From: a virus
Taxonomy: Duplodnaviria > Caudoviricetes
Virus record (IMG/VR): IMGVR_UViG_3300029288_000063
Span: 96,001-160,000 of that record
Length of the DNA stretch: 64,000 bases
Direction: 5' to 3' (one strand)
Shown: positions 1 to 64,000 of the stretch, piece after piece
Layout: each line of letters opens with the position of its first letter
Position numbering within the stretch: the first letter of the stretch is position 1
Translations under genes and position numbers: made by a program
Notes under the pieces: model-generated
What the model was told of the DNA's origin: nothing
Databases searched by the model: none
Seen by the model: the letters and a program-made list of their open reading frames with translations, nothing else

Positions 1-318
1 GACGAGCTGAAGGAAATCTTTGACAAGCAGTTGTCGAAATCTGTGGCGGAGTTGTCTCGCGCCCGGATGCCTGCGAAGCTGGAAATCAAGAAGATTCTGG
101 ATGAAACTCAGAAGCTTTGTGATGGTGGGAAGTTCAAGGAGGCTATTGCCAAGTCGAACGAGGTGGACGAGCACGTATTCAACCTTTTGAAGTCTTGGGA
201 CTCTCGCAAGAAGGTTTATGCCGACCGCATCAAGATGTTCTATGGGCTGGACAATGCACGCCGCAAGCGCCCGGACACGTTCAACTCTGTTCTTTTGGAA
301 ATCATGACCGGAAAGTGA
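1..318 (+). CDS. hypothetical protein, 5'-truncated by window
   Basis: Frame open from base 1 to TGA 318. Confidence 0.7.
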   Translation, partial: DELKEIFDKQLSKSVAELSRARMPAKLEIKKILDETQKLCDGGKFKEAIAKSNEVDEHVFNLLKSWDSRKKVYADRIKMFYGLDNARRKRPDTFNSVLLEIMTGK

Positions 319-331
319 TCGGGGGTGTCTG

Positions 332-1345
332 ATGCGTCGTTGCACGTCTGACCATTGTCTTGTTGCCGCAGCCCGGAAGTCCAGACTTGTTGGTTTGGAC
401 TTGCCGGTTGCCGGTATTCTGCACAGCCCGTCTAGGGATTGGAATGCCATCTCGAAACGCGGCAGCATACGGGTTGCGTCGGATAGGCGTGCGTTGGATG
501 TTGACTGGAAGAAGTTCAACGTCAACGACTTTCTATTCTCGCACTGTACTATTGTGACGAGTGTGAAGACGGCGGATAACGGATTTTGGATTGAGCCGCC
601 CTGTGAAGAGCTTGTGAATGCGAACGGGAACGCATGGACGACTCCGGTTTTGCTTGCGACTTTCAAGTCGTTTGGGAACGCGGAGAATTACTATGAACAC
701 GTTCAGGTTCCCGAGCTTTCCAAGGGGAAGATTTTGGATGCCGTATTGCGCCCAGTGACCTATGTTGGGCAGACTGGTTTGAAGGCGGATGTTCTGTATT
801 GTGACATCCTCGTGGCGACCAGCCGCACGCATGGGGAGTTGGTTGATAGGATTGAGCACGGCGAGCTGACGACCATGTCGATGGGTTGCTTGGCGCATGT
901 CGTTCAATGCTCGAAGTGCGGCAAAGAAATCAAGGACGATGATGCCAACTGCGAACACCTTGACAACGAGTTGATGCAGGAGTTTGTTGACAAAAACGGC
1001 GTCCGTCGCATTGTTTCCGAGCTGTGTGGTCGGTCGTTTAAGAGGAATGGAGAGTGGGTTGGCGACCCGGAATCGCTTGAGTTCATTGAAGCGTCGTGGG
1101 TTGAAAAGCCTGCTTTCAAGGGTGCGGTTCTCAACCACATGATTAGCGAGGTTGATGCCGAAAAGCACGCGTCCATCCTGTCGTTGCCCTCCCGCAAATT
1201 GGCTGCTTTGTTTGATGACCTTCCGCACATTCGCGTTGCGGATGCGGAGGGGATGTTGGTGTTGCGTGTTGCCCGTGAGGAGTTGTTGCGGCGTCGTGAA
1301 GAACATTTGATTTCTCGTGTAGCGCGTTCCATTTGGTGCGCGTAG
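332..1345 (+). CDS. putative prohead (maturation) protease
   Basis: Upstream of scaffold/MCP; YYEH, SMGC..CSxCG..CxH and FIEASWVxxPAF motifs typical of large-phage prohead proteases. Confidence 0.65.
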   Translation: MRRCTSDHCLVAAARKSRLVGLDLPVAGILHSPSRDWNAISKRGSIRVASDRRALDVDWKKFNVNDFLFSHCTIVTSVKTADNGFWIEPPCEELVNANGNAWTTPVLLATFKSFGNAENYYEHVQVPELSKGKILDAVLRPVTYVGQTGLKADVLYCDILVATSRTHGELVDRIEHGELTTMSMGCLAHVVQCSKCGKEIKDDDANCEHLDNELMQEFVDKNGVRRIVSELCGRSFKRNGEWVGDPESLEFIEASWVEKPAFKGAVLNHMISEVDAEKHASILSLPSRKLAALFDDLPHIRVADAEGMLVLRVAREELLRRREEHLISRVARSIWCA

Positions 1346-1390
1346 GAAATGGCGTATCGGCTGATAGATGTGTTGAGAAGGAGGAGTGCG

Positions 1391-1987
1391 ATGAGTAAGG
1401 CTCGTGAAGCCCTGTTGTTTCAGATTGATGAGATGGAAGCGCGTCTGGCTAGTGAATCAGACGAAGCGATTTCGCAGTGGGCTGATGAAATCGTTGAAGA
1501 AGAAGCGCAGGTGATTGAGGAAAGCACCGGTATTCCCGTTGAGGATGAGGCGGATTTCTCCGACCAGAACACCAAGATGTCCTCTGTTGCCGAATCGTTG
1601 GTTGCGATGGCTCAAGCTCTGATGGGTGAAGAATCCGAAGGAGACAAGCAGGTTGACCAGCAGTACGAAGAAGAGGTTAAGGAAGAGGATAAGGCTATTG
1701 GTGCATCTATGGAAAACCGTGTCGCATCCTCGCTCGTTCGTCTCGCCTCGATGTTGATGGCTGAAGATGACGAAGAGACCACGGAAGAGGAAGACAAGGA
1801 AGAAACCACGGCCAAGAAGGGTGCAGACAAGAAGGATCTGCCGCCGGAGTTCCTCGAAAACATCAAGAAGAAGGAAGATGACGCCAAAGCGAAGAAAGGT
1901 GCCGTTGCCGCTCGCAAGGCTGAAATCGAGAAGTTGGAAAAGGTGATTGCTTTTGCCAAGAAGAAGCTTTCGTCGATGCGTGGGTAG
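1391..1987 (+). CDS. acidic head scaffold/internal protein
   Basis: AGGAGG RBS before ATG 1391; Glu-rich; head module position. Confidence 0.55.
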   Translation: MSKAREALLFQIDEMEARLASESDEAISQWADEIVEEEAQVIEESTGIPVEDEADFSDQNTKMSSVAESLVAMAQALMGEESEGDKQVDQQYEEEVKEEDKAIGASMENRVASSLVRLASMLMAEDDEETTEEEDKEETTAKKGADKKDLPPEFLENIKKKEDDAKAKKGAVAARKAEIEKLEKVIAFAKKKLSSMRG

Positions 1988-2078
1988 CCTATCTCGTCCG
2001 AATGGGTTTTTAATATTTTTTTTATAGTTTCACAAGTGTTGAGACTATTGTTCGAAAAAAGTTTAGAGGAGATAGAAA

Positions 2079-2636
2079 ATGTCCCAGAAGAAAATTGGCA
2101 GGGAAGCAATTCTTGCTGAAATTGGCCGCCTCGAAGGGATGTTGAGCCTGCGTGGTGCCGAGCGGAAGTCGTCGGAAGACCTCGTTGAAGAGGTTGACCT
2201 GAATACCGACATGGGTGAGGGTGCCAAGGAAGCAGCGAGCCGTTGCGGCGACTTTGATGACATTGTTCCCCTCGATGTCGATTCCGACGAGGGGTTGTTG
2301 GAAGATGTTCTTGATGATGTCGACTTCGAAGGTGGTGCGGATGTTTTGGATGCCTGTGGTACTGTGGCGTCTGAGATGGAACCCGGCATCGAAGACGAAA
2401 TCACTCAAGACAGTTTCGACGAAGTTGAGGAAGAGCTTGGTGCGGATGATATTGCGACTGAAGACACCACGAAGGATGTTGTGGCGTCGGAATATGTCGG
2501 ACGTTTGTCCGAGGCGTCGAGTCGTCTTGACCGTGTTGCTTCCTATTTGGAAAAGAATGGTCAGGTAAAGTTGGCCTTCCGCATTGACCGTTTGGCGGAT
2601 GCCTTGGATGCGGAGAGGTCACGGCTGTCAAAATAA
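2079..2636 (+). CDS. acidic head-associated protein
   Basis: GAGGAG RBS; D/E-rich; head module. Confidence 0.5.
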   Translation: MSQKKIGREAILAEIGRLEGMLSLRGAERKSSEDLVEEVDLNTDMGEGAKEAASRCGDFDDIVPLDVDSDEGLLEDVLDDVDFEGGADVLDACGTVASEMEPGIEDEITQDSFDEVEEELGADDIATEDTTKDVVASEYVGRLSEASSRLDRVASYLEKNGQVKLAFRIDRLADALDAERSRLSK

Positions 2637-2676
2637 TGACGGGCTTTGACTACTTTTTGAGAAAGAAAAAGGAGAC

Positions 2677-3822
2677 ATGAAGATGGAAAAGCGTGTACGT
2701 CTTACAGCCCGTCGTCGCAGTGCCTCGGATGACATTCCGTATCCGGGAACGGTGAATCAGGAAGACCGCAAGTTTGTTGAACGTGACAAGTATGACACGT
2801 TCGAACAGACCATCAACCATGAGCTGCCGGATATGCGCACTGAGTGGCGCAACGATGCTCGTGACGAAATCGGTTTCCCGATTGCCGAAGACCATACCGA
2901 AATCACGGGTACGAAGGATGGGGGTATGACCGTCGCCAGCGTGCGTCAAGCTGCCAGCAAGGCTGTCAAGCTCTCTATGTTGCTGTTGGGCAACAAGGTC
3001 CCGGAGAAAATGATTGAGGGGCAGGCGAAGGATTTCATGCTTCTCGGTTCTGCCGGTCTTGACCGTGCCCTTTCCCGCTTCGCCAAGACCGAGACTTTGT
3101 ATGCTCGCAAGGCGGAAGATGAGGAGGAAGACGAGGAAGAGACTGTCGAAGCTAAGAAGAGTGCTGACGAAGCTCCTGCCGAGGAAAAGAAGGAAGAAAC
3201 CACAGCCAAGAAGTCTGCCGACGAAACGCCTGCCGAGGAGAAGAAGGAAGAAACCACGGCCAAGAAGGGCTCGGACGAGGAAGAGACCACGGCTGAGGAA
3301 GAAGCCCCGAAGGCGAAGAAGGGTGCTGATGAAGCCCCTGCCGCCGAAGAGAAGAAGGAAGAAGCCCCGAAGGCGAAGAAGGGTGCCGACGAGGAAGAGA
3401 CCAAGGCTGATGACGAAGCTCCTGCCGAGGAAACCAAGGCGAAGAAGGGTGCCGAGGAAGACGAGGAAGAGACTGTCGAAGCCAAGAAGGGTGCTGATGA
3501 GGAAGACGACGAGTCCAAGGTTGCCGAGTTGGATATCGAACTTTCTGCCGCAGAAGAGGAAGACACAGAGGAAGATGAGAAATCTGCATCTATTCTGTCC
3601 TCTCTCTATGAAGAGGTGAAGAAGCAGGAAGCTGCTCGTCGCGGTAAGACCTCTGAAGATGATACCGAAGAAGAGGTTGTTGAATCCAAGAAGAGTGCTT
3701 CTGTAAAAGCCCGTGGTGCCCAGAAGCTTGGTGGTCAGCCGCGTATCGCCAGCGACATGTCTGTGAAGGACATCTCTGAGATTTGGGGAGATGTTCCGGA
3801 TGTCAGTGGCGTGTTTAACTGA
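2677..3822 (+). CDS. capsid scaffolding-like protein with AKK(G/S)ADE repeats
   Basis: Low-complexity E/K/A repeats; just upstream of decoration and MCP genes. Confidence 0.6.
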   Translation: MKMEKRVRLTARRRSASDDIPYPGTVNQEDRKFVERDKYDTFEQTINHELPDMRTEWRNDARDEIGFPIAEDHTEITGTKDGGMTVASVRQAASKAVKLSMLLLGNKVPEKMIEGQAKDFMLLGSAGLDRALSRFAKTETLYARKAEDEEEDEEETVEAKKSADEAPAEEKKEETTAKKSADETPAEEKKEETTAKKGSDEEETTAEEEAPKAKKGADEAPAAEEKKEEAPKAKKGADEEETKADDEAPAEETKAKKGAEEDEEETVEAKKGADEEDDESKVAELDIELSAAEEEDTEEDEKSASILSSLYEEVKKQEAARRGKTSEDDTEEEVVESKKSASVKARGAQKLGGQPRIASDMSVKDISEIWGDVPDVSGVFN

Positions 3823-3912
3823 GGCTAACCCGGTGTGTGCCGGATTGGTTTGAAAAGCGGATGGGTTCACGGGTTGTGACCCTTTGTCGAAAACAGGATA
3901 GGAGGTTGTACG

Positions 3913-4419
3913 ATGAGTTTGACGATTTTGATTCGTGGACACCTCTCGTCGATTCCGAGTCTCGCCGATGTCTGCTTCACGCAGGACAATTATGGCGATG
4001 GCACGAACACGACGATGAGTGTGAACACCCCGCGTGGCGTGCTGGGTGGTTCTGTGGCGGCTGTGGCGGCTGCTCCGGATGGCGGTGACTATATTACCGT
4101 TCCGGGCACCCGTGCCTTGACTCCCCTTGGTCTTTTCGTGAATGACGCTGCGGGCGCAGCTTTTGAGAACGCCCCTGCTGTCGCGAGCGGCAAGGTCACG
4201 GTGATGAAGGCTATGGCGTCGGTTGAGGTCGATGTGTTTGAGACACAGACTCGCGCTGACCACGGCGTTGCACTGGTCTATGCGGTTGGTCAGAAGTTGT
4301 ATGCCTCGGATGCTGGTCTGTTGACCAACGAGGCGTCCACCGATGGGACCGTGATTGGTGTCGTCACAAAGATTCCGACGACTGCCAGCCCGACCCTCGG
4401 TTTGGACATGCGTATTTAG
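3913..4419 (+). CDS. head decoration/cement protein
   Basis: 168 aa, G/A/V/T-rich, immediately before MCP; GGAGG RBS. Confidence 0.6.
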   Translation: MSLTILIRGHLSSIPSLADVCFTQDNYGDGTNTTMSVNTPRGVLGGSVAAVAAAPDGGDYITVPGTRALTPLGLFVNDAAGAAFENAPAVASGKVTVMKAMASVEVDVFETQTRADHGVALVYAVGQKLYASDAGLLTNEASTDGTVIGVVTKIPTTASPTLGLDMRI

Positions 4420-4500
4420 TAGTTGAAAATTGGAAACGACCCTGCCCGTATGTGGCGGGCAGGGTTAAAGTTGAAGGTGCCGTGAGAGGAGGAATTTCAA

Positions 4501-5361
4501 ATGGCTGTTGATAACCAGACCAAGAATGAAATCATCAGCGCTTTTATCAAGACGTCCGCCGGTCGGTCGCGTCTTGCCGCGTCGATGATTCAGCCTCTCA
4601 GAAAGCGCCGGGACTACGCTTCCGTGGGACGCCGTGCGTTCTTCGTGGAACAGCTTCCGGATGGTGCTCTCCCCATTTACGACAAGGACCCGAACGTTAC
4701 GGCCTATGTCGTTGGTGAGGAAGGCGAGAACATCGTGGCTGTCGCGAAGCCGAAGAGGGTGTTGTTTCCTCTCTTCGAAGTCGCATCGAACCCGGAAATT
4801 CAGCTCACTGAAATCAAGGCTCGTCGCTTTGATTTGATTGAGCGTAGCGTGGACCTCGCGAAGTCTGAGATTCAGGCTGAGGAAGACCGCAAGGTGTTTG
4901 CGGTTATGGATGCGTTGGCCGCTGACCCGACCAACCCGAACCCGGACATCCCGGTCACGACGAACCTGACGGCGAACGCTCTTGCTGACGCCTTCGCGAA
5001 CGTCGAGCGTTCGGACATGCGTGTTGCAAATGTGTTCTTGAATGCCAAGGACTACGCGGACCTGCGTAAGTGGGACCGTGATACCCTCGACATCGAGACT
5101 CAGGCCAAGTTGTTGAAGACCGGTCTGATGGCAACCCTCTGGGGTGCGAAGCTCATCACAAGCCGTATCGTTCCGGAAGGAACTGTTTACGTTTGTGGCG
5201 AACCAGAGTTCTTCGGACGTATCCCCGTCCGCACCGAGTTGACTGTCCTATCCGCCGACGACCCGAAGAACCGCCTGATTGGTTTCAGCATCTTCGAGAA
5301 CATTGGTATCGGGGCGTACAACCCGTATGCGCTCCAGCGCCTCCTGATCTCCCGCGCCTAA
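4501..5361 (+). CDS. major capsid protein (HK97 fold)
   Basis: Strong RBS, biased codons, followed by terminator; TGLMATLWGAKLITSRIVPEG C-terminal pattern of HK97-fold capsids. Confidence 0.8.
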   Translation: MAVDNQTKNEIISAFIKTSAGRSRLAASMIQPLRKRRDYASVGRRAFFVEQLPDGALPIYDKDPNVTAYVVGEEGENIVAVAKPKRVLFPLFEVASNPEIQLTEIKARRFDLIERSVDLAKSEIQAEEDRKVFAVMDALAADPTNPNPDIPVTTNLTANALADAFANVERSDMRVANVFLNAKDYADLRKWDRDTLDIETQAKLLKTGLMATLWGAKLITSRIVPEGTVYVCGEPEFFGRIPVRTELTVLSADDPKNRLIGFSIFENIGIGAYNPYALQRLLISRA

Positions 5362-5398
5362 TCGCGCCTGAGTGAAGGTGGTGTAGGTCTCATCCGCT

Positions 5399-5434
5399 GC
5401 CGCCCCCAGTCTACGTGACTGGGGGCGGTTTTTT
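5399..5434 (+). terminator. intrinsic terminator after MCP
   Basis: GCCGCCCCCAGTC/GACTGGGGGCGGT stem then T-tract. Confidence 0.85.
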
Positions 5435-5523
5435 GGATTTATTCCCATTTTTACACTCGTTTTTCTTTGGTGTTATCCCCGTTGTTTGTATAATGTGTTG
5501 GTTCTTTCTGAGGAGAAAAAACA

Positions 5524-7512
5524 ATGGGGACGCAAACGCACAAGAATCATGGGTTGAATAAAGATATGGTGGAGCAGTTATATCTTCGAGACGGGTTGAG
5601 TGATTCGGAGATTGGTTCGAGGTTTGGGTTGACTGGTGAGGGTGTTGCGTACTTCAGAAGAAAGTACGGCATCAAAACGATTTCTCAGTCTGATAGGATA
5701 TCTATCAGGGCAAGAAAGATCGGACTGATGGAGCTTTCTGTGGTTTCTGATGATGAGTTGATTCGGTTATATGATAAGCATGGGATGGTTACTCTTGGGA
5801 GGATGTTTGGGTGCAGCAAAATTCCAATCCGAGAAAAACTGCGCCGTCTAGGGGTTTGCATAAAAACGAAGCAAGATAGGACGGTAAGCGGGCATCCGGA
5901 CAGCCTGTCCCTGATGCAGCAGGAGGTGTTGATTGGGTCGCTGCTTGGAGATGGATGCCTCGTTGTGAACAACCTCGGGGATGCTGCCCATTTCCAAGAG
6001 ATGCATTCGGCAGCTCAGAGGCGATATCTGGAGTGGAAGCACGATGTGTTCATGCCTTTCTCCAAAAGGATTCACAAAGAGGATAAGGTGTTGGACGATG
6101 GGAGGGAATCGAAGGGTTTTGGTTTTAAGACATGTGTTCATCCGTTGTTTGTTCGGTTCTATGATATGTTTTATGGGGGAGCCAAAAAGCATCTTCCAGA
6201 TGGCTTGATGAGGAATATCTCGCCACTGAGTTTAGCGGTCTGGTATATGGACGATGGCTGTCTTTCTGATCAAAATAAGGACGGAGTATTCACGATAGCC
6301 TCTGGGTTTTGTAAAGAATCTGTTGAGGTTATTGCTGATTCGCTTAATGATCGGTTTCAGTTTGATATTGAAGTTCGCGAAGTAGATAGTGTGTCTGTTC
6401 TTGTTTTTCATAACAAGCAGAAATTCTTCGATGTTATTGGTAGGCACATTGTTCCGTCGATGGCATATAAGGTTCCTTTGAGTTTGAGGTTTTCCATGCC
6501 TCATATTCGGAATCCGAAGTTGTATGGGTTGCCAAACAAACTTTCTCCTGCGGAGGTTGCGAATCCATCTGAAGGACTGTTGGATGATCTTGTTGAGTTT
6601 TGGCAGGTTGCAGGGTTTCCTTTTCCAAGCGTTCCGAAGAAAGACAAGAGGTTGAGCGAGATAGAAGCGGTCAGAAATTCCAAGATAGAGCTTTCAGAAG
6701 TAGTTGGGTCTGGATTCTCTTCTGGCTGTGGGTTGTGTCTGTCGTTCTTCGAGAATGTTTGGTCGGTGAAACGGCATGGGCAAAAAAGCCCAGAGGATGT
6801 GTTTTACGATAAGGCTCTCTTGAGGCATGCTATCCGTGACTGCTTGAAGCATCGTGGTGGGTGTCGGGAGTCGGAATTGCGTTCTGAGCTTCGAACGTTT
6901 GGAGGGGTCCAAACGTTTCGTCCGGTTGTCGCAAGGGCAATTTATGATCGCTATTGCCCGGTTGGCGGGCGAGTTCTTGATCCCTGTTCTGGTTGGGGAG
7001 GGCGATTGCTTGGGTTCTATGCGTCCGTTGTGTCGGAGTATATCGGGGTTGATGCGAATCCAGATACCGTGAAGGGGCTGAAACATATGCGGTGTTTGTT
7101 GGGTCGGGATGTTGCGGGTAAGTCTGTTGATATTAAATATGCCGCTTTTGAGGACTTGAAACTTGATGGATCATTTGATGTCGTCTTTACGTCGCCTCCG
7201 TATTTCTGTAAAGAGTTGTACGGGGACGATGAGTTTCAGAGTTATGTCCGGTATGGCAAATACAACGATTGGCGGGATGGATTTTTGAAGCCTCTTGTTG
7301 AGAAGTCCGTTTCCGTTTTGAAGCGTGGAGGTTTTTTGATACTCAATGTTGCGGATGTTCGGGTTGGTGGTGATGTTTTCCCACTTGTCGAAGACACACG
7401 CTCGCTGATGAAGTCTGTTATAGGGCTGTTTGCGGAACACAACATGGAGTTTCTGAGTCCATATGGCGGGAAGACAAGGTTTGAACCAATTCTCGTTGGT
7501 CGGAAGGATTGA
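5524..7512 (+). CDS. HTH + LAGLIDADG endonuclease + DNA amino-methyltransferase fusion
   Basis: LIGSLLGDG and LAVWYMDDG motifs; C-terminal VLDPCSGWGG (motif I) and TSPPY (motif IV). Confidence 0.8.
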   Translation: MGTQTHKNHGLNKDMVEQLYLRDGLSDSEIGSRFGLTGEGVAYFRRKYGIKTISQSDRISIRARKIGLMELSVVSDDELIRLYDKHGMVTLGRMFGCSKIPIREKLRRLGVCIKTKQDRTVSGHPDSLSLMQQEVLIGSLLGDGCLVVNNLGDAAHFQEMHSAAQRRYLEWKHDVFMPFSKRIHKEDKVLDDGRESKGFGFKTCVHPLFVRFYDMFYGGAKKHLPDGLMRNISPLSLAVWYMDDGCLSDQNKDGVFTIASGFCKESVEVIADSLNDRFQFDIEVREVDSVSVLVFHNKQKFFDVIGRHIVPSMAYKVPLSLRFSMPHIRNPKLYGLPNKLSPAEVANPSEGLLDDLVEFWQVAGFPFPSVPKKDKRLSEIEAVRNSKIELSEVVGSGFSSGCGLCLSFFENVWSVKRHGQKSPEDVFYDKALLRHAIRDCLKHRGGCRESELRSELRTFGGVQTFRPVVARAIYDRYCPVGGRVLDPCSGWGGRLLGFYASVVSEYIGVDANPDTVKGLKHMRCLLGRDVAGKSVDIKYAAFEDLKLDGSFDVVFTSPPYFCKELYGDDEFQSYVRYGKYNDWRDGFLKPLVEKSVSVLKRGGFLILNVADVRVGGDVFPLVEDTRSLMKSVIGLFAEHNMEFLSPYGGKTRFEPILVGRKD

Positions 7513-7562
7513 GGAACACATGTTATACTTATTTTATATATTGATGAGTGTAGGAGGATATT

Positions 7563-8018
7563 ATGCCTGATTCGTTTCGCAAAGAAGTTGATGTAGCGTA
7601 TCGTCGTGTTCATGGTTTCGAGAGAGAAGACATGATGGCTCAACGTATTGCGTCTGAGTTGGTTCGTGTTGCCCGTGATGTGTCGGCTGTTCCTGCAACA
7701 GATATTCTTGTGACGAAAAACGCCCTTGTTGGGCGTTCGGAGCGTGTTGTTGCGGCTGTCAATCGCGAGAGTGTTTTGTTCAATCTCTCTATGCGGATGA
7801 ATCAAGTGTATAGTCGGAAAAACATGATGTTGATTACCTTTAGTCCTCGTTGGAAAGAGGATAAATTTATCAACAAGGAAGGACAGAGTTCTGAGGTTCC
7901 GGTGTCGGCAGTGTATCGTCGTTTTGTTGAGAAGGCGATATTGTCGAGCTTTGGAGACGATGTTCTTGTTCAGTGGAAAGATGATATTTGTTGGATTAAG
8001 GTTTCGTTTGAGGATTGA
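7563..8018 (+). CDS. hypothetical, putative internal virion protein
   Basis: RBS; IASELVRVAR motif. Confidence 0.55.
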   Translation: MPDSFRKEVDVAYRRVHGFEREDMMAQRIASELVRVARDVSAVPATDILVTKNALVGRSERVVAAVNRESVLFNLSMRMNQVYSRKNMMLITFSPRWKEDKFINKEGQSSEVPVSAVYRRFVEKAILSSFGDDVLVQWKDDICWIKVSFED

Positions 8019-8037
8019 TGTTTTCTAGGGGTCTATC

Positions 8038-8691
8038 ATGGTTGACAATAATGTTGCTTTCGAGTTGATTCGTTTGGCAAAGACGCTTGTCGGTTTAGAT
8101 GTTGATGTGTATAAGAAGAAGGCTTTTATTATTGCTGACCAAATGTCTAAAAAGTCTAAAGTTATTCGTGTCAAGTCTGAGGTTGAGTTGAAGTCTGGTA
8201 AGGTAGTAATAGTGTTCAAAGCCAGCCTTATATTAAAAGACATATATATAAACACTGACGAAGGTAGTGGTTTGATTTTTACCATGTCTCGCGAATATAT
8301 GGAAGATTTAAGGAATTTGGTAAAAATTCACATCGGTTTGTTTGATGTTGATTTCTCGTCCGGTTCTGTTATGAGTTATGGTCGTTTGGCTCGGGTAGTT
8401 GTTCCTGTTGAGCGTTCCGTTGATAAGGTTCAGTATTTTAAACTATTTGATGATGGTGTTTTGTCAAGTAAGATTGAAAGTGTTTTAACACCTCCCAGTA
8501 GCTTACCAGTTGATTGGGATTTTGTTTTGATTCAATATTCAGATGGTTCTATGGCTTCTGGGCGTTCTTTTTCTAATGGTTGGCGTATGAATAATGAAAA
8601 CAACCTCAACCTGAAGTTTGTTGGTGAGAGTAAAAAGTTTTCATATGATGCTCGTCCTTTTAGCAAGTTCAAAAAACTTTTAACCAAGTGA
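8038..8691 (+). CDS. hypothetical, putative internal virion protein
   Basis: VAFELIRLAK N-terminal motif. Confidence 0.55.
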   Translation: MVDNNVAFELIRLAKTLVGLDVDVYKKKAFIIADQMSKKSKVIRVKSEVELKSGKVVIVFKASLILKDIYINTDEGSGLIFTMSREYMEDLRNLVKIHIGLFDVDFSSGSVMSYGRLARVVVPVERSVDKVQYFKLFDDGVLSSKIESVLTPPSSLPVDWDFVLIQYSDGSMASGRSFSNGWRMNNENNLNLKFVGESKKFSYDARPFSKFKKLLTK

Positions 8692-8735
8692 TGTGTTTTG
8701 TCTGGTTGTTCTTGTTTAATTTCAAAAGGAGAAAG

Positions 8736-8984
8736 ATGATGGATAGGCAGGTTGTGGCGGCAAAGCTTGTTCGTATGGCGAAGGTTCTGATGTCCGAAGA
8801 GAAACTCGAAACAACGAATAACCCGGAACTCAACACGGCCGTGAATGCGCTCGTGAAGGCGACCGGTGGTGACCTTGGTCAGATTCTTCAGGCTGTGTTC
8901 ATGGTGTTGCGTAAGACCGGCAATGCGTCGGCTGTGACGAAAATCAAGCCGTTGTTTCAGCAGGCGTTGAACAAGGTCGAGTAG
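8736..8984 (+). CDS. hypothetical, putative internal virion protein
   Basis: AAGGAG RBS; VAAKLVRMAK motif. Confidence 0.55.
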   Translation: MMDRQVVAAKLVRMAKVLMSEEKLETTNNPELNTAVNALVKATGGDLGQILQAVFMVLRKTGNASAVTKIKPLFQQALNKVE

Positions 8985-8988
8985 TCCT

Positions 8989-9780
8989 ATGAATGTGTCT
9001 GTTGAACTTGTTCGTGTCGCCCGGTTGTTGTGTGGCGAAAAGACTGTTGAGGTTGATGGTGGGAAAGATGTCCGCCATCAACTTCAGTCTATTCAGCGTG
9101 CCGGTGATGTTGCGACGTTTATGTACCAGAAGAAGGACGGAACGTCGCGCAAGGTCCACGTTAAACCGACGTCTGTATTTGGCGATAAGTTCAAAGCTGT
9201 TGACCTTGATGCGGCGGGTGCAGAGAAGTTGTTTTTGATGAGCGGCGTGCAGCCGTTGGCGTCGAGTCATGCACCGGCGGTTCCGGTTGTTCATGAGCCG
9301 AAGAAGTTCAAGTTTCAAGACAAGGTGCTTATGGACAATGATATTTCCCGGTCATTGCATGGACTGGTAAAAAAGGGCGGCGCGTGGGCGTCCGAGCGGC
9401 AGCGGGATTTCATTCTCGGGAAGATTGCTCGGGATGGTGATTCTGCAAGAAGGTTGTTGCCGCGAGGTGTGTTTGGTTTGATAGGGAGAGGTGGAGTTTT
9501 GAGCGGTTGGGAGTCGACAGGTGATGGGTTTTCGAGCTGCTGGTTGTTCCGGGTTGACGATGTTGGTGTTGTTGACAAGATTTTAATTTGGCAAAAAACA
9601 ACCCCGATGGACCGTGAGCAAGCGGCGTATGAGCAGGCGATGGAAGACCTGTATGATGATATGGGTGGTCGTCCGGACCGCTATATGGTTGAAGAGCTTA
9701 AGTCGCATTATTCCCAACATGCGCGGAGTTGGTCGGGTCAACAAAAAGGTGGTACGAAAGTAAAATGGAGTCGTATGTGA
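8989..9780 (+). CDS. hypothetical, putative internal virion protein
   Basis: VSVELVRVAR N-terminal motif. Confidence 0.55.
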   Translation: MNVSVELVRVARLLCGEKTVEVDGGKDVRHQLQSIQRAGDVATFMYQKKDGTSRKVHVKPTSVFGDKFKAVDLDAAGAEKLFLMSGVQPLASSHAPAVPVVHEPKKFKFQDKVLMDNDISRSLHGLVKKGGAWASERQRDFILGKIARDGDSARRLLPRGVFGLIGRGGVLSGWESTGDGFSSCWLFRVDDVGVVDKILIWQKTTPMDREQAAYEQAMEDLYDDMGGRPDRYMVEELKSHYSQHARSWSGQQKGGTKVKWSRM

Positions 9781-9782
9781 TT

Positions 9783-9827
9783 TTTTTTCCAGATTTTTGT
9801 TGCACCCTCGATGCTTGGTTGTATAAT
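9783..9827 (+). promoter_or_regulatory. sigma70-like promoter heading tRNA block 1
   Basis: TTGCAC-16-TATAAT; first 21 nt identical to 27692-27712. Confidence 0.7.
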
Positions 9828-9877
9828 CTGTTTGAAATCGCCCATTGTGAGGGCGAACTTGTAGTGGAGAAAACAAA

Positions 9878-10006
9878 GTGCTTACTTTCCTGACCACCAC
9901 ATCATCGAACGGATTCTCGATGTCCCTCAACTGCGGTAATAAGCGCAGTCAGAGGCAAGGGCATATTACGTGCAAAATGCCCGGTGGTGGAAAGACGGAG
10001 ACCTGA
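9878..10006 (+). CDS. attenuator leader peptide 1 (42 aa)
   Basis: GGAG RBS, GTG start; 3' end pairs with the terminator 5' arm; codons match block-1 tRNAs. Confidence 0.75.
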   Translation: MLTFLTTTSSNGFSMSLNCGNKRSQRQGHITCKMPGGGKTET

Positions 10007-10073
10007 CGTAGTAGAGGGTTCTCATAAATGTCTTCCCGCCGCCGGAGCTTAAAAGTTCCGGCGGTTTTGTTTT
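9981..10073 (+). promoter_or_regulatory. antiterminator/terminator pair of attenuator 1
   Basis: 9981-9997 pairs with 10029-10045 (16/17 incl. GU); alternative terminator 10039-10048/10055-10064 plus T-tract. Confidence 0.75.
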
Positions 10074-10084
10074 GGGGGTGTGTC

Positions 10085-10264
10085 ATGCGGGAGTATGTTT
10101 TCACTGTTCGGGTTCGCCTTGAGGCGTTTGATGATGTAGAGGTTCGTCAACGTCTTGAAGAAGTTCGTAAGGCGGCATCCGGCGAAGTGGTAGAGGGAAT
10201 GAGTAGCGAGGTGTCCTTGCAAGAGGTTTTCAAAAACAAGGCTCCGAGGAAGTTGGTTCTTTAG
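10085..10264 (+). CDS. small hypothetical protein
   Basis: GGGGG RBS-like, 59 aa. Confidence 0.5.
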   Translation: MREYVFTVRVRLEAFDDVEVRQRLEEVRKAASGEVVEGMSSEVSLQEVFKNKAPRKLVL

Positions 10265-10350
10265 TCGCGGTGAGGTTTGGTTCGGGTGGTTGCGGTCCGC
10301 GCAGCGATAACCGTCCGAAAGAAAACTATACGGGCAAAGTTCCCGTGGAT

Positions 10351-10362
10351 GGTCTTTGACAA
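10351..10362 (+). promoter_or_regulatory. boxA antitermination site
   Basis: GGTCTTTGACAA, rrn boxA-like; repeated at 27959. Confidence 0.65.
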
Positions 10363-10396
10363 TCGAAGGAAAGTAGTGTACGCCGAAAAAAGCCCC

Positions 10397-10442
10397 CACG
10401 GGAAGGGGGCGTGATTGGCTATTCCCCCTTCCCGTGTTTTTT
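10397..10442 (+). terminator. terminator-like hairpin before first tRNA
   Basis: 13-bp perfect stem plus T-tract. Confidence 0.65.
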
Positions 10443-10454
10443 CTGTTTTGAACT

Positions 10455-10529
10455 GGGCCGGTAGCACAGTGGTAGTGCAGCGGATTCTTAATCCGAAGGT
10501 CGAGGGTTCAAATCCCTCCCAGCCCACCA
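10455..10529 (+). tRNA. tRNA-Lys(CTT)
   Basis: Cloverleaf, CCA. Confidence 0.92.
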
Positions 10530-10532
10530 AAC

Positions 10533-10608
10533 GGACGCGTAGCTCAGTAGGCAGAGCATCTGCCTTTTAAGCAGGTGGTCGTGGGTTCGATTCCCGCCGC
10601 GTCTACCA
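10533..10608 (+). tRNA. tRNA-Lys(TTT)
   Basis: Cloverleaf, CCA. Confidence 0.92.
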
Positions 10609-10611
10609 AAT

Positions 10612-10688
10612 GGGTATGTAGCTCAATTGCGTTGAGCATCCGGTTCTTACCCGGAAGGTTGGAGGTTCGAGTCCTCTCACACCTACCA
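10612..10688 (+). tRNA. tRNA-Lys(CTT), atypical D-loop
   Basis: Cloverleaf, loop TT-CTT-AC, CCA. Confidence 0.8.
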
Positions 10689-10689
10689 T

Positions 10690-10763
10690 TGGCGAGTCAT
10701 ATAATGGTATTATGCGCGGTTGTTACCCGCGTCATGGGGGTTCGACACCCTCCTCGCCAGCCA
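10690..10763 (+). tRNA. tRNA-Asn(GTT), divergent
   Basis: Cloverleaf, loop TT-GTT-AC, CCA. Confidence 0.8.
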
Positions 10764-10777
10764 TTTTTTTGACGCAT

Positions 10778-10854
10778 CCGGTGGTAGCTCAGTTGGTAGA
10801 GCATCTCTCTGATAAGGAGAAGGTTCGAAGGTTCAAGTCCTTCTCACCGGACCA
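10778..10854 (+). tRNA. tRNA-Ile(GAT)
   Basis: Cloverleaf, CCA. Confidence 0.9.
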
Positions 10855-10857
10855 AAT

Positions 10858-10933
10858 GTGCCCGTAGCACAACGGATAAGTGTATAAGGCTACGAACCTT
10901 AAGATGGGGGTTCAATTCCCTCCGGGCATACCA
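10858..10933 (+). tRNA. tRNA-Arg(ACG)
   Basis: Cloverleaf, CCA. Confidence 0.9.
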
Positions 10934-10985
10934 TTTTGAAAATCAAAGTCGCGAGACTTGTATAATAGTAACGATGGGTTTTTAT

Positions 10986-11094
10986 CAGCACGCTTCAGAC
11001 ATGGGTTACTTCTTTTCTCATACAAAAGACCTGACGGTTCGACTCCGTCGTTGGGTGGCCCCGGTAACGTCGCCTGTGTCGCTTTTTGGTGCTG
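10986..11094 (+). ncRNA. YrlA-like Y RNA, copy 1
   Basis: CACGCTTCAG..GGGTTACTTC..T-arm..TTTTGGTG frame. Confidence 0.65.
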
Positions 11095-11106
11095 GTTTTT
11101 CGGTTT

Positions 11107-11247
11107 GCGTCACACTTCAGGATGGACATACTTCTGACGCTTAATAGCCGGCTGCGGGTTCGATTCCCGTCGGTCAACTTCGGTTGGCTGTTGCTCATGG
11201 TTGAGCCGTTTGTTCGGTTGAGCCGTTCGTTCGACTTTTGGTGACGC
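11107..11247 (+). ncRNA. YrlA-like Y RNA, copy 2
   Basis: Same frame; T-arm precedes capped acceptor and D-like arm. Confidence 0.65.
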
Positions 11248-11258
11248 TTTTGTATTGC

Positions 11259-11332
11259 GACGGAGGAGTTGGGTTCGAGTCCCGACCGGAAGCCCATACG
11301 GGATTCCGTGGCGTAACAGGCAGCGTGCCGTC
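11259..11332 (+). ncRNA. permuted tRNA-like module without the long closing stem
   Basis: GACGG/CCGTC closing; T-arm, loop-capped acceptor, D-arm order. Confidence 0.55.
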
Positions 11333-11344
11333 ATCTTGTTTTTT

Positions 11345-11506
11345 TCCACACGCTTCAGCGATGGGTTACTTCCATGCTAAGGACGAGGTCGCAGGTTCGA
11401 ATCCTGCTCCCCCAACCCTTGCCCCTGTGATTCTGCGGGGGTATGGGCTGGGGGATGGCTCAGCGGTAGAGCGCGTAAACTAGCCTGTTGCGACTTTTGG
11501 TGTGGA
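11345..11506 (+). ncRNA. YrlA-like Y RNA, copy 3
   Basis: tRNA 3' half, hairpin, then tRNA 5' half inside the conserved stem. Confidence 0.75.
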
Positions 11507-11508
11507 TT

Positions 11509-11697
11509 TTATATTCTGTAGGCGATGTGGTGTCCGAGGCGTCGGAAGTATGATGCCATGCCGCAGACCGACTTTCTTGTGTCGAGGTCGAAGATTTCGG
11601 CGAGGAGGTCGAGGCTTTCGTTTGGAAACCATTCTGCGAAGATGGCGATTTCGTTTTGGTTCCATGTTGCGTGTTTGGTGCGTATTGCTGTTGCCAT
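11509..11697 (-). CDS. small putative DNA-binding protein
   Basis: AAGGAG RBS on minus strand; W-x-x-x-E helical pattern. Confidence 0.5.
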   Translation of the reverse strand: MATAIRTKHATWNQNEIAIFAEWFPNESLDLLAEIFDLDTRKSVCGMASYFRRLGHHIAYRI

Positions 11698-11775
11698 GAT
11701 ATTCTCCTTGAAAGGTGTGAGTTTCAGTATTTTATCCTACCATGTGTGTTTTGTAAAATATCTTGCTAAAATAAT

Positions 11776-11990
11776 GCCTCGGTGGCCTAACGGATAAGAC
11801 ACGACCCTCATGTCCTCGTAGCACAACGGATAGTGCATGCGGCTCCGAACCGCAAAATCCATGTTCGATTCATGGCGAGGATACCATTTTGTGGTATGGT
11901 TTCACGGTAAAGGAGTTCTCGTGAGAAGTCGTCCGTCTAGTGCAACTGCTGTAGGTCGTCATGTAGGTTCGATTTCTATCCGGGGTCCCA
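11776..11990 (+). pseudogene. tRNA-Arg split at the anticodon (halves 11776-11809 and 11952-11990)
   Basis: Halves complement in acceptor and anticodon stems. Confidence 0.7.
11812..11886 (+). tRNA. tRNA-Arg(CCG), nested in the split tRNA
   Basis: Cloverleaf, CCA. Confidence 0.88.
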
Positions 11991-12029
11991 AAAAAAGATT
12001 CGAAGAAGGTTCCAGTTTTTTCAAATATC

Positions 12030-12570
12030 CTCGATAGTGTGGTGTAGAATAGAACGAAAGGATTTTGACAAGCTACTGCGGTGTAAGTGCCGCCTCGGGT
12101 TGTGAAAAGGTCGGTCCAATCAACCGACCCAAGCGAACGGTTCGAGTCCGTCCAAGTTGGCAAGTAAAGTCGGCTGATTACCGAAAACACTTGTCGGGTT
12201 GGGTTCCCTCGGGTGAGGGCGAAATCGCCAAACCGACTGTTTTGTTCTTTGAAAACCACCGACAATTCGCCTAATGGGTTACGTCATCGGTGCCACCATC
12301 ACTGATGTACGTGTAAAACGCATAAGGCATCCCTAGTGAGTTGTCAACCGAGTCTTGTATGGTCGGCCGTTATATGGGATAGGTGGGTTTCATCGTTGTC
12401 GGTATACGATGAATTTAAGATTGGTGCCTCGTGGGATGTACGTTTGGCGCAAAATCGGGGTCTGCGGTTCGAGTCCGCAGTCGAAGAACCCGGAAACGGG
12501 AAAGGAATACCCCGGTGGGTGTAGCGGAGACAAATAGCCGGTAGCCAGCGTGGCGAACAAGCATCCCGTT
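12030..12570 (+). ncRNA. unassigned structured RNA region
   Basis: No credible ORF; many stems and T-loop-like GGTTCGAGTCC motifs. Confidence 0.4.
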
Positions 12571-12581
12571 TTGAAGTTTTT

Positions 12582-12647
12582 TTCGCACGCTTCTGTTGTG
12601 GGTTACTTCCTTTTGACGAAAATACCCATAACAACTTTTGGTGCGAA
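12582..12647 (+). ncRNA. minimal Y-RNA-like stem, copy 4
   Basis: Conserved frame without tRNA module. Confidence 0.55.
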
Positions 12648-12857
12648 TGTTCTTTGAAAACCACCGATGCACGGAAATAGCGTGTAGGAGCGACTCGGTC
12701 GACCCCCGTCGATTATGTTGCTTTGCCCCCAGTACCCCAAGTTACATGCTGAGCTGTGCGTCAACCGTGTCCTTGGTGTTGCGTCCCGCCCTTCGTGACG
12801 CCAAATGATAGGTGGGGTTCCTCGGTGGTCGGTGTGCCGGGGAGTTTTTTTTGAGTT

Positions 12858-13065
12858 CTTTGAAATCTGCTCTTGGACTGTAGTAGGAAGAACCAGCGAC
12901 ATCAATGAGAGGTCAATGCCGAACATGTCGTGGTGTAATGTAGCATAGCCACCATTGGGTGGAAGGTTCTTGTCGAGTCTTGACGAACAACGGCTTCCGA
13001 AAACACAGGGACATATCGCGGTCGCATGCAACCGTTGATGTGCTTGCCAAGGGTAGATTTCAGGG
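12858..13065 (+). ncRNA. rod-shaped ncRNA (6S-like candidate)
   Basis: 16-bp terminal stem, internal bubbles, inner stems. Confidence 0.4.
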
Positions 13066-13071
13066 AATTTT

Positions 13072-13136
13072 ATTCGCACTCTTCAGTGACGGGATACTTC
13101 TCATACAAGCGACCTGTTGCGATTCTTGGTGCGAAT
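13072..13136 (+). ncRNA. minimal Y-RNA-like stem, copy 5
   Basis: Conserved frame without tRNA module. Confidence 0.55.
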
Positions 13137-13186
13137 TTTGATTTCCCACGCTGACGGGTTGGCGTCCAGTGGGGTTTTGCAAACAT

Positions 13187-13263
13187 ACGCCCGTAGCTCA
13201 GTTGGATAGAGCGTCGGTTTCCTAAACCGAAGGGCAGCAGTTCAAATCTGCTCGGGTGTACCA
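13187..13263 (+). tRNA. tRNA-Arg(CCT)
   Basis: Cloverleaf, CCA. Confidence 0.9.
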
Positions 13264-13272
13264 AAATTTAAT

Positions 13273-13298
13273 GCGCCAGTAGCTCAGTGGTAGAGCAC
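13273..13298 (+). pseudogene. tRNA 5'-half remnant
   Basis: Acceptor strand plus D-arm only. Confidence 0.5.
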
Positions 13299-13326
13299 AA
13301 TAGAGGCGCTGTTTGGCTTAATAAAA

Positions 13327-13401
13327 GCGGGCATAGCCTAGTGGTCAGGCACCACCTTGCCAAGGTGGGTCACGCCGGTTCGACTCCGGTTGCCCGCTCC
13401 A
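13327..13401 (+). tRNA. tRNA-Gly(GCC)
   Basis: Cloverleaf, CCA. Confidence 0.9.
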
Positions 13402-13423
13402 ATATTGAAGTTTTTTGAAGCAT

Positions 13424-13497
13424 GGTGCATGAACCCAAATGGCGCGGGAACTGGCTGTGAACCAGTTGTTAGCGGGTTCGAATCCCGTCTTGCACCC
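13424..13497 (+). tRNA. tRNA-His(GTG)
   Basis: G-1, GTG anticodon; CCA not contiguous. Confidence 0.8.
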
Positions 13498-13620
13498 GGT
13501 CGACAAGGAGAAGCCTCCACGTGGCTCGGCTGGTAATCACCTAACGGTGAGCCAATGTCTCCTGATTTATTATGCCGGTTATACAATCGAGGAAAGGTTG
13601 TGACGTATTGCACCCCAAAT

Positions 13621-13696
13621 TCCCCTCTAGCTCAATCGGTAGAGCGTCTGGCTGTTAACCAGTAGGTTGCAGGTTCGAGTCCTGCGGGGGGAGCCA
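13621..13696 (+). tRNA. tRNA-Asn(GTT)
   Basis: Cloverleaf, CCA. Confidence 0.92.
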
Positions 13697-13699
13697 AAT

Positions 13700-13791
13700 G
13701 GAACGGTGGCAGAGAGGCTTATTGCACCGGTTTGCTAAATCGGAGGGCATCGTAAGGTGTCCCGTGGGTTCGAATCCCACCCGTTCCTCCA
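13700..13791 (+). tRNA. tRNA-Ser(GCT)
   Basis: Long variable arm, CCA. Confidence 0.9.
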
Positions 13792-13923
13792 TTCGATTCG
13801 GTGTATAATGAGTTGTCAGTCTCATGGAAACAAAAGACTCCAAGATAGTCTGTGATGCCGGGAGGAGTGCTTGGAGATGACAAAAACAAAGAAGCGAAAG
13901 TATGAAAGTTACCTTGAGTTTTT

Positions 13924-14013
13924 GGAGGGTTGGTCGAGTCTGGTTTATGGCACTGGTTTTGAAAACCAGAGACGTGAAAGCGTCCGGGGGTTCGAATCCC
14001 TCACCCTCCGCCA
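13924..14013 (+). tRNA. tRNA-Ser(TGA)
   Basis: Long variable arm, CCA. Confidence 0.9.
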
Positions 14014-14034
14014 AGTTTAAGGGGTTCTCAAACC

Positions 14035-14346
14035 ATGAGTGATAAAAAAGACCTTGGTGTTTTCGAAGACGGAGAGTTGGTTCCGATTCAGCCTGTTTGT
14101 AGTGGGCTGACAAGGTGTTGTCGGTGCAATGTGGAGTTGACGCCCGAGAACAATTCTGGTTGGGAGGTTTTTGTTTCGCCAACAAGAACAGCACCAGTTT
14201 GTAAAGAGTGCAATGTTGAGAGATGTAGCGTGTGCGGTGCCCCGATGACAAAAGAAAACTGGGGTGCCTTCTTGAAGGTCTCCGACGATACTCTTATGAT
14301 GTTTTGCAAGGGTTGCTACGAGGTTGAAAAAAGATTTAAGGGGTGA
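14035..14346 (+). CDS. Cys-rich hypothetical protein with internal duplication
   Basis: Two CxxC...T(P/K)EN..CxxC units. Confidence 0.55.
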   Translation: MSDKKDLGVFEDGELVPIQPVCSGLTRCCRCNVELTPENNSGWEVFVSPTRTAPVCKECNVERCSVCGAPMTKENWGAFLKVSDDTLMMFCKGCYEVEKRFKG

Positions 14347-14433
14347 CCGTTGTTTTGGGGTTCGTTGTAACACCTCTCACAAAAAAAAAGAATCAAACCC
14401 CACTTTTAGGAGAACCAATGAGCGTAAATTGAA

Positions 14434-14509
14434 GGACCTATAGCTCAGTGGTCAGAGCGGGCGGCTCATAACCGTCTGGTCGAAGGTTCAATCCCTTCTG
14501 GGTCCACCA
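14434..14509 (+). tRNA. tRNA(CAT), Ile2-like
   Basis: Cloverleaf; body resembles lysidine tRNA-Ile2. Confidence 0.8.
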
Positions 14510-14529
14510 ATAATCAGAGAGGGTTTTTC

Positions 14530-14853
14530 GTGTGGTGGCATTATGCGTTGTGGGTTCCGACTGTCGTTGTGTATTACGTTGGCTATTCGTGGCTGAGTAA
14601 GCAAAACAACGATATAGGCGGCAAGTGGTTCTGGTTCATGTTCGCCTATGGCGCGGCTTGCCCGCTTTGGCTGATTGTTTCCCGCATATCGAAAAATCTT
14701 TTATTTGATGGCGTCTTATATGACAACCTGATGTTTTTGACGTATGTCGGGGCGATGATATTTCTCGGGGCGCATGCGAGGATGACCGCGCACCAGTGGG
14801 TTGGACTTGGGTTAGTGGTGTTGGGTTCGGTCTTGCTTCGCTGGGAATTGTGA
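14530..14853 (+). CDS. small multi-pass membrane protein (SMR/DMT-like)
   Basis: About 4 TM segments, 107 aa. Confidence 0.5.
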   Translation: MWWHYALWVPTVVVYYVGYSWLSKQNNDIGGKWFWFMFAYGAACPLWLIVSRISKNLLFDGVLYDNLMFLTYVGAMIFLGAHARMTAHQWVGLGLVVLGSVLLRWEL

Positions 14854-14858
14854 AATCT

Positions 14859-14946
14859 GGAGACGTGTGATAATGGTATTCAGCCTGCCTCGAAAGCAGG
14901 TGCTCCAGCAATGGAGTTGGGGGTTCGAGTCCCTCCGTCTCCGCCA
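14859..14946 (+). tRNA. tRNA-Ser(CGA)
   Basis: Long variable arm, CCA. Confidence 0.88.
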
Positions 14947-14953
14947 AACACAA

Positions 14954-15042
14954 GGAGAGGTTGCCTAATTGGTAAGGCACCGCATTGGAAGTGCGGCGTG
15001 GTGATGAGTCATGTGCAGGTTCGAACCCTGTCCTCTCCGCCA
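14954..15042 (+). tRNA. tRNA-Ser(GGA)
   Basis: Long variable arm, CCA. Confidence 0.88.
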
Positions 15043-15202
15043 AATTTATAATCGCCTATGGTCGGGCGTTGGGGGTGCCATTAGAAACGCCAGCATATGG
15101 CTGTGCAAGCGTTTCTGACGGTGTCTCGGTTTGACAGTACCAAGCAGCCTCCCAGTGGCGTCAGACGGGCACGGTGCGAATCGTGGCGAATGCTTGGGAC
15201 CT

Positions 15203-15277
15203 GCCGACAAAGCATAGATGGCGATGCACCGGTTTCGTAAACCGGAGAGGTGGGTTCAAGTCCCTCTGTCGGCTCCA
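15203..15277 (+). tRNA. tRNA-Thr(CGT)
   Basis: Cloverleaf, CCA. Confidence 0.85.
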
Positions 15278-15329
15278 TATTTATGTAATAGTTGTTGTTG
15301 TATAGAGGTGGTTTTCAACGGTGAAAAAT

Positions 15330-15404
15330 GCCTCCGTAGCACAGCGGATAGTGCACCGGATTTCTAATCCGGCTACAGGGGTTCGATTCCCTTCGGGGGT
15401 GCCA
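15330..15404 (+). tRNA. tRNA-Arg(TCT)
   Basis: Cloverleaf, CCA. Confidence 0.9.
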
Positions 15405-15492
15405 AAAATGATTGATGCAACTTTGCGTCATTGGTTCTGTTCCTCCTTCATGTGCGCGGGCGGTGAGCGCCCGCCTTTGGAGGAGGCATACC

Positions 15493-15804
15493 ATGCAAGA
15501 GAAGGTGAAAGAAAAAAGTCGTCGTAGGCGGAATGATGTTGCTCGGATGAAAGAGCGTGCGCGTCGTGTTGTTTGTGGGAACGAACCGGCTCGTGGGTTT
15601 GTAATGTATAACCTCGATGGTTCGTTGGTTTCCCGCGAGGAGTGGGTTGAGGATTGTGCCGTTCGTTGCGCGAATAATATGGCAAAATGTTCGTGTGCAA
15701 TGTGTGGAAATCCTCGCCATCGGAAGTATAGTAAAGGGTCGGAACGTTTAACCATGCAGGAACGGCGACAACTACAAGACGGGGACTTATACGAGGAAGA
15801 ATGA
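15493..15804 (+). CDS. basic hypothetical protein (CSCxxCGNPR)
   Basis: GGAGG RBS; Zn-like motif. Confidence 0.6.
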   Translation: MQEKVKEKSRRRRNDVARMKERARRVVCGNEPARGFVMYNLDGSLVSREEWVEDCAVRCANNMAKCSCAMCGNPRHRKYSKGSERLTMQERRQLQDGDLYEEE

Positions 15805-16025
15805 TGTCTACCGAAAAGAAAGATCGTCACGCCCCGCCGCCATTAGGGTTGATTGCGTTGGTCGTGTTGGTGCCGATTGTAATTCTTATCGGAATTGCAG
15901 GGTTTGTCGGGTGGCTGTCTGTCCGTCTTGGTTTTGTGGAATGGTATCTTGGTCCGGTTGTCGGTATCGCTGTGGATGCCATTCTGTTGGGGATTCTTTG
16001 GTTGATGAAAAAGATGCGGGCGTAG
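15801..16025 (+). CDS. small 2-TM membrane protein
   Basis: Hydrophobic; coupled to previous gene. Confidence 0.5.
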   Translation: MMSTEKKDRHAPPPLGLIALVVLVPIVILIGIAGFVGWLSVRLGFVEWYLGPVVGIAVDAILLGILWLMKKMRA

Positions 16026-16089
16026 CTCAATGGCAGAGTGCCAGCTTCCCAAGCTGGTTATGAGGGTTCGATTCCCTTCGCCTGCTCCA
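16016..16089 (+). tRNA. tRNA-Gly(CCC)
   Basis: Cloverleaf, CCA. Confidence 0.92.
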
Positions 16090-16373
16090 AATTTGGCGGG
16101 GGGCGTATTATGGATTCGATTCAAGCCGCTATTTCACGTTTGTTTGTTTTGGTAGAAAAAGCAGAATCCAACCAAGAAGACATTTCGGTAAGCCGATATG
16201 TATGTCGGTTGTGCGGTGAAAGTCGACAGTCACTTTGCGAGTGTATAGATCACATTGTTGGTCTGCATTCTGAAAGGCTGAATGAGGTTCGCAACGCTGT
16301 AGATGTGATATGTAAGCGGGTGTAGCTCAATGGTAGAGCGCCAGCCGTATTAGAAAGGATTTGGGATAGATTA

Positions 16374-16447
16374 GCGCCTATGGTGTAGTGGCCGCATCTT
16401 TGCCTTCCAAGCAAAGGGTCCGTGTTCAAATCACGGTAGGCGCTCCA
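16374..16447 (+). tRNA. tRNA-Gly(TCC), nested
   Basis: Cloverleaf, CCA. Confidence 0.88.
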
Positions 16448-16522
16448 AACCAATAAATTCTTTATATTCGACCCGCTGTTTTGGAACCCGTAATTGGGTT
16501 CCAAAACAGGAGGGGGGTCGAC

Positions 16523-17185
16523 ATGAAGAGTGATGAACGACAAGAGGCAAGAAAACTCAGGGGACAGGGATTATCTGTCAAAGAAATAACAAGGAGAGTC
16601 GGAGTCGCAAAGTCGTCAGTGAGTCGCTGGGTCAGAGACATCGAGCTTACTGACGAACAAAAAATGAACCTCCGACCATGCACAGTTGCTTTTGGAATCA
16701 ATCGATTAAGGTATTTTTCTGAACTTCGGGACTCATACAGAGAAGTAGGGAGAGACCAAGCCAAGAAAAACAACCTTTTGCATGCAATGGGGTGCATGCT
16801 CTACTGGGCAGAAGGATGGCACACAAACAATCGGAACTGTATGAAGTTTTCAAACTCAAGTGTTCCGATGATGAAATTGTTTCTGAAGTTCCTGCGGAAT
16901 GAGATGTCTGTAAAAGATAATGATGTCATCATCAAGATACATTGTTATACAGACAAAAGGAGCGCAAGCGACATTGAATCGCACTGGCTTAACGAACTCG
17001 GTCTTCCGCAAAACTGTTTGAGGAAAACGGTGGCAGACAAAAGGCCGGGGTGTACGCAGAACAAACGCAACAACATTCTGGAATGGGGAACATGCCATCT
17101 GATTATACATGACGTGAGAGTCGTTCAAGGCATCTACGGCGCAATCGAGGAGTATGGGAAATTCAGGAATGGTGCATGGGATTGA
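16523..17185 (+). CDS. HTH + LAGLIDADG-like putative homing endonuclease
   Basis: N-terminal HTH; GCMLYWAEG..FSNS motif; A-rich relative to flanks. Confidence 0.6.
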   Translation: MKSDERQEARKLRGQGLSVKEITRRVGVAKSSVSRWVRDIELTDEQKMNLRPCTVAFGINRLRYFSELRDSYREVGRDQAKKNNLLHAMGCMLYWAEGWHTNNRNCMKFSNSSVPMMKLFLKFLRNEMSVKDNDVIIKIHCYTDKRSASDIESHWLNELGLPQNCLRKTVADKRPGCTQNKRNNILEWGTCHLIIHDVRVVQGIYGAIEEYGKFRNGAWD

Positions 17186-17247
17186 GCCAAGCTGGTTATG
17201 AGGGTTCGATTCCCTTCACCCGCTCCAAATTTGGAAGGTGGTGAGAC

Positions 17248-17475
17248 GTGGACAGGGAACACTTAAAATCTTTGATCGAATCACTGAAATCCATCAACCT
17301 CGACGAGTTTGACAGTATATCTGACGATGAGCTTCAAAAGAGGCTTGATAAGGCTCGTGCGTGTAATCCGGAAGGAATGGTGGCGTACGAGAAAATGTTG
17401 AGCGAAATTGACATTGATGAACTCGGACAGGACATCGGTTGTGAGTTGAGGGACGACGTGACAGATATGGTTTGA
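17248..17475 (+). CDS. small acidic hypothetical protein
   Basis: RBS-like GGTGG, GTG start. Confidence 0.45.
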   Translation: MDREHLKSLIESLKSINLDEFDSISDDELQKRLDKARACNPEGMVAYEKMLSEIDIDELGQDIGCELRDDVTDMV

Positions 17476-17708
17476 GTTTTTTTGGGGAAAGTGAGGGGGC
17501 AACAAGTGTCGGCACAGGAAGGTGTTTGTTGTGTTGTGGCGTTTCCGCATTCCGCAGAGTGTAAGGGTTGTGGGAAGTCGTTCAAAAAGAGAAGTCGTTT
17601 TCATCTTTATTGCAACAGATGTAATAAAAAGGTTTCACGAACGCCTCGGTTTGGATGTGGGACGTTTACAAGACGCCATTCTTGTCCTGATGAAGAAATT
17701 AAATAAAC

Positions 17709-17895
17709 GGCGGCAGAGCCTCGGTGGTCGGGGGACGGTGTGAAAAGAAGTCCAATATGGGAAATACAAAAAGAAAGTCTTGAAGAGATTATCTCTTTGT
17801 CGGCTTCCGTGTCAGAGGTTTTGCGGCGATTGGGGATGAAAACAACGTGCGGTGGAACATATCGAACGCTGATGCGAAGGATAAAAGAAGAAATA
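17709..17895 (+). pseudogene. tRNA-Cys 5' half plus truncated HNH-family N-terminus
   Basis: 17740-17895 peptide resembles the N-terminus of HNH 30061. Confidence 0.55.
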
Positions 17896-17896
17896 A

Positions 17897-17972
17897 GGCG
17901 AGCGAACCCATGCGGCATGGGGACGGACTGCAAACCCGTTAAACTCTGGTTCGACTCCAGCGCTCGCTTCCA
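17897..17972 (+). tRNA. tRNA-Cys(GCA)
   Basis: Cloverleaf, U73, CCA. Confidence 0.8.
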
Positions 17973-17985
17973 TAAAGGGACGGTA

Positions 17986-18531
17986 ATGTACCCTGAGCAT
18001 CTTTTACCAGTCTTGAAGGCGATGTTGGTCGAGTTGAATTCGACTCGGCTTGAGGTTTTGCTTGTACCTGCGGAAGACCAAAGGCATTGTGGTCATAAAG
18101 TGCGTGTGGTAGAATCGAACAACCCGTGGTGGTATCGGGAAATTTGTTCCCGGTATCCGTCGCGGTCAAAGTCGCATAGTCGTTGTCCGTGGAAGCACAC
18201 AAGGGTGAAAAGGCGAAGGATTTTGGAAGCCCTTGAAAAAATGTCTGCCGATATTTGCTCGAAAAGTTCCTTTGTGGACGATATCCTTGAGGTGGCGGAA
18301 GAAGAGTTGTGCCGATGGGAAGAGGAACGCATAGAGTGGGAGGAACGGTCTACACACTACACCGTGGCGCAATTGGTGGCGCACGACGCTCTGAACGTCG
18401 GGGTTGAAGGTTCGAGTCCTTCCGGTGTAACCATTACCCCGTCGTCTAACGGTAGGACACAAGACTTTGACTCTTGTAACGATGGTTCGAATCCATCCGG
18501 GGTAACCAAATTTGAAGGAGTTCCGTGGTGA
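17986..18531 (+). CDS. hypothetical protein; tail runs through two tRNA-Gln genes
   Basis: AAGGGA RBS, ATG 17986. Confidence 0.45.
   Translation: MYPEHLLPVLKAMLVELNSTRLEVLLVPAEDQRHCGHKVRVVESNNPWWYREICSRYPSRSKSHSRCPWKHTRVKRRRILEALEKMSADICSKSSFVDDILEVAEEELCRWEEERIEWEERSTHYTVAQLVAHDALNVGVEGSSPSGVTITPSSNGRTQDFDSCNDGSNPSGVTKFEGVPW
18358..18433 (+). tRNA. tRNA-Gln(CTG)
   Basis: Cloverleaf, CCA. Confidence 0.88.
18435..18508 (+). tRNA. tRNA-Gln(TTG)
   Basis: Cloverleaf, CCA. Confidence 0.9.
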
Positions 18532-18830
18532 AGATGTATATTCTGATAAAAAATGACTTGGCTGTTGGTCATTCGGTGTTGGCTGCCGCGCACGCTTCGT
18601 TGGCGTGCTATCTGAAGTTCCAGAACGACGAAAGAATGCGCCAGTGGGTGTCAGGCGTGTTTTACAAGGTTGTCTGTGTGGTGTCGCCTGAAGAGTTTGA
18701 GAGGGCGAAGGAGGTCGAGGACAATGTCGTCATGACGGAGTCGTCCCTTGGTGGTGCGGAAGTTGCTGTTGCGTTTTGTCCGAGAGAAGAATGGCCGAAG
18801 ATGTTCAGGTTTCTTCGGCTTTTGAAATAG
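18525..18830 (+). CDS. peptidyl-tRNA hydrolase, Pth2-like
   Basis: KMYILIKNDL..AAHAS..W..KVVC pattern. Confidence 0.7.
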   Translation: MVKMYILIKNDLAVGHSVLAAAHASLACYLKFQNDERMRQWVSGVFYKVVCVVSPEEFERAKEVEDNVVMTESSLGGAEVAVAFCPREEWPKMFRFLRLLK

Positions 18831-18833
18831 AAT

Positions 18834-18910
18834 GGTGGTATAGCTTAGTTGGCCGAAAGCACCGGCTTCATAAGCCGGTATCGGTGGTTCGAATCCACCT
18901 ACCACTACCA
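18834..18910 (+). tRNA. tRNA-Met(CAT), elongator-like
   Basis: Cloverleaf, CCA. Confidence 0.88.
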
Positions 18911-18916
18911 TAATTT

Positions 18917-19008
18917 TGCGGGGGAGTGAAACGGATTTCCCGAAAGGGAATAATCATTCAAGCCCCATAAGCTTGAGATAGTGGGTTCGACTCCCATCCC
19001 CGCGTCCA
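18917..19008 (+). tRNA. atypical tRNA(CAT) with hairpin inserted in the D-loop
   Basis: TTCCC-GAAA-GGGAA in D-loop; C33; CCA. Confidence 0.65.
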
Positions 19009-19029
19009 AATTGCAACGGAGGTTGTATA

Positions 19030-19266
19030 ATGGGTCATATGACGAAGGCGTCTGATTGTATTTGTTGCGTTTGTCATAAGGAAAAGGCTGTTGCCTTTTG
19101 GCCTATGGTTGATATCGACATTCCTGCCCATCCGTATTGTAAGAAGTGTTTGGATGAGGCACAGTTGAAGGTGATGATTCAGTTGGCAGAAACGGACTTT
19201 TATGGGTTGCCGAAGAAAACAAATTCACCGAAGAAGGCGAAAGCAAAGAAAAAGCGAGGTGGTTGA
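19030..19266 (+). CDS. small Zn-finger-like protein
   Basis: GGAGG RBS; CxxC..CxxC. Confidence 0.55.
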   Translation: MGHMTKASDCICCVCHKEKAVAFWPMVDIDIPAHPYCKKCLDEAQLKVMIQLAETDFYGLPKKTNSPKKAKAKKKRGG

Positions 19267-19359
19267 TGAAGTGGCTATTTAATATTGTTTTCCCGTTTGG
19301 GATTCCGTATTGATATCGCCAGCATAGCTCAATTGGTAGAGCACCTGCTTTGTTGTAAC

Positions 19360-19433
19360 GCTGGCATAGTTCAATGATAGAATAGTTGTCTTGTAAGCAT
19401 CAGACGATGGTTTGATTCCATCTGCCAGCTCCA
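19360..19433 (+). tRNA. tRNA-Thr(TGT), nested, divergent
   Basis: Cloverleaf with TTT T-loop and one anticodon-stem mismatch; CCA. Confidence 0.7.
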
Positions 19434-19506
19434 ACAAACAGAAACGCAGACCAAGTGACCAATTCTTTTATGGTCTCCATTCGAATAGCGTAGTCGGCTA
19501 TTTTGG

Positions 19507-20199
19507 ATGGAGGACAAGAGAATGTTCAAGTGCGAAAAGTGTGGTAAGGAGTTTGACAACGAGAGGTCGTTTAGTGGGCACAAAGGTGCCTGCGGGAAGA
19601 AAAAAGAGTGTCCTGTTTGTTGTCGGATGATAAGTGTTTCGAATTTTATTGCGCATGTGAAGTCGCATGAAAACGACAAGGCTTGTCCAGCGTGTGGTGG
19701 GGTGGTTCATGGTCGTGGACGCTTTTGCTCGAAAAGTTGTGCTGCCTCGGTGAACAATGTTGGTGTTGTTCGCAATGGGGTAAAAAAGAAAGACGCGTTT
19801 TGTTTAACGTGTGGAAAGATTTTGGTTCGACGTCAGGTTAAATATTGTTCAAATCATTGCCAACAAGAAAAGAAATATAGAGAATACATAGGTCGGTGGT
19901 TGATTGGAAAAGAAACAGGCAACATGGATGGTTGTATGAATATATCAAATTATGTTCGACGTTGGCTATACGAAACGAGGGGGAAAAGGTGTGAGGGGTG
20001 CGGGTGGGCGAGAAAACATTCGATGGACGGTTCGATTCCGATTCAAGTCGAGCACATTGATGGTAATGCTCAAAACACGACACCTGAAAACTTGAGGATA
20101 TTGTGTCCGAGTTGCCATAGTTTAACGTTGACCTTTGGAAACAGAAACAAGGGAAAGGGTCGATCAAAGAGGCGATCAAAGAGGTGTTCAAAAGAGTAA
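19507..20199 (+). CDS. Zn-finger HNH homing endonuclease
   Basis: Multiple CxxC; EHIDGN..N..NLRILCPSCH. Confidence 0.85.
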   Translation: MEDKRMFKCEKCGKEFDNERSFSGHKGACGKKKECPVCCRMISVSNFIAHVKSHENDKACPACGGVVHGRGRFCSKSCAASVNNVGVVRNGVKKKDAFCLTCGKILVRRQVKYCSNHCQQEKKYREYIGRWLIGKETGNMDGCMNISNYVRRWLYETRGKRCEGCGWARKHSMDGSIPIQVEHIDGNAQNTTPENLRILCPSCHSLTLTFGNRNKGKGRSKRRSKRCSKE

Positions 20200-20309
20200 G
20201 CAGGCGGTTGGGGGTTCGAGTCCCTCTGCTGGCTCCATAAAGAAGCTACTTTCCTTCATGAAAACGCCGATATGGCTCAGGAGGTACTCTACCTACTTGG
20301 ACAACAAAT

Positions 20310-20383
20310 GCTGGCATAGTTCAGTGGTAAAACAGATTCTTGGTAAGAATCAGACGAGGGTTCGATTCCCCCTGCCAGCTCCA
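20310..20383 (+). tRNA. tRNA-Thr(GGT)
   Basis: Cloverleaf, CCA; same lineage as nested Thr(TGT). Confidence 0.85.
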
Positions 20384-20517
20384 AATTGGACTGTTATGAA
20401 AAGATTGCATCATGACCCGGAAAACGGTATAAGTAAAAGGCAGTCGTTGTATGCCAAGAAGACCAGAGCTTGGCTCAGGGGTGTGATGTGTGTTTTGAAA
20501 AAAAAAGGAGAAAATGA

Positions 20518-21021
20518 ATGAGGGTTATTGACGCTCCCGAGTCGTTGTCAGATTTACCGCGCCCGGCAGTGTTCTTGGCGGGCGGGATTACCGGGTGTCC
20601 GGATTGGCAAAATAAGGTTATCGCAGGTCTGTCGGACCTTGACTTTGGGTGTGTCCTGAACCCGCGTCGGGCGAATTTTCCGATTCACGACCCCAATGCG
20701 GCGCGGGAACAAATCACTTGGGAGTTCAACGCCTTGCATAAGGCTGATTTGTTCTCGATGTGGTTTTGCAACACGGAGTCAGACCTACCGATTTGTTTTT
20801 ACGAGTTGGGTCGGTATGTCGCGATTCGGCAGGTAAACGTGCAGCTTGACCGTGTTCTTATTGGTGTTGAGACGGGGTTTAAGCGGTCACAGGATGTGTA
20901 TATTCAAATGGAATTGGTAAACAAGGGAATTTCGGACAACATTTTCTCATCGTTGGACGATTATATAGTGGCGCTTCGTGAGTTGGTGTTGAACTTTGTC
21001 TCGAACACAGTGTTCGAGTAA
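20518..21021 (+). CDS. nucleoside 2-deoxyribosyltransferase-like protein
   Basis: VFLAGGI..DWQ..NPRR..QITWE..YELG. Confidence 0.7.
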   Translation: MRVIDAPESLSDLPRPAVFLAGGITGCPDWQNKVIAGLSDLDFGCVLNPRRANFPIHDPNAAREQITWEFNALHKADLFSMWFCNTESDLPICFYELGRYVAIRQVNVQLDRVLIGVETGFKRSQDVYIQMELVNKGISDNIFSSLDDYIVALRELVLNFVSNTVFE

Positions 21022-21110
21022 ACTGGAGGGTTCTACCATGTTTAGCCTTTTGTGTTCGGAAGTCTTGGTGTTTCGGTGTTGAACTAAAACCAGAGAAAGG
21101 AGGATAACCG

Positions 21111-21620
21111 ATGAAGGTATTGCTTTTGAACCATTCGGAAGAAATTTTGGACGTGATCTCGTGGCAGCGTGCGGTGACGTTGTTGTTTTCGGGAAAGGCC
21201 CGGAAGCCGCATGGCTATGATGATGAGTACGAAATCAAGACCGTGTCCGGTGTTTTCCGGCTTCCGTCGGCTATTGTCCTCGTCTCGTATGTTCGGATTC
21301 CGTACAAGAAGGCGGCAGTCAACAAGGAAAACGTGTTGAAGCGTGACAAGTTCACCTGTCAATACTGTGGTAAGCATTTGACGATGTCATCCGGCACAAT
21401 CGACCACGTTCACCCGACATCTCGTGGCGGGCGGCATGAGTGGAAGAACGTTGTTGCTGCGTGCGCAAAGTGCAACAATAAGAAGGCGAATCAGCGTCCG
21501 GAAGAAGCCGGGATGGTTTTGTTGTCTCATCCGTCCGTGCCGACCCGCAACCTGATTGTTTTGACGGGTATAAATCCCCATACTCTTGGGACGTGGACGA
21601 GGTGGGTTGACCTTGGTTAA
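21111..21620 (+). CDS. HNH endonuclease (McrA-like)
   Basis: RD..CQYCG..TIDHVHP.SRGG..W.NVV.AC..CN..K. Confidence 0.9.
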   Translation: MKVLLLNHSEEILDVISWQRAVTLLFSGKARKPHGYDDEYEIKTVSGVFRLPSAIVLVSYVRIPYKKAAVNKENVLKRDKFTCQYCGKHLTMSSGTIDHVHPTSRGGRHEWKNVVAACAKCNNKKANQRPEEAGMVLLSHPSVPTRNLIVLTGINPHTLGTWTRWVDLG

Positions 21621-22037
21621 CGTGTGTGTGGTTTCGTAGATCAATAACACCCGTCGTGCCGTGTGGCGACGGGTGTTGTTTTAGGAGCCATCATGATTTT
21701 TTCGTCTCCAATAACCTGTCCACCCGAAACGACTGGTTCGGTTTCATACACTGTTTATTCTGGAGGGACAACATCGACGACCGAAACGACGTTTGTGGCG
21801 AGCAGTGATTGTTCGTGTTCGGCGGGTTGTTCGCGTTGTGCGGATTCGCATGAATATGTTCTGACTGTCTTAATGCCAGTTGAGGGTTATGAGGTTCCAG
21901 TCTTACCGAAAACAAAACACGATTCGTATAAAGGTCATCGTGCGGGGCATCCACGTAAAGTGCGGTCGTGGAACAAGATACACAAGCCATTCGGTGGTTA
22001 TGGATTCTTCCGTGGTTAAATGCGAAGAATCCATCTC

Positions 22038-22111
22038 GGGGCGTGCGTCCCGGTTGACCGGATGGGTCTTATAAACTCGTTGGCAGGGTTCAACTCCTTG
22101 ACGCCCTACCA
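22038..22111 (+). tRNA. tRNA-Ile(TAT), atypical
   Basis: CT-TAT-AA loop, T-arm, CCA; odd D-arm. Confidence 0.65.
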
Positions 22112-22118
22112 AAAAAAC

Positions 22119-22140
22119 AGGCGGATAACCTCCGCCTTTT
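22119..22140 (+). terminator. terminator ending tRNA block 1
   Basis: AGGCGGA/TCCGCCT plus T-tract. Confidence 0.7.
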
Positions 22141-22187
22141 ATTTTTTGAATTACTGACTCTCTGTAGAAACGTAATGGAGAGATCAG

Positions 22188-22649
22188 ATGACCATACAGG
22201 AAATCGGTGGTATATTTGGTATTTTGTCGATGGTTTTCAGTCTAGGTATTTGGCTTTTCAAACGAGGAGCCGATGTGGGTGCGTTTTCGGCTCGCTTCGG
22301 TCAGTTTGCGGAATCGTTGAACTCCTTGAGGCGGCGTCAAGATTCAGCGGAAAAAAGCATTAAACTGTTAGTGGAGGATAGCGTTGATGGTGGTGTTAAT
22401 TGGTCGGTTAAAAAGCTGAAAGAAGATGTCCGTGGTATAATTGAAGATAGTAGAAATATTTCTGACTCGGCAAAACAATCCGAAGTGTTGGCAAGGGAAG
22501 CCTTGGAGCAGATTAAAAAGTTAGACGAAGAGAATGACAAGGAACACGGTAAGAATCAAGCACAGATTATTTTGCTTGCAAAGCAGATTCGTGCAATCAT
22601 TGAACACCTTAATGAGAATGTGCGGAATCAGAAAACAAAACCACAGTAA
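22188..22649 (+). CDS. N-terminal TM plus coiled-coil protein (holin-like?)
   Basis: One TM then coiled coil. Confidence 0.45.
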   Translation: MTIQEIGGIFGILSMVFSLGIWLFKRGADVGAFSARFGQFAESLNSLRRRQDSAEKSIKLLVEDSVDGGVNWSVKKLKEDVRGIIEDSRNISDSAKQSEVLAREALEQIKKLDEENDKEHGKNQAQIILLAKQIRAIIEHLNENVRNQKTKPQ

Positions 22650-22711
22650 AAAGTCGTTCCGGAACTATATAGTGTAATTGATTGGTGTTTTTTTGTATTT
22701 TTATAAGGGGT

Positions 22712-23236
22712 ATGAGAATGAAAACGTTTTCTGTATTTCTTGTCGTTGTGTTGTGCTCTGGGTGTGAATTTTCGACCTCTGGGTCATCCTCTGTGTTGCC
22801 TGTAAGTATGAATGTTCAACGTGCGGTGTTGCATTCCGGTGGTCAGGTTGCCACATCTGCCCTTTTAGACAGTTCGTCTATAGACAAGGTTGACCAGCGT
22901 ATTGCAGACACGAAGGTTATTGTCAATGAGATTCGGCAACTCCTTGATACAGGTAAGTTTGGGGCAATGACTTTGGTTGAGCTTCAGTCTGGATTGAACA
23001 AGATTGTTCCGGCTGAATATTCCATTTACTCATCTCAGATTGTATCGGCTGTGTCTGCGTTCGTAACTGTTCCTACCGATAAGCTTGGTGAAAACAACAT
23101 TCTTCGTATTAAGGAAGTTTTGGACGGCATCGAACTTCGCTGCGAACGCTACGACAAGACTGCCCGTCTGAGCGACCGCAGTCTGTCTGCTCCTGCGAAG
23201 ACTCCGAAGAGTGCTGTTCGCATTGTTGTTCAGTGA
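22712..23236 (+). CDS. lipoprotein
   Basis: Signal peptide with LCSGC lipobox. Confidence 0.6.
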   Translation: MRMKTFSVFLVVVLCSGCEFSTSGSSSVLPVSMNVQRAVLHSGGQVATSALLDSSSIDKVDQRIADTKVIVNEIRQLLDTGKFGAMTLVELQSGLNKIVPAEYSIYSSQIVSAVSAFVTVPTDKLGENNILRIKEVLDGIELRCERYDKTARLSDRSLSAPAKTPKSAVRIVVQ

Positions 23237-23251
23237 TTCCGCGAGGAAAAT

Positions 23252-23473
23252 ATGATTGACAACCACACTGTTGGTTCTGTGAAACGCATTTCGCCGGTGT
23301 TGAATAGGAATGCTATTGTAAAGAGTGGTGGAGTCCTCCAACAGTCGGAGGAGGTTGGTTATGTTGTAAGGGAGAAAATCGGCGTTGGAGTATATAACCC
23401 ATCCGCGTTAAATCTGTTCTTAAAAAAAGAGTCTGAAGGGGCGTTGCCTGTTTATGATGAAGACCCGAATTGA
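23252..23473 (+). CDS. mini-protein made of two MCP-like segments
   Basis: GAGG RBS; local similarity to 4501-5361. Confidence 0.6.
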   Translation: MIDNHTVGSVKRISPVLNRNAIVKSGGVLQQSEEVGYVVREKIGVGVYNPSALNLFLKKESEGALPVYDEDPN

Positions 23474-25641
23474 AATTCTGTTATGAACTTGATATAGGAA
23501 AGCTGAATATGATCAGGAGAGTTCTTTTTTCGATAGTAGTGGTTGCTGCTATTTGCACTGTTGTTTTAGTGACGATATCAATGACTGTCGTCAAAAATGG
23601 ATTCTCTTCTGTAGATGAGGATCGGGTGATTGAATCCTCACACCTTGTTCGTTCTATCGTTCAAAGAGAATTGCTCGGTTTGGCCAGCACTGTTGGGGAT
23701 TGGTCACGGTGGGATGATGCTTGGGAGTATGTTAATCAAGACGGCAAAGATAGGTCTTTTGTCGAACAAAATATTGATCTCGCTTCACTATTACAGTTGC
23801 GCGTGTTTTATGTCATGTTTCTTGGACGGGATGGACATCCTATTTCCGAATTTGTTGTTCGTGACGGGGACATCTATGAGGTTCCGAATTCCGAGCTGTC
23901 CTTGGCGTCTATAGATGGTTTTCAATCGGCATCTGAACGGTGCATGCGCGGCGAGGTTGTGCAGGGTTTGTCTTGGATAGGAGACAAGATGTCCTTGGTG
24001 GCAATGTCGTCTATCTCTAAGTCGGACGGTTCGTGTGTCGGAAACGGTATGTTGGTTTTCTGTCGTGATGCGTCCGGTATGGTTTCGGAAATTAACAAGA
24101 CGTTTGAGTCGTTTTCGATATCCGGTGATTGTTCAAGCGAGATAATGAACGACCTCGTTATCAATACCTCCGATTCGAGCGTGTCTGGGACTTTTCTTGT
24201 TCCCAGTGTTGAGGGAGGGAAAAACTATCTCGCAAGCCTATCTGTTCCGAGCTTTTCCGAGTTGCAGGGCAACCGCATTATCCTTGTTTTCGTTTTTGCG
24301 AGTATAGGGTTTGTTTTCGTTGTTTCGATTGCGCTGTGGAAGGTTGTTGATAGGATGGTATTATCGAGGCTTTCTGTCACAATGTCCGCTGTCAAAGAGA
24401 TTGGTCGTTCTGCCGATGTGACAAAGAAGCTGCCCGGTGGTGAATGTTCTGATGAGTTTGGCGTTTTCATTCACAACTTGAACGATATGCTTGAATCTAT
24501 TCGCGTGTCAGAAGAAAAGACAAAAGAATCAGAAAATGCTTTAAAACGTTCTGAGCGAGTAACACTTCTTGGCAAATTCGCGGAGGGTATTGCGCACGAC
24601 CTGAATAACCTTTTGGCAATTATTAAGGGCTATGCGGACTCGTTGAAGTTTGCCGGTTCACTTTCTGAATCTCTCGTGCTGTGTGACAACATAAGTTCCA
24701 CAGTCGGAGAATGTACGGCTTTGATTGGTAAGATTTTGTCGTTTTCGAGGCGTGGTAATATCAACTTTGTGCCGGTTGATCTGCACCCATTGTTGGGTGA
24801 TATATGTTCGATGTTTCATTACGCCATAGAGAAAAAGAGTGTATGTTTTGAATCGGTTATGGGGGCGGAGAACAGTGTGGTTCATGGGAACAAGTCTGAA
24901 ATTCAAAATGCCATATTGAGTCTGTTGGTTAATGCCCGAGAGGCTGTTTCTGATAATGGTCATATCTTTATCAAATCAAGAAACGTTATCGACCCTGACG
25001 GTTTGTCTTCTGGTGAATATGTGGAGGTGGAGGTGAGTGATGACGGTGTTGGAATTCCTCCGTCGATTATGAAAAATCTTTTTGTTCCATTTCAAACAAC
25101 AAAGGAATATGGAAAGGGTCTTGGACTTTCTTTTGTTCATGGGACGGCGGAAAGACACAAAGGAAGGGTAAGTGTTTCCAGTATTCCCGGTAAAACATCT
25201 GTGCTGCTCTTGATTCCGTGCTCTGAAAAAAAGGCTAGTGTTCCGGAGAAAAACAGCGTTATGAGACATAAGACTCCGTGTGTTGTGCATGTCGAAGATG
25301 AGGCGGCCATTCGTGAAATCGTTAAGTTGCAGCTTGAGGATGATGGGTTTTGTGTGAAATCTTTTGCGCATGGTGATGGTGCGATTAGTTATGTTCGTGA
25401 ACACAAGCAAGATGTTGACTTTGCGATTCTCGACTTCGCGGTTCCTCCTGTGGATGGTGTTTACATCTTTCATGAGATGAGAAAGATTATACCAACTCTT
25501 CCAGTTGCGTTTATGACTGGTTTTTGTGACGCTAGGGCTGAAGACTTGCGTGCCGAGGGGGCGGTCGGTGTTTTCGAGAAACCAATCAATTTCAAGTCAG
25601 TTCTTAGTCTTCTGAACGATATACTTGGAAAGCGTGGGTAG
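23470..25641 (+). CDS. hybrid sensor histidine kinase (CHASE4-HAMP-HisKA-HATPase-REC)
   Basis: DWSRWDD, AHDLNN, N/G1/F/G2 boxes, receiver EDE..D..KP. Confidence 0.9.
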   Translation: MKFCYELDIGKLNMIRRVLFSIVVVAAICTVVLVTISMTVVKNGFSSVDEDRVIESSHLVRSIVQRELLGLASTVGDWSRWDDAWEYVNQDGKDRSFVEQNIDLASLLQLRVFYVMFLGRDGHPISEFVVRDGDIYEVPNSELSLASIDGFQSASERCMRGEVVQGLSWIGDKMSLVAMSSISKSDGSCVGNGMLVFCRDASGMVSEINKTFESFSISGDCSSEIMNDLVINTSDSSVSGTFLVPSVEGGKNYLASLSVPSFSELQGNRIILVFVFASIGFVFVVSIALWKVVDRMVLSRLSVTMSAVKEIGRSADVTKKLPGGECSDEFGVFIHNLNDMLESIRVSEEKTKESENALKRSERVTLLGKFAEGIAHDLNNLLAIIKGYADSLKFAGSLSESLVLCDNISSTVGECTALIGKILSFSRRGNINFVPVDLHPLLGDICSMFHYAIEKKSVCFESVMGAENSVVHGNKSEIQNAILSLLVNAREAVSDNGHIFIKSRNVIDPDGLSSGEYVEVEVSDDGVGIPPSIMKNLFVPFQTTKEYGKGLGLSFVHGTAERHKGRVSVSSIPGKTSVLLLIPCSEKKASVPEKNSVMRHKTPCVVHVEDEAAIREIVKLQLEDDGFCVKSFAHGDGAISYVREHKQDVDFAILDFAVPPVDGVYIFHEMRKIIPTLPVAFMTGFCDARAEDLRAEGAVGVFEKPINFKSVLSLLNDILGKRG

Positions 25642-25706
25642 CTCAATGGCAGAGCGAGGGCTTCTAAAGCCCTGCGTTATGGGTTCGAGTCCCATCCTAC
25701 GCACCA
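25632..25706 (+). tRNA. amber suppressor tRNA (CTA)
   Basis: Canonical cloverleaf, loop TT-CTA-AA, CCA. Confidence 0.88.
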
Positions 25707-25714
25707 CAAATAGT

Positions 25715-25747
25715 GACGGGGTCGGAAATTCCGACCCCGTTTGGTTT
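25715..25747 (+). terminator. intrinsic terminator
   Basis: GACGGGGTCGGA/TCCGACCCCGT stem. Confidence 0.7.
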
Positions 25748-25835
25748 GATATATTTTTTTTATACCGTGCGTACAGTGTGAAGTTGTTTTTTTTGAGATG
25801 GTTGGTTTCAAAAGACCAGAGTAGGAGGATTTGAC

Positions 25836-26060
25836 ATGGCATATCGCACGTTGGATGGAGCTGGACGTGACCGTGCCGAGGCCGTTCTTGAGGAAACCAC
25901 CTTCAAGGGTGGTATTCCGGTTCGTGCGGACGGAGCTGTCCGTGTGATCAGGAAGTATGGCCACGGTGTTGTTCGCACCTCGGGTGCAACGTCCCTGAGT
26001 GGCGCAAACGCTGGTGTTGTTCGCAACTACAATGACAACGGAAAGAACTTCGGGAACTAG
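25836..26060 (+). CDS. small hypothetical protein
   Basis: AGGAGG RBS; followed by terminator. Confidence 0.6.
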   Translation: MAYRTLDGAGRDRAEAVLEETTFKGGIPVRADGAVRVIRKYGHGVVRTSGATSLSGANAGVVRNYNDNGKNFGN

Positions 26061-26185
26061 GTTTTCCGTTTTCCGCCGCCGCGCCTGCAATTGGCACCCC
26101 CGTCTTTGGCGGGGGTGTTTTTATTTTTTTCTTATTGCAATACCTTTTCGCGTGTGTATAGTATTCGCAAATGGAGGATTTGACC

Positions 26186-26512
26186 ATGTTGTAGGTGTCG
26201 CCGAAAAACTTCGTTCTTGTTTGTTCTGACCTACCCCTTGCACATCAGATTGTTCAGGCTGCCCATGCGGCGTATGAAGCCGGAACCACATCCAATATAA
26301 AATCGCCTACCCAACAACGCCTTGTCCTGTGCACTGTCGCGGATGAGGCGTGTCTTTTTTTCGCCTGTGAAAAACTCGAACGGGCGGGAATCAATTTCGT
26401 TTTATTTCGTGAGCCAGACATGGGGAACCGTGCAACGGCTTTGTGTACCGAGGCGCTTAATGACAAGCGTGGTCGGGTGCTGTCGTCGTTTCGTTTGTGG
26501 AAGGAGGGATGA
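26186..26512 (+). CDS. Pth2/PTRHD1-like peptidyl-tRNA hydrolase with in-frame TAG at codon 3
   Basis: GGAGG-8nt-ATG TTG TAG GTG; QAAHAA..LVLC..FREPDM..TALCTE. Confidence 0.65.
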
Positions 26513-26781
26513 ATATGCGCCGGGTCAAGAATCCGTATGGAGACCGTCGCGCTCCTGATGGTGATTTTGCCCACGGGTGGAGGTGGGTGAGAAAAGGCGG
26601 AAGGGTTAAGGTTGCCGGTCTGTGGTATACCGCCCCAAAGCTGGGTGAGATTGTTGGTGAGTACGTCAAAGTCTCCATGAATGACTACTGGCGTTCTGAG
26701 GTGATTATTGAGCGTGGTGCGATTGGTTGTGTTGGTTTTTTCTGCTATGCGAAGCCGGAGAGCGAACATGACGACGAATGA
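26509..26781 (+). CDS. hypothetical protein
   Basis: AAGGAGG RBS; ATGA overlap. Confidence 0.55.
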   Translation: MNMRRVKNPYGDRRAPDGDFAHGWRWVRKGGRVKVAGLWYTAPKLGEIVGEYVKVSMNDYWRSEVIIERGAIGCVGFFCYAKPESEHDDE

Positions 26782-27118
26782 GCTTATTGATGCGTTGCGG
26801 TCAGCCGACCAGTCAGGCAAGTTGCAGGTGGTTGTTGGTAATGTGCCGATATATACTGTTGACCGGCTTCCTGCGTATTATGACGGGCGGATGCAAGAGC
26901 TGATTCAAGACCACAGTCGTGACCCGTATTACAACATCGTTGGTTTTCGGGTGAAGAGAAGTGGTCAGAAAATCAACTTGTGCACGATAGATTTTGAGAC
27001 GGTACTCTGGGACAACCCGGACGCCGAGGTTGACCTGTCAGACCTGTCCGAAAGGGAACGGTTTGAATGGGAGGCGCGGGTTGCCGAGGTGATTGTTCAA
27101 GCGAAATCTGAGTCCTGA
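26768..27118 (+). CDS. hypothetical protein
   Basis: GGAG RBS. Confidence 0.55.
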   Translation: MTTNELIDALRSADQSGKLQVVVGNVPIYTVDRLPAYYDGRMQELIQDHSRDPYYNIVGFRVKRSGQKINLCTIDFETVLWDNPDAEVDLSDLSERERFEWEARVAEVIVQAKSES

Positions 27119-27231
27119 TTGTGTGAAAGGAGAAAGCCATGAAGTAGCTGTGTCCCGCGAAGCCTCCGTAATAGGTGTTTGTGTTCTGGTGCTTTTCTGT
27201 GAAACTACAAACCCTATTTTGGAGAAAAATC

Positions 27232-27558
27232 ATGAGCGCAATTGAGAATGTGGTGACTTTTGAAGAACTTCAACGTTCGAAGTGGTTGGAAAAGCGTGCT
27301 GAGTTTCGGGAGTTGATTAAGAGTCTGGCGGCAGAGCAGTCGGCTGAAAAGAAGCTGTTGCGTATGCCGCATGGGTCGATTCCCGAGCAGGAGTATCCGG
27401 CCTATGGTGGCGGGAAGATGACCCTGAAAGGGACTGCCCGCGCCTCGCGTCTGATGTATTCCTGTTGGAGTCGTGCTAGGTCGATTAGCGGATTGCTGGT
27501 TGATTATAAGAAGTTCCTTGGCAAGCCGTATGACATGCACGAAAGCAAAAAGAAGTGA
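27232..27558 (+). CDS. hypothetical protein
   Basis: GGAG RBS; terminator 27565-27598. Confidence 0.55.
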   Translation: MSAIENVVTFEELQRSKWLEKRAEFRELIKSLAAEQSAEKKLLRMPHGSIPEQEYPAYGGGKMTLKGTARASRLMYSCWSRARSISGLLVDYKKFLGKPYDMHESKKK

Positions 27559-27691
27559 TTCGCCATGTACCCGCCCGTGAAAAGGCGGGTACATTTTTAT
27601 TATTGGCTTGTTGTTGGAAGAGAATGTCTCTTGGTGCACTTTGTTCGTTGGGAATAAATGCTGTTGTGATGTTTTCGAAAAAATATATTGA

Positions 27692-27736
27692 TTTTTTCCA
27701 GATTTTTGTTGCGCCTACGATGTTTGAATGTATAGT
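27692..27736 (+). promoter_or_regulatory. sigma70-like promoter heading tRNA block 2
   Basis: TTGCGC-16-TATAGT; 21-nt identity with 9783. Confidence 0.7.
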
Positions 27737-27773
27737 GGGTCATGTGTGGTAAATTACTTTTATGGAGTCTGTC

Positions 27774-27863
27774 ATGAATAAGTTTGCATTGCTTCCAGTC
27801 CTGCCGGTGTTTGATGCGGCGGCCTATGAATGGCTGACGGCGGGTAGGGAGCTTTGCGGATAA
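27774..27863 (+). CDS. attenuator leader peptide 2 (29 aa)
   Basis: GGAG RBS; codons match block-2 tRNAs. Confidence 0.8.
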   Translation: MNKFALLPVLPVFDAAAYEWLTAGRELCG

Positions 27864-27929
27864 AACAGATTTCAACAAATCCGTAAAACACCTGACCCCG
27901 CCGAGAAGTTCCGGCGGGTTTTTTGTTTT
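27838..27929 (+). promoter_or_regulatory. antiterminator/terminator pair of attenuator 2
   Basis: 27838-27861 pairs with 27879-27903; terminator 27897-27903/27912-27918 plus T-tract. Confidence 0.75.
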
Positions 27930-27958
27930 GCGGTGATGCGGGCATAGTTCCTGCAAGT

Positions 27959-27970
27959 GGTCTTTGACAA
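27959..27970 (+). promoter_or_regulatory. boxA antitermination site
   Basis: GGTCTTTGACAA. Confidence 0.65.
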
Positions 27971-27996
27971 TCGAGTGGCCAAGAAAAGAATTATCC

Positions 27997-28081
27997 GGTG
28001 TGGGTGGCGCTTCGGAAGCGCGGCGGGCTGTAAACTCGTTCCCTTATGGGCAAAGAGGTTCGACTCCTCTCCACACCACCA
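27997..28081 (+). tRNA. tRNA-Tyr(GTA)
   Basis: Long variable arm, CCA. Confidence 0.82.
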
Positions 28082-28084
28082 AAT

Positions 28085-28160
<76 letters not shown>

Positions 28161-28190
28161 AATTCAATCCGGGCGTGTGCCCGGTGGAAT

Positions 28191-28267
28191 AGGCGTTTAG
28201 CTCAGGAGGCTAGAGCGTGTGCGTCACAAGCACGAGGTCGCTGGTTCGAATCCAGCATCGCCTACCA
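28191..28267 (+). tRNA. tRNA-Val(CAC)
   Basis: Cloverleaf, CCA. Confidence 0.88.
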
Positions 28268-28278
28268 TAGTTTTTTTT

Positions 28279-28433
28279 GCAGCACTCTTCAGTATGGAGT
28301 TACTTCCTTTCAAACCGAAAATGTGGGTTCGATTCCCACACCTGATGCCGCAACACACGACGGTTCGCCGTCCAGTCGGGTTCGTCTAATGGTAGGACTC
28401 GGGCGCAAGTCTCCATGCGTTCTTTGGTGCTGT
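28279..28433 (+). ncRNA. YrlA-like Y RNA, copy 6
   Basis: Conserved frame plus permuted T/D arms. Confidence 0.7.
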
Positions 28434-28441
28434 TTTTTCAT

Positions 28442-28516
28442 GTCCCGCTCGTCTAGCGGCTAGGACGACAGCTTTTCAAGCTGTAAACCGGAGTTCGATT
28501 CTCCGGCGGGATGCCA
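28442..28516 (+). tRNA. tRNA-Glu(TTC)
   Basis: Cloverleaf, CCA. Confidence 0.9.
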
Positions 28517-28523
28517 AATTCAT

Positions 28524-28610
28524 GCGGGTATGCTGGAATGGCAGACAGGTTGCGTTGAGAGCGCAATGGACGAATTGTCCGTGAGGGTTCAAGTCCCTCT
28601 ATCCGCACCA
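28524..28610 (+). tRNA. tRNA-Leu(GAG)
   Basis: Long variable arm, CCA. Confidence 0.9.
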
Positions 28611-28615
28611 AATTT

Positions 28616-28814
28616 ACCAGTCGTCTGAGGAAGCTCGGGACTGCACCGCGAAAACGGAGGAGGATTGTATAATCTGATTGGACTCCGGAGGCAGCAACCC
28701 CAAATAGGCCCGGAGCGGGAGCGCGGCGTGTTGAAGGGCGGGTTGGGGGCTTAGACCAATGCACGGTTGAAAAACAGAATCCCGGCTACGTAGAACTGTG
28801 CGCGGTCGACTGGT
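28616..28814 (+). ncRNA. rnpB: miniature circularly permuted RNase P RNA (catalytic domain)
   Basis: CR-I GAGGAAGCTCGGGA and CR-V ACAGAATCCCGGCTA form P4; P2, P3, P5, P6, P7, P15 and P16 can be assigned. Confidence 0.8.
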
Positions 28815-28820
28815 TATTAT

Positions 28821-28897
28821 GTCTCGGTAGGCGAATGGTTGAAGCCGTCACCCCTTCAAGGTGAAAATTACGGGTTCGAATCCCGTCCGAGATACCA
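28821..28897 (+). tRNA. tRNA-Glu(TTC), divergent (C33)
   Basis: Cloverleaf, CCA. Confidence 0.8.
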
Positions 28898-28985
28898 CAA
28901 GAAAAGGGAAAGCCCCCCTATGGGAACCATGAAGGCCAAATGGGTTCTCGCAGGCTTGACAACCGGAGAGTACGGTGCCAATGAT

Positions 28986-29061
28986 GTCCCGCTCGTCTAG
29001 TGGTCTAGGATGGCAGATTCTCAGTCTGCGGACAGGGGTTCGAATCCCCTGCGGGATACCA
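28986..29061 (+). tRNA. tRNA-Glu(CTC)
   Basis: Cloverleaf, CCA. Confidence 0.9.
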
Positions 29062-29125
29062 AGATTTCCCTTCGGGTTGACTGGAGGTTGTTCGTACCGC
29101 TGTCGAGGTATGGCGGCGGTAGTTT

Positions 29126-29201
29126 GGAAGGTTAGCCTACGTGGTCACGGCGTCTGCCTGAAGAGCAGAAGAAGTCGGTTCGATTCCGACACCTTCCACC
29201 A
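29126..29201 (+). tRNA. tRNA-Phe(GAA), divergent
   Basis: Cloverleaf, CCA. Confidence 0.82.
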
Positions 29202-29204
29202 TAA

Positions 29205-29290
29205 GCGGGTGTGCTGAAATGGCATACAGGTCGCGCTCAGAACGCGATGCCCGTAAGGGCGTGTGGGTTCGACTCCCTCCATCCGCACCA
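29205..29290 (+). tRNA. tRNA-Leu(CAG)
   Basis: Long variable arm, CCA. Confidence 0.9.
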
Positions 29291-29298
29291 AAAACAAT

Positions 29299-29387
29299 GC
29301 GAGTGTGCTGGAACTGGCATACAGGTCTGTCTCAAAAGCAGATGGGTGAAAAATCCCGTGTGGGTTCGACTCCCACCGCTCGCACCA
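29299..29387 (+). tRNA. tRNA-Leu(CAA)
   Basis: Long variable arm, CCA. Confidence 0.9.
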
Positions 29388-29395
29388 AATATATG

Positions 29396-29544
29396 ATGAC
29401 GCGCTTCGGTAGGGAGATACTTCCATAAGGCTGGTGTCCCTCGGGACGTGTGGGTTCGAGTCCCACAGACTTAACGAAAGTTGGGCGATGGCGAAATGGC
29501 AGACGCACCGGAAAAAAGAAACTCCTTGCGACTTTTGGCGTCAT
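29396..29544 (+). ncRNA. YrlA-like Y RNA, copy 7 (Leu-type module)
   Basis: Conserved frame; variable arm, T-arm and Leu-like D-arm. Confidence 0.7.
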
Positions 29545-29555
29545 TTTTGAATTTT

Positions 29556-29718
29556 CGGCACGCTTCAGTGATGGGTTACTTCTCACCCAATGAGAGAGGT
29601 CGTAGGGTTCGAATCCCTACCCGCCCGGCCATGAAGGCTTTCGATGAGAGCCTTCATACTTCGGGCGGTAGCTCAGTGGTAGAGCGCTACAACTAGCCTG
29701 TTGCGACTTTTGGTGCCG
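29556..29718 (+). ncRNA. YrlA-like Y RNA, copy 8
   Basis: Frame nearly identical to copy 3. Confidence 0.75.
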
Positions 29719-29735
29719 TTTGTTGCGTTTTATGT

Positions 29736-29810
29736 AGTCTCGTCGTTCAAAGGCTAGGATTCGGGATTGTCTATCCTGAGATGCGGGTTCGAGTCCCGTC
29801 GAGACTGCCA
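29736..29810 (+). tRNA. tRNA-Asp(GTC), divergent
   Basis: Loop TT-GTC-TA, CCA. Confidence 0.8.
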
Positions 29811-29813
29811 AAT

Positions 29814-29890
29814 GGACACGTAGCTCAGTTGGTTAGAGCGCTGCCCTGTCACGGCAGAGGTCACCGGTTCGAGTCCGGTCGTGTCCGCCA
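29814..29890 (+). tRNA. tRNA-Asp(GTC)
   Basis: Cloverleaf, CCA. Confidence 0.92.
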
Positions 29891-29898
29891 AAATTTAC

Positions 29899-29974
29899 TG
29901 TGTGGTAGCTCAGTTGGTAGAGCACGGCCCTGAAAAGGCCGGTGTCACCGGTTCGACCCCGGTTCCCACAACCA
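29899..29974 (+). tRNA. tRNA-Phe(GAA)
   Basis: Cloverleaf, CCA. Confidence 0.88.
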
Positions 29975-30060
29975 AATATAGGCGTATAGCTCAATTGGTA
30001 GAGCACCGGTTCCAAAAACCTTCGGTTTGATAAATAATTTTATAATCTCGTGTCTGTTGA

Positions 30061-30600
30061 ATGGAGACAGACATGAGGAAGACAAAGTGGACAGATGAAG
30101 AATTGTCGTTGTATGTTGCCGAGTCGTTTGGTTTTTCTGACCTTTTGAGAAAGTTAAAACTTTCAGTATCTAGTGGAAATTACAAGACAATAAGAAGACG
30201 TATAGAAAGTCTTTGTTTGGATACTAGGCATTGGACTGGAAAGTCTCAATGTGGAGATCGAAACCCAAGTTTTCGTCACAGAATTCCGCTTGAACAGATT
30301 TTGGTAGAGAATGGGTTTTATAGGAATCTGCCAAGATTGAAACAGAGGTTGATTAAAGAGGGTTTGTTAGAAAACAAGTGTGCTATTTGCGGACTTAGTT
30401 CTGTGTGGAATAATAAGAAAATTGTTATGATTTTGGATCATGTAAATGGTGAATCATTTGATCATAGATTTGAAAATTTGAGACTTGTTTGTCCGAATTG
30501 TAATAGTCAGATTGATACTTTTGCTGGAAGAAACAAGAAGAAAAAACGAACGGATGCAGCAAGTGGGTGTTGCGGTCAGACTCCAAATCTGACGTCTTAG
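30061..30600 (+). CDS. HNH homing endonuclease
   Basis: CAICG..LDHVNG..DHRFENLRLVCPNCNSQ; AT-rich. Confidence 0.88.
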   Translation: METDMRKTKWTDEELSLYVAESFGFSDLLRKLKLSVSSGNYKTIRRRIESLCLDTRHWTGKSQCGDRNPSFRHRIPLEQILVENGFYRNLPRLKQRLIKEGLLENKCAICGLSSVWNNKKIVMILDHVNGESFDHRFENLRLVCPNCNSQIDTFAGRNKKKKRTDAASGCCGQTPNLTS

Positions 30601-30627
30601 CGGGTTCGATTCCTGTCATCCGTGCCA
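30550..30627 (+). tRNA. tRNA-Trp(CCA), nested, divergent
   Basis: ACGGATG/CATCCGT acceptor, CT-CCA-AA loop, GCCA. Confidence 0.8.
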
Positions 30628-30685
30628 ATCTTGTAATCCGTTCAAAACCGGCGGTTGGGGGTTCGAGTCCCTCTGCGCCTGCCAT

Positions 30686-30759
30686 AGTCGTGTCGCTTAA
30701 TGGTAAAGCGTCTCCTTGACGTGGAGAAGCTGAAGGTTCGATTCCTTCCATGACTACCA
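30686..30759 (+). tRNA. tRNA-Val(GAC)
   Basis: Cloverleaf, CCA. Confidence 0.85.
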
Positions 30760-30767
30760 TATTCAAA

Positions 30768-30846
30768 CGGGGCGTAGCTCAGCTTGGTTGAGAGCGCGTG
30801 TTTCGGGTACACGAGGTCGCAAGTTCAAATCTTGTCGCCCCGACCA
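30768..30846 (+). tRNA. tRNA-Pro(CGG), variant
   Basis: Cloverleaf, CCA. Confidence 0.85.
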
Positions 30847-30964
30847 AATTATGAACCCTATGCACATGACCGGACACTTGTGTGTAGGAGCAACGACGCC
30901 CATTATGGAGAGCGGTGGGTGTAGCCGAAAGGCAGTGCGGTAAAACGCCGAAGCTCCTGTGAAT

Positions 30965-31041
30965 CGGGGTGTGGCTCAGCTTGGTAGAGCGCCGCGTTCG
31001 GGACGCGGAGGTCGGAGGTTCAAATCCTCTCACCCCGACCA
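30965..31041 (+). tRNA. tRNA-Pro(CGG)
   Basis: Cloverleaf, CCA. Confidence 0.92.
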
Positions 31042-31102
31042 ATTTCAATGTATATCGGGTTTCCGGTATACTGTGGTATACATGGGTAGAAACGACTATA
31101 AT

Positions 31103-31179
31103 CGGACTGTGGCTCAGTTTGGTAGAGCGCGTGACTGGGGGTCACGAGGCCGCAGGTTCAAATCCTGTCAGTCCGACCA
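31103..31179 (+). tRNA. tRNA-Pro(GGG)
   Basis: Cloverleaf, CCA. Confidence 0.92.
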
Positions 31180-31248
31180 AAATTATTTCTTCGTTGAGCT
31201 TTTTCATGTCGCCGCGATAGGTTTGTAAGGTATTATATTGTAGGTGTT

Positions 31249-31956
31249 TTGAAAAGGACGAAGATTATGCCGCCTCCTGTTGTGAAATGTTGCATCTGTG
31301 GTGAAGAGGTTCTCAAGGCTCAAACCTATGCTATTGCAGGCGGTCGTGCCTGCAAGAAGCATGAAGGCGTTGTTGAGCAATCGCAGCAGATTCAACAGAA
31401 AGCAATCGACGATAAGTCGAGGCAGCGTGCCGCAGAAGACGAGCGTGAACGTCGGCGTGAAGAGCGAATGAACATGCCGCATGCTTCAATGGAAGCAAAC
31501 CTGTCGTTTGCGAGGGATAACTGTTGGTGCTGTGGTCGTGTTGGATTGGAACACAGCATGTTTATGCAGCTCCAGTTGGCTGCGATGGAAAAGGCTCAGA
31601 ATGAGAATATCAATGTGTTTGGTGAGCTTGTTGGAGACCACGCTTTCAAAAACATGTTGCTTGCCGTGTTAAAGCGGCTTGGTGCTGAGTGTGTTTTCAA
31701 AAGGTTTGACCTGAACGATGAGATGTTTGAGCGGTACGTTCAGTGGGAAGCGCGGATAGACCATCGAGTGCGGGATATTGTTCGCTTTGGTCGTGTAATT
31801 CAGCTTTGTGGTGATTGTCAAAACGGCACAGGTATCAAGTTTGACTTCGAATCCATCATTCCGAAGGTGCCGCTGCAAACGCTCTTATTGGTTGGTTCTG
31901 CTTATGAGAACAGTGACTTCCATAAGCATGTTCAAGAGATTGCGAAAAATATATAA
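31249..31956 (+). CDS. hypothetical Zn-binding protein
   Basis: 235-aa ORF with CxxC motifs. Confidence 0.6.
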   Translation: MKRTKIMPPPVVKCCICGEEVLKAQTYAIAGGRACKKHEGVVEQSQQIQQKAIDDKSRQRAAEDERERRREERMNMPHASMEANLSFARDNCWCCGRVGLEHSMFMQLQLAAMEKAQNENINVFGELVGDHAFKNMLLAVLKRLGAECVFKRFDLNDEMFERYVQWEARIDHRVRDIVRFGRVIQLCGDCQNGTGIKFDFESIIPKVPLQTLLLVGSAYENSDFHKHVQEIAKNI

Positions 31957-31957
31957 C

Positions 31958-32035
31958 GGGCGCGTAGCATAGCTGGTCGAATGCGCTTGCTTTACAAGCA
32001 AGAGACCGAAGGTTCAAATCCTTCCGTGCCTACCA
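31958..32035 (+). tRNA. tRNA-Val(TAC)
   Basis: Cloverleaf, CCA. Confidence 0.88.
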
Positions 32036-32038
32036 AAT

Positions 32039-32114
32039 GGGGTCGTAGCTCAACTGGGAGAGCGTCTGCATGGCATGCAGAAGGTAGAGGGTTCGAATCC
32101 CTCCGGCTCCACCA
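32039..32114 (+). tRNA. tRNA-Ala(GGC)
   Basis: G3-U70, CCA. Confidence 0.92.
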
Positions 32115-32716
32115 AATTCAAGGTGGTTGGGTTGGCATAGATTACCCTGCCACAAGAGTTTTCCTCTGAGGAACACGTTTCTTATGAGTGATATTGATTA
32201 TCTTCGTCATACTTTGTCTGGTCGAAACATGGTAACGAGGAATCCCGACCTATGCGTGTGCGCTTTTGCGTGTGCGTGTGTGTATCGGGATGGTTCGCGG
32301 TTTCGGTGCCGTATAATAGACGAGGTAAACAAGGAAATTCAAAGTAGGATTGACGACTACAATCAGGCGGTTGAGCGGTGTCGCAGGGAAAAGCAGATTA
32401 CCGGGAAAGAGTGGGGTGCTTGAGAGTTTTATGAGAAATGCCCACAACATCTATTATTCCGAGGACGACTTGTTCCCTGAACATCGTGTTCCGCCGTCCT
32501 GTCCGTATCTTACCGAGTTTGTGATTCTCAGCAACCCCGAGGTAAACGATTTGCTTGTGTCGGGGGTTTTGTTGTGAGATATTTTGAGCACGCCAAGGTG
32601 AATTTGGTTGTCGCTTTCAAGGCCGCCCTGTTGTGTGTGTTTCATGTCGCACATGCCTTTGTCCCGTGTCGGTGGACCGAGCATGATTGGTGGGGGTTGA
32701 ACCTTACAAAAGATTC

Positions 32717-32793
32717 CGGAGAGTAGTTCAGCTTGGTAGAACGCCTGCTTTGGGAGCAGGAGGCCGCAGGTTCGAATCCTGTCTCTCCGACCA
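32717..32793 (+). tRNA. tRNA-Pro(TGG)
   Basis: Cloverleaf, CCA. Confidence 0.92.
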
Positions 32794-32820
32794 AATTCAA
32801 ACACCCTCAAGGAGTTGGCG

Positions 32821-33087
32821 ATGTATGATGAGGAAATAAACAAAATGGTGGAAGAATTGTTTGACGCTTCCACAATGGAAGGGTCGGAGACAGGCGAGAC
32901 GTGGAGTGCGCTTGCGCAGTTTGCGAATGCCCTACATTCGGATTTCGTCTCAGAGGAGTTTGTTGAAGCCCTCAAGAAAGAGATTCGTCGGCAGCATGAT
33001 GACTTGAAGGCTAATTTCCGGATTGTCGAAGAAGAACGTCGCGAAGAGGTTGTCAGGAAGTCCAGAACGCTGGAATGTATCGCGTAG
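32821..33087 (+). CDS. hypothetical protein
   Basis: AAGGAG RBS. Confidence 0.55.
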   Translation: MYDEEINKMVEELFDASTMEGSETGETWSALAQFANALHSDFVSEEFVEALKKEIRRQHDDLKANFRIVEEERREEVVRKSRTLECIA

Positions 33088-33142
33088 CGGCGAGTGGCGG
33101 AATAGGAAGATGTAAGGGACTTAAAATCCTATCTCTCCGCCA
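33087..33142 (+). pseudogene. tRNA-Leu(TAA) remnant
   Basis: D-arm and anticodon present, T-arm deleted. Confidence 0.55.
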
Positions 33143-33237
33143 AATTATAATCCTGTGGAGAAACTATGTCTGTTTTTGATAGGTCACCGGATTGGTTGAA
33201 AAAACTCATCGGTTGGATTTGTGGTCCGTAGGGGTTC

Positions 33238-34080
33238 GTGATGTCCGTGCGCTGGTTGCTTGAAAAAGACGTGTTTTCTGAAGACTTGGAGCCGCTGAAA
33301 CAAGAGATTGTTCGTCAGGGGCACTCGTTCACAGAGATGGGGTACATCCCGTTTGGTGGCGGCGAATATGAGGACATTGTAGGCAAAGATTGTACCCTGT
33401 TTTATGGGTCGTTGAATCTCGCGTTGACTCTGTCGCGGCTGCCGTGCCCGCCGGTTATCTTTTGTGACCGGCCGAACTACGAATGCACGAAGTATTACGC
33501 CTATTTTGGCGAGTACCTGTTGAATCAGAAATATGTCATGCTGCCATTCTCCGAGTTGCGTCGTCGAAAGGATTGGTTGTTCGACAAGATTGGTGAGAAT
33601 GGGAGTATGTTTGTTCGCCCGAGTTCAGGGGCGAAAATCTTTACCGGCATGGTGATTCAAAACGACTCTTTTGAGCACGACTACAAGTTGCTTGGATTCT
33701 ATGATGTCGCGCCGCACGCTATGGTCGTTGTTGGTCAGCCTCATAATATCGTTCGTGAGTGGCGTTTGGTTATCGCGGATGACGAGGTTGTTGCCGGAAG
33801 CAAGTATCACGATGGAACCCTGAGCTTGATGTATGAGGGGTTTCCTGAGTCTGTTGGAGAGTTGGCGAATCGTATCTTGTCCGAAACGTCGTATCGTCCT
33901 GACCCCGTGTGGACTATGGATTTTTGCGAAACGAAAGATGGCAGGGTTCATCTCTTAGAAATCGGCGGGTTTAGCTGTGCCGGTTTGTACTTATGCGAGA
34001 TGGCTCCTATTGTCTCAAACGTCTCACGAATCGCAGAAAGCGTGTTTAACGGTGAATATGATGGGCGCGTGGCGGAATAG
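33238..34080 (+). CDS. ATP-grasp domain protein (DUF4343/R2K-like)
   Basis: FVRP..K.FTG, EWR, MD..LLEIG..S.AGLY. Confidence 0.75.
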   Translation: MMSVRWLLEKDVFSEDLEPLKQEIVRQGHSFTEMGYIPFGGGEYEDIVGKDCTLFYGSLNLALTLSRLPCPPVIFCDRPNYECTKYYAYFGEYLLNQKYVMLPFSELRRRKDWLFDKIGENGSMFVRPSSGAKIFTGMVIQNDSFEHDYKLLGFYDVAPHAMVVVGQPHNIVREWRLVIADDEVVAGSKYHDGTLSLMYEGFPESVGELANRILSETSYRPDPVWTMDFCETKDGRVHLLEIGGFSCAGLYLCEMAPIVSNVSRIAESVFNGEYDGRVAE

Positions 34081-34149
34081 GCAGACGTAAGGGACTTAAA
34101 ATCACTTATCCATAGTGTCGTGTGGGTTCGAGTCCCACCGCGCCTAACA
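34063..34149 (+). tRNA. tRNA-Leu(TAA), possibly degenerate
   Basis: Anticodon-stem mismatch; ends ACA. Confidence 0.6.
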
Positions 34150-34164
34150 ACTAGGAGTGTGTTT

Positions 34165-34509
34165 ATGTCTGTTGACGGATGTTCGTGTGGTGGCGAGTGC
34201 GGGTGCAAGGGGGAAGAAAATATCCGTCGTGCCAAGCCCGGTGAGCTTGTGCGTTGTCGGTGGTGCGAAGAACTGCCGTTGATTATTTGGGATAAGGATT
34301 ACAACAATCTGAAGATTTGTTGTGATGGCGGCAACGGTGCAAAAGAGTGTTCGGCGTATCCGTCCACATCAAATGGAGGGTTTGGGCCGTCAACGGGACA
34401 TATTGTCAGTAGGCAATGGTCTGTCCTCAATTCGGAGTTGTCGCCACAAGACGCAAGGGATAGTGAAAAGCTCCACGAAGAGGTAAGTAGGAAACTTGAA
34501 GAAAAATAG
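34165..34509 (+). CDS. Cys-rich hypothetical protein
   Basis: AGGAG RBS. Confidence 0.5.
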   Translation: MSVDGCSCGGECGCKGEENIRRAKPGELVRCRWCEELPLIIWDKDYNNLKICCDGGNGAKECSAYPSTSNGGFGPSTGHIVSRQWSVLNSELSPQDARDSEKLHEEVSRKLEEK

Positions 34510-34556
34510 CCATTTTTTCTTCTGTAAACGATGTCGGTTCAAAGGAGAAAAACAAA

Positions 34557-34880
34557 ATGGCTCATAAGTTATTCACAAACGAAGTTAGAACCCGCGTGGG
34601 CAATTCAAAAAACTGGCGTCTTGCTTGTGAGTTGCGGTTTGAGGGTTCTGGTTCGTGGTGTTTTGATTGCCGTGAGTCTGGTTTCGAGATTGATGTTGCG
34701 TTCTGTGATGATGGTAATGTGTCGGCGTCCGTGTTTGCGCTTGGTGATGACGAGCAGGAGCCGATTTCATGTGTCGAACGGAAGGTATGTACAGAGGCGC
34801 AGCTTGGCACCGTGATTTCTGAAGCCGTGAAAAACGCGGTTAAGAGTCCGATGCTGAAGCATCGTCTCCTTGAGGTTTGA
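34557..34880 (+). CDS. hypothetical protein
   Basis: AAGGAG RBS. Confidence 0.55.
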   Translation: MAHKLFTNEVRTRVGNSKNWRLACELRFEGSGSWCFDCRESGFEIDVAFCDDGNVSASVFALGDDEQEPISCVERKVCTEAQLGTVISEAVKNAVKSPMLKHRLLEV

Positions 34881-35006
34881 GGTTAGTAACCGAGTACGAT
34901 TAGCCGTCCGAAAGGTGAAGTTCCCTCGGCGAAATTGAGTGAAACAGGTTCGGGTGGCACCCGTTCAATGTCGCGATAAAGTAGCCGAAAACCATTTTTG
35001 ACATAT

Positions 35007-35081
35007 TGCGGGGTGGAGCAGTGGCAGCTCGTCAGCCTCATAAGCTGAAGGTCGAGGGTTCGAATCCCTCCTCCGCTACCA
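35007..35081 (+). tRNA. initiator-like tRNA-fMet(CAT)
   Basis: Unpaired 1-72, A11-U24, CCA. Confidence 0.85.
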
Positions 35082-35257
35082 ATTTTTCTCGTGCGTCGGC
35101 ACAGTGGACCCCACAAAGCAGTTCCCTGTGTCTAGTGTATGGTTGCATGTGGGTGTAGCCAAGATGGGTCACAGTCCCGTCGGCACGAGAGTTTTTTTCT
35201 ATGAGTGTGGTATGACCTTTTTTTGATTTGTGCCATAGGAAGAGGAGGTATCTTCCT

Positions 35258-36283
35258 ATGGTGCAAAAGGTTGTATGTCGTATTGAAGATTTGTCTGAGA
35301 AGGTCGGTTGGTATATTAGCCGTCCTGTTTTGGATTTTGAAACTTCAAGGTTGTTAATTGCCGTCAACAAGCAAGTTACGCTTGATATGGCGGAGGCTCT
35401 TGCACGACGTGGTGTTGATGTTGTTCAGGTGACTCCAGAGCCGATAGATGTTGAAAACATCGAGCCGGGAAAAGATGGCTCGATGATGGCGAAAAAGTCC
35501 AAAAAGAAGTTGATGGATTCTTTGGCTGAAATAACGATGTCTGTTCGTGGTAGACGGAAGACGGTAAACATGAAGAAATCGTTGTCGAACTTTGTTCTTG
35601 GCAACGTAGAACGAGCAATCATAGGTGTAATAGAGTCAATAAGTAACAATCCAACGTCGTGTGTGTATTTGAGTATGATTGAGGATGAAGATCCGTATTT
35701 GATTCATCATGGTGCAAACACAACGTATCTTGCGTTGTGCCTGATAAACAAGTCGCCTTATGTGAGGATGTTATTTCGAGACCCGGAAAAGGGTTTGCCA
35801 AAATTCAATGCGCCGGGTATGTCGTGTGACTATTCGGATTACGTTCCGCTTGGTATGGCGGCGATGCTGCATGACATTGGCAAAGTTTTCATGCTGGGTA
35901 CGGTGAAGGAAAACAAGAGGTTGACGGATGCAGACCAAGAGTCTTGGGAAACAATCCGTAAACACCCGAAGCTTGGCCACGATGTTTTGTTTGGGAAAAA
36001 GATAGACTCTCATGGGTTGTTGGGTATAAAATATCACCATGAGAACTTTGATGGGTCTGGTTATCCCTTTGGGATAAAGGGGTATAAGATTCATCTATAT
36101 GCGCGGATTTTGCGGGTCGTGGATAGTTTCGACGCGGCGACCTCAAAGCGTCCGGGCAGGGAACAGAAGTCTCCGGAAGAGGTGTGCGTCGAGATGTTGA
36201 AATTAGCGCGGACGCATTATGACCCGGAGATTTGTGCGCACTTTGTCGCGATGATTTTAGGTAAGGAAATTCCGGGGTCGTAG
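35258..36283 (+). CDS. HD-GYP domain phosphodiesterase
   Basis: LHDIGK..HP..G..HHENFDGSGYP..VVDSFDA. Confidence 0.88.
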   Translation: MVQKVVCRIEDLSEKVGWYISRPVLDFETSRLLIAVNKQVTLDMAEALARRGVDVVQVTPEPIDVENIEPGKDGSMMAKKSKKKLMDSLAEITMSVRGRRKTVNMKKSLSNFVLGNVERAIIGVIESISNNPTSCVYLSMIEDEDPYLIHHGANTTYLALCLINKSPYVRMLFRDPEKGLPKFNAPGMSCDYSDYVPLGMAAMLHDIGKVFMLGTVKENKRLTDADQESWETIRKHPKLGHDVLFGKKIDSHGLLGIKYHHENFDGSGYPFGIKGYKIHLYARILRVVDSFDAATSKRPGREQKSPEEVCVEMLKLARTHYDPEICAHFVAMILGKEIPGS

Positions 36284-36349
36284 CTCAACTGGAAGAGCGT
36301 CTGCTTTGCAAGCAGAAGGTCAGGGGTTCGAATCCCCTCGGCTCCACCA
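36274..36349 (+). tRNA. tRNA-Ala(TGC)
   Basis: G3-U70, CCA. Confidence 0.92.
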
Positions 36350-36395
36350 AATTCAAAGTTGTTTGGTTTGTTCTTTCGGTTATTTTTTGTGATAT

Positions 36396-36481
36396 GGGTA
36401 AATGGCGAAATGGCAGACGCGCAAGGTTTAGGACCTTGTAGTCGAAAGACTGTGAGGGTTCAAGTCCCTCTTTGCCCACCA
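36396..36481 (+). tRNA. tRNA-Leu(TAG)
   Basis: Long variable arm, CCA. Confidence 0.9.
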
Positions 36482-36696
36482 CAACAAAGGATACACATAT
36501 GAACGTTTTCTGTAATGAATGTAAGTATTTGACAGATGATCTTCGTTGTGATTCGCCGTGCAACCTCCAAATAAAACTTTTTGGATTGGTTCTTTATGGA
36601 GGAGTTAAACCGTCGGTGCAAAATATGTATAATGACTGTGTGTTGTTTGAACGTGGAAAGGTTCCCCAAAAGGAATCTCGTTAAAATCTTCGAATA

Positions 36697-36782
36697 GGTC
36701 AAGTGGCGGAACGGCATACGCGGCAGACTCAAAATCTGCTGGTCGCAAGATCGTGAGGGTTCAAGTCCCTCCTTGACCACCA
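36697..36782 (+). tRNA. tRNA-Leu(CAA), second copy
   Basis: Long variable arm, CCA. Confidence 0.9.
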
Positions 36783-36793
36783 TTTTTCATCTT

Positions 36794-36878
36794 GGGCGAG
36801 TGGCGGAATCGGCAGACGCACGGGATTTAAAATCCCGTATCTTAAGATGTGCGGGTTCAAGTCCCGCCTCGCCCACCA
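36794..36878 (+). tRNA. tRNA-Leu(TAA)
   Basis: Long variable arm, CCA. Confidence 0.9.
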
Positions 36879-36934
36879 ATAAGATATGCTTTTTTTATAT
36901 CCCTCCTAAATGTGTCGTGTGGAGGGGAAATGCC

Positions 36935-37396
36935 ATGTGTAGGTGTAATAGGTTAAAAGATATAATAAATGCTGAGAAAAGTGTTATTTTGCATCACATA
37001 GATAGACATAAATGGTTTAACAGTATTGTCGATCAGAATATCGCCATTGCAGATTTTGCATCAAAGTATGCGTGGCTTATGCGAGAAGTTTTTTGTGGGA
37101 TGATATGTGCTGAACATGAATCATGCGAGGCTGCGAAAAACATTCGTGTTTGTTTTTCCGAAGAAATCTGTCGTGAAGATTTGGAAAGTTTTGTTAAACG
37201 TTATTGCGCGAAAGAATCACTTGATGTCGCTGAAATATGCTTCCGTTTAGTAAGGCGTCACATAAATATTCACAAATGGATTCATGGAATATCTTGTTAT
37301 GATGAGGCTGTTTTTGATTTTATAGGAAGATTTGGGTGGCTGGTTTCTGATTTGTTGTGTTTGTCCAAAACTGCTTGTGATAGGTGTATTGATTGA
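36935..37396 (+). CDS. hypothetical protein with duplicated HIxxHKW motif
   Basis: HHIDRHKW..DF..YAW and RHINIHKW..DF..FGW. Confidence 0.55.
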   Translation: MCRCNRLKDIINAEKSVILHHIDRHKWFNSIVDQNIAIADFASKYAWLMREVFCGMICAEHESCEAAKNIRVCFSEEICREDLESFVKRYCAKESLDVAEICFRLVRRHINIHKWIHGISCYDEAVFDFIGRFGWLVSDLLCLSKTACDRCID

Positions 37397-38001
37397 ACAA
37401 GTTTTGTTTTTTCATTTTGTCATTTTTCATGCTTGTTTCGGGTTGTTCCTCTATTGGGACAACTGCCGTCAAATATTCTGTTGAAGGTCTTGGTTATATT
37501 TCCGCTGACAGGTATAAGCGGTCGGATGACGTTGTGTTAGTTAAGGGTTTTCCGGGGAAACCGAACAGGTTGTATGTTCGACGCGGGATGAATCCATTAT
37601 GGGGTCCGTCTGAACTTTTAGGCGATTCCGGGATAGGGTGGTGGGATTATGTTGAGAAAAATCGTCGCGTGCAGATTTACAGCAGCGTATCGGTTGCTAT
37701 GTTTGGAAAATATGAGTTCCTTTTGTCGCCTGATGCGTACAAGTGTTGGGTTAAAGAACGAGAACACATGAATGCAAAGTACGCATCCGAGGTTGACCTT
37801 GGTATGTATCAGCACCTTTTGCAAACTCAGGCTCAATTTGAAGAGTCGACATCGGAATTAAAGCAAGAAAAGAGAATGTTTAAAATACGTCAAAAACCTT
37901 ATATAGAGGCGGATATCAAAAAAGGGTCTCATGACGAGTTGTCTTTTGGTGAGTTAGTTGGTATTGGTTTTATTCATAAAAAGGAGATTGGGGGCGAATA
38001 G
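37393..38001 (+). CDS. lipoprotein
   Basis: LVSGC lipobox. Confidence 0.6.
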   Translation: MNKFCFFILSFFMLVSGCSSIGTTAVKYSVEGLGYISADRYKRSDDVVLVKGFPGKPNRLYVRRGMNPLWGPSELLGDSGIGWWDYVEKNRRVQIYSSVSVAMFGKYEFLLSPDAYKCWVKEREHMNAKYASEVDLGMYQHLLQTQAQFEESTSELKQEKRMFKIRQKPYIEADIKKGSHDELSFGELVGIGFIHKKEIGGE

Positions 38002-38334
38002 GTATCGACTGAATAAGGACGTTATAGATTGCACGCCGTGGTTGGTCGGTTGGCCACGAAAAAAGCCGACTAAAGCAATAACTGCGAACGACAACGTTCG
38101 TCTCGCTGCTTAGGCGCAGCGACCGTCTGCCGGTGAGGACGCCTTAGTAACCGGACAGAAGGCCGATACGGAGGCTGACGGCGTCAAAGAACGCTGACGT
38201 TGCCCAAAGGGCAGTGACTTGGGGGAAAGTCTCCAGAAGCCCTGCTGGCGGGGCTATAAGCTGTCAGACAAGCGTGTAGACGTTTATAACTGAAATATTA
38301 CAGGACGCGGGTTCGATTCCCGCCGCCTCCACCA
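37990..38334 (+). ncRNA. ssrA: tmRNA, tag (A)ANDNVRLAA
   Basis: GGGGGCG..TCGAC 5' end, G3-U acceptor, T-arm, CCA; tag ORF after ATAACT. Confidence 0.93.
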
Positions 38335-38349
38335 AGTAAGGGGTATTGT

Positions 38350-38574
38350 ATGGCGGATTACCATAAGTTCATTCGTAACGCCTTGGCTGCTTATGCGGAT
38401 GCCAAAGGATTTGAGTTGTCGGATAAAGCGGACAAGGTGATTGACCTTGTTGTGTTGAAGGATGGGTTCTGTCCGTGTCGTGCTGTTCCCGTTCCGTGTC
38501 CGTGTCCGTTTCACGAGGAAGAGATAGCTACAGACGGTCAGTGCCACTGTAACTTGTTTCGGAAAAAGCCATGA
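38350..38574 (+). CDS. ferredoxin-thioredoxin reductase catalytic-subunit-like protein
   Basis: CPC..CPC..CHC motifs. Confidence 0.8.
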   Translation: MADYHKFIRNALAAYADAKGFELSDKADKVIDLVVLKDGFCPCRAVPVPCPCPFHEEEIATDGQCHCNLFRKKP

Positions 38575-38676
38575 AATTGTTTTTCAACTCTGTGTCTGTA
38601 AATGTGGTCGCTCGGTAATCTGACTCTATCACGTGGTAGCCGGGTTTAACACTGGCTACGCTACTTGGGGTGTTCT

Positions 38677-39147
38677 ATGGAACTTTCAAAGATGCTTCAG
38701 GAGTTTAGGGAGCAGGACTATTGCGACTATGAGAACGAGCCTCTTCTGACGCACGATGAGGACTTGTGGGGTCGTTTGACGCAGTATGCCCACCTTAACC
38801 CCGAGAAGATTTTTGCGATGGCGGAGTCGGAAGAATTTTTGAATGACCCGTCTATAGATAGAGAAGCTCTCAATGTTATGGTGAGGTACTGGTTGAAAAA
38901 TCGGTATCGTGGCGGTGGCGGTGAGATTGGGGAACCAATTCGCGGAGAGCAGTTGCCTTTCCGGCAAATCCGTTCGTTATCGGAGGCAGTCGGACAGTAT
39001 AGGTGCGAGCACGTTATGGCACAGCCTGTTCACAATGGCGGCGATAGCGGCGGTAGTGGTATTGATGAAACCGGTTTGTTCGACTTTGATATGCTGTCCG
39101 GAGACCCTGATGATGCGGATAAAGGGACAATCGAGGGATGCACGTGA
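38677..39147 (+). CDS. hypothetical protein
   Basis: ORF with coding-like composition. Confidence 0.5.
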   Translation: MELSKMLQEFREQDYCDYENEPLLTHDEDLWGRLTQYAHLNPEKIFAMAESEEFLNDPSIDREALNVMVRYWLKNRYRGGGGEIGEPIRGEQLPFRQIRSLSEAVGQYRCEHVMAQPVHNGGDSGGSGIDETGLFDFDMLSGDPDDADKGTIEGCT

Positions 39148-39419
39148 GTTGAGATTGATTTTTGGACGATGTCCGATTCACGGTATCCTGATGAAGACAA
39201 TAGATTGGTCACCCGGTGCTGGCGGTCAAAAGGACAGGATTATTGTCGAGTGCCCGCGCTGTCACCTTCGTGGTGACGCACTTTATGCTGATGGTCCGGT
39301 TGTGTTGTTTAGCAATCACCAGAGCGTTTTGGAAGAGTCTGCCAAAAAATCAAAAACAAAAAAGCGGTGATGGTTTGTATAGTTGTCCGACGGGTTTTTC
39401 GTCGAAAGGATGATGAGTT

Positions 39420-40586
39420 ATGGCTTCGAGTATTGTTGTGCCTATTGTGCGGATTGAAAAAGTCCGTTCCCACCCAAACGCTGACAAGTTGGAATTGTGC
39501 AATGTTCTTGGGTTTCAAATGTGTATTCCCAAGGGCAAACACAAGTCTGGCGACATCTGTGTGTATGTTCCTGCCGATTCTTTGGTTCCGAACGATTGGG
39601 CTGAAAAGTGGGGAGTCCTCCCTTATTTGAAAGGTCAGGAAAAGAACCGTGTCGGAAGAGTCCGGCTACGTGGTGAGCCGTCGTTTGGATTGATTGTTGA
39701 TATGTCGTGGCTGCCGGGAAGCGATAAGCCATACAACGTTGGGGACAATGTTGCAGACTGCTTCGGCATAAAGAAATACGAGCATCCGGTAAAGGCCGTT
39801 TCGTCGGATGCCGCAGCGTATGACTCTGACATTGACCCGTATGTCTCTCGTTATACCGACATTGAGAATGGACGTGTTTTCACCGAGGTATTCCGCGAAG
39901 GCGAAGAGGTTGTCGCCACAGAAAAGATTCACGGGACGAACTGTAAGGTTGGGTTCGTTCGTGTTGGCGATGAGTGGATTCCTGTTGCGGGTTCTATGGG
40001 TGTCCGGCGTAAGCGTCCTATGAGGCCGACATGGACTCCACAGTCATGGCTTGAGAGACTCTACGTGCGGCTTTTTGGCATGAAATACGTCGAGGCTGAC
40101 TTTGACGACCGCGAAATTCGTGGGAGCACATATTGGTCGCCATTTGCGCTTCCGTCTGTGCGCGTCCTGTTGATGCGTTTGTGTGATTGTGCCGAAAGGT
40201 CTGTTTTGCTGTATGGTGAGGTGTTTGGCCCGTGTGTTCAAAACCTCCATTATGGTGTCACGGCAGTTGAAGGTTTTCGCTTTCGTGCGTTTGATATTTG
40301 TATAGACGGGAAATTCCTCAACTGGGTCGAGTTCTCCGACTTGTGTGGGGAGGTTGGAGTTCCTGTTGTGCCTGTGGTCTATCGTGGCGCGTTTAGTTTT
40401 GAAGACATAAAGAAGGCTGCCGATGGACGTTCGACCTTGCCGGGGGCAGACAACATTCGAGAGGGAGTTGTCGTGAAGCCGGTCGTTGAAAGGGTCGACT
40501 CGAAGGTTGGTCGTGCGGTGTTGAAGTTTATCGGGACGGAATATGAGTTGTCCAAAAAGGACGAAGATGACTGTAAGGACGTTTGA
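39420..40586 (+). CDS. ATP-dependent RNA ligase (DRB0094 family)
   Basis: N-terminal HPNADKLE tRNA-binding-like domain; TEKIHGTN, YGE, AFD, REGVVVK. Confidence 0.88.
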   Translation: MASSIVVPIVRIEKVRSHPNADKLELCNVLGFQMCIPKGKHKSGDICVYVPADSLVPNDWAEKWGVLPYLKGQEKNRVGRVRLRGEPSFGLIVDMSWLPGSDKPYNVGDNVADCFGIKKYEHPVKAVSSDAAAYDSDIDPYVSRYTDIENGRVFTEVFREGEEVVATEKIHGTNCKVGFVRVGDEWIPVAGSMGVRRKRPMRPTWTPQSWLERLYVRLFGMKYVEADFDDREIRGSTYWSPFALPSVRVLLMRLCDCAERSVLLYGEVFGPCVQNLHYGVTAVEGFRFRAFDICIDGKFLNWVEFSDLCGEVGVPVVPVVYRGAFSFEDIKKAADGRSTLPGADNIREGVVVKPVVERVDSKVGRAVLKFIGTEYELSKKDEDDCKDV

Positions 40587-40669
40587 TGTGGAAGAAGCGT
40601 CTGAAGATGGATTATCGTTCTCGTTAGGGTTATGTGACCAATGAAGTGTTTGAGTCCGGATTTGTGGTT

Positions 40670-40705
40670 AAAATATAACTGCCTTTATGGCAGTTATATT
40701 TTTTT
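40670..40705. terminator. bidirectional terminator
   Basis: AAAATATAACTGCC/GGCAGTTATATTTT. Confidence 0.65.
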
Positions 40706-40784
40706 ATACATCACCGTTATGTGAGTATTTTGTCCAACGTCGTTTGCGTTGTGACCCCGGAAGTAAGATTGGGAAACACTGCGG

Positions 40785-41387
40785 ATGGTCCGCCGGTTTT
40801 TTGTCCTTGAAGAAGGCGCGAAAGAGAGGTATGTAGTGCAATTAGTACCGTTGTCGGCGAGTGATATTAGATTGGCGCTTGGCCGGGCGCAGAGGATGAG
40901 TTCGTTTCAGTGTGGCAGGACGTTTCGTGATGGGTTCAAACCAGAAATCGGAATATCTGCCGTTGGTTTCGAGAAGATGTTTCCAAGCTTGAAGCAGCCG
41001 AACGAAAAGAAGCATGTTTGGGTGGATGGTAAGGGTCGTAAGATTAAGCTGTGCACCAAACGTCGTGCGATTGAAACTGGCACGGAGTATTTGCACGATG
41101 CGTCGGCCACGACGAAGGATTGTGCAAGTGATGTCGACCTGTTCGTGTTTGCCTCCGTGGAGATGCCGAGGTGTTGGCGTGACTCGTTCCCGTCCCAGTC
41201 GGAGCTGGAAAGTCCTGAAAATTACCGATTGTGGTTGTGTGGCTGGATGGGGCGTGAAGAGTTCAACCTGAAAGCGCGTTCGGTTGACCGTGGGAAGTCT
41301 GAAAGCCCGACTTGGAGTGCGTCGGCAGACTGTAAGTCCATCAAGCACCACGAACTGCATCCCCTGTTTAACAAGGGAGGCAAATAA
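40785..41387 (+). CDS. hypothetical (restriction-endonuclease-like fold possible)
   Basis: D.FVFASV..LWLCGW pattern; paralog-like to next gene. Confidence 0.45.
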   Translation: MVRRFFVLEEGAKERYVVQLVPLSASDIRLALGRAQRMSSFQCGRTFRDGFKPEIGISAVGFEKMFPSLKQPNEKKHVWVDGKGRKIKLCTKRRAIETGTEYLHDASATTKDCASDVDLFVFASVEMPRCWRDSFPSQSELESPENYRLWLCGWMGREEFNLKARSVDRGKSESPTWSASADCKSIKHHELHPLFNKGGK

Positions 41388-41968
41388 TGTCTGTTTCGTT
41401 GAGTCAATTGGTTTATGTCCCGCTGACAAAGAAAGAACTTGAGCTTGCAAGGAAGTATGGTGAGGAAATTCGGATTCAAACAGCAAACGAAAAGACAATT
41501 CGTGTTGGAAACAAATACTGTTGCGGCATCATGATTGTTGCTGTCCTGAAAATGTTTCCGACGTGGAGTATTCACAATCTCGCTCAGATGGAACTGATTA
41601 CGCCTGAGAAGGAAATCATCAGGCTTTGCTCCAAGCAGCGTTTTTCTGCAACTCGTGTTGAGTTTGAGGCGTCCGTTACTGCGGGCAACCTCAAGTCTTG
41701 CAATGGAAAGACTTTGATGTTTGGGTCGATTGAGTTCAACGACGATTGGAAGGTGAACGGATTTCCTGTTCATGATGATGCGGAGTATACCAATCAGGAC
41801 AACGTTCGGGCAATAGTTTGCGGGGAGATGTCTGGCGCGGATTACGATAATTTGAACAGTCCGCTTGAGGTTGGTGATGTTTCAGGGAGCAATAGTCACG
41901 TTTGCTCTGGTGCGTGTGGAAATCTGAAGTACGCTGACCTGAATCCGCTACGTAGTCGTGCTGTATGA
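41387..41968 (+). CDS. hypothetical, paralog-like to previous gene
   Basis: Shared V(P)L..A start, I(K/R)LC(T/S)K, and C-terminal L.PL. Confidence 0.45.
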   Translation: MSVSLSQLVYVPLTKKELELARKYGEEIRIQTANEKTIRVGNKYCCGIMIVAVLKMFPTWSIHNLAQMELITPEKEIIRLCSKQRFSATRVEFEASVTAGNLKSCNGKTLMFGSIEFNDDWKVNGFPVHDDAEYTNQDNVRAIVCGEMSGADYDNLNSPLEVGDVSGSNSHVCSGACGNLKYADLNPLRSRAV

Positions 41969-42014
41969 TTTTTTTATAGCTATCCTCTATTGAGGTGATT
42001 GATAGGGGATAGCT

Positions 42015-42266
42015 ATGCTTCAGGCGATTTTGACTGTTGTCATAAATGTTGTATTTAGTGGTTTGTTCGGTTGGTTGTCGAACAAACAAAACGAACAATT
42101 GCAGGATCAGGTCGACGCCCTGCAAGGTGCCCTGAACACTGTTGAGTCATCACACCAACAGGAACAGGTTGCGGAGGATGCTGCCCATGAAGCTTCAAGC
42201 AATGCACCGTCCATTATTGGCTCTGACGGTGGTCTTGACTTCTCTGGTTTTAATAACCGCACTTAG
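42015..42266 (+). CDS. i-spanin (Rz-like)
   Basis: N-terminal TM plus coiled coil; overlapped by lipoprotein gene. Confidence 0.6.
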   Translation: MLQAILTVVINVVFSGLFGWLSNKQNEQLQDQVDALQGALNTVESSHQQEQVAEDAAHEASSNAPSIIGSDGGLDFSGFNNRT

Positions 42267-42573
42267 CGGCTGTGTAGTTTATACAGGGTCGTCACAAGCT
42301 CCGTCGTCTATTTTTGTCTATGCGCGGCAGCCTGTTTATGAGATGCCGGAAAATGTTGTGCTTTCGAATGTTCCCAGCTCTGAGATGATGAAGTTGTCGC
42401 CAGAGTACCGTGCGGTAATTGAAAAGAACTTTCAGGTTTTGACGACACGGGTTGTGGAGTTGGAAGCAATCATCAAGACCCATAACGAGTATGCGAAGCG
42501 CATGAACGAGACCTCTGGAATATACAAGAGTGCTCTTGGTGATGTGGGAAGCACGTCATCCGAGGTTAAATAG
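42187..42573 (+). CDS. o-spanin (Rz1-like lipoprotein)
   Basis: ALSGC lipobox, +1 overlap. Confidence 0.6.
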   Translation: MKLQAMHRPLLALTVVLTSLVLITALSGCVVYTGSSQAPSSIFVYARQPVYEMPENVVLSNVPSSEMMKLSPEYRAVIEKNFQVLTTRVVELEAIIKTHNEYAKRMNETSGIYKSALGDVGSTSSEVK

Positions 42574-42585
42574 CGGGGGTTTCCT

Positions 42586-43050
42586 GTGCCTAACTTCGAG
42601 TGGATAAGTCCAGAAGACAGAAATGCTGAGGAGTTAATTGGCGAGCTGCAATACAAAGAATGCTTTGTGGGGCAGACCGACAGTTATCCGGGGAGAAGCA
42701 GGGTGCTGTTTCAAAACCTAACGTTATATGCCGGTGACAACAAGACCTATGTGGTCTATGTGAAAGACCGTGATGGAAATCCTGTTTTGGTTTCCGGCGC
42801 GGTTGCGGTGTTGACGTGGCGTCGTGCCAAGGGCGAGGCGTTGGTTTTTCAGAAGAGTACGGCTGTTGCCGGTGAAGGCGAAATTGGTGCGGCGAACAAA
42901 GGCGAGGTGTTTTTCTATTTGGTTTCTGCGGACACATCCGCAATCGAAAAAGATAGGCAGTATGTTTGGGATATTGCCGTGACGCTTTCCTCCGGCAAAC
43001 GGTATACTGTTCTTGAAGGTGTAACAACCCTGCGTAGCACTGTAGCCTGA
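42586..43050 (+). CDS. BppU-N-like Ig-fold virion protein
   Basis: YAGD..KDRDG..G.V.F.L..DT..YVWD..VLEG pattern. Confidence 0.55.
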   Translation: MPNFEWISPEDRNAEELIGELQYKECFVGQTDSYPGRSRVLFQNLTLYAGDNKTYVVYVKDRDGNPVLVSGAVAVLTWRRAKGEALVFQKSTAVAGEGEIGAANKGEVFFYLVSADTSAIEKDRQYVWDIAVTLSSGKRYTVLEGVTTLRSTVA

Positions 43051-43112
43051 ACCCCGTAAGGCGTAGTTTCGTTTCGATTCGATGAGTGTCGTGTGTCTGG
43101 AGAGGAGAGGAC

Positions 43113-44867
43113 ATGAACGAGAATTTTTTGGATATGGGCCGTGATGGCTCGTTGGTTATCCGTTGTAGGTTTGAAGAAAAAGACGTTGCCAAGGCTATCG
43201 GTGCGAGGTGGGACAAGCCAACGAAGACTTGGATTGCGGCATTTACCGTTCAGAACGTCAAGTTTTTGGTCGAAAACCTTGAAGACGTCTTTATTGCCGC
43301 ATCGGTAGAAGAGAGGCTTGGTAAAGATTCCGAGATTGACACGAAGTTGAACCAGTTGAGGGCGTTGTCAAAGAAAGATTCGCCGGTTCAATTGAGGGTG
43401 CCGGGGGTAAATGTTGCCCTCTACAACTATCAGAAGCTTGGTGTGTTGTATTCGACTGCCGGTATGCCCGGAGTATTGTTGGGTGACGAGATGGGCTTGG
43501 GTAAGTCGATTCAAGCCATTGCGACAGCCTGTTGGAAGCGTGCCAATGGGTTGGCACAAAACTGTCTGGTTATCACCCCGGCAAGTCTGAAATGGAACTG
43601 GCCGCTGGAGGTTGAGAAGTTCACAAATGCGAACTATGTGGTAATTGATGGGACACCTGAAGAACGCATACGTCAGTGGTTGAGGAAGGATGTGTTTTTC
43701 TATATCGTCAACTTTGAGATGATTTTGGAAGACCTATTTGGTGGCAAAGAAATCTCGTTTGACGAATTCGATTCGGCGGCAACGATTGTTCGCAAGGAAA
43801 AGCAGTTGGCGTCCGCTAAACACCGCATGGCAACCCTCGCACCCGTGAGGGACCGCCTGTGGGACATGATTGTTATCGACGAGGCGCATTCTATCAAGAA
43901 CCATTCGTCGAAGCGGACGAAGAACGTAAAGAAACTCAAGGGGAAGTTCCGGATGGCGTTATCCGGAACCCCGATGGATGGCAAGCTCGAAGACCTGCAC
44001 AGTATTATGGATTGGGTTGCGCCGGGTCTTTTTGAGTCCCGTACAAGGTTTCTGCAAAAACATGCAGAGTTTGACTTTTGGGGGCGCGTGGTTCGTTATC
44101 GTGAAATTGACGAGGTTCGGAAACGTATTGAACCGTTCTTTCTAAGGCGTCTGAAGAAGGATGTTTTGAAGGATTTGCCGGACAAGGTATACAACGACCG
44201 TTATGTCATGTTGCCGTCCAAGGAGATGAAGATTTATCGCAGTTTGGCGGAACGTGGTCACGAGGCGACTATGGATGCGCAGGCGATGACTGCGATTATT
44301 CGGTGCAAGCAGTTCTGCGATTATCCGGGTTTGTTGAAGGAAAACTTTGAAGGCGCGAAGATGGAGATGTTCCGCGAGGTGTTGCAGGAGGTTGTTATCG
44401 ACAACGGGCACAAGGCGTTGATTTTCAGCCAGTATTCCTCGATGTGCGAGGTTTTGTGTCGCGTGGCTGAGGATATGGGGCTGCGGTATCTCTACATTTG
44501 GGGTGATACGCCGAAGAAGGAACGTGCCGCGATGCAGGCAAAGTTCAATGGTGACCCCGAGCTGAACCTCATGATTGGGACGGAGGCAATGTCGACGGGT
44601 TTGAATTTTACGTCTGCCGATTACGTCATCAATTATGATGACGCGTGGAGTCCCGCAATCATGAAGCAGCGGGAAGACCGTGCCCACCGCATCGGTCAGA
44701 AAAGTGTTGTGACGGTGGTAAACTTCATTTGTCGAGACACAATTGAAGAGCGGATTCGTAGCGTTCTCGATGTTAAGGGTGCCGTTTCGTCCAAGGCGTT
44801 GGGCGACGAGACGGACGAACAGATTGTTGCACGCCTTAGCGTACAAGATATCGCCAAGATGCTATAA
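43113..44867 (+). CDS. SNF2-family helicase
   Basis: GDEMGLGKS, DEAH, SGTP, QREDRAHRIGQ. Confidence 0.93.
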   Translation: MNENFLDMGRDGSLVIRCRFEEKDVAKAIGARWDKPTKTWIAAFTVQNVKFLVENLEDVFIAASVEERLGKDSEIDTKLNQLRALSKKDSPVQLRVPGVNVALYNYQKLGVLYSTAGMPGVLLGDEMGLGKSIQAIATACWKRANGLAQNCLVITPASLKWNWPLEVEKFTNANYVVIDGTPEERIRQWLRKDVFFYIVNFEMILEDLFGGKEISFDEFDSAATIVRKEKQLASAKHRMATLAPVRDRLWDMIVIDEAHSIKNHSSKRTKNVKKLKGKFRMALSGTPMDGKLEDLHSIMDWVAPGLFESRTRFLQKHAEFDFWGRVVRYREIDEVRKRIEPFFLRRLKKDVLKDLPDKVYNDRYVMLPSKEMKIYRSLAERGHEATMDAQAMTAIIRCKQFCDYPGLLKENFEGAKMEMFREVLQEVVIDNGHKALIFSQYSSMCEVLCRVAEDMGLRYLYIWGDTPKKERAAMQAKFNGDPELNLMIGTEAMSTGLNFTSADYVINYDDAWSPAIMKQREDRAHRIGQKSVVTVVNFICRDTIEERIRSVLDVKGAVSSKALGDETDEQIVARLSVQDIAKML

Positions 44868-44876
44868 GGAGGATTT

Positions 44877-46475
44877 ATGGCCAACGTTTTTGACACAAGG
44901 CAACTTGAGCAGTCTTTGTTGCACCTGCTTGTATCCGAGAAAATGGTTGCCCGCGTTTACATGAATCGTGCGCACGAGGAGATGTTTGTAACGGCACCGA
45001 GGAGGTTCATATACAATCGTGCCAAGCGCCTGTTTGCCGAAACGAATGGGTTGCTGACTGATGCGTTGTTCGAGTTTGAGTTGAAGCAGAGTATTCCAGA
45101 AAACGAACAGTCGTCGTATACGGCCGAGTGGATGGTTGTTGCCGGAATGTCTGTTGATGAGTCGCCGGATTCACTTATGGACGCGTTGGAGCGTGCGTTG
45201 TTGGCCCAGCGTGTTTCTGAGATTTGCAAGGAGGCTGCCGGGCTATTGCAGGATGGCAGTGTTGAGGAAGCCGTCAGTTTGGTGAAGTCGGAATCGGTGT
45301 CGTTGGGGATGAAGAGTGCCGACATTCCGCACGTTGAAGTTGTTGAATATCTGCACCGGAAAAAACTGATTGAGGAAAAACAGGCCAACCCGAAAAAGTT
45401 CCTTGGAGTAAAGACTGGGCTTCCGTCGTTTGATTTTCACACCGGAGGTCTGTTTCCGGCAGAGGTGACGTTGGTGTCTGCCGTGACGGGCGTTGGTAAG
45501 TCGACGCTGATGAAAGCCATTGCCGCGAACGTCATCACGCTGGAGGGGAAAAACGTTCTGCATATCACCAACGAAGAGTCGCGGTTGCAGGTTGAAATGA
45601 AATATGACGCGTTGATTTCTGACATTGCGTACAGTTCGTTTAAGAAGGCTGAGATTACGCCGTCCGAGATTCAAACGTGGGAAGACTCTCTGACCGAGTT
45701 GAAAAAGCAGAGCATGTATGGTCGGTTGTTCATCAAGGAAATTCCGCAGTTTGACAACTGTTTGGCGATTACGCGGACATACTATGAGCTGCAACAGTTG
45801 GGCGTTCCGATTCACCTGTTGGTCATTGACTATATGGACCACCTTCTGCCCATCGAAAAGAGTTGGAGTGAAAACGACGAACAAGGCAAGGTTGCGGCGG
45901 ATGTTAAGGGTTTGGCTGTCTCGTTGAATATCCCTGTTTTGATTGCAACACAGGCAGCGACGAGTGCGGAGGCCAAACAGGAGAAGGGTCGTTCGTTCGG
46001 GAAGTTGGACGTGTATGGTTCGAAGCGCAAGGTTCACTCCTGCAACACCTTGATTTTTGTCATTCAAGATTCCCGCGACACAAGTCAGCTCAAGCCTGCC
46101 TTGGGTGGAACGGGTGTTCTTGAGTCGGAGTACGATTGTGACTGGTTGTGGTCGCTGGAAGCCGCAAAGAATCGTGATGGTGCGCCGTTTTTCCTCAAGG
46201 CGCGTCAACACGTTAAGACCGGCAGGGTCACTCAGATTGGTGGAAGTGGTGCCGGTGCCCCTCCGCGCCCCGGTGCGGGCGGGAAGTTGTCGTCGCCTGT
46301 TCGTGGTGCGGAAGAGACGGCGGCAGCTGCGGCGGAGTTTGATGCGATGGTTGGAAAGTCCACCGACAAGGCTGAGACGACGCCTGATGGCGCTTCGAAG
46401 CCTGAGAGTATCCCCGAGCCGCCAGAGCAACAAAAAACAGCGTCAAATCCGCCAAAGATGGCTAGGAAAAAATAA
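44877..46475 (+). CDS. dnaB: DnaB-like replicative helicase
   Basis: TGL..D, AVTGVGKS, IDY, ATQ, AKNRDG. Confidence 0.85.
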   Translation: MANVFDTRQLEQSLLHLLVSEKMVARVYMNRAHEEMFVTAPRRFIYNRAKRLFAETNGLLTDALFEFELKQSIPENEQSSYTAEWMVVAGMSVDESPDSLMDALERALLAQRVSEICKEAAGLLQDGSVEEAVSLVKSESVSLGMKSADIPHVEVVEYLHRKKLIEEKQANPKKFLGVKTGLPSFDFHTGGLFPAEVTLVSAVTGVGKSTLMKAIAANVITLEGKNVLHITNEESRLQVEMKYDALISDIAYSSFKKAEITPSEIQTWEDSLTELKKQSMYGRLFIKEIPQFDNCLAITRTYYELQQLGVPIHLLVIDYMDHLLPIEKSWSENDEQGKVAADVKGLAVSLNIPVLIATQAATSAEAKQEKGRSFGKLDVYGSKRKVHSCNTLIFVIQDSRDTSQLKPALGGTGVLESEYDCDWLWSLEAAKNRDGAPFFLKARQHVKTGRVTQIGGSGAGAPPRPGAGGKLSSPVRGAEETAAAAAEFDAMVGKSTDKAETTPDGASKPESIPEPPEQQKTASNPPKMARKK

Positions 46476-46570
46476 TTTGGTTTTTCCTAAAAAAGTCTCG
46501 TGTCGTTCGTATAATGATTGGTATGGCTAGGCCGATTGTGGCTATTTTCGTAACGTAAGGAGAAGAAGGC

Positions 46571-47614
46571 ATGACAGCGTCAGGTGTGAGGAAGAGGAAG
46601 GTTGCAACAGGCGAGGCAGAAAGCGTTGGTGCGTCGGTGGCGGCGGAACATGTGTTCCTTCGAAATGTCGCCGTCGGGGAGTCTTTTTCGGGTGTGTATT
46701 TTCTCGAAAAAGTTTTTTCCAAGGTTGCGCGGAATGGGAACAAATACAGCGACCTCACTCTTCGCGACAAGTCGGGGAGCATTTTCGCCCGCTATTGGGG
46801 TGAGGTGACGAGTTCGTCAGGCGGTGACTGGGTGAACATTTCCGCGACCGTTGAAGAGTATCAGGGAAACAAGCAAATCGTTGTCCAGAATATTGCCGAG
46901 TGTGAGGCACCAGCAGACCTTTCCAATCACGCCCCTACGTCTGACACCATCGTGACGGATGGAGAGTCGTTTCGTGGGTTGATGGAGTTGGTAAAGTCGT
47001 ATGACGAGGAAGCCAAGTGTGATACCTGTTCTGCGATTCTGGAGGACCTTTTCAAGGGTGTGTTCCTCTCGAAGTTTGAGCAAGCCCCGGCGTCCGCGTT
47101 TCCGTGTTATGGTCGTGTCGGTGGGCTGTTGGCGTATACAGTGCGCGTTGCTGAAATGGTAAACGACACGTCGAATCGTTTTCAGCTTTCCGCTCAGGAA
47201 AAGTCGATTGCCCTTGCGGCGGCGATTCTGCATCGTATCGGTGCGGCGTATGCCTTTGAGATTTCCGGCTGTGTTCCGCAGGAAACCAAGAAGGGGGCCT
47301 TGGTTGGCGCGATGCACATTGGTTTTTCGAAAGTTGTCAACGCTGTGAATCGTCTGACCCATAGTCGCAAGGAAGCCGAAGGCGACAAGGTTGTTGATGA
47401 CGATGTTGTGTCGCGTCTGATGCACGCAATTGTTGCGTCTGAAAATGAAGGTATCATGCCGATGACGCGTGAGGCGATTGTTCTGCATGGGGTTGTTGGT
47501 ACTATCCGTGAGTTGTCTGATGCGTCCGACTTCATTTCGAACGACGTGAATTCACATGAGATGTTTACGTCGTATGACCCGATTACCAAGCGGCGGTTCT
47601 TCAAAGGCGAATAG
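46571..47614 (+). CDS. YhaM-like OB-fold plus degenerate HD protein
   Basis: L.L.DKSG.I..RYW OB fold; APAS..GGLL, ILHRIG. Confidence 0.7.
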   Translation: MTASGVRKRKVATGEAESVGASVAAEHVFLRNVAVGESFSGVYFLEKVFSKVARNGNKYSDLTLRDKSGSIFARYWGEVTSSSGGDWVNISATVEEYQGNKQIVVQNIAECEAPADLSNHAPTSDTIVTDGESFRGLMELVKSYDEEAKCDTCSAILEDLFKGVFLSKFEQAPASAFPCYGRVGGLLAYTVRVAEMVNDTSNRFQLSAQEKSIALAAAILHRIGAAYAFEISGCVPQETKKGALVGAMHIGFSKVVNAVNRLTHSRKEAEGDKVVDDDVVSRLMHAIVASENEGIMPMTREAIVLHGVVGTIRELSDASDFISNDVNSHEMFTSYDPITKRRFFKGE

Positions 47615-47635
47615 TGCCGTTTATCGGGAGAATTC

Positions 47636-48748
47636 GTGAACATCAAGGAGCGGTTTCAATTCCGTGATATCAGCCTTTTGATGCAAAAGGTCGACGCTCG
47701 GCAGGTTCTTATCCGGCTGGGCGTCGACCCGTCATCTATAAAGGTGTACGGGAACGAATTGACGACGTTTTGTCCTGACCATCATCTGTTTGTTGGTCGA
47801 AAGTCGTCCGACCCGAATTGGGGTTTGAACCTGAAGTCCGGCAAATGCAAGTGCCTGACGGAGCCGCGTGGGTCGAACCTTGTATTCACTGTTGCCCGTG
47901 TGCGCGGGTGTTCGCCGCGAGAGGCTGTGTCGTGGATGCTTGGCAAAGAGGATGCCGAGCTTGACCTAAACATGATGAATCTTCAGTGCTTGGCGTCGTT
48001 GCCGGACGATATGCGTGCGGTGAATAACGACGATGAAGAAGAGCCTGTTTTGGAGGGATTGCAGAGCGTTGAAGAGGAGTCGTCGAAGGGGTATTTGTCG
48101 GATTCGGCTGTAAAGTTTTTTCTTTGCCCGCCGGAAAAAAAACCAACCAACATCAAGCTGCCCACGTTGCGTCATTACAAGGTGTTTGAGCGGACGTGGG
48201 GATATTATCACGGTCGAGTTGTTATTCCTTTTTATTTTAGGCAGCAAATTCAGGGTTTTTCGGCGATAGACAAATACGGCGTCAAGGAATGGTTGCGCCG
48301 CAATCCGTTAAAGGAAAAACAAGATTATAAGAAGGTTCTTTTCCCTCGTGGCATGTTCACGTCGAAAATTTTGTTTGGATTTGACGATGTAGAGCCGGGC
48401 TGTCCATTTTTAATTGTTACGGAGGGTCCACGAGAGGTTATGAAGCTGTGGCAAGAAGGTTACAAGAATTCTGTGGCGCTCTGTGGAACGAATCTTTCCG
48501 GTGAGCATATAAAACTGATTGCTGAGTTGCGTCCACAGTCTGTGGTTGTTATGTTGGATGGTGACAAAGCCGGTCGAAGAGCCGGGATAAAGATAGGCAA
48601 GAAACTCAAGGATACTTTTAGCGTATTTTTTGCAAATGTACCTGATGGTTTCGATCCCAAGGTGTTGCACAGAAAAGACTTCAAATCTATTATAAGAAAT
48701 GCGGACAAAATTGATAATTGCTTGTGTTTTGATGTTGAAGTAATATAA
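47636..48748 (+). CDS. dnaG: DNA primase (Zn finger + TOPRIM)
   Basis: CPDH..C; TEGP; LDGDKAG. Confidence 0.85.
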   Translation: MNIKERFQFRDISLLMQKVDARQVLIRLGVDPSSIKVYGNELTTFCPDHHLFVGRKSSDPNWGLNLKSGKCKCLTEPRGSNLVFTVARVRGCSPREAVSWMLGKEDAELDLNMMNLQCLASLPDDMRAVNNDDEEEPVLEGLQSVEEESSKGYLSDSAVKFFLCPPEKKPTNIKLPTLRHYKVFERTWGYYHGRVVIPFYFRQQIQGFSAIDKYGVKEWLRRNPLKEKQDYKKVLFPRGMFTSKILFGFDDVEPGCPFLIVTEGPREVMKLWQEGYKNSVALCGTNLSGEHIKLIAELRPQSVVVMLDGDKAGRRAGIKIGKKLKDTFSVFFANVPDGFDPKVLHRKDFKSIIRNADKIDNCLCFDVEVI

Positions 48749-48823
48749 TATATCAAATTTATTGCCGGTTGTCGGTGCATTTCTTGGCATGCCAATATTG
48801 GCTATTTCAAGCGAAGGGGTCAC

Positions 48824-49540
48824 ATGAAACGTGTTCCTGTGTTGTGTCGTGTTCCTATTACCAACGAGAGCCTGATGATGAGCGCTTGTAAGGGTTCTGA
48901 TGGTTGTTTGCTTGAGAAGTACCCCTTTCTGATGGATTTGTTGCTTGAGCGGATTTTGGGAATTGTCAGGAGTTTGTCGTTTAAGTATGTTGTCAATTCC
49001 TCGCAAGAGTTTGAGGATTTAGTGCAGGACTGCTTGGTGCGGATTTGGTCAAGCAGGAAGACTTTTGACCCTAAGAAGGGTCGTTTGTCCACTTGGGTTT
49101 GGCGCGTGTGTTGTTCTGTCTTGAATTCTGACTTCGGCAAGTCCAAGAGGTATAAAGACAAATTTCGTTTCTGGAGCCAAACATCTTCGCAGGATTCTGG
49201 TGACCCTCTAGATTCCAGTGAGATATTCTGTTCGAACAACGCCGATGTTCAGGACATTGTTGCTTTTCGGTGTGCTGTTTCCGATTTGTACGTTCGTCAT
49301 GGTGCCAATTCGTCCCGTAAGGAAATGCTGGATGCCATCTTCTGCGTAGAGGAAGACGGCTTGTTTGTCGCGTCTATTGATCGTGCGGCCTTCCGCTTGG
49401 TGTTTCCGGGTGTGCTGTTTACCGACAAACTGCCTCAAGACCAGAAGTTGTTGTTTAAGAAAAAGCATGGAGAACTTATGCGTTTTGTTCGCACTTTCGT
49501 TCGTCCCGTATTCCTCAAACATATCAAGGAGGGGATTTAA
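48824..49540 (+). CDS. sigma70/ECF-like sigma factor
   Basis: EDLVQD..W..FDPKKG.LSTW region 2. Confidence 0.75.
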   Translation: MKRVPVLCRVPITNESLMMSACKGSDGCLLEKYPFLMDLLLERILGIVRSLSFKYVVNSSQEFEDLVQDCLVRIWSSRKTFDPKKGRLSTWVWRVCCSVLNSDFGKSKRYKDKFRFWSQTSSQDSGDPLDSSEIFCSNNADVQDIVAFRCAVSDLYVRHGANSSRKEMLDAIFCVEEDGLFVASIDRAAFRLVFPGVLFTDKLPQDQKLLFKKKHGELMRFVRTFVRPVFLKHIKEGI

Positions 49541-49992
49541 TGTCGGAAGATGTTATGCTTGCCGGGAGATGTTACGGGCTTTTTGACAAATCCGATGCGG
49601 CGTGTTCTATCTGTCTTGTTAGAAAAAAATGTATTACGATGACGATGTCTGGTGTTGATGAGAACTTTGTTGGCAATATTCGTCGAGAAAACAAGGAAGA
49701 GCCAATTTCGACAGACCCGGTTGACTCCGTTCCTGTGGATGTCATGCTTTGCAAGATTTCCGAGTCTATTGGTACGCCGTCCATCGAAAGGGTTTCTGTT
49801 TCTGGTGGTGATATGGTGTTGTATCGGTTCTACAATGATGACGAGAACGAGGTCGTGCGCGTTGGTGTTGGTGTCGAGGGGAACGTGTTTGTCATGGTTG
49901 CCGGGATGGAAATGGAAGAATTCTCAAAAGATGCATCGTGCGATGATTTTTTGATCAAGGCGGAACTTGTCCTCAAAAATTTGATCGTCTAA
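49540..49992 (+). CDS. hypothetical protein with N-terminal Cys4 motif
   Basis: GGAGG RBS; CYG..CSIC..C. Confidence 0.55.
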   Translation: MSEDVMLAGRCYGLFDKSDAACSICLVRKKCITMTMSGVDENFVGNIRRENKEEPISTDPVDSVPVDVMLCKISESIGTPSIERVSVSGGDMVLYRFYNDDENEVVRVGVGVEGNVFVMVAGMEMEEFSKDASCDDFLIKAELVLKNLIV

Positions 49993-49994
49993 AC

Positions 49995-50930
49995 ATGAAG
50001 ACAATCGACTATCCGTATTTTCAGTGCCGTTTTGTGGAATTCAATTCGGCGCAAGCTCAGGTCATGCCCTTTTTCGACCAAGATGTAAATCTTGTCGTGT
50101 CGTTCCCTACGTCTACAGGGAAAACCACAATTGCAGAATGTGTTTTTGGATATCACCTTACGGCAGATTCCTGTTGTAAGGTTGTGTACGTTTCCCCGTT
50201 CAAGGGGATAACGTCGGAGAGGCAAAGAGACTGGATGGCTGACTCTCAGTTTTCCAGTCGCGGAATTGTCGTTTGTACGGGGGATAATCACCCGAAAGAT
50301 AAGGAGTACGAAGATGCCAGAATCGTACTGATGACTTCTGAGGCGTTTGACAACAGAACACGTTGTGCCGGGAAGAAGTCGTGGTTGTCGTCCGTTGCCT
50401 GTATTGTGTATGACGAAGCCCACATGATTGGCAAGATGGGTCGTGGCGCGGCTGTTGAGTCCTCGATGATGAGGATTGCGAGAATATCGCCACGTTGCCG
50501 ATTTGTTCTTTTGTCTGCCACTATGTCGAATTCTATGGATTTAGCCAAGTGGGTTAAGTCTTTGAATGGTAAAATCACGAAGAACATCAGGAGTACGTGG
50601 CGTCCCGTTCGTTTGAAGCACCGCCTGCACACGTATTATTCGCGTGGTGGGTGGAATGAAACTAATGCGTCAAGGTTGTCGAAGGCTGCGGATGTTGTAG
50701 GTCGCCCGATGGCCGGTCAAAAGGTTCTCGTGTTTGTCCAGTCCAAAAAGTTTGGACGGGAACTGGTTAAAGAGTTGCGTCGGCGCGGTGTTCGGTGTGG
50801 GTTTCACAACGCATCGGTGTCGCCCGAGAATCGTGGTTGTTTGGAAAAGATTTTTGATGACCCGTATTCTGGTGTTGATGTGTTGGTAAGTACCAGCACG
50901 TTGTCGGCGGGTGTGAATCTCGGGGGGTGA
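49995..50930 (+). CDS. Ski2/Hel308-like helicase, N-terminal part (motifs Q-V)
   Basis: PTSTGKT, DEAH, LSAT, STSTLSAGVNL. Confidence 0.85.
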   Translation: MKTIDYPYFQCRFVEFNSAQAQVMPFFDQDVNLVVSFPTSTGKTTIAECVFGYHLTADSCCKVVYVSPFKGITSERQRDWMADSQFSSRGIVVCTGDNHPKDKEYEDARIVLMTSEAFDNRTRCAGKKSWLSSVACIVYDEAHMIGKMGRGAAVESSMMRIARISPRCRFVLLSATMSNSMDLAKWVKSLNGKITKNIRSTWRPVRLKHRLHTYYSRGGWNETNASRLSKAADVVGRPMAGQKVLVFVQSKKFGRELVKELRRRGVRCGFHNASVSPENRGCLEKIFDDPYSGVDVLVSTSTLSAGVNLGG

Positions 50931-50933
50931 TTT

Positions 50934-51179
50934 GTGGCGTATACAATTGAAGACATGTCGATTGAACTGTCCAAACTCGGTTATCCTGCGAATGCAAAAA
51001 AGGCGGCAATAGAGGTGACAAGTCGTCTTATGTTGAATTTGAGAGAGGACGAACGAGGTATAGTGTTTTGGCAGTTGGTTCATCGGTTCGCCCTGATGTT
51101 GTCGCCTTGGTGGCGGGAGTTTTTCAGGTCGGACGTTTGCTTCGGCACCATTGTGGGGGCTTGGAATGAAAAAGTCTGA
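50934..51179 (+). CDS. small hypothetical protein
   Basis: Coupled ORF. Confidence 0.45.
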   Translation: MAYTIEDMSIELSKLGYPANAKKAAIEVTSRLMLNLREDERGIVFWQLVHRFALMLSPWWREFFRSDVCFGTIVGAWNEKV

Positions 51180-52806
51180 TGTCGCTGGTAGTAAGGGAAA
51201 GACGCTTACGTCTTTGCGCTCGAAATGTTTGGGATGCCTGAAGTGTTCAATTGGTGGCTGCGATATTGGTGGTCACATTTCTAATGTTTTTTCGAACATG
51301 AACATGAAGGCGGGAGTGATGGTTATTGGGCAAAATCCCGGCCATGTTGAGGTCGAACGCGGTTTGCCGTTTGTTGGTCCGTCTGGTGAGTTTTTTGACC
51401 GTGCGATATCGGAAGTTCTCGGTGTTGGTCGTGATGCGTTTTACATCACCAATGTCGTTAAATGTCTCCGCTACAACACCCGAGTATTGCTTGGTGATGG
51501 TTCAACAAAGACTATCGCTCAGCTTGTTCGTGAAAAGTATGACGGGACTGTTGTGTCTGTTGGAAAGAACGGCAATCTGGAACAGAAGAAAGTAATTGGG
51601 TGGTATAAAACTCCAATTGCTGGTCGTAGGATGTTCAAGTTGTCTTACTCTAACGCCAAGGGTAATCCTTGTGGAAGCGTTGGACCAACTTTGACAGAAG
51701 ACCACCCGGTCAAGACGAGGTTTGGGTATAAGGATGTCTGTGAACTTAAAGAGGACGACGAGATTGCTATCGGAGAGGTGGCACCAAATTCATACTTGAA
51801 GGAGTTTTTGTGCGGAACATTGTTGGGGGACGGATGTGTTGTAAAGAATCACTTGGAGATTACGCACTCCAAAAAGGATTCAGGCTATATTGATATGAAA
51901 AAGCGTTGTTTGTCTGGCTTTGGTGTTGTTTCCGAGGATATTGAGATTGATTTGAACGGCAAGAAGCATTTCGCTACAAGGTTGAGGAGTCATGCTTCGC
52001 GTTATTTTTGTGAAGAGCGGTCTGTTTGGTATCAGAACGGCAAGAAAAGTGTCATGCATTTGGCGGGACTTTCCGACCTTGCTTTGGCTATTTGGTATCA
52101 AGACGATGGAAGCGTTGCGTCGCACAGGAAAAACTCACGGGTTGATTTGGCAACGAATGGGTTTTCTTCTGCCGATGTCGACCATTTGTGCTCGCTGCTT
52201 TGTGGTCGCGGTATTCCTGCAAAGAGAATTTATAGTGCTGGGTGGAGGGTGTCTATCGGTGTTGAAGGTGCCGATGCTTTTTATCGTGCTATCGCAAGGT
52301 ATGTTCACCCATCAATGAGAAGGAAGTTGCCCGAGAAGTATTGTTCTGTGAATTTTGTCGATGTTTCGCGCCGTTGTGGAGTTGAGTTGTATTGGGCTAA
52401 AAACCCAATTATCAAAGAGGTTCAGGTGCCAGAAAAGAGTGTTTATTGCCTTGATGTTGAAGGTAATCACAATTTTGTCGTGAATGGTGGTGTTGTGGTG
52501 CATAACTGCTTTACGAATCAAAACCGTTCGCCACACGACAATGAGATTCAAAACTGTCGCGAGCTTTTGGATGAGGAAATTCGTGTTGTAAATCCGTCCT
52601 TGATTGTCACGCTTGGCGGTCCGTCACTCAAGGCTGTTGCCGGGGTGAGTGGTATTACGAAGTATCGTGGTTCTTTTATCACGTCGTTGCGTTATGCTGT
52701 GAAGGTTTTGCCGTTATGGCACCCGTCACCGTTGAACATGAACAGCTCAGAAAAGCGGGAGCAGTTTTTTCAAGACCTACTTCTTGTGAAGCCTTTTTTG
52801 GAATAA
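51166..52806 (+). CDS. family-4 uracil-DNA glycosylase with intein
   Basis: CxxC, GQNPG..E..G.PFVG, TNVVK|C, HPSP. Confidence 0.88.
   Translation: MKKSDVAGSKGKTLTSLRSKCLGCLKCSIGGCDIGGHISNVFSNMNMKAGVMVIGQNPGHVEVERGLPFVGPSGEFFDRAISEVLGVGRDAFYITNVVKCLRYNTRVLLGDGSTKTIAQLVREKYDGTVVSVGKNGNLEQKKVIGWYKTPIAGRRMFKLSYSNAKGNPCGSVGPTLTEDHPVKTRFGYKDVCELKEDDEIAIGEVAPNSYLKEFLCGTLLGDGCVVKNHLEITHSKKDSGYIDMKKRCLSGFGVVSEDIEIDLNGKKHFATRLRSHASRYFCEERSVWYQNGKKSVMHLAGLSDLALAIWYQDDGSVASHRKNSRVDLATNGFSSADVDHLCSLLCGRGIPAKRIYSAGWRVSIGVEGADAFYRAIARYVHPSMRRKLPEKYCSVNFVDVSRRCGVELYWAKNPIIKEVQVPEKSVYCLDVEGNHNFVVNGGVVVHNCFTNQNRSPHDNEIQNCRELLDEEIRVVNPSLIVTLGGPSLKAVAGVSGITKYRGSFITSLRYAVKVLPLWHPSPLNMNSSEKREQFFQDLLLVKPFLE
51463..52506 (+). 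mobile_element. intein with LAGLIDADG endonuclease in UDG
   Basis: CL..T, TEDH, LLGDG/YQDDG, VYCL.V..HNF..HN|C. Confidence 0.9.
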
Positions 52807-52809
52807 GCG

Positions 52810-53829
52810 ATGTCTGACCGGGTCGTTATTGTTGATATCCGACGCGGTCCCAATTTTGTTGACAGGGTAGACCTCTCGCAGATGGGGGGACGTGCCGGGC
52901 GTTCGCATAACGGGACAATGCGTGAGGCTTTTGTTGATGTTGTTGTATCAGAGGAAGACTCTTCACTCGCCTCTGATATGTTGTCGTCGCTGGACAACCA
53001 CCCGGTGGATTCCGTTCTGGACTCTGCCGAAAGTATAGCGTTCCATATTCTTCCGGACATCTATAACGGGGTCATTCAAAACATGGATGACGCCCGTGAC
53101 TGGATGTCGAAAACATTCTTCTGTTTCATGGGTGGTGACCCGGACATCGTGGAAGACGCGGTGGAACTTCTCGTTGAAGATGAAGCCCTGAAGATTGGTC
53201 GGGATAAACAATTTTTTGTTACTTTGCAGGGAAGTATATCGGCGACTTTATACTTCGCCGCTTCGGACGTTATGGCGTGGCGGATGAATTTCGAGGAGAT
53301 TTTTGACCGTGGAGTAGAGGACACCGACGTTGGTGTCGCGTGGGCGCTTTCCTCTGTTCCCGGACAAATACGCCACATCGGTTCGTCTGACTCAAAGTTT
53401 GCCGTGGAGGAGTTTAGAGACCAAGCGTCGGCATATGGTTTGAAGGTTATGGACGGGACTGCTGGTGTTGGCGCGTGCTGGTGGTGGTTGATGGGCGGGC
53501 CGAGCGTAAAGGGAATGAAGGCAGAGGCGTATTCGCTTCGCAAGGATTTTGGTCGTATCAAGCTGGCTTTGGACGGCATTGACAAGGCGTGCGGTTGGGA
53601 GCAAAAAGATTTTTTGCGTTGTTTGGATGTTCGTATAATGAGGCGTGTTCCGGCGGAAATAGCCCCGTTGTTTCAGGTTGAAGGTATTAGCAAAGAAGTT
53701 GCCTTTGAGTTGTATAATATCGGGATTGGTAGCCTTGAAGAATTGAACGAGAAAAAGTTTTTAGTTGAAGCAAGTGACAATGAAAGGTTAATCCGTGCCG
53801 TTAATAGATTTTTCGGGTCGGTTTCCTAA
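52810..53829 (+). CDS. Ski2/Hel308-like helicase, C-terminal part
   Basis: RVVIVD..QMGGRAGR motif VI; C-terminal HhH-like segment. Confidence 0.8.
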   Translation: MSDRVVIVDIRRGPNFVDRVDLSQMGGRAGRSHNGTMREAFVDVVVSEEDSSLASDMLSSLDNHPVDSVLDSAESIAFHILPDIYNGVIQNMDDARDWMSKTFFCFMGGDPDIVEDAVELLVEDEALKIGRDKQFFVTLQGSISATLYFAASDVMAWRMNFEEIFDRGVEDTDVGVAWALSSVPGQIRHIGSSDSKFAVEEFRDQASAYGLKVMDGTAGVGACWWWLMGGPSVKGMKAEAYSLRKDFGRIKLALDGIDKACGWEQKDFLRCLDVRIMRRVPAEIAPLFQVEGISKEVAFELYNIGIGSLEELNEKKFLVEASDNERLIRAVNRFFGSVS

Positions 53830-54295
53830 GCGTGCTGTTCGTGCCTGTGTAGAGGCTATGTCTGATGGACGGTTAAGGTCGTCGCTTGTCAATGACGTTC
53901 TTAAGTATAGCAATGTCGATGTTACACCGATAGAACAATTTCTTTCATCTCGTGACGAAATAATCCGCCTGAACGCCGTTAGGATTATTGGGCAGAGAGG
54001 TGATGTTTCGAAGTTGGTCGATATGGCTCTGGTAGAACAGAATGTTACTGTTGTCTCGGAGATTCTGAGGTACGTTTCGAGGTCTCCAGAAAAAGTGGAT
54101 CGGCTTGTTGAGTTGTTAGTGGCGCAGGATTCTGTTGTGCGGGAACAGGCGATTCAGATGTTTCGTCGTGCCGGTCGTTCCGACTGTATGCTGCCACTGT
54201 TGTTTGATGGTGATGATTCATTGGTGTCCCGTGTGAAAAGGTACATGGAAGAGACAAATCATGACGACGACAGTTCGAGTACCAATAGAGCCTGA
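53795..54295 (+). CDS. HEAT-repeat protein
   Basis: Repeated L..D..VR..A units. Confidence 0.6.
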   Translation: MPLIDFSGRFPKRAVRACVEAMSDGRLRSSLVNDVLKYSNVDVTPIEQFLSSRDEIIRLNAVRIIGQRGDVSKLVDMALVEQNVTVVSEILRYVSRSPEKVDRLVELLVAQDSVVREQAIQMFRRAGRSDCMLPLLFDGDDSLVSRVKRYMEETNHDDDSSSTNRA

Positions 54296-54926
54296 TAATT
54301 TCAAGCGGTTCAGAATGTGGTTGATTGAGATGGAAGATGTTTATGGGGTCGGGAAGGTGAAGGATATTCACCACCACGTTTCCCTGCTGATTGAGTCGTT
54401 GGATAGGCACATATTTGAGTCGTCGACGCCGAAGAAGTCGTCACAAATGAATGGTATACGTACTTTTATTGCGATTTTTAGTAGTCGTTACAGAATCATG
54501 ACGGACTACGACTACAATCGAAAAGTTTCGAGTGTTGATGTAAAAACGATTGAAACGCTGATTAAGGAGCTGGAAAAGGTTGGATGCAACTCCGAGGACT
54601 ATCTTCGCTGGTTCTTCGAGGAGTTTCTTCCGGAAAACGAAAAGTTGTGTCCGCCGACCATCGGTTTGGCTTGCAGCAAGTTTTCGCTTTCCAAGTTCCT
54701 GTATACCAATCGTGGTGAAATCAAAAAGCGCGAGGAGAAGGCGTTGTTGTTTGCCGCAGAGAAAGACCTTTTCAATCGTTCGAAGGTTCTGTTTGAGAAG
54801 ACGGAAGACTCGAAGATTCGTATTTGGTCGGAGCAGTATCGGTCCGGCAGTATAACCCTTGAGGAGTGGCGGAAAAATATTATCGAGTCCGAGGATGCCT
54901 GTTCTTGTGGAGAAGAAAATGGATAG
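54261..54926 (+). CDS. hypothetical protein
   Basis: 221-aa ORF in operon. Confidence 0.55.
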   Translation: MTTTVRVPIEPDNFKRFRMWLIEMEDVYGVGKVKDIHHHVSLLIESLDRHIFESSTPKKSSQMNGIRTFIAIFSSRYRIMTDYDYNRKVSSVDVKTIETLIKELEKVGCNSEDYLRWFFEEFLPENEKLCPPTIGLACSKFSLSKFLYTNRGEIKKREEKALLFAAEKDLFNRSKVLFEKTEDSKIRIWSEQYRSGSITLEEWRKNIIESEDACSCGEENG

Positions 54927-55485
54927 GGAAAAAGTTGCAGATGCTATTTCGAATGCCTGTGAGGCGTGTGGCGGGATGTCGCTTCTTGATTCAAAGCTTG
55001 AGGATTGCAACCCGACTGTTTTGGATGTCCGTATCGGTTCGTTGGATGACCACGTTTCCATGCAACCGGCAGCTATTGCGTATTTCGGTTCCCTGTTGAA
55101 AGACGCGGAGCGCAAACTGGTCAACCTGAAGCATGGGTATGACCGGTGGCAGAAGAAAAAGTATGCAGACGCCAAGTCGGCGTTGTCGGCGTCCGGTGCG
55201 AAGTCGACGGTTGGTGATATCGAGGCGAAGGTTGTGGCGGACAATGAGGCGGATATCGTCAAATGGGAAAGCGACCTTGAGGAAGCCCAGCGTGTCAATG
55301 ACGAGCTGGAGGTTTGGTATGAGGCGTGGCGTCAGAAGTCGTACTCAATGAGCCAACACGCCAATTTGGTTGGTGCCGAATTTGGCTCGAATTCGAGCTT
55401 GGGACAGGGTGGTGAAAGTTCTGAAACAAAAGAAGATTTTCAATCACGGAAAGACCGCGTCAGAGCTATAATGGGGAAGAAATAG
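54919..55485 (+). CDS. UvsY-like recombination mediator (coiled coil)
   Basis: Helical; upstream of SSB-like and RecA genes. Confidence 0.45.
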   Translation: MDREKVADAISNACEACGGMSLLDSKLEDCNPTVLDVRIGSLDDHVSMQPAAIAYFGSLLKDAERKLVNLKHGYDRWQKKKYADAKSALSASGAKSTVGDIEAKVVADNEADIVKWESDLEEAQRVNDELEVWYEAWRQKSYSMSQHANLVGAEFGSNSSLGQGGESSETKEDFQSRKDRVRAIMGKK

Positions 55486-55611
55486 TTCTGAGGTGTTTTT
55501 TGAAGGCTTGTAAGAAAGGAGGCGAACCAGCAAAAGGCATATAAAGGCGTTCTATTGGGGCCTAAAAGGCCAAGGTCGAGGCATTGTTTTTTTTTGAGGA
55601 GAAGAAAAGTA

Positions 55612-56820
55612 ATGGGTACGTATGATAAGGTCAAGAAGTTTTCGGCGTCGCGCCCGCGTTATGGTTCTAACAGCAGTACTCGTGGTATTTTCCACACCTT
55701 CAATACGGGTGACAACATCATCCGTTTGGTGGGTGAGTTCATCGAAGTGAAGACCCACTTTATCGCCCCGGTGAAGTCGCGTGGCGAGAAGGGGTTGTGT
55801 ATGCAGGATGCCTTTGAGGGCGAAGACAAGCTCCCGCAGGTCGTCAATTGTCCCGACTGGGATATTGAGAATGAGAAGCCGCGTGCGACGAAGCAGTGCC
55901 CGATTTGTGCCCTGCAACGTGCGTACAGGGAAGCATCAAAGAAGCCCGGCATTGCCCCCGAGGAAAAGGCGCGTTTCGAAGAAATGGCTGGCAAGTGTGC
56001 TGCCCGCACCGCGCTGAAGTGGAACATCATCGACCGTGAAGACCCGTATATCGTCGAATCCACGGACAAGGGTGACCGCAAGGTGCTTGGTTTCAAAATC
56101 GCCACCATCGGGATGGAAGCGTGGAATGACATCGAGGGTATCTTCACGCAGTGTGGGTTTGACATTTCCGACGCCGAACAGGGCATCGACATCAATGTGT
56201 GCCGGACGGAGGCGAAGAAGACCTCGTATTCCGCTCGTGCCGTTCTTGAGGGGTTGTCCGTCAAGAAGTCTCCGCTGACCGCCGAAGAGCTTGAATTGCA
56301 GCAGCATGACCTTCGTCGCCTGTGTGGCAAGCAGACTGACCCGCTGGCAATTCGCGATGCCCTGCACAGCGAACTGATGGAAGACCTCCGTCAGTTGGGC
56401 GGGTTGGACGACAGCGAAGGTGATGCCGGGGACGAGGAAGGCGAGGTTGAAGAGCTTCCGCGCAAGCGTCCGGAATCAACGAAGTCTGCTCCTGCGACCC
56501 CTGCTTCGAAGACTGCTTCGTTTGCGTCGAAGAAGTCGGCTGCCGCCGCCCCCACAACCAAGGAGGAATCTGCGGAAGACGAAGAACTTCCGTGGGACAA
56601 GGAAGACGAACAGGCGGACGAGGAAGGTGTTGATGAAAACACCCCCACGGAAGACGCTGATGAAGATGACAAGCCTGTTGCGGAACCCGAGGAGTCGGAA
56701 TGGCAGTGCTTTGGCACAATCGACCCCGAGCACCCAGAATGCAAGTCGTGTGAATCCCGTGTCGCCTGTGCGGAAAAGAAGGGCGTTGCCCTTCCGCCCG
56801 AGAAGAAGGTCCGGAAGTAA
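55612..56820 (+). CDS. gp32-like ssDNA-binding protein
   Basis: G.N.IRL, H, CPIC, NIIDR, G.D; acidic tail. Confidence 0.6.
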   Translation: MGTYDKVKKFSASRPRYGSNSSTRGIFHTFNTGDNIIRLVGEFIEVKTHFIAPVKSRGEKGLCMQDAFEGEDKLPQVVNCPDWDIENEKPRATKQCPICALQRAYREASKKPGIAPEEKARFEEMAGKCAARTALKWNIIDREDPYIVESTDKGDRKVLGFKIATIGMEAWNDIEGIFTQCGFDISDAEQGIDINVCRTEAKKTSYSARAVLEGLSVKKSPLTAEELELQQHDLRRLCGKQTDPLAIRDALHSELMEDLRQLGGLDDSEGDAGDEEGEVEELPRKRPESTKSAPATPASKTASFASKKSAAAAPTTKEESAEDEELPWDKEDEQADEEGVDENTPTEDADEDDKPVAEPEESEWQCFGTIDPEHPECKSCESRVACAEKKGVALPPEKKVRK

Positions 56821-56905
56821 TTTTCTATGGGGTGGGAGGTAACGCCTCCCACCCTGTGGTTCCGTCTTTTTCTTTGGTTGTCACATTTTGCTCAGGAGGG
56901 ATTGC

Positions 56906-59074
56906 ATGGCGATGGACAAGAAACGCGAAGACCGTATTCGCAAGATTTGCGAAGGCGTTCAAAAAGCGTTTGGTGGTGGTAACACTACCGATGGGAAGAT
57001 TATCACCTATTTGGGTGATGAGGAGCGTGAACCGCTGGAGCGGTTTTCGTCTGGGTGTTTCGAGCTTGATGAGGCGTTGGGTGGTGGTTGGCCGCGTGGT
57101 CGTATGATTGAGATTTACGGACCAGAATCTGGCGGAAAATGTCACGCCAAAGGAACCAAGATTTTGATGTTCGACGGATACCTCAAGAACGTAGAAGACA
57201 TCGAGGTTGGTGACTGGGTGATGGGACCGGATTCTACGCCTCGTCAGGTGCAAGCGTTGGCGCGTGGTTCTGAAATGATGTATCGCGTGACGCCACGTAA
57301 GGGACTGGACAACAGTTTTGTTGTAAACGAAAACCACGTTTTGTGCCTGAAGAACACCGAGATTGGTTCGAAGTTTGGTGAGATTGTCGACATTTCCTTG
57401 AAGGACTACATGGGGAAAAGTGACAACTTCCGTTACTACAACAAGCTGTTTCAGGTTCCGGTCGAATGGTCAGAGAAAGAGTTACCTGTAGACCCTTATT
57501 TCTTGGGTCTGTGGCTTGGTGATGGTAGTTCTGACTGTGTTCGTGTTTATACACAAGATGAGGAAGTTGTGTCGGCTCTGGAAGAGTACGGCGAAAGGAT
57601 TGGACACTCTCTTTCTGTGGTTGATGACGAGTCCGGAAGGTGTCCGGGTTACTCTCTTGTTGTTGGCAAAGGGAAGTACCAATCCGAGTTTTGCTTACAG
57701 GGTGCCTTGCGTTCTTTGGGTGTTTTGAACAACAAACACATCCCTCATATCTTCAAAACAGGAAGCCGCACACAGCGTTTGGAATTGTTGGCGGGGTTGC
57801 TGGATTCTGACGGGTATAAGGGTGCGTCAAAGTTGGTGTTTTGCAACACCAATAAAGTCCTTGCTGAAGATGTTCTATTTGTTGCTCGTTCGCTTGGTTT
57901 CTTCTGTAACCTCAAAGAGTACACGGCAAGGCTTGGCGAGTTTTCGTGTCCGGCTTACAAGGTTTACATTAACGGTGATTGTTCGGTTGTCCCGTTGCGT
58001 GTTTCCCGTAAACGTCCGTCGGAACGCGAGTCGAATAGGGACCCGTTGGTGTCGTCGTTTGAAGTTGAGTCGGTTGGTGTTGGAGAGTTTTTTGGTTTTA
58101 TTCTGGATGGTGACCATCGGTATCTGATGGGGAATTTTATCGTCCAGCACAACACCACCCTGTGTTATCATGCGGTTGCAGAGTTCCAGAAGAAATATCC
58201 GGACGAGGATATCGCGTGGGTGGATTCGGAATACGCGTTGGACCCTGAATATGCCGAGAAGATTGGCGTAGACATTTCGACGATTATCCACCACGAACCC
58301 ACAGACGGCAATCAGGCGTTTGAGGTAATTCGGCACCTGATCAAGAGCGGGGTCAAGCTGATTATTGTTGACTCTGTTGCCGCACTGTCGCCGAAAGAAG
58401 AAATTGAGGCGTCGATGGAAGACACTCAGCGTCTTGGTTCGGCAGCACGCATGATGTCGCAAGCGTTGCGTGTCTTGGTTGGCGAGGTTGGTCGTGCAGG
58501 TGTAACGATTCTCTTTACCAACCAAGTCCGTGATAAGCCGGGAGTGATGTGGGGAGAGAAAACCACTACCCCCGGTGGTCGTGCGTTGCGGTTCTACGCT
58601 TCGATTCGTGTGGATATTCGCGGCATTGGTCAGGAGAAGGATGGTGAGTTGGTCACATCCATGCACACGAAGGCGTTGTGCAAGAAGAACAAGACCGCGC
58701 CCCCACTCCGTGTTGCCAATTTCATCATTTCGTTTGGCGTTGGCGTTGACCGGATTGCCGGTATCTTCGACAAGTCTGTTGAGCGGAAGGTGATTGAAAA
58801 GGCCGGGGCTTGGTTCTCGTTTGACGGGAACCGTCTTGGTCAGGGTCGTTCCGCGTCCCTTACGCAGTTGCGTGAGAACGAGGAGCTGTTGGCTGAGGTG
58901 GAAAAGAAGCTTCTTGCCGCCCCGGCTGTTGTTGTCGAGAAGAAGTCGTCGATGAAGAAAGCCCGTGGGAAGAAGTCCTCTACGGAAGATGAGGACACAG
59001 AGCCGTCACCGGAACCCGATTTGGAAGTTGGTGGGGATGGTGCGGCGGAAGGAACCTCTGTCGATGACGCATGA
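56906..59074 (+). CDS. recA: RecA recombinase with intein
   Basis: LGGGWPRGR.IEIYGPESGGK|TT, VDSVAAL, NQVR, GGRALRFYAS. Confidence 0.95.
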   Translation: MAMDKKREDRIRKICEGVQKAFGGGNTTDGKIITYLGDEEREPLERFSSGCFELDEALGGGWPRGRMIEIYGPESGGKCHAKGTKILMFDGYLKNVEDIEVGDWVMGPDSTPRQVQALARGSEMMYRVTPRKGLDNSFVVNENHVLCLKNTEIGSKFGEIVDISLKDYMGKSDNFRYYNKLFQVPVEWSEKELPVDPYFLGLWLGDGSSDCVRVYTQDEEVVSALEEYGERIGHSLSVVDDESGRCPGYSLVVGKGKYQSEFCLQGALRSLGVLNNKHIPHIFKTGSRTQRLELLAGLLDSDGYKGASKLVFCNTNKVLAEDVLFVARSLGFFCNLKEYTARLGEFSCPAYKVYINGDCSVVPLRVSRKRPSERESNRDPLVSSFEVESVGVGEFFGFILDGDHRYLMGNFIVQHNTTLCYHAVAEFQKKYPDEDIAWVDSEYALDPEYAEKIGVDISTIIHHEPTDGNQAFEVIRHLIKSGVKLIIVDSVAALSPKEEIEASMEDTQRLGSAARMMSQALRVLVGEVGRAGVTILFTNQVRDKPGVMWGEKTTTPGGRALRFYASIRVDIRGIGQEKDGELVTSMHTKALCKKNKTAPPLRVANFIISFGVGVDRIAGIFDKSVERKVIEKAGAWFSFDGNRLGQGRSASLTQLRENEELLAEVEKKLLAAPAVVVEKKSSMKKARGKKSSTEDEDTEPSPEPDLEVGGDGAAEGTSVDDA
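57140..58153 (+). mobile_element. intein with LAGLIDADG endonuclease in the RecA P-loop
   Basis: CHAKGT..NENH..LGLWLGDG..LAGLLDSDG..QHN|T. Confidence 0.92.
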
Positions 59075-59972
59075 AAGGGCTGAAAAACTGTTGCTGATTG
59101 ACGGCAACAATCTCGCCTTTCGTGTTGCGTGGTCGCACCGCGACTTGTCGTATCAAGGTACGCCTGTCGCGGTGCTTTTTGGCTTCTTCAAAAGCCTGAT
59201 TCGCTTCAAGCGTGACTTTCAAGACTACTTCACCATTGTTGTCTGGGATGCCGGGCATGACCGACGCGACCAAGAATCGTTGCGCGGCGTGCAGGAAGGC
59301 ATTATTGATTCGGCGTATAAGGCGAATCGTCACAAGGAAGAAGAGCTGCCGCCAGAGGTGCAGAGCGTTTTAGACCAGATTTCGCAGCTTCGAGAAGAGG
59401 CGTTGCCGTTGGTGAAAGTATTGCAGGCTGAGGTTGCGGGTTGTGAAGCCGACGATGTGATTTACACCTATGCGATGAATAATATCGCCGCCGGTGGACA
59501 GACTACCATTGTGACGTCTGACAAGGACTACTACCAGTTGCTTGGTAAGGGTGTTTCCCTTTATGACGCCATGAAGGACGAAATTTGGAACCGGAAAAAG
59601 TTCGTAGAGGAGTTCGGTTTTGAACCCGAGTTGTGGGTCGACGCAGGTGCCCTGATGGGTGATAAGGGTGACAACATTCACGGGGTTCCCGGTGTTGGTC
59701 AAGTGAACGCCTGTAAGTTGATTCGTGAGTTCGGCACCTATGAAAAGGTGTTGGAGGGTCTGAAGGGGAGAACGAAGCGTGGTAAACGTGAGGAAGACAT
59801 CCTCAAGCATGAAGCCCGTGTTCGGCTGGCGTATTCCCTTAAAAAAATGGACTTGGTTCCGTTTATCCCGCGCCTGAGGTATCATGGGGTGTATGATGAG
59901 GAAAAGGTGTCCGAGCTGTTTTTGCGGTTTCGGTTTGTCAGTTTGATGAAAGACATCAAGTATTTGATTTAG
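59064..59972 (+). CDS. 5'-3' exonuclease/flap endonuclease
   Basis: IDGNN, YKANR, EADD, SDKD, GDKGDNI.GVPGVG. Confidence 0.92.
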   Translation: MTHERAEKLLLIDGNNLAFRVAWSHRDLSYQGTPVAVLFGFFKSLIRFKRDFQDYFTIVVWDAGHDRRDQESLRGVQEGIIDSAYKANRHKEEELPPEVQSVLDQISQLREEALPLVKVLQAEVAGCEADDVIYTYAMNNIAAGGQTTIVTSDKDYYQLLGKGVSLYDAMKDEIWNRKKFVEEFGFEPELWVDAGALMGDKGDNIHGVPGVGQVNACKLIREFGTYEKVLEGLKGRTKRGKREEDILKHEARVRLAYSLKKMDLVPFIPRLRYHGVYDEEKVSELFLRFRFVSLMKDIKYLI

Positions 59973-59981
59973 GGGAACAGG

Positions 59982-60539
59982 ATGAAGTTGAGGATTGGAA
60001 TTGTTGGGAGTGCCGGGACTGGGAAGTCGTCGTTAGGGATGATGCTGGCGAAAGAATTGGGTATTCCCTTTTTGCCGTCAAAGTCGATTACGACTGATAT
60101 TCTGAATCGGGATGGGTATGACCATAGTTGTGGCATTCAGGTTGAGAAGTTCCTTGCCCAAGAGGGCAGGCAGGATTCTATCCTTAAGCGTACCGTTGCT
60201 GATCAGAAGTCGTCAGATTCGTTTGTCACAGATAGGACGGTTGTGGATTTGGCGGCGTATGCGATTGCCGAGCTTCATTCCTCGGATACCAAGAAAGTCA
60301 ACTCGATAGTCGAGAATTGCAGGGCAAATATCGGACTCTATTCCCATATTGTTGTTTGCCCGTGGGGGAAAGTCCCGCTCAAAGCGAATGCTCGTCGGAC
60401 GCTCAACCCGTGGTATCAGTTCATCATTCATGGCTTGGATTTGGCTCTGATGAACATGTGGGGTGTGCAGTTTTATATCTTGTCGTCTGATTCGGAAAAA
60501 GAACGTGTTGCAGAGGTTGTGAAGTTTTTGGGGAAATAA
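59982..60539 (+). CDS. P-loop NTPase/nucleotide kinase (AAA_28-like)
   Basis: GSAGTGKS, DRT..D. Confidence 0.75.
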   Translation: MKLRIGIVGSAGTGKSSLGMMLAKELGIPFLPSKSITTDILNRDGYDHSCGIQVEKFLAQEGRQDSILKRTVADQKSSDSFVTDRTVVDLAAYAIAELHSSDTKKVNSIVENCRANIGLYSHIVVCPWGKVPLKANARRTLNPWYQFIIHGLDLALMNMWGVQFYILSSDSEKERVAEVVKFLGK

Positions 60540-60570
60540 TTCCTGTTTTTTTTATAATGGCAAACATGTA

Positions 60571-60744
60571 ATGGTTGCCGAGGATTTCATGATGTCTGCA
60601 CAGCCTTTAAGAATGCGCCGGGATTACGGCGAAGTTGAACCAAAGAAGACTTTGTGTGAAGACCAGTATTGTAAACGAATAAATCGACATGCGGTTGTTC
60701 GTGAGTTGGTTGCTGTTGCGAGGTTTTTAAGTTCTGCGAAATAA
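60571..60744 (+). CDS. 57-aa protein with VVRELVAVARFL motif
   Basis: Translated by hand; followed by hairpin. Confidence 0.4.
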   Translation: MVAEDFMMSAQPLRMRRDYGEVEPKKTLCEDQYCKRINRHAVVRELVAVARFLSSAK

Positions 60745-60836
60745 ACGAGTTATTGAAAACACACTCCCAGATAAATCTGGGAGTATGTTTTTTTTTATAG
60801 TTGTTGTTTTGTAGGTTGCTGCTTTGGAGGATAAAG

Positions 60837-61169
60837 ATGGCGAACGAATTGATAACTTGGCGTCACCAGCCACAAGACCGGCGTCCGGAGACATATCCGG
60901 GTCGTACGGATGTTCCGTCTGTTCAGTTGAACGACCACAAGACCTTTCGGGTGTATGTTGGTGTTCCCGCTGTTGATGCGAATGAGGAAATCACACGCTA
61001 CCCGCGCACCGCGAAGTTGGGACGCCTGACGGTGAACGACCAAGTCCAACCAGAACCGATTCTTGGTGATACCGTTGAAATTGATGGAAATCAGCCAGAG
61101 CTGCCCGGCGCGAAGTACGAAATTACAGAAACAACCCTTCGCCCAGATTGGCCAAGTTTGGAAAAATAA
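60837..61169 (+). CDS. hypothetical protein
   Basis: GGAGG RBS. Confidence 0.6.
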   Translation: MANELITWRHQPQDRRPETYPGRTDVPSVQLNDHKTFRVYVGVPAVDANEEITRYPRTAKLGRLTVNDQVQPEPILGDTVEIDGNQPELPGAKYEITETTLRPDWPSLEK

Positions 61170-61241
61170 TTTTTTTCTTAGAATCAGAGTTTCCAAATTC
61201 GACCTTGTGTGTATATTAAGGTCATATTTGGAGACCAAACG

Positions 61242-62162
61242 ATGTCGAAATTTTTGTTTTATACCGATTTGCATCTGTCGAATATTCCTCCCCGTCATCG
61301 TAAAGACGATTTCGGTCGCACAATCCTATCGAAGCTCGCCGAGGTTTATGACATCGGCAAACGCAACAATGTTGATTTCGCTGTGTTTGGTGGCGACTTC
61401 TTCGATGTGCATCGCATTTACAGCTACGAGTTGATTTCTGAAGCCGTGAACATCATTTCTGATTCCGGCTTTGAAACGTATGCTATTATTGGTCAACATG
61501 ACCTCAAGGGTTACAATTTGGGGACGTATTCAACGTCTGTGTTGGCGTTCCTTGAGAATCATTGTAAAAACTGGCACACAATGTACGATGAGACGGAGGT
61601 TGGTGATGTCGTCCTGTGTCCGTGCCATGCGAATGGTGATATAAACGAAGCGATGTCGAGAAAGATTGCTTCCTCAAAAGTTCCTGTTTTGGTTGCCCAT
61701 CTGCTTCTCCACGACACGAAAGCAATGTTTGATGTAATTCCCACAAGTTCAGTGGCTCATGGCCCGTATGTATTGGTATTGTCGGGCGACCTGCATTGTG
61801 GGTTCGAAGCCCACATGCACGAAGGAACTGTGTTCTGCAATCCGGGTTCTATGGCGCGGCGCACGGTTGCCGATAATCGTCCGGTTCAATGTTTGGTTGT
61901 TGATGTGACACCGCAGCGTGATGTTTCCGTGGAGACCATCGAGGTGTCGTGTGTAAAGCCTTTTGCGGACGTGTTTGATGAGTCATTTGTTGCAACTGTA
62001 AAATCTACAGCCTCGATGGATGCGTCGAGGTTTGTTGATGGTATTTTGGAAATTGAAATGGAATCAGTCGATGTCTTTGAGTTGGTGGAAAAAATAGGAC
62101 GACAAAAAGGAGTGAGGCGTGAAGTATTAGAGTTCATAAGTTCAAAACGTTGTGATACTTAA
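61242..62162 (+). CDS. Mre11/SbcD-like metallophosphoesterase
   Basis: DLH, GDFFD, GQHD, GDLH, NPGS. Confidence 0.85.
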   Translation: MSKFLFYTDLHLSNIPPRHRKDDFGRTILSKLAEVYDIGKRNNVDFAVFGGDFFDVHRIYSYELISEAVNIISDSGFETYAIIGQHDLKGYNLGTYSTSVLAFLENHCKNWHTMYDETEVGDVVLCPCHANGDINEAMSRKIASSKVPVLVAHLLLHDTKAMFDVIPTSSVAHGPYVLVLSGDLHCGFEAHMHEGTVFCNPGSMARRTVADNRPVQCLVVDVTPQRDVSVETIEVSCVKPFADVFDESFVATVKSTASMDASRFVDGILEIEMESVDVFELVEKIGRQKGVRREVLEFISSKRCDT

Positions 62163-62202
62163 ATTCCATCTGGTTGTACGTTTATGTACGGAGGACAATG
62201 CG

Positions 62203-63408
62203 ATGAGTAAGGAAGAACGTGAGTTGATGGGTTCGTTTGGTGAAATGCCCGCGTTGAAGAAGGCGCGTAAGATTGAAGGTGCGACGGCTGTTTCCGAGCC
62301 GCAGAAGAAAGCTCGCGTGGCAAAGGAAGAAGTTCCGACGCCGAAGGATGCCCCGAAGGAGGCGGCACCGAAGAAGGATGTTCCCACCCTCAAGAAGCTT
62401 GCGAAGAAGCCGTTGACTGAGCGTGAGCGGTTCGTGCGTTTGCTCTTGAAGCGTGCAGGTCTGTCCGAGCTGCCGAAGCTTGAGTCGATGTTCGACAAGG
62501 ACGCCGGAAACGCGACGAAGAAGGTGAAGGACATTGCCATCTTCATCCAGAAGGGTGAAGGTATGTTGGAGGATGTTTCCAAGGAATGCCCGCACAAGAA
62601 CGTCGTCAACCTCAGTTCGGAGGTTTTGTTTCGTCAGGTGAAGTCTGTGGCGATGGATGTTTTCCACTCCAAGCGTTTCTATCACGTTATTGAGGTTTCA
62701 AACGTTACGGATGCGCCTGAGGGCGTTCACCCCCTGCAATGTGTGAGCGGTCGTCACCGTCTTGCGTTGATTGCGCTTCTTTGGGGTTCGGACGCTGAGG
62801 TTCCAGTTCGCCTGACATCTCGCTCCATGTGTGAGTGTCGCGATTCGGTTGTGTTCGCGAACAAGTCGCGTGCGACGTCGTCTGTCGAAAAGGCGGACCT
62901 TGTCATGGTTCAGGCCGTGAATGGCGATACTGCTGCGAAGCCTGATGAGGTTTACGAGAAGGTTGTTCGCACCAAGACATCGGCAGTTGATTTTGCGTTC
63001 CACCGCGCAATCCACAACCACATCTATGGCTTCAAGTTCGAGTTTGATGTGTCGATGCGGTCGACCATTGATGATTGTATGACGATGGCGAATTCGATTA
63101 AGGGCTTCCTGAAGTCCGTTGTGACTTGGGAGCCTTCGATGACTCGCATCCAGCTCGATACCGCCGTCAAGGACGCCTTGAAGTGGCTGAACGCTCTGGC
63201 GAAGGAGTTTAACCAGACTAAGGGTTTCGTCAAGGAGCAGCAGATGGCGCAGCATCCTCTGATTGCGTATGGTGATATCTATCGTTCCAATCTGGTTGCC
63301 GGGAAAGACCCGATGGAAATTATCCCGGCGCTCGTCAAGAAGGCTGTATCGCTTGGCGACATCGGTCGCGAGAAGACGGTCAAACTGGTCAACATGCTGA
63401 CCCGCTGA
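62203..63408 (+). CDS. ParB/Srx-like domain protein
   Basis: VSGRHRL motif. Confidence 0.55.
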   Translation: MSKEERELMGSFGEMPALKKARKIEGATAVSEPQKKARVAKEEVPTPKDAPKEAAPKKDVPTLKKLAKKPLTERERFVRLLLKRAGLSELPKLESMFDKDAGNATKKVKDIAIFIQKGEGMLEDVSKECPHKNVVNLSSEVLFRQVKSVAMDVFHSKRFYHVIEVSNVTDAPEGVHPLQCVSGRHRLALIALLWGSDAEVPVRLTSRSMCECRDSVVFANKSRATSSVEKADLVMVQAVNGDTAAKPDEVYEKVVRTKTSAVDFAFHRAIHNHIYGFKFEFDVSMRSTIDDCMTMANSIKGFLKSVVTWEPSMTRIQLDTAVKDALKWLNALAKEFNQTKGFVKEQQMAQHPLIAYGDIYRSNLVAGKDPMEIIPALVKKAVSLGDIGREKTVKLVNMLTR

Positions 63409-63530
63409 TTGCGCTTGTGTTCTTCATTCTTCGTATGGGCGGCTCCTGTGTGGGGTCGCCCATATTTTGTTTCCTGATGATTGTGTTGGGGTGTGTATAA
63501 TCATTCAAACATATTTTGGAGGTTGTGGAT

Positions 63531-64000
63531 ATGAGTTTGGATGAACTTTATAAGTCGGAAAAGATTCCGTCTGAACACAAGCTGAAAATCGTAAAAAATG
63601 TTGTCCTTGTTACTCCCTCGAAAGACTTTGATGTGTCGCCCCTGTTGCCTGTTCTTGGTTTGGATAGGCGAGAGGTCTGTGTGACATATGTCGGAAAAAC
63701 AGAAGACCCGGCGTTCCTTTTCCGTGAGCTGCAAGCGATTGATGCCAAACTTGTTATAAGTGTTGGAGAGTCCGGCTCGCGCCGGTATCCTGCATTCATA
63801 TCGGAAGATGGTACGTCTATGTCGCCCGGCTTGTTGGCGTCTGTGCGTGATGCCGTTAGTGCGGATTGGTTTGTCAACCTGCACCACCACGACGAGTTCT
63901 CAGTACGTGACGGTTTGGGGACGGTTTACGGTCTTATGAAGTTGCTGAAAGCGCGTGGGAGCAATTTCTGTGTCGTGACGAACCACGGACACCTTGGTGG
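63531..64000 (+). CDS. dnaE: DNA polymerase III alpha, 3'-truncated by window
   Basis: FVNLHHHDEFSVRDG..TNHG PHP-domain start. Confidence 0.8.
   Translation, partial: MSLDELYKSEKIPSEHKLKIVKNVVLVTPSKDFDVSPLLPVLGLDRREVCVTYVGKTEDPAFLFRELQAIDAKLVISVGESGSRRYPAFISEDGTSMSPGLLASVRDAVSADWFVNLHHHDEFSVRDGLGTVYGLMKLLKARGSNFCVVTNHGHLG

Follow-up and report, generated by a model that had tools for sequence, protein, structure and literature searches.

Transcription entering both tRNA gene blocks of an uncultured giant phage is probably controlled by paralogous leader-peptide attenuators, as judged from the sequence. The window analyzed here is a stretch of 64,000 nt from the 253 kb virus record of this phage and contains 55 tRNA genes (identified with ARAGORN) and one tmRNA gene. 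The first-pass annotation had proposed two tRNA operons, each gated by a leader written in its own codons. Of this proposal, the leader-peptide attenuator with a block-matched leader and a boxA is upheld by the codon match, the switch geometry, the covariation in other genomes and a boxA identical to that of rRNA operons, whereas the gating by the leaders alone is not, owing to promoters inside the blocks.

Organization of the tRNA blocks and their cassettes

The clean split of the tRNA genes into two blocks was borne out by ARAGORN, with 27 tRNA genes in each (table 1). Block 1 covers Lys, Asn, Ile, Arg, Gly, His, Ser, Thr, Cys, Gln, and Met, and block 2 covers Tyr, Ala, Val, Glu, Leu, Phe, Asp, Trp, and Pro together with one Met-type tRNA; Met is the only amino acid common to both. 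The Met-type tRNA of block 2 (at 35007) looks like an initiator because of a 1:72 mismatch. Small ORFs are scattered among the block-1 tRNA genes, and a single suppressor tRNA gene (anticodon cta, at 25632), absent from the earlier annotation, lies between the blocks.

Table 1. Features of the two cassettes and tRNA blocks (positions within the window)
Feature	Position	Strand	Details
Promoter P1	9783..9827	+	21-nt element 9783-9803; -35 hexamer 9800-9805; extended -10 9820-9827
RBS and leader ORF 1	9866..10006	+	RBS 9866-9869; GTG 9878; stop 10004-10006; 42 codons
Segment 1, cassette 1	9885..9900	+	Codons 3-8; pairs with segment 2 in the MFE fold of the untranslated full-length leader
Segment 2, cassette 1 (antiterminator strand)	9980..9996	+	Inside leader codons 35-40; pairs with 10030-10045
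Segment 3 and intrinsic terminator 1	10030..10075	+	Segment 3 10030-10045; stem 10038-10065; T-run to 10075
59-codon ORF	10085..10264	+	Between terminator 1 and boxA; lacking in cassette 2
boxB-like hairpin and boxA, cassette 1	10329..10366	+	Hairpin 10329-10347; boxA 10350-10366
Second terminator past boxA	10392..10449	+	Stem 10397-10436; T-run 10437-10449
tRNA block 1	10455..22111	+	27 tRNAs, 24 distinct anticodons, 11 amino acids (ARAGORN)
Internal extended -10 promoter motif	10959..10966	+	Further motifs at 13802, 19024, 28666, 36626
boxA-like cores and strong terminator within block 1	12245..12848	+	Cores 12245-12255, 12650-12660; terminator 12814-12848
Bidirectional terminator	22119..22137	.	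8 nt past last block-1 tRNA
Promoter P2	27692..27736	+	21-nt element 27692-27712; -35 hexamer 27709-27714; extended -10 27729-27736
RBS and leader ORF 2	27764..27863	+	RBS 27764-27767; ATG 27774; stop 27861-27863; 29 codons
Segment 2, cassette 2	27837..27851	+	Codons 22-26; segment-1 partner 27792-27807; pairs with 27891-27903
Segment 3 and intrinsic terminator 2	27891..27930	+	Segment 3 27891-27903; stem 27897-27918; T-run to 27930
boxB-like hairpin and boxA, cassette 2	27937..27974	+	Hairpin 27937-27955; boxA 27958-27974
tRNA block 2	27997..36878	+	27 tRNAs, 20 distinct anticodons, 9 amino acids plus one initiator-like Met (ARAGORN)

The same cassette heads both blocks, as had been noted before, with a promoter, a leader ORF with an RBS, an intrinsic terminator, a small hairpin, and boxA in this order. 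The T-rich 21-nt promoter element has exactly two copies in the genome, both within the window and one per cassette (zero copies in shuffled sequences), the -35 hexamer and the extended -10 motif are separated by a 16-nt spacer in both promoters, and the two cassettes hold the only two copies in the window of an identical 17-nt boxA-like motif. The cassettes appear to be paralogous: the promoter, the terminator 3' arm, the T-run, the hairpin, and boxA are conserved in their alignment, in which the two leader ORFs display no sequence similarity. The 17-mer is identical to the 16S–23S spacer boxA in four bacterial rRNA operons, where it sits between the spacer tRNAs and 23S, just before 23S (four bacterial genomes). 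A third copy of the promoter and boxA in the phage genome has no leader.

Cassette 1 contains two additional elements. The 59-codon ORF gave no hit in a Pfam search and consists of 62% block-2-type residues, a value matched by 8 out of 640 background ORFs. The second terminator competes with a small hairpin (10392-10410), and a boxA-modified RNA polymerase would presumably pass it. In cassette 2, no separate promoter was found between the terminator and the first tRNA gene, the best consensus match being boxA itself.

The extended -10 motif is present in 10 copies in the window (0.68 expected, 15-fold), nine of them on the plus strand, and the boxA-like core motif in five (0.47 expected). The three internal promoter motifs listed previously for block 1 are real and two in block 2 were added; all lack the upstream element common to P1 and P2. 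Internal promoters driving most tRNA genes had been named as a finding that would weaken the attenuator reading, and the over-represented motifs in both blocks could indeed transcribe most tRNA genes independently, which suggests that the attenuators probably modulate tRNA transcription instead of controlling it alone.

Leader codons and the tRNA genes behind them

The ORF translations agree with the claim that each leader covers all amino acids of its block. Leader 1 contains 11 out of 11 block-1 amino acids and 34 of its 41 codons are decoded by block-1 tRNAs, and leader 2 contains 9 out of 9 block-2 amino acids with 21 of its 28 codons decoded by block-2 tRNAs. A Fisher test of leader codons against block membership, suggested in the first-pass annotation, gave p = 3e-6, and in comparison with random peptides of proteome composition P was 1e-5 (leader 1) and 6e-4 (leader 2). 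When each leader is set against all ORFs of about the same length in the 253 kb genome, leader 1 is one of the top 3 of 587 and leader 2 has the best anticodon coverage out of 1022. The codon match between leader and block, as read from the sequence, is highly non-random. Both leaders have RBSs that resemble those of genuine genes of the same phage; leader ORF 2 has an alternative in-frame ATG at 27762.

At the level of isoacceptors, leader 1 samples every block-1 anticodon except Ile-tat and Arg-ccg (22 of 24) and leader 2 samples 19 of 20 with permissive and 16 of 20 with strict wobble. The number of times a codon is used correlates with the tRNA gene number (rho 0.62 and 0.85 for the two leaders). 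The idea that synonymous codons are varied to sample isoacceptors is only suggestive and not clearly beyond chance (permissive wobble, P = 0.056 for leader 1 and 0.134 for leader 2; strict wobble, P = 0.008 and 0.075). Codons of the other block make up about a fifth (7 of 41 in leader 1, 7 of 28 in leader 2) and would result in cross-talk.

Two other phages and a bacterial MAG yielded five further cassettes, in which the tRNAs are partitioned differently and the leaders match. Three of these, each with a promoter, a leader, and a terminator, lie in G001, a complete phage of 96.5 kb: one leader, located ahead of tRNAs for Leu, Leu, Leu, Ser, Tyr, Met, and Asp, is rich in Leu, Ser, and Tyr; another contains all nine of Asn, Gln, Gly, Thr, His, Ala, Phe, Pro, and Arg and samples 12 out of 12 anticodons; and the third contains all eight of Trp, Met, Lys, Arg, Glu, Val, Ile, and Gly, with the identical boxA also present. 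In a 210 kb relative (L016), the downstream tRNAs represent ten amino acids, all of which occur in a leader of 26 codons, and in a Bryobacterales MAG a 24-tRNA array is preceded by a leader with 15 of the 18 array amino acids, followed by a terminator and boxA. The seven matching cassettes represent five different tRNA partitions, and the true pairing of the seven leaders with the seven blocks is the best of 5040 permutations, so the expected covariation of leader and block content in other phages was found. Among related phages, no leader precedes the first block of G004, L017, and Myxococcus phage Mx1. One such leader-like ORF in phiCbK carries the annotation of a hypothetical protein (gp083).

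The predicted switch and alternative explanations

Terminator 1 has a 12-bp stem with eight GC pairs followed by a T-run. The proposed pairing of the leader 3' end with the terminator 5' arm holds for cassette 1, where the segment 2/3 duplex (-30.1 kcal/mol) was reached by 0 out of 500 dinucleotide shuffles, and is present but marginal in cassette 2 (-19.2 kcal/mol, reached by 36 out of 500). In the cassettes other than cassette 1 the complementarity to the terminator arm lies around the stop codon, and in three outside cassettes the antiterminator is weak or indistinguishable from chance. The distance from stop codon to terminator is constant (23-36 nt) in eight cassettes. The switch was modelled by folding with a 30-nt ribosome mask placed along the leader codons. 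In these models the terminator arm is held by the 3' part of the ORF with the ribosome at codons 2-31 (cassette 1) or 2-16 (cassette 2), segment 2 of cassette 1 is released with the ribosome anywhere from codon 32 to the stop, and in both cassettes the terminator arm is free once the ribosome nears the stop. The modelled geometry fits a leader-peptide attenuator.

It is very improbable that the small ORFs are non-regulatory, that the cassettes consist of a strong promoter, a leaky terminator or insulator, and boxA, and that the composition match is chance or artefact. Short ORFs are plentiful (580 ORFs of at least 25 aa overlap 40 kb), the amino-acid sets of the blocks partly track first-base codon classes and nucleotide skew could mimic a match, and some tRNA blocks have no leader; however, each leader lies at the extreme top of same-length ORFs in its own genome, both have gene-like RBSs, all seven cassettes with their five partitions fit (1 of 5040 permutations), and the spacing between stop and terminator is constant. 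Less probable again is that the leaders encode functional micropeptides, with terminators that just end small genes and tRNA blocks driven by other promoters. Leader 2 opens with a hydrophobic, signal-like stretch, internal promoters are present, and the phiCbK counterpart bears its hypothetical-protein annotation, but leaders 1 and 2 are dissimilar despite paralogous promoters and terminators, their composition tracks tRNA sets across unrelated phages, and the stretch from the terminator to the first tRNA gene of block 2 has no separate promoter.

Two other explanations retain a regulatory leader. In one, which we consider quite improbable, the logic is reversed or indirect: read-through would require translation of the leader, the coupled ribosome would keep Rho or the hairpin from acting (as in pyrBI), and tRNAs would be made only under healthy translation. 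Coupling-type control is established in bacteria for pyrBI, and untranslated tRNA arrays are natural Rho targets, consistent with the presence of boxA. The stop codon is nevertheless too distant from the terminator stem for a terminating ribosome to melt the hairpin, the complementary strand is placed where a ribosome at the stop hides it, so that termination is predicted under fast translation, and the leader codon-block match would be left unexplained. It is unlikely, though less so, that the same attenuator responds to amino-acid supply or general translation speed and not to tRNA loss, as a broad elongation gauge that couples stable-RNA synthesis to the host state, a phage counterpart of growth-rate control. 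Attenuators such as those of trp and his respond to aminoacyl-tRNA and not to tRNA itself, many amino acids are sampled by the leaders, and the promoter and boxA copy rRNA-operon features; for such a gauge, however, two leaders with complementary amino-acid sets would be unnecessary, and leader content would not have to follow that of the blocks in other genomes.

Proposed mechanism and relation to known systems

For the block-matched attenuator we infer leader translation, stall-dependent read-through, Nus loading, and a biological purpose as follows. A sigma-70-type promoter with a T-rich upstream element would start a transcript that begins with a short translated leader ORF, the codons of which sample nearly every tRNA species of the block behind; the last ORF codons (cassette 1) or the bases around the stop (other cassettes) are complementary to the terminator 5' arm. 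With fast decoding, the ribosome at the stop would cover the antiterminator strand, the terminator would fold, and transcription would end. With a scarce aminoacyl-tRNA, the ribosome would stall in the sensing part and the free antiterminator strand would capture the terminator arm, permitting read-through. The polymerase would then pass the boxB-like hairpin and the rRNA-type boxA, presumably loading a Nus antitermination complex with which it would traverse a structured tRNA array of 9-12 kb that is largely untranslated and contains internal terminators. Slow reading of the codons of a block would thereby feed back on that block and raise the synthesis of its tRNAs. A role of this feedback in countering anticodon nucleases, as put forward in the first-pass annotation, would be putative. 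As attenuation senses charged tRNA, amino-acid starvation would induce the blocks too, which speaks against the proposal.

Like the phage cassettes, the enterobacterial amino-acid leaders combine a promoter with a short ORF that is translated and rich in regulatory codons, and with mutually exclusive antiterminator and terminator hairpins for which ribosome position is the read-out. The trp, his, leu, and phe leaders each respond to a single amino acid and those of ilvGMEDA (Ile/Leu/Val) and thr (Thr/Ile) are multivalent. These leaders contain runs of one to three amino acids and regulate biosynthetic enzymes, whereas the phage leaders sample 9-11 amino acids and some 20 isoacceptors, most of them with just one or a few codons, precede tRNA genes, have a boxA antitermination site after the terminator, and are phage-borne. 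The pheST attenuator of E. coli (pheM leader) likewise controls a translation component that serves the leader's own codons, but this is an aminoacyl-tRNA synthetase for one amino acid and not the tRNAs themselves for many. In T-box riboswitches, too, the state of a tRNA is linked to whether an intrinsic terminator ahead of translation-related genes is read through; these riboswitches bind one uncharged tRNA each directly and without translation, whereas the phage element has an ORF with an RBS. Searches of the cassettes gave no match to a T-box or to any Rfam leader family. The hairpin followed by boxA shortly downstream of the promoter region of a long stable-RNA operon resembles rRNA-operon antitermination (boxB-boxA-boxC, NusB/NusE) and lambda nut, but here boxA lies in a phage tRNA array downstream of an attenuator, and Nus binding is putative.

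No publication was found that describes leader-peptide attenuators controlling tRNA genes; such control is apparently undescribed and would represent a variant form of leader-peptide attenuation, by which slow reading of the codons of a block probably leads the phage to make more tRNA.

Two tRNA blocks and their upstream cassettes

The source record (253,102 bp, of which the window covers bases 96001-160000) is estimated to be 75% complete. A total of 55 tRNA genes and a tmRNA were identified in the window with ARAGORN and confirmed by Rfam, all of them on the + strand. The first-pass annotation had described a clean split of the tRNA genes into two blocks, and Met is indeed the sole amino acid common to both; the Met-type tRNA of block 2 carries a 1:72 mismatch, which is a feature of initiator tRNAs. 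Between the blocks lies a lone suppressor-type tRNA (anticodon cta) whose 5' end overlaps the 3' end of a gene for a CHASE4-domain hybrid histidine kinase/response regulator; TAG still serves as the stop codon of 42 out of 166 long ORFs. Genes for an RNA ligase, an HD-domain protein and an ATP-grasp protein are, like this kinase gene, among the neighbors. Together, the tmRNA, the RNA ligase and the HD-domain and R2K ATP-grasp proteins give circumstantial evidence that suggests a tRNA-maintenance neighborhood. Elsewhere in the window, a 662-aa ORF contains a LAGLIDADG endonuclease domain (residues 134-299) and weak DNA-methylase matches at its C-terminus, and may be a homing endonuclease or an intein within a methylase gene.

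Coordinates of the tRNA blocks, cassette parts and neighboring genes (window positions)
Feature	Position	Strand	Details
ORF of 662 aa	5524-7512		
Promoter P1	9783-9827		cassette 1
Leader 1	9878-10006		ribosome-binding site 9866-9869; between promoter and first regulated gene
Intrinsic terminator 1	10038-10065		stem, then T-run; between leader 1 and block 1
ORF of 59 codons	10085-10264		cassette 1 only
Hairpin preceding boxA	10329-10347		cassette 1
boxA	10350-10366		cassette 1
Terminator downstream of boxA	10397-10449		
tRNA block 1	10455-22111	+	27 tRNAs: Lys, Asn, Ile, Arg, Gly, His, Ser, Thr, Cys, Gln, Met
Terminator downstream of boxA	12814-12848		
Hybrid histidine kinase/response regulator	23470-25641		
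Suppressor-type tRNA	25632-25706	+	between the blocks
Promoter P2	27692-27736		cassette 2
Leader 2	27774-27863		ribosome-binding site 27764-27767; between promoter and first regulated gene
Intrinsic terminator 2	27897-27918		stem, then T-run; between leader 2 and block 2
Hairpin preceding boxA	27937-27955		cassette 2
boxA	27958-27974		cassette 2
tRNA block 2	27997-36878	+	27 tRNAs: Tyr, Ala, Val, Glu, Leu, Phe, Asp, Trp, Pro and one Met-type
R2K ATP-grasp protein	33238-34080		within block 2
HD-domain protein	35228-36283		within block 2
Phage tmRNA	37990-38334	+	3' of block 2
RNA ligase with OB-fold domain	39420-40586		3' of block 2

Each block is preceded by a cassette with the same order of parts: a T-rich 21-nt element leading into the -35 hexamer, a 16-nt spacer, an extended -10, a ribosome-binding site, a short ORF (42 codons in leader 1, 29 codons in leader 2), a GC-rich hairpin with a T-run, a small hairpin and an identical 17-nt boxA-like motif. 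Conservation between cassettes 1 and 2 extends over the promoter, the terminator 3' arm with its T-run, the small hairpin and boxA, and not over the leader ORFs, which lack sequence similarity to each other. Judged from sequence, these parts satisfy the structural definition of a leader-peptide attenuator. Known attenuators of this kind regulate amino-acid biosynthesis or synthetase genes, whereas the genes downstream are here the 27 tRNAs of each block and the leaders sample 9-11 amino acids. The use of tRNA genes as putative attenuator targets is the point of novelty.

Cassette 1 contains two additional parts: the interval from the terminator to boxA holds a 59-codon ORF, and a second terminator follows boxA, ahead of the first tRNA. 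The ORF is rich in Glu, Val, Leu and Ala (62% block-2-type residues), has no counterpart in cassette 2 and gave no Pfam match. It was considered as a second sensor for block 2 and rejected, as the enrichment amounts to only ~2 SD and its stop codon is located 134 nt before the next terminator; the small ORFs preceding the internal terminators at 12814 and 10397 displayed no enrichment and were rejected as sensors as well. The post-boxA terminator (10392-10449) overlaps a competing 6-bp hairpin (10392-10410) that is terminator-like on the opposite strand too.

Correspondence between leader codons and downstream tRNAs

All amino acids of a block are present in its own leader (11 out of 11 in leader 1, 9 out of 9 in leader 2), as had been noted in the first-pass annotation. 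Among the non-initiator codons, 34 out of 41 in leader 1 and 21 out of 28 in leader 2 belong to the set of their own block and are read by the downstream tRNAs. The Fisher test that had been proposed for this match was conducted on the two leaders and the two amino-acid sets (p = 3e-6). Leader 1 samples 22 of the 24 distinct anticodons of its block under permissive wobble rules and 21 under strict rules, and the corresponding values for leader 2 are 19 and 16 out of 20. Ranked by anticodon coverage against ORFs of the same length in the genome, leader 1 is within the top 3 of 587 and leader 2 is first of 1022. Enrichment and full coverage occur jointly in random peptides of proteome composition with P = 1e-5 (leader 1) and P = 6e-4 (leader 2).

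It had further been claimed that synonymous codons are varied so that most isoacceptors are sampled. The sampling itself stands, and a deliberate synonymous variety is only suggestive because the probabilities of reaching the anticodon coverage from synonymous choice alone are 0.056 (permissive wobble) and 0.008 (strict wobble) for leader 1, and 0.134 and 0.075 for leader 2. The codon count per amino acid correlates with the number of tRNA genes (rho = 0.62 in leader 1 and 0.85 in leader 2), which is partly expected from codon degeneracy.

Proposed terminator switch, boxA and candidate internal promoters

The pairing of the leader 3' end with the 5' arm of the terminator, on which the proposed switch depends, was borne out for cassette 1 and is marginal for cassette 2. 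In the first, codons 35-40 (bases 9980-9996) can pair with 10030-10045, a segment overlapping the terminator 5' arm, and the duplex (-30.1 kcal/mol) was equalled by none of 500 dinucleotide shuffles of the leader; the duplex in the second (27837-27851 with 27891-27903, -19.2 kcal/mol) was equalled by 36 out of 500. The nascent transcript up to the terminator loop was then folded with a ribosome footprint of 30 nt placed at every codon. With the ribosome stalled at codons 2-31 of leader 1 the terminator arm is held by the 3' part of the ORF in these folds, and with the ribosome at codon 32 to the stop codon the arm is freed. The same switching was found in cassette 2 for stalls at codons 2-16. 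When the full-length transcripts are folded untranslated, an early segment of the ORF pairs with the antiterminator strand in both cassettes, which is the classical 1:2 pairing.

Two other leader mechanisms were considered and rejected. The stop codon is located 23-36 nt upstream of the terminator stem in all eight cassettes examined, too distant from the hairpin for a pyrBI-type mechanism, and a terminating ribosome therefore cannot melt the terminator. A T-box identity disagrees with the presence of an ORF and with the Rfam searches: the his, thr, trp, leu and phe leader families and the T-box gave no match with E up to 1 in 9700-10460 or 27600-28000, and only tRNA and tmRNA were found in the whole window at the gathering threshold. 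Ribosome-mediated attenuation of the classical type, generalized to many codons and followed by boxA-dependent processive antitermination, is the best-supported model for the two cassettes, and one that is likely to be correct.

The 17-nt boxA motif has 73 exact matches in 185,579 species genomes, which is close to the chance expectation. In four of these genomes (loci L057, L082, L029 and L054), the identical 17-mer occurs in an rRNA operon at the position of the spacer boxA, after the spacer tRNAs and 100-135 nt upstream of the 23S gene. Both copies in the window are preceded by a hairpin, as in the rrn order boxB-boxA, and are located after a promoter and before stable RNAs as in rrn operons; two boxA-like cores recur within block 1. 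Because of the rrn-spacer identity, the preceding hairpin and the further copies, the reading of boxA as a putative rrn-type antitermination site is well supported in terms of sequence; Nus factors (NusB/NusE) would be loaded there and would permit read-through of the terminators downstream of boxA (10397-10449 and 12814-12848). A third promoter of the P1/P2 type with a boxA-like motif (three mismatches) was identified at genome position 67.6 kb (G000:C1:67601-68321, locus L107) without a leader or a terminator. It is followed by an ORF-free stretch of ~400 nt, a small ORF rich in Lys and a Met-type tRNA of 92 nt, and a search of the region with Rfam revealed no family besides tRNA.

Internal promoters that drive most tRNAs independently had been named beforehand as a finding that would weaken attenuator control, and candidate sites are present in both blocks. 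The 8-nt extended -10 motif of P1 occurs 10 times in the window against 0.68 expected (15-fold), with nine copies on the + strand, and probably marks a phage promoter class. Three copies are located inside block 1 and two inside block 2 (others include 5487, 53711 and 63494). The upstream element common to P1 and P2 is missing at the internal sites, most of which are followed by small protein genes lying within the arrays. Since tRNAs located 3' of such promoters can be transcribed from them as well, the attenuators probably tune tRNA transcription instead of being its sole gate. The leaders match the whole block and not just the first few tRNAs, which suggests that the P1 and P2 transcripts span the full length of the blocks.

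Related cassettes and implications for tRNA supply

A complete 96.5 kb phage (G001), reached via the 17-mer, carries 30 tRNAs in three blocks, each with its own promoter, mini-ORF and terminator, and partitions the amino acids differently from the window. One leader is rich in Leu, Ser and Tyr and precedes Leu, Leu, Leu, Ser, Tyr, Met and Asp tRNAs. Another contains all nine of Asn, Gln, Gly, Thr, His, Ala, Phe, Pro and Arg, exactly its downstream tRNAs; its anticodon coverage is complete (12 out of 12, with the three Thr and two Gln species all represented), and no more than 11 are reached by any of 432 background ORFs. The third contains all eight amino acids of its tRNAs (Trp, Met, Lys, Arg, Glu, Val, Ile and Gly) and is followed by the identical boxA. 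In a 210 kb phage (L016) with an RNA ligase 52% identical to that of the window, a 26-codon leader and a terminator are located directly 5' of Phe, Gly, Lys, Val, Arg, Ser, Ser, Trp, Leu, Ala, Thr and Thr tRNAs; 10 out of 10 amino acids are present and 22 out of 25 non-initiator codons belong to the set. A Bryobacterales MAG contig (G002:C10:70001-88000, locus L097) displays a promoter, leader, terminator and boxA before 24 tRNAs, with 15 of the 18 amino acids of these tRNAs in the leader, and a short Acidobacteriaceae MAG contig with a leader, terminator, boxA and Trp-Met resembles the third G001 cassette. The Bryobacterales array is flanked by housekeeping-type genes (PAP2, an acyltransferase/AMP-binding/MFS fusion and PspA) on one side and an integrase fragment on the other, and could represent either an integrated element or a tRNA island of the bacterium that is controlled in the same way.

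Overall, leader content covaries with block content, which had been suggested as a check in other tRNA-array phages: the true pairing of seven leaders with seven blocks is the best of 5040 permutations. The antiterminator complementarity is significant in G001 (equalled by 8, 20 and 8 of 500 shuffles) and in the 210 kb phage (12 of 500) and not significant by the shuffle test in the two MAG cassettes. In both phages the leader starts only 6-10 nt after the -10 hexamer (L015 16059-16133 and L011 3096-3167 in G001, 3315-3395 in L016), and their mRNAs are probably leaderless or nearly so, in contrast to the window, where the leaders have ribosome-binding sites. The GenBank record of the cultured Caulobacter phage phiCbK places intrinsic terminators immediately 5' of tRNA blocks; small ORFs (one annotated as gp083) precede these terminators, with a weaker composition match than in the window. 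Some tRNA blocks of related phages lack the leader cassette, namely those of Myxococcus phage Mx1 and L017 and the first block of G004. At the DNA level, no match to either cassette was present among 50,697 phage records, a tRNA block yielded only generic tRNA matches in phages, and the promoter 21-mer gave only chance matches without tRNAs in viral and metagenome contigs. Six of the seven 17-mer matches in viral contigs are chance matches, the flanking proteins (a 263 aa ORF and the hybrid histidine kinase) had no relatives in viral contigs, and a search with the protein adjoining the G001 array returned G001 itself only.

Under the attenuation model, slow decoding of the codons of a block would lead to more synthesis of the tRNAs of that block. 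Possible drivers could be anticodon nucleases that deplete host tRNAs, degradation of host RNA, a phage codon usage that does not match that of the host, or amino-acid supply. A more far-reaching reading places phage tRNA arrays and some tRNA islands of bacterial chromosomes under a modular sensor of decoding speed, with a leader that is rewritten upon each gain or loss of a tRNA gene or its transfer from one block to another, coupled to hijacked rRNA-type antitermination; its purpose would be an inducible counter-measure that switches on the replacement block in response to cleavage of host tRNAs by anticodon nucleases or to their degradation in the course of host shut-off. This reading as a whole is tentative and rather doubtful.

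tRNA genes are generally thought to be promoter-controlled, and to our knowledge the regulation of phage tRNA genes is largely unknown. No description of attenuators that control tRNA genes was found in the full-text literature, in agreement with the first-pass annotation, which knew of no multiplex attenuator of this kind, and such control appears to be unpublished. The window provides a clean two-block example and the link to an rrn-identical boxA, next to a possible example from a bacterial chromosome. If true, attenuator control would let decoding speed feed back directly on tRNA supply, multiplexed over ~20 isoacceptors in ~40 codons, and would constitute a compact natural sensor for the availability of individual tRNAs. 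It would also explain the grouping of isoacceptors in blocks, provide a sequence-readable prediction of the tRNAs that a phage treats as one functional unit, and connect the tRNA arrays of phages with the arms race against defenses that cleave tRNAs. The link to the rrn-identical boxA suggests that phages copy the complete transcription strategy of rRNA operons for their stable RNAs.

Follow-up and report, generated by a model that had tools for sequence, protein, structure and literature searches.

Candidate leader-peptide attenuators upstream of two tRNA gene blocks in an uncultured phage

Introduction

Multivalent leader peptides are known from the enterobacteria, where the thr leader carries Thr and Ile codons and the ilvGMEDA leader carries Leu, Val and Ile codons. 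In these attenuators a promoter-proximal short ORF that names several amino acids is followed by an intrinsic terminator, the position of the ribosome sets a mutually exclusive antiterminator, and the product of the system feeds back negatively on its own supply. For classical attenuators it is accepted that the choice between the two structures is kinetic.

Here we describe two loci of an uncultured phage that appear to follow the logic of leader-peptide attenuation and for which the multivalent thr and ilv leaders are, by analogy, the closest parallels. The likeness extends to the short ORF, the terminator and a mutually exclusive antiterminator pairing, and by inference to ribosome control and negative feedback. 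Unlike thr and ilv, however, the phage units would regulate tRNAs and not biosynthetic enzymes, and in place of codon runs for two or three amino acids a phage leader names as many as 21 tRNA species with roughly one codon apiece. The 5' strand of the putative antiterminator (region 2) lies inside the tail of the ORF, upstream of the stop codon, whereas that of thr and ilv lies downstream, and the anti-antiterminator formed by regions 1 and 2 is weak or absent. Furthermore, the units are phage-encoded, two or more of them partition the genetic code, and they have no sequence or Rfam similarity to the enterobacterial leaders.

Three other described systems share parts of this logic. The four-segment scheme of Escherichia coli trpL (1:2, 2:3 and 3:4 pairings) can be drawn for the first phage unit, including the proposed blocking of the antiterminator by a ribosome at the stop codon, but trpL senses a single amino acid, and an untranslated trp leader terminates through its 1:2 pairing, whereas an untranslated phage transcript is predicted to antiterminate. 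The pheST operon, with its pheM leader, shows leader-peptide attenuation acting on part of the translation machinery rather than on biosynthesis; it differs in controlling a synthetase, for one amino acid and in a cellular genome, where the phage units would control tRNA genes through many codons. T-box riboswitches likewise couple the choice between terminator and antiterminator to the state of a specific tRNA, but they bind uncharged tRNA through a specifier codon without any translation, whereas the phage element has a translatable ORF.

The purpose of phage tRNA genes has long been debated, with codon compensation set against escape from tRNA-targeting defences. As far as the available text of two reports goes, phage tRNAs counter host defences that target tRNAs, namely anticodon nucleases (PMC10264068, PMC11464382). 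They describe a setting in which infecting phages are under real selection from the loss of individual host tRNA species, and which is plausible for the phage considered here; both reports concern the tRNAs themselves, and no regulatory leader for phage tRNA genes is apparent in the portions of these papers that were accessible. A full-text search of the literature, with incomplete coverage, likewise brought up no description of tRNA genes under such control.

Results

Two tRNA blocks divide the amino acids between them

The window, meaning the whole stretch of 64,000 nucleotides analysed here, comprises bases 96,001-160,000 of a single contig of 253,102 bases from an uncultured phage (landfill metagenome assembly). 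It contains 55 tRNA genes and a tmRNA, on the plus strand throughout, and 61/61 sense codons can be read by its combined tRNAs. The genes fall into two blocks:

10455-22111, plus strand: tRNA block 1, with 27 tRNA genes (Lys, Asn, Ile, Arg, Gly, His, Ser, Met, Thr, Cys, Gln) and interspersed ORFs
27997-36878, plus strand: tRNA block 2, with 28 tRNA genes (Tyr, Ala, Val, Glu, Leu, Phe, Asp, Trp, Pro, plus one Met-CAT)

Apart from the CAT tRNAs, the blocks have no amino acid in common. The blocks are defined by where the paralogous units described below are located, independently of any interpretation of codons. Block 1 is 12 kb long and contains ORFs as well as additional terminator-like sites. 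An amber-suppressor tRNA lies between the blocks, at 25632; recoding of TAG is unsupported, with 91 of 439 long ORFs terminating in this codon.

A leader ORF upstream of block 1 is written in the codons of that block

Upstream of block 1 we identified a promoter region and a short ORF, which together form the first part of what we call unit 1:

9783-9827, plus strand: promoter region, made up of a T-rich stretch, a motif, a -35-like element and a -10 element
9787-9803, plus strand: conserved motif TTCCAGATTTTTGTTGC, a 17-mer within the promoter region
9800-9805, plus strand: -35-like TTGCAC, followed by a 16-nt spacer
9822-9827, plus strand: -10 element TATAAT
9866-9869, plus strand: Shine-Dalgarno-like GGAG, assigned from sequence, 8 nt 5' of the GTG start
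9878-10006, plus strand: leader ORF 1, 42 codons, GTG start and TGA stop
9893-9979, plus strand: putative sensing core, codons 6-34, with 27/29 codons read by block-1 tRNAs

The promoter is absent from the list of a simple scanner because its -35 element has only three of six consensus matches. Our translation of 9878-10006 reproduced the leader peptide given in the initial annotation exactly, except that the GTG start is rendered as fMet, and agreed that the peptide lacks Ala, Asp, Tyr, Trp and internal Val. The annotation had further claimed that block-1 tRNAs read 27 of the 29 codons from 6 to 34; a recount against the tRNAs encoded at 10455-22111 gave the same figure and the same two exceptions, TTC (codon 13) and CTC (codon 17). 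The core covers all 11 block-1 amino acids and 21 of the 24 block-1 anticodons, leaving unused only the readers of CGG, AGA and ATA. No Pfam or PHROG family matched the peptide.

The in-block count alone is not decisive, since 27 in-block codons per 29 are also reached by 22 of the 6,791 six-frame stop-to-stop ORFs of the whole genome. On that count, and with neighbouring genes that are ORFans without homologs for comparison, unit 1 could be a chance intergenic ORF that ends before an ordinary operon-end terminator. A simple set-membership segment score was dominated by low-complexity repeats (collagen-like, PVAP), and we therefore adopted a statistic based on anticodon diversity, with the window length set in advance as the number of anticodons plus five. 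With 21/24 distinct block-1 anticodons in 29 codons, leader 1 is the sole maximum among 237,162 six-frame windows genome-wide (the runner-up locus reaches 20), which a chance ORF would not be expected to be. If 27 in-block codons are sampled according to the codon usage of the phage itself, at least 21 distinct anticodons are obtained with P = 3e-4. The codon match of leader 1 is far beyond chance.

The tail of the ORF is complementary to the terminator arm

Downstream of the core, and in part overlapping the ORF, unit 1 contains the parts of a possible attenuator:

9884-9899, plus strand: region 1, candidate anti-antiterminator, which pairs with 9983-9994 in the fold of 231 nt (RNAduplex -17.9 kcal/mol)
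9978-9997, plus strand: region 2, putative 5' strand of the antiterminator, codons 34-40 in the ORF tail
10029-10049, plus strand: region 3, putative 3' strand of the antiterminator and also the 5' arm of the terminator
10038-10077, plus strand: intrinsic terminator, with its stem at 10038-10065 and its T-tract at 10066-10077

It had been proposed in the initial annotation that bases 9981-9997 pair with 10029-10045 and would thereby sequester the terminator arm. The two stretches can indeed pair at 16 of 17 positions (three G-U pairs, one A-C mismatch), and RNAduplex assigns the ORF tail and the terminator arm -31.3 kcal/mol, compared with -19.4 +/- 3.0 for 300 shuffled ORFs, none of which was as good (0/300). 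Sequestration is likewise upheld as a prediction, in that region 3 overlaps the 5' arm of a strong intrinsic terminator (10038-10077). The terminator stem has 12 pairs, 8 of them G-C (-22.3 kcal/mol), is followed by TTTGTTTTGG, and starts 31 nt after the stop codon. The 1:2 pairing is weaker than 2:3 and is outcompeted in the truncated transcript, which leaves the role of region 1 uncertain and leads to the prediction that untranslated unit 1 transcripts read through.

A paralogous unit precedes block 2

A second unit, with the same parts, stands before block 2:

27692-27736, plus strand: unit 2 promoter region, TTGCGC, 16-nt spacer and TATAGT, a paralog of 9783-9827
27774-27863, plus strand: leader ORF 2, MNKFALLPVLPVFDAAAYEWLTAGRELCG, with an ATG start and GGAG 6 nt upstream
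27783-27836, plus strand: leader 2 core, with 18/18 block-2 codons, 9/9 block-2 amino acids and 15/20 anticodons
27837-27849, plus strand: unit 2 region 2, ACGGCGGGUAGGG, codons 22-26, complement of the terminator 5' arm
27897-27930, plus strand: unit 2 intrinsic terminator, TTTTTTGTTTTG, with a stem at 27897-27918 that has 7 G-C pairs and an 8-nt loop

The two promoter regions are identical at about 40 of 45 positions. Three words occur exactly twice in the 253 kb, once in each unit: the promoter 17-mer TTCCAGATTTTTGTTGC, whose second copy lies at 27696, the 12-mer AAGTTCCGGCGG from the 3' arm of the terminator, and the 16-mer GGTCTTTGACAATCGA. The ORFs in the interval between promoter and terminator are unrelated and give no alignment. 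With 18 codons, the run in leader 2 exceeds every other run of block-2 codons in the genome (the next is 15), and its 15/20 distinct block-2 anticodons are the genome maximum for 18 codons; under the a-priori window of 25 codons leader 2 is tied with one other locus. Its stop codon is 33 nt from the terminator. When the codons of leaders 1 and 2 are set against blocks 1 and 2, the association has a Fisher p of 3e-6.

Leaders of related phages follow their own arrays

The SNF2 helicase of the window matches seven viral contigs at 55-76% identity; among cultured phages its best identity is about 31%, and we therefore have no cultured relative. tRNA genes were present in 5/5 relatives scanned and arrays in 4/5. 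Our comparison of leaders is limited to the three arrays whose upstream region is on the contig (G001, G002 and G004, with SNF2 helicases 55-60% identical), the contig of the closest relative, G003, being broken inside its array. No DNA similarity to the leader region was detected in the five related records. Ahead of each of the three arrays we find a promoter and a short ORF, followed by a T-tract hairpin. These hairpins have energies of -11 to -22 kcal/mol, and a simple scanner flags none of them on the leader strand. As the core of each relative we took the longest uninterrupted in-set run, although one out-of-set Leu was admitted in G002:

G004: array Ser, Leu, Trp, Phe, Cys, Tyr; leader MNKLYSYFSCSSLWSLSGEHREGFIAL; core LYSYFSCSSLWSLS
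G001: array Phe, Leu, Ser, Val, Asn, Cys, Tyr; leader MKQLLSVSLFNVSCYSNSNYWRGLL; core LLSVSLFNVSCYSNSNY
G002: array Glu, Lys, His, Met, Ile, Asp, Thr, Trp, Ala, Pro, Gly, Arg, Gln; leader MRLIHTGKEQKPMAGAIEDRPATWFSLFSVLFNQD; core RLIHTGKEQKPMAGAIEDRPATW

The three relatives partition their tRNAs differently, and as far as can be judged from their sequences each leader core matches the amino-acid and anticodon set of its own array. In G004 all 14 core codons are read by the array, with 10/11 anticodons represented (binomial 6e-9); the 17 codons of the G001 core are restricted to the seven amino acids of its array; and the G002 core covers 13/13 array amino acids and 17/19 anticodons. Val and Asn are present in both array and leader of G001 and absent from both in G004. 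The Leu-UAA tRNA of G004 is encoded in another block, and TTA is missing from the leader. That other block (block B, Met...Leu-taa) has no detectable leader, the ORF directly upstream of it encoding a protein of 107 aa.

By the diversity statistic the G004 and G002 leaders are unique genome-wide maxima, and the G001 leader is tied at the maximum. Setting leaders against blocks in a 5x5 matrix places the longest in-set run on the diagonal every time (14-21 codons, compared with at most 10 elsewhere). The leader peptides of the five units have no common sequence, and the constraint is on codon sets only. For the leaders of the window and the relatives, anticodon diversity exceeds what set membership alone would give with P = 3e-4, 4e-3, 2e-2 and <5e-5. 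The motif core AGATTTTTGTTGC marks the leader promoters of units 1 and 2 and that of G002; the remainder of the six records contains only two further matches, each with one mismatch and in an unrelated context.

These comparisons bear directly on the suggestion that the leader is a chance ORF. The pattern recurs at unit 2 and in three relatives with different tRNA sets, and the combined binomial probability of each core lies between 2e-3 and 6e-9. From the sequences compared, the suggestion appears to be contradicted already, and we give it next to no credence.

Conserved geometry and the behaviour of folding models

All five units have their parts in the same order: promoter, an ORF of 25-42 codons with the core, a tail of 6-12 codons, stop codon, terminator stem and T-tract. 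The stop codon is separated from the terminator stem by 29-34 nt in 5/5 units, and in 5/5 units the best complement of the terminator 5' arm is the ORF tail, 3' of the core. This complement is found at codons 34-40/43 in unit 1, 22-26/30 in unit 2, and 18-28/28, 21-26/26 and 21-29/36 in the relatives. The 2:3 complementarity reaches -31.3 and -24.9 kcal/mol in the two units for which 0/300 shuffles were as good; in the other three, p is 0.03, 0.08 and 0.27. Taken alone, it is marginal in unit 2 (p = 0.08) and not significant in G004 (p = 0.27). In 3/5 units the terminator is at most 65 nt from the first tRNA.

We modelled the effect of a translating ribosome by masking a 28-nt footprint and folding the transcript in its state before the 3' arm of the terminator is synthesised. 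For unit 1, the terminator 5' arm is predicted to be paired with a probability of about 0.78 for A-site positions at codons 2-29 and of 0.37-0.46 from codon 31 to the stop, in line with the initial inference that a ribosome reaching the stop codon frees the arm for termination. Without a ribosome, the truncated transcript is predicted to form the antiterminator (P = 0.79). Unit 2 and G001 also show release of the arm in the tail codons, with re-pairing of the unit 2 arm when the ribosome is at the stop; G004 is flat, and G002 is flat or unsupportive. It should be noted that the model does not discriminate for unit 2 and G004, in which region 2 ends about 16 nt 5' of the stop codon. G002 stands out in that, even at equilibrium, a 27-bp antiterminator hairpin with its 5' strand in the ORF tail predominates. 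Otherwise the terminator is preferred by full-length equilibrium folds in most ribosome states, with little switching along ribosome positions, so that under attenuation the choice between terminator and antiterminator must be kinetic.

The predicted behaviour of the untranslated transcript also fits a translation-coupled attenuator that reports general translation capacity or the stage of infection, through ribosome availability or the coupling of transcription to translation, and not particular tRNAs. On this view the codon match would arise incidentally, from a requirement for codons whose tRNAs the phage can provide. Since the ribosome-free truncated transcript already antiterminates in the model (P = 0.79), the default state would be ON and any efficient translation would turn it OFF, and the presence of only one or two codons per tRNA would suit such a sensor. 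However, it would not require leaders that are maxima of block-specific anticodon diversity (P = 3e-4, 4e-3, 2e-2 and <5e-5), nor would it need the complementary codon sets of the two leaders (Fisher p = 3e-6), and we consider it quite improbable beside the reading of the units as attenuators that respond to the tRNAs of their own blocks.

Elements between the proposed attenuator and the tRNA genes

Several features downstream of the unit 1 terminator do not fit a simple attenuator:

10085-10264, plus strand: ORF of 59 aa between the attenuator and block 1, belonging to no family and without a counterpart in unit 2
10328-10366, plus strand: conserved element, hairpin CGGGCAAAGTTCCCG plus GGTCTTTGACAATCGA, shared with unit 2 (27935-27974)
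10397-10450, plus strand: second terminator-shaped hairpin, 13-bp stem at 10397-10437 followed by the U-tract UUUUUUCUGUUUU

In unit 2 the conserved element scores as a promoter (TTGACA-16-AAGAAT) directly 5' of the first tRNA, tRNA-Tyr, which raises the possibility that the arrays have a second input independent of the attenuator. No -10 element was found at the proper spacing from the TTGACA of unit 1. The second hairpin is strong and lies 18 nt 5' of the first tRNA of block 1, tRNA-Lys; behind it (10397-10450) there is no fitting promoter. A second leader before it can be rejected, as no ORF ends at leader distance from 10397. This hairpin is either leaky or separately controlled.

These features leave room for an account in which each unit is a small, self-contained transcription unit that samples the tRNAs of its block and whose output is a peptide or a released small RNA, while the arrays use their own TTGACA promoter. 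The promoter-like sequence directly before tRNA-Tyr, the retention of the GGTCTTTGACAATCGA element in both units, the second terminator-like hairpin before block 1 and the preference of equilibrium folds for termination would all be accommodated, and there is a precedent in Sinorhizobium, where, according to the available text of two reports, released attenuator RNAs and leader peptides have functions in trans (PMC6614838, PMC7968998). Left unexplained, however, would be the complementarity of the ORF tail to the terminator 5' arm in 5/5 units and the fixed spacing of 29-34 nt between stop codon and terminator. A functional peptide is also hard to reconcile with peptides that share no sequence and in which codon sets alone are constrained, and separate promoters with the lack of a usable -10 for the unit 1 TTGACA element and with G001, where the terminator abuts the first tRNA and leaves no space for an extra promoter. 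We regard this account as unlikely, and prefer the view that the terminator of each unit gates the tRNA genes behind it.

Searches for described or homologous leaders

At gathering threshold, Rfam models identified only tRNAs and the tmRNA, and no T-box or Thr, His, Leu or Trp leader family; at E values up to 1, positions 9700-13300 gave nothing relevant. Homologs of the leader region were not found by blastn against phage records. The upstream protein of 263 aa had no relatives by peptide patterns in viral contigs, a protein search returned only the protein itself, and an HD-domain protein within block 2, used as bait, also brought up no relatives. Scans for the promoter and terminator motifs gave nothing in viral contigs and eight matches in metagenome contigs, all in unrelated coding sequence. 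No RNA sequencing run is on record for this DNA. What four DNA sequencing runs contributed was for the most part cross-mapping tRNAs, besides a few short contigs that were identical, with nothing usable on leaders. In the tRNA region of phage T5, the small ORFs are not spelled in the amino acids of neighbouring tRNAs.

Discussion

Our analysis suggests that tRNA block 1 is controlled by unit 1 (9783-10077), acting as a ribosome-mediated leader-peptide attenuator of transcription, and that unit 2 (27692-27930) has the same role for block 2, an interpretation that we consider likely. It is supported by the paralogy of the two units, by covariation in the relatives and by the conserved geometry. 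Translation of the ORFs, switching of the structures by stalling, and read-through that reaches the tRNA genes are all inferred, without data on expression or termination.

Based on these observations we can outline how such a unit might work, using unit 1 as the example. A sigma-70-like promoter would start a transcript whose first feature is the 42-codon ORF, and in core codons 6-34 each tRNA species of the block that follows would be represented roughly once. If any core codon were decoded slowly, the ribosome would lag in the core, leaving the tail at 9978-9997 free to pair with 10029-10049; this pairing would sequester the terminator 5' arm, allowing RNA polymerase to continue towards the tRNA genes. 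With fast decoding, the ribosome would instead cover the tail or stand at the stop codon, the terminator at 10038-10065 would form and transcription would end. Slow decoding of array codons thus probably lets transcription enter the tRNA array, so that the phage makes the block only then, but there are no experimental data on this point. Because the tRNA products would relieve the stall, the circuit would constitute negative feedback on tRNA supply.

With only one or two leader codons per tRNA, as against the codon runs of classical leaders, sensitivity to a mild limitation is doubtful. So thin a signal, one codon per tRNA, is better matched to the almost complete loss of a tRNA than to mild starvation. 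A more speculative extension, which we put forward as a possibility and do not favour outright, is that the leaders act as codon-by-codon checklists, in which loss of any single tRNA species stalls the ribosome and switches on the whole replacement block. Such losses could be caused, for example, by a host anticodon nuclease or by phage-induced decay of host tRNAs. If this were true, huge phages would carry a self-tuning sensor of tRNA depletion, with the genetic code split among separately gated arrays, and the partition of the code would shift in evolution with the leaders following it.

Since the parts are small and consist of sigma-70-like promoters and intrinsic terminators, they should be amenable to reporter fusions in laboratory bacteria, and the leader units could become compact sensors of codon-specific decoding speed. 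If the proposed attenuators are real, they would extend attenuation from amino-acid biosynthesis to tRNA genes, from one to three amino acids to about 20 tRNA species, and from cells to viruses. Phages would then monitor the decoding of specific codons and make tRNAs on demand, which would offer a handle on which shortage matters to them.

Possible amber suppression and tRNA repair

Features around the second group of tRNA genes (block 2, 27997-36878, plus strand) comprise the following:

25632-25706, amber-suppressor tRNA, anticodon CTA
26186-26512, gene with an early in-frame TAG, 480 nt 3' of the amber-suppressor tRNA
37990-38334, phage tmRNA with the tag ANDNVRLAA, shortly 3' of block 2
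39420-40586, RNA ligase gene, downstream of the tmRNA

The gene at 26186-26512 begins with an ATG at 26186, preceded 8 nt upstream by a strong GGAGG, and its third codon is the in-frame TAG (26192-26194). A mini-ORF at ~27141 (ATG AAG TAG ...) looks similar. Elsewhere in the genome TAG is an ordinary stop, ending 91 of 439 long ORFs. The gene and the mini-ORF may be suppressor-dependent. Since the RNA ligase gene comes after the phage tmRNA, the arrangement suggests a tRNA-repair context.

Other features in and near the tRNA region

Two HNH endonuclease genes (19507-20199 and 21111-21620) sit among the tRNA genes, which suggests mobile-element traffic inside the array. A DNA methylase-like protein (5524-7512) carries a fused or inserted LAGLIDADG endonuclease domain. 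Within the tRNA region, the gene at 23470-25641 codes for a hybrid histidine kinase of 723 aa with CHASE4, HisKA, HATPase_c and receiver domains.

Downstream of tRNA-Arg(ACG) in block 1, tRNA-like debris (10934-11480) holds several GGTTCGA segments resembling a T-arm, with the repeat CACGCTTCAG(A/C)CATGGGTTACTTC at ~10990 and ~11350. ARAGORN called no tRNA in this debris, and Rfam gave only weak matches to it (YrlA-like, 31 bits, 11376-11484).

Between the proposed attenuators and the first tRNAs, a small hairpin plus GGTCTTTGACAATCGA is kept at 10328-10366 and 27935-27974, promoter-like only in unit 2, the one before block 2. The related viral contig G004 has the resembling TCTTTGAAAATTGAA at ~9585-9605. 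A second terminator-shaped hairpin (13-bp stem and U-tract, 10397-10450) lies 18 nt upstream of the first tRNA of block 1, overlapped by a 6-bp alternative hairpin (10392-10410); unit 2 lacks a counterpart of the terminator-shaped hairpin.

Related arrays

In two further related contigs, G001 and G002, the tmRNA tag AHLQNARVSTTSG is identical, the leader promoters are near-identical, and the tRNA sets are complementary, covering 7 and 13 amino acids, respectively. These contigs probably represent two arrays of a single phage species on separate fragments.

Follow-up and report, generated by a model that had tools for sequence, protein, structure and literature searches.

Split tRNA Genes Enclosing Spare tRNAs of the Same Identity in the tRNA Array of a Giant Phage

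The tRNA array of a giant phage contains four genes (Gly, Thr, Trp-like, and Arg) that are split at the anticodon loop and harbor a spare tRNA gene for the same amino acid inside the insert. The insert also contains a nuclease gene in three of these four "nests" (Gly, Thr, and Trp-like), while none is left in the Arg nest. The inserts look like selfish DNA that provides a substitute for the gene it disrupts rather than being spliced out. Probably, the inserts are free-standing, intron-less homing-endonuclease cassettes that act on DNA and bring a compensating "cargo" tRNA with them, which is the best reading of the observations described below. A cassette of a nuclease gene and a same-identity spare tRNA splitting a tRNA gene was not found described in the literature searched.

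The window, i.e., the whole stretch of 64,000 nucleotides analyzed here, is part of a 253-kb IMG/VR giant-phage contig (about 75% complete) with 55 tRNAs and one tmRNA. The tRNA array is rich in repeats and fragments.

Organization of the Nests

The Gly, Thr, and Trp-like inserts are 0.65–0.85 kb long, and the three intact cassettes of the first-pass annotation were indeed found at 16316–17227, 19318–20237, and 29980–30684, each combining a nuclease ORF that is intact with a divergent tRNA that matches the outer gene in identity. In all nests the break lies within the anticodon loop, and the outer acceptor strands pair at 7/7 positions in four out of four. The same layout recurs in other phages, i.e., L014 (the only close relative found, 94% identical), L015/L016, L017, and L048. 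Chance is excluded by this pairing together with this recurrence.

The Gly nest consists of the following elements.
16316..16346, + strand: 5′ half of the outer tRNA-Gly(UCC), positions 1–32; 31/31 identical in L014
16374..16447, + strand: cargo tRNA-Gly(UCC) (ARAGORN; Rfam tRNA, 57.3 bits); sole UCC gene on the contig
16448..16522, + strand: spacer ahead of the ORF, kept in L015 and L017; it contains a conserved box, "aatttctttatatt", and a ggaaccc/gggttcc hairpin, possibly a promoter and operator
16523..17185, + strand: 220-aa nuclease, HTH at the N terminus and LAGLIDADG-like domain; stop 1 nt before the 3′ half
17187..17227, + strand: 3′ half of the outer tRNA-Gly(UCC), positions 35–76; 1/41 change in L014, at an anticodon position

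When joined, the outer halves are identical at 67/74 positions to the intact Gly(CCC) gene (16016–16089), and the cargo shows 57% identity to the outer gene. In metagenome contigs from other genomes, 16346 is joined to 17187 with only "TT" between them, and a Clostridia MAG has a matching uninterrupted tRNA-Gly loop. The insert (16347–17186) thus takes the place of TT in the loop cTTccaa. With these two nucleotides missing, tRNA-Gly cannot be restored by simple excision.

The Thr nest is followed by a remnant of a second cassette, of Thr(GGU) type.
19318..19353, + strand: 5′ half of the outer tRNA-Thr(UGU), anticodon included (sequence read)
19360..19433, + strand: cargo tRNA-Thr(UGU) (ARAGORN, Rfam); sole UGU gene on the contig
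19507..20199, + strand: 230-aa zinc-finger and HNH nuclease (Pfam HNH, 22.3 bits, above cutoff; phrog_1271, E = 2.5e-24)
20197..20237, + strand: outer 3′ half (loop end, stem gcagg, T arm, and acceptor strand)
20266..20300, + strand: degenerate 5′ half of the remnant ending in cttgg, 9 nt before tRNA-Thr(GGU)
20310..20383, + strand: cargo-type tRNA-Thr(GGU) (ARAGORN)

The TAA stop codon of the Thr nuclease is part of the old anticodon loop. The cargo shares 85% identity with the Thr(GGU) gene at 20310, and reading of the latter locus revealed neither a nuclease nor a 3′ half.

The Trp-like nest and the Cys remnant are related through their nucleases.
29980..30020, + strand: 5′ part of the outer tRNA-Trp-like gene, through a CCA-containing anticodon-arm copy
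30061..30600, + strand: 179-aa HNH nuclease (H-N-N variant; phrog_10822, E = 1.8e-43; Pfam HNH, 18.6 bits, below cutoff)
30550..30627, + strand: cargo tRNA-Trp(CCA), 78 nt, atypical (ARAGORN, Rfam); sole Trp gene on the contig
30638..30684, + strand: outer 3′ part, beginning with a second, UCA-containing anticodon-arm copy
17709..17739, + strand: fragment of the Cys remnant resembling a tRNA 5′ half (sequence read)
17740..17896, + strand: N-terminal fragment of about 53 codons from the HNH family of the Trp cassette (phrog_10822, E = 1.7e-5)
17897..17972, + strand: cargo tRNA-Cys(GCA), atypical (ARAGORN; in Rfam, the tRNA-Sec model matches best but scores below threshold)

The last ~17 codons of the Trp nuclease overlap the cargo tRNA-Trp, and the Trp-type HNH ORF of L057 likewise overlaps a tRNA-Trp(CCA). 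The anticodon arm is imperfectly duplicated at the two ends of this nest, and the outer anticodon is ambiguous since one copy has CCA and the other UCA. The HNH fragment in the Cys remnant matches the Trp nuclease by BLASTP (E = 4e-5), while a search for a 3′ half at this locus found none.

The Arg nest has three parts.
11776..11809, + strand: 5′ half of the outer tRNA-Arg, positions 1–34, through the first anticodon base C
11812..11886, + strand: cargo tRNA-Arg(CCG) (ARAGORN; Rfam tRNA, 62.1 bits); sole CCG gene on the contig
~11952..11990, + strand: outer 3′ half (anticodon-stem 3′ strand ggtcg, orphan T arm at 11963, and acceptor strand)

All seven bases of the acceptor strand gcctcgg pair with ccggggt (11980–11986), two of them as G-U. 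There is no nuclease ORF between the cargo and the 3′ half; all that remains of any ORF is a Shine-Dalgarno site and a GTG start (about 11910–11923). Arg, Cys, and Thr(GGU) had all been listed as decayed cassettes: the latter two are remnants, whereas Arg is a full nest that lost its nuclease.

Identity of Cargo and Outer tRNAs

Each cargo tRNA is the only gene with its anticodon on the whole contig. The outer and cargo tRNAs share their identity in the window (Gly UCC, Thr UGU, Thr GGU, Arg C--, and also the Trp pair despite its ambiguous outer anticodon) and in other phages (Gly UCC in L014, L015/L016, and L017; Thr CGU in L048), so the match claimed from the first three cassettes extends to every readable pair. 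The cargo tRNAs are only 57–71% identical to the outer genes; therefore, they are not duplicates of each other.

Two Nuclease Superfamilies

As had been proposed, the nucleases fall into two superfamilies, LAGLIDADG-like and HNH. The Gly nuclease matches only an HTH and no LAGLIDADG model in Pfam. Its motif, MLYWAEG, includes E97 and G98, both invariant among 60 homologues, and ends a helix with an acidic residue followed by Gly, as in the single-motif LAGLIDADG homing endonucleases of the I-CreI and I-DmoI type. An AF2 model (pLDDT 91) matches several LAGLIDADG domains in VIA-align, with middling Z scores of 4.7–6.8. Unlike the I-CreI/I-DmoI type, the protein has an extra N-terminal HTH, and it is best described as an HTH and LAGLIDADG-like protein with predicted nuclease activity; as a homodimer it would suit the palindromic anticodon stem. 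Its dN/dS against L014 is 0.13, a value indicative of purifying selection.

The family comprises at least 365 proteins, and tRNA genes are found within a few hundred nucleotides of 20 of 24 homologues in IMG/VR. The linkage between nuclease and tRNA is kept in distant relatives of each type: a free-standing relative of the Gly nuclease adjoins tRNA-Gly(UCC) in a Gaiellaceae bacterium, a Thr-type HNH adjoins tRNA-Thr in L058, and the Trp type stays with tRNA-Trp in L057.

Repeated Insertion at One Loop

In two other phage lineages, relatives of the Gly nuclease (57–58% identity) are located with their own tRNA-Gly(UCC) inside a split tRNA-Gly(UCC). Among the three Gly(UCC) nests, the nucleases are 57–76% identical, the junctions are at 32/35 with a 2-nt loss, 35|36, and 37|38, and the outer anticodon stems differ with full compensation (ccagc/gctgg, tcagc/gctga, and cctgg/ccagg). 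Such stem differences must date from a time when the outer genes still worked, and they imply that insertion into one 7-nt loop occurred independently in each case. For the LAGLIDADG-like family, at least three separate entries into the tRNA-Gly(UCC) anticodon loop are thus counted, and a more distant member entered tRNA-Thr(CGU) in L048. This repeated entry argues for site-specific targeting.

Alternatively, illegitimate recombination or gene conversion may have left the nests as scars in an array full of repeats; the nucleases would then be bystanders or serve other phage functions and would have no tRNA genes as targets. The abundance of repeats and fragments in the array fits this idea, as do several homologues of all three nucleases located beside, not inside, tRNA genes (L005, L018, L021, L023, and L025). 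An empty site was not encountered either, and L014, the only close relative, carries the same Gly nest. However, random breaks would not keep striking the seven nucleotides of the anticodon loop, as they would have had to do in every nest, in L048, and in the three separate Gly(UCC) events. Nor would random events invariably bring together a tRNA and a divergent one with the same anticodon, and we consider this explanation unlikely.

Unlikely Splicing of the DNA-Level Inserts

Bacterial and phage tRNA anticodon loops are known to harbor group I introns with homing endonucleases, e.g., I-Ssp6803I in cyanobacterial tRNA-fMet. The cassettes share with them the target loop and the endonuclease encoded in the insert. 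One could therefore regard the nests as degenerate group I introns, which are typically found in this loop and can carry such enzymes, whose ribozyme was lost after tRNA capture and which survive as immobile relics. But Rfam searches of the inserts gave no group I or group II intron match at E ≤ 1 and no ribozyme remnant, the inserts have almost no non-coding room (27 + 75 nt in Gly and 6 + 73 nt in Thr), the nuclease is under purifying selection, and the insertions were apparently independent; an origin of this kind is hardly credible. Since, in addition, the Gly loop lacks its TT and the would-be Gly anticodon has drifted from C to T in L014, the nests are not introns, in agreement with the first-pass annotation, which had taken the inserts for DNA-level cassettes. 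In place of splicing, they have a spare gene.

It is also very improbable that the split tRNAs are rejoined as RNA, which would amount to a protein-dependent intron, or a system of split tRNAs, in a bacterial virus. Nucleases of the host or the phage would remove the insert, with RNase P and RNase Z acting on the cargo and a further cut being made, and the phage's RtcB or RNA ligase would seal the halves. The phage indeed encodes RtcB and a PF09414 RNA ligase, the Thr junction permits exact restoration of the loop tttgtaa, and the halves are conserved. Yet tRNA-rich phages commonly carry RtcB and RNA ligases for unrelated reasons, the Gly halves without TT give no 7-nt UCC loop, the would-be anticodon is changed in L014, the junction positions differ between lineages, and no gene for a splicing endonuclease (PF01974) was found on the ~75% complete contig.

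Conservation of the Outer Halves

Compared with L014, the outer Gly halves have changes at 1/72 positions, versus 12–15% in the spacers within the cassette and next to it on either side (P of about 0.0002–0.005 in this one pairwise comparison). It was a surprise that "dead" halves are far better kept than the neighboring spacers. The cargo tRNA has 2/74 changes and tRNA-Gly(CCC) 6/74. Of the destroyed tRNA gene described earlier, the split and the cargo of the same identity hold, but the halves do not decay as destroyed genes would: their conservation would have to come from recurrent re-homing into intact targets or from a function of the halves.

Such a function might be a role in cis, with the DNA-level origin unchanged. 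The paired halves would form a tRNA-like body, at which RNase P and RNase Z would free the cassette transcript from a polycistronic array RNA, and the 3′ half would cap and stabilize the nuclease mRNA. In line with this, the halves are conserved no less than the cargo and more strongly than tRNA-Gly(CCC), the acceptor and T arms of the outer gene remain intact in L014 and L017 as well as in the window, and in Gly and Thr the stop codon of the ORF adjoins the 3′ half. We nevertheless think a cis role rather doubtful: the conservation figure comes from L014 only, the outer T stem of L015 has a mismatch, the Cys and Thr(GGU) cassettes keep their cargo though their 3′ halves are lost, and repeated homing into intact targets, or gene conversion, would equally give conservation.

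Turnover of tRNA alleles in the array had also been suggested. The support for a rapid turnover is thinner than it looked because much of the "debris", i.e., many of the other tRNA fragments, is a family of Y-RNA-like (YrlA-type) genes.

Proposed Homing with a Compensating tRNA

In the homing explanation, a nuclease gene forms a unit with a tRNA gene of a given identity. In the ordinary gene of that identity, the nuclease would cut the region of the anticodon loop, and the cassette would be copied into the break, leaving the old gene as two flanking halves. The cargo tRNA, with its differing anticodon stem, would escape cleavage and supply the lost decoding function, so that splicing would not be needed. 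Differences between the cargo and outer anticodon arms fall at inconsistent positions between lineages, so this immunity cannot be read from the sequence. The nested halves would serve as homology arms, whose matching sequence is conserved in many genomes, and the cassettes may still be mobile today. Later deletions would have removed the nuclease (Arg), most of the nuclease (Cys), or the nuclease and the 3′ half (Thr-GGU). Against this explanation stand short duplications of loop sequence at some junctions (gtaa in Thr, ~14 nt in Trp, and tcgtat in L048), which classical double-strand-break homing does not make.

Relation to Known Systems

In T-even phages, SegF and MobE reportedly perform intronless and collaborative homing as free-standing endonucleases, and in phage Aeh1 an insertion of mobE is said to split nrdA. 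Homing without an intron or intein, a donor allele protected by sequence differences, and co-conversion of flanking markers are shared between SegF/MobE and the model proposed here, and Aeh1 mobE resembles the cassettes in lying within a gene that it splits. In those cases, the interrupted or neighboring gene still works, as a split protein or an immune allele, whereas the interrupted tRNA here cannot work and a divergent copy borne by the element would take over.

SegB of phage T4 is a free-standing GIY-YIG homing endonuclease in a tRNA gene cluster that cuts within tRNA genes of SegB-less relatives and spreads with neighboring tRNA genes by co-conversion (PMC2330249). The cassettes are alike in having a nuclease gene among phage tRNA genes and differ in nuclease family (LAGLIDADG-like and HNH) and in position: SegB sits between genes and recognizes a T-psi-C stem-loop motif, while the cassettes lie inside a tRNA gene at the anticodon loop, leave both halves in place, and carry a same-identity replacement. 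If the homing explanation is true, harm to the tRNA gene would be avoided by a carried spare gene instead of by splicing.

Nested tRNA Genes in the Phage tRNA Array

The window covers bases 96001–160000 of a linear 253-kb IMG/VR viral contig, which is ~75% complete by estimate, and all genes lie on the + strand. Between 10455 and 38334, 55 tRNAs and one tmRNA were called by ARAGORN, and most of these tRNAs as well as the tmRNA were confirmed by Rfam. Megablast of positions 10000–33000 against GenBank phages gave no DNA-level match. In this array, tRNA genes for Gly, Thr, and probably Trp are split at the anticodon loop, and the insert of each carries a nuclease ORF together with a tRNA of the same identity (the cargo tRNA), as the first-pass annotation had described. 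With an Arg nest that lacks a nuclease, the contig has four nests in all, besides two remnants; the nucleases are of three lineages, and the anticodon of each cargo tRNA is represented by no second gene anywhere on the contig. The parts of the Gly and Thr nests, which follow the same order, are as follows.

16316–16346, +, 5′ half of the outer tRNA-Gly (tRNA positions 1–32)
16374–16447, +, cargo tRNA-Gly(UCC), 57% identical to the outer gene
16523–17185, +, 220-codon nuclease ORF behind a 75-nt spacer, with its TGA one base 5′ of the 3′ half
17187–17227, +, 3′ half of the outer tRNA-Gly (last 41 nt)
19318–19353, +, 5′ half of the outer tRNA-Thr, followed by six bases
19360–19433, +, cargo tRNA-Thr(UGU)
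19507–20199, +, HNH ORF behind a 73-nt spacer, with its TAA within the old loop, followed by the 3′ half of the outer tRNA-Thr

The outer Gly halves joined through TT are identical at 67 of 74 positions to the intact tRNA-Gly(CCC) located 300 nt upstream. In contigs from four metagenome runs that align to the two halves, precisely “TT” separates one half from the other, and the same 45-nt tRNA-Gly core is uninterrupted in one Clostridia MAG; the full 74-nt rejoined tRNA-Gly had no exact match in 185,579 species genomes. The TT-joined contigs and the Clostridia core indicate that the interrupted gene is a tRNA-Gly(UCC) with the loop cTTccaa, in which an 840-nt insert (16347–17186) replaces TT. 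As candidates for the empty site of the phage itself, the TT-joined contigs were rejected, because they differ from the phage in their upstream flanks and have ~10x higher depth; they belong to other genomes and show the intact form of the gene. Neither an intact tRNA-Gly with phage flanks in metagenome contigs nor such a tRNA-Thr in viral contigs came up in exact-pattern scans, and the sole close relative, L014 (94% identical), also carries the Gly nest.

The order is reversed in the Trp nest: the HNH ORF (30061–30600) precedes the cargo, a 78-nt atypical tRNA-Trp(CCA), and overlaps it by ~17 codons. An imperfect copy of the outer anticodon arm is found at either side of the insert, with CCA in the 5′ copy and UCA in the 3′ copy, so that the outer anticodon is ambiguous. 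The outer body, with A1-U72, G73, and the stem ccggt/accgg, resembles that of bacterial tRNA-Trp.

Three further cases had been listed as decayed. This description holds for Cys and Thr(GGU), which are remnants, and fails for Arg, a complete nest whose 5′ half (11776–11809) forms 7/7 pairs with an orphan acceptor strand that follows a T arm at 11963. The Arg insert consists of a tRNA-Arg(CCG) and ~65 nt in which a Shine-Dalgarno site and a GTG are all that is left. In the Cys case, the 5′ half is followed by a 53-codon fragment resembling the N-terminal part of HNH nucleases of the Trp type (phrog_10822, E 1.7e-5; BLASTP against the Trp nuclease, E 4e-5), and then by tRNA-Cys. For Thr(GGU), only a degenerate 5′ half is left; the tRNA that follows shares 85% identity with the Thr(UGU) cargo.

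Other genes lie in the array or next to it. In its middle, 23470–25641 encodes a 723-aa hybrid sensor kinase (CHASE4, HisKA, HATPase_c, and receiver domains). Two more ORFs amid the tRNAs (21111–21620 and 31249–31956) are both outside split genes; one is an HNH_5 endonuclease, and the other, of 235 aa and matching no family, ends 2 nt 5′ of tRNA-Val(UAC). At 18917–19008, ARAGORN leaves uncalled a tRNA-like gene whose anticodon is CAT; its acceptor, anticodon, and T arms are good, and its D arm is replaced by a ~33-nt region with its own hairpin. An amber-suppressor-type tRNA with anticodon CUA, labeled Pyl by ARAGORN, is encoded at 25632–25706; together with the opal-reading UCA in the 3′ copy of the Trp loop (30644–30650), it hints at stop-codon reassignment somewhere in the phage lineage. 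An RNA ligase (PF09414) gene is located just 3′ of the tmRNA (39420–40586), and an RNA ligase gene is also found immediately upstream of the cassette in L017, a locus with a homologue of the Gly nuclease.

Nucleases of the Nests

The presence of two nuclease families, LAGLIDADG-like and HNH, is borne out, and each nuclease ORF stands separate with its own start. LAGLIDADG homing endonucleases have a helix ending in an acidic residue and Gly within an alpha-beta-beta-alpha-beta-beta-alpha core, and make site-specific double-strand cuts with 4-nt 3′ overhangs. The Gly nuclease has the motif MLYWAEG; its E97 and G98 do not vary among 60 homologues, in which conservation is at least 90% at G90, M92, and Y94. 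Its AlphaFold (AF2) model has a pLDDT of 91, and VIA-align of residues 81–215 against LAGLIDADG domains gave Z scores of 4.7–6.8, all below 8; the partners are the intein endonuclease domain of TliVMA (Z 6.8), I-DmoI (Z 6.0, rmsd 2.8, 83 aa), WhiA, I-Tsp061I, E-DreI, and I-Vdi141I. Curated LAGLIDADG profiles were unmatched: Pfam at E ≤ 0.01 and a PDB profile search gave only HTH families and proteins, and PHROGs only DNA-binding or unknown families. Foldseek against PDB likewise gave no LAGLIDADG domain, only weak OmpA/MotB-like rows. Thus “LAGLIDADG-like”, based on the motif and the predicted fold, is a reasonable but not proven name. Compared with L014, the Gly ORF has a dS of 0.16 and a dN of 0.02, and this dN/dS of 0.13 indicates that the gene is maintained by selection.

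The Thr ORF matches Pfam HNH with 22.3 bits, over the cutoff of 21.4, and phrog_1271 (E 2.5e-24), while the Trp ORF matches phrog_10822 (E 1.8e-43) and Pfam HNH with 18.6 bits, under the cutoff. HNH/HNN beta-beta-alpha-metal motifs, EHIDGN...N...CH and DHVNGE...N...CN, respectively, are present in the two translations. The two enzymes belong to separate PHROG families with a related catalytic core.

Probable Independent Insertions into One Anticodon Loop

The Gly nuclease family comprises at least 365 proteins, and relatives of this nuclease are found in further nests (L015/L016, L017, L048, L036, and L055). In L015/L016 (58% identity) and L017 (57%), the nuclease lies behind its own tRNA-Gly(UCC) within a split tRNA-Gly(UCC). 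Junctions of the three Gly(UCC) nests differ, being 32/35 with loss of TT in the window, 37|38, and 35|36 in the others. The outer anticodon stems, ccagc/gctgg, tcagc/gctga, and cctgg/ccagg, are likewise distinct, each with perfect compensation. Since dead halves are unable to keep compensating changes, the stem differences must predate insertion, implying that one nuclease family was inserted at least three times independently into the same 7-nt loop of tRNA-Gly(UCC). Of the present evidence, these independent insertions, deduced from sequence comparison, speak most strongly for site-specific targeting by the nuclease.

Other members of the family are also associated with tRNA genes. For example, a 35%-identical member in L048 is nested with tRNA-Thr(CGU) in a split tRNA-Thr(CGU), and L036 and L055 are additional nests. 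Free-standing homologues adjoin tRNA-Gly(UCC) in a Gaiellaceae bacterium (L021) and lie between tRNA genes of huge phages (L018 and L023); L005 has no tRNA nearby. For 20 of 24 IMG/VR homologues, tRNA genes are found within a few hundred nt. HNH enzymes are similarly linked: the Thr type is beside tRNA-Thr in L058, and the Trp type overlaps tRNA-Trp(CCA) in L057, as in the window. The Thr nuclease has no IMG/VR relative, its best homologue being the protein P0126 (59% identity), and loci reached via the neighboring deoxyribosyltransferase gene were too distant for synteny.

Directly 3′ of Gly-nuclease homologues, an odd tRNA-Glu(UUC)-like gene is found in L018 (2190–2265), L049 (1890–1970), and L038 (1890–1965). 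All three have an aberrant D region, and in L018 the anticodon loop is 9 nt long as well; L018 and L049 carry normal tRNA-Glu genes upstream. The odd gene may be a nuclease-resistant allele.

Intron or Break and Replacement

If the inserts were introns, their removal should restore the outer tRNAs. No group I or II intron was found by Rfam at E ≤ 1 in the window region or the whole contig, including RF00028, and the Gly and Thr inserts are nearly all tRNA and ORF, with non-coding room of at most ~100 nt. Removal of the Gly insert leaves a loop without TT, hence no 7-nt UCC loop, and in L014 the base at the would-be anticodon position 35 is changed from C to T. The Thr halves can be joined exactly, and the phage encodes RtcB and an RNA ligase; the splicing endonuclease PF01974, the other enzyme expected for protein-spliced introns or split tRNAs of the archaeal (BHB) type, was not found on the contig (~75% complete). 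Brute-force rejoining of halves by ARAGORN was uninformative, as many junctions were accepted. The lack of a ribozyme, the Gly loop without TT, the anticodon change in L014, and the lineage-variable junctions together bear out the view that the cassettes are not introns.

The homing by destruction and complementation proposed in the first-pass annotation is partly supported, by the lack of a ribozyme, the matching identity of the cargo, and the at least three independent insertions at one loop. A DNA-level process, in which the nuclease breaks a tRNA gene and the cassette replaces it, is probably the correct reading of the nests. Short direct duplications of loop sequence flank some inserts: gtaa in Thr (19349–19359 with 20195–20199), ~14 nt and imperfect in Trp (30007–30020 with 30638–30652), and tcgtat in L048 (1045–1059 with 1862–1872). 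The Gly insert has a 2-nt deletion instead. Classical double-strand-break homing predicts neither the duplications nor the deletion.

Conservation of the Outer Halves

Differences between the window and L014 around the Gly nest
Two outer Gly halves: 1/72
Cargo tRNA-Gly(UCC): 2/74
Functional tRNA-Gly(CCC): 6/74
Spacers inside the Gly cassette: 13/102
Downstream flank: 9/72
Upstream small-ORF region: 32/224

The spacers next to the Gly halves differ by 12–15% from L014, and at the spacer rate the probability of at most one change in 72 nt is ~0.0002–0.005 for this single sequence pair. The halves, as far as one pair of sequences tells, are therefore not drifting freely. They would be either renewed, through repeated homing into intact targets or gene conversion, or functional themselves, for example as a tRNA-shaped frame that processes and stabilizes the cassette RNA. 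Renewal by homing or conversion fits an active element.

In the second case, RNase P and RNase Z would free the nested cargo tRNA while the two halves remain paired. Either the phage RtcB or RNA ligase would then reseal the halves into a second functional tRNA, or the halves would act as a clamp with the shape of a tRNA, by which the nuclease mRNA is processed and protected. It is very improbable that the halves are such working RNA parts. Resealed halves, if true, would represent a protein-dependent tRNA “intron” or a split tRNA in a bacterial virus.

Y-RNA-Like Genes and an RNase P-Like RNA

Thirteen T arms are located outside called tRNAs in the array. Several of these orphan T arms are preceded by a 22-nt motif (CGCTTCAGNGATGGGTTACTTC), present in eight copies in the window versus 0.25 expected, and continue in the order of T arm, acceptor 3′ strand, loop, acceptor 5′ strand, D arm, and a second motif. 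This matches the layout of YrlA (cmscan 31.1 and 21.5 bits, under the threshold of 69). Moreover, a TROVE/Ro60 protein gene is encoded on the contig with a ninth motif copy just upstream. The layout and this protein gene indicate that the elements are not relics of tRNA turnover; tRNA debris and circularly permuted tRNA genes were both rejected in favor of YrlA-type Y RNAs. There are four clear and about four partial copies of the element, which has a permuted tRNA-like domain of T arm, closed acceptor hairpin, and D arm between the conserved 22-nt motif on its 5′ side and one of 24 nt on its 3′ side. Sites of the family and of TROVE are as follows.

10991–11500, 12588–12609, 13079–13100, 28285–28430, and 29402–29715, Y-RNA-like family in the window
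68027 and 68.7–69.6 kb of the genome, Y-RNA-like/TROVE sites outside the window

Between tRNA-Leu and tRNA-Glu, an RNA of ~190 nt (28609–28798) bears RNase P RNA hallmarks, namely GAGGAAGCUC, AGCAA, CAAAUAG, GCUUAG, and ACAGAAUCCCGGCUAC, and matches RNaseP_arch weakly (21.5–31.7 bits, threshold 84). A minimal RNase P RNA encoded by the phage is one possible identity.

Relation to Known Homing Systems

The nest cassettes would be a new form of free-standing homing endonuclease. They resemble SegB/SegF-type intronless homing in that the nuclease gene is outside any self-splicing intron or intein; group I introns occupy the same target site by a different mechanism. The nearest studied case is SegB of T4. 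This free-standing endonuclease, encoded in a tRNA cluster, cleaves tRNA genes and carries neighboring ones along with it; unlike the nests, SegB recognizes the T-psi-C motif and lies between genes (PMC2330249). A literature search, made mainly in openly accessible journals, found no description of nests of nuclease plus tRNA.

With its four nests, the remnants of two more, and nucleases of three lineages, all on one contig, the window is a good test bed. If the break-and-replace reading is true, the nucleases would be natural enzymes for defined, conserved 20-bp sites. Homing endonucleases are not known to persist in essential genes other than via self-splicing introns, inteins, or positions between genes; a third way would be to break a tRNA gene and bring its replacement. 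Such a strategy would further account for the gain of divergent tRNA alleles by phage tRNA arrays, for the frequency of nuclease genes in tRNA clusters, and for the passage of nuclease-linked tRNAs from one genome to an unrelated one, since tRNA halves would serve as ready-made, widely conserved homology arms.
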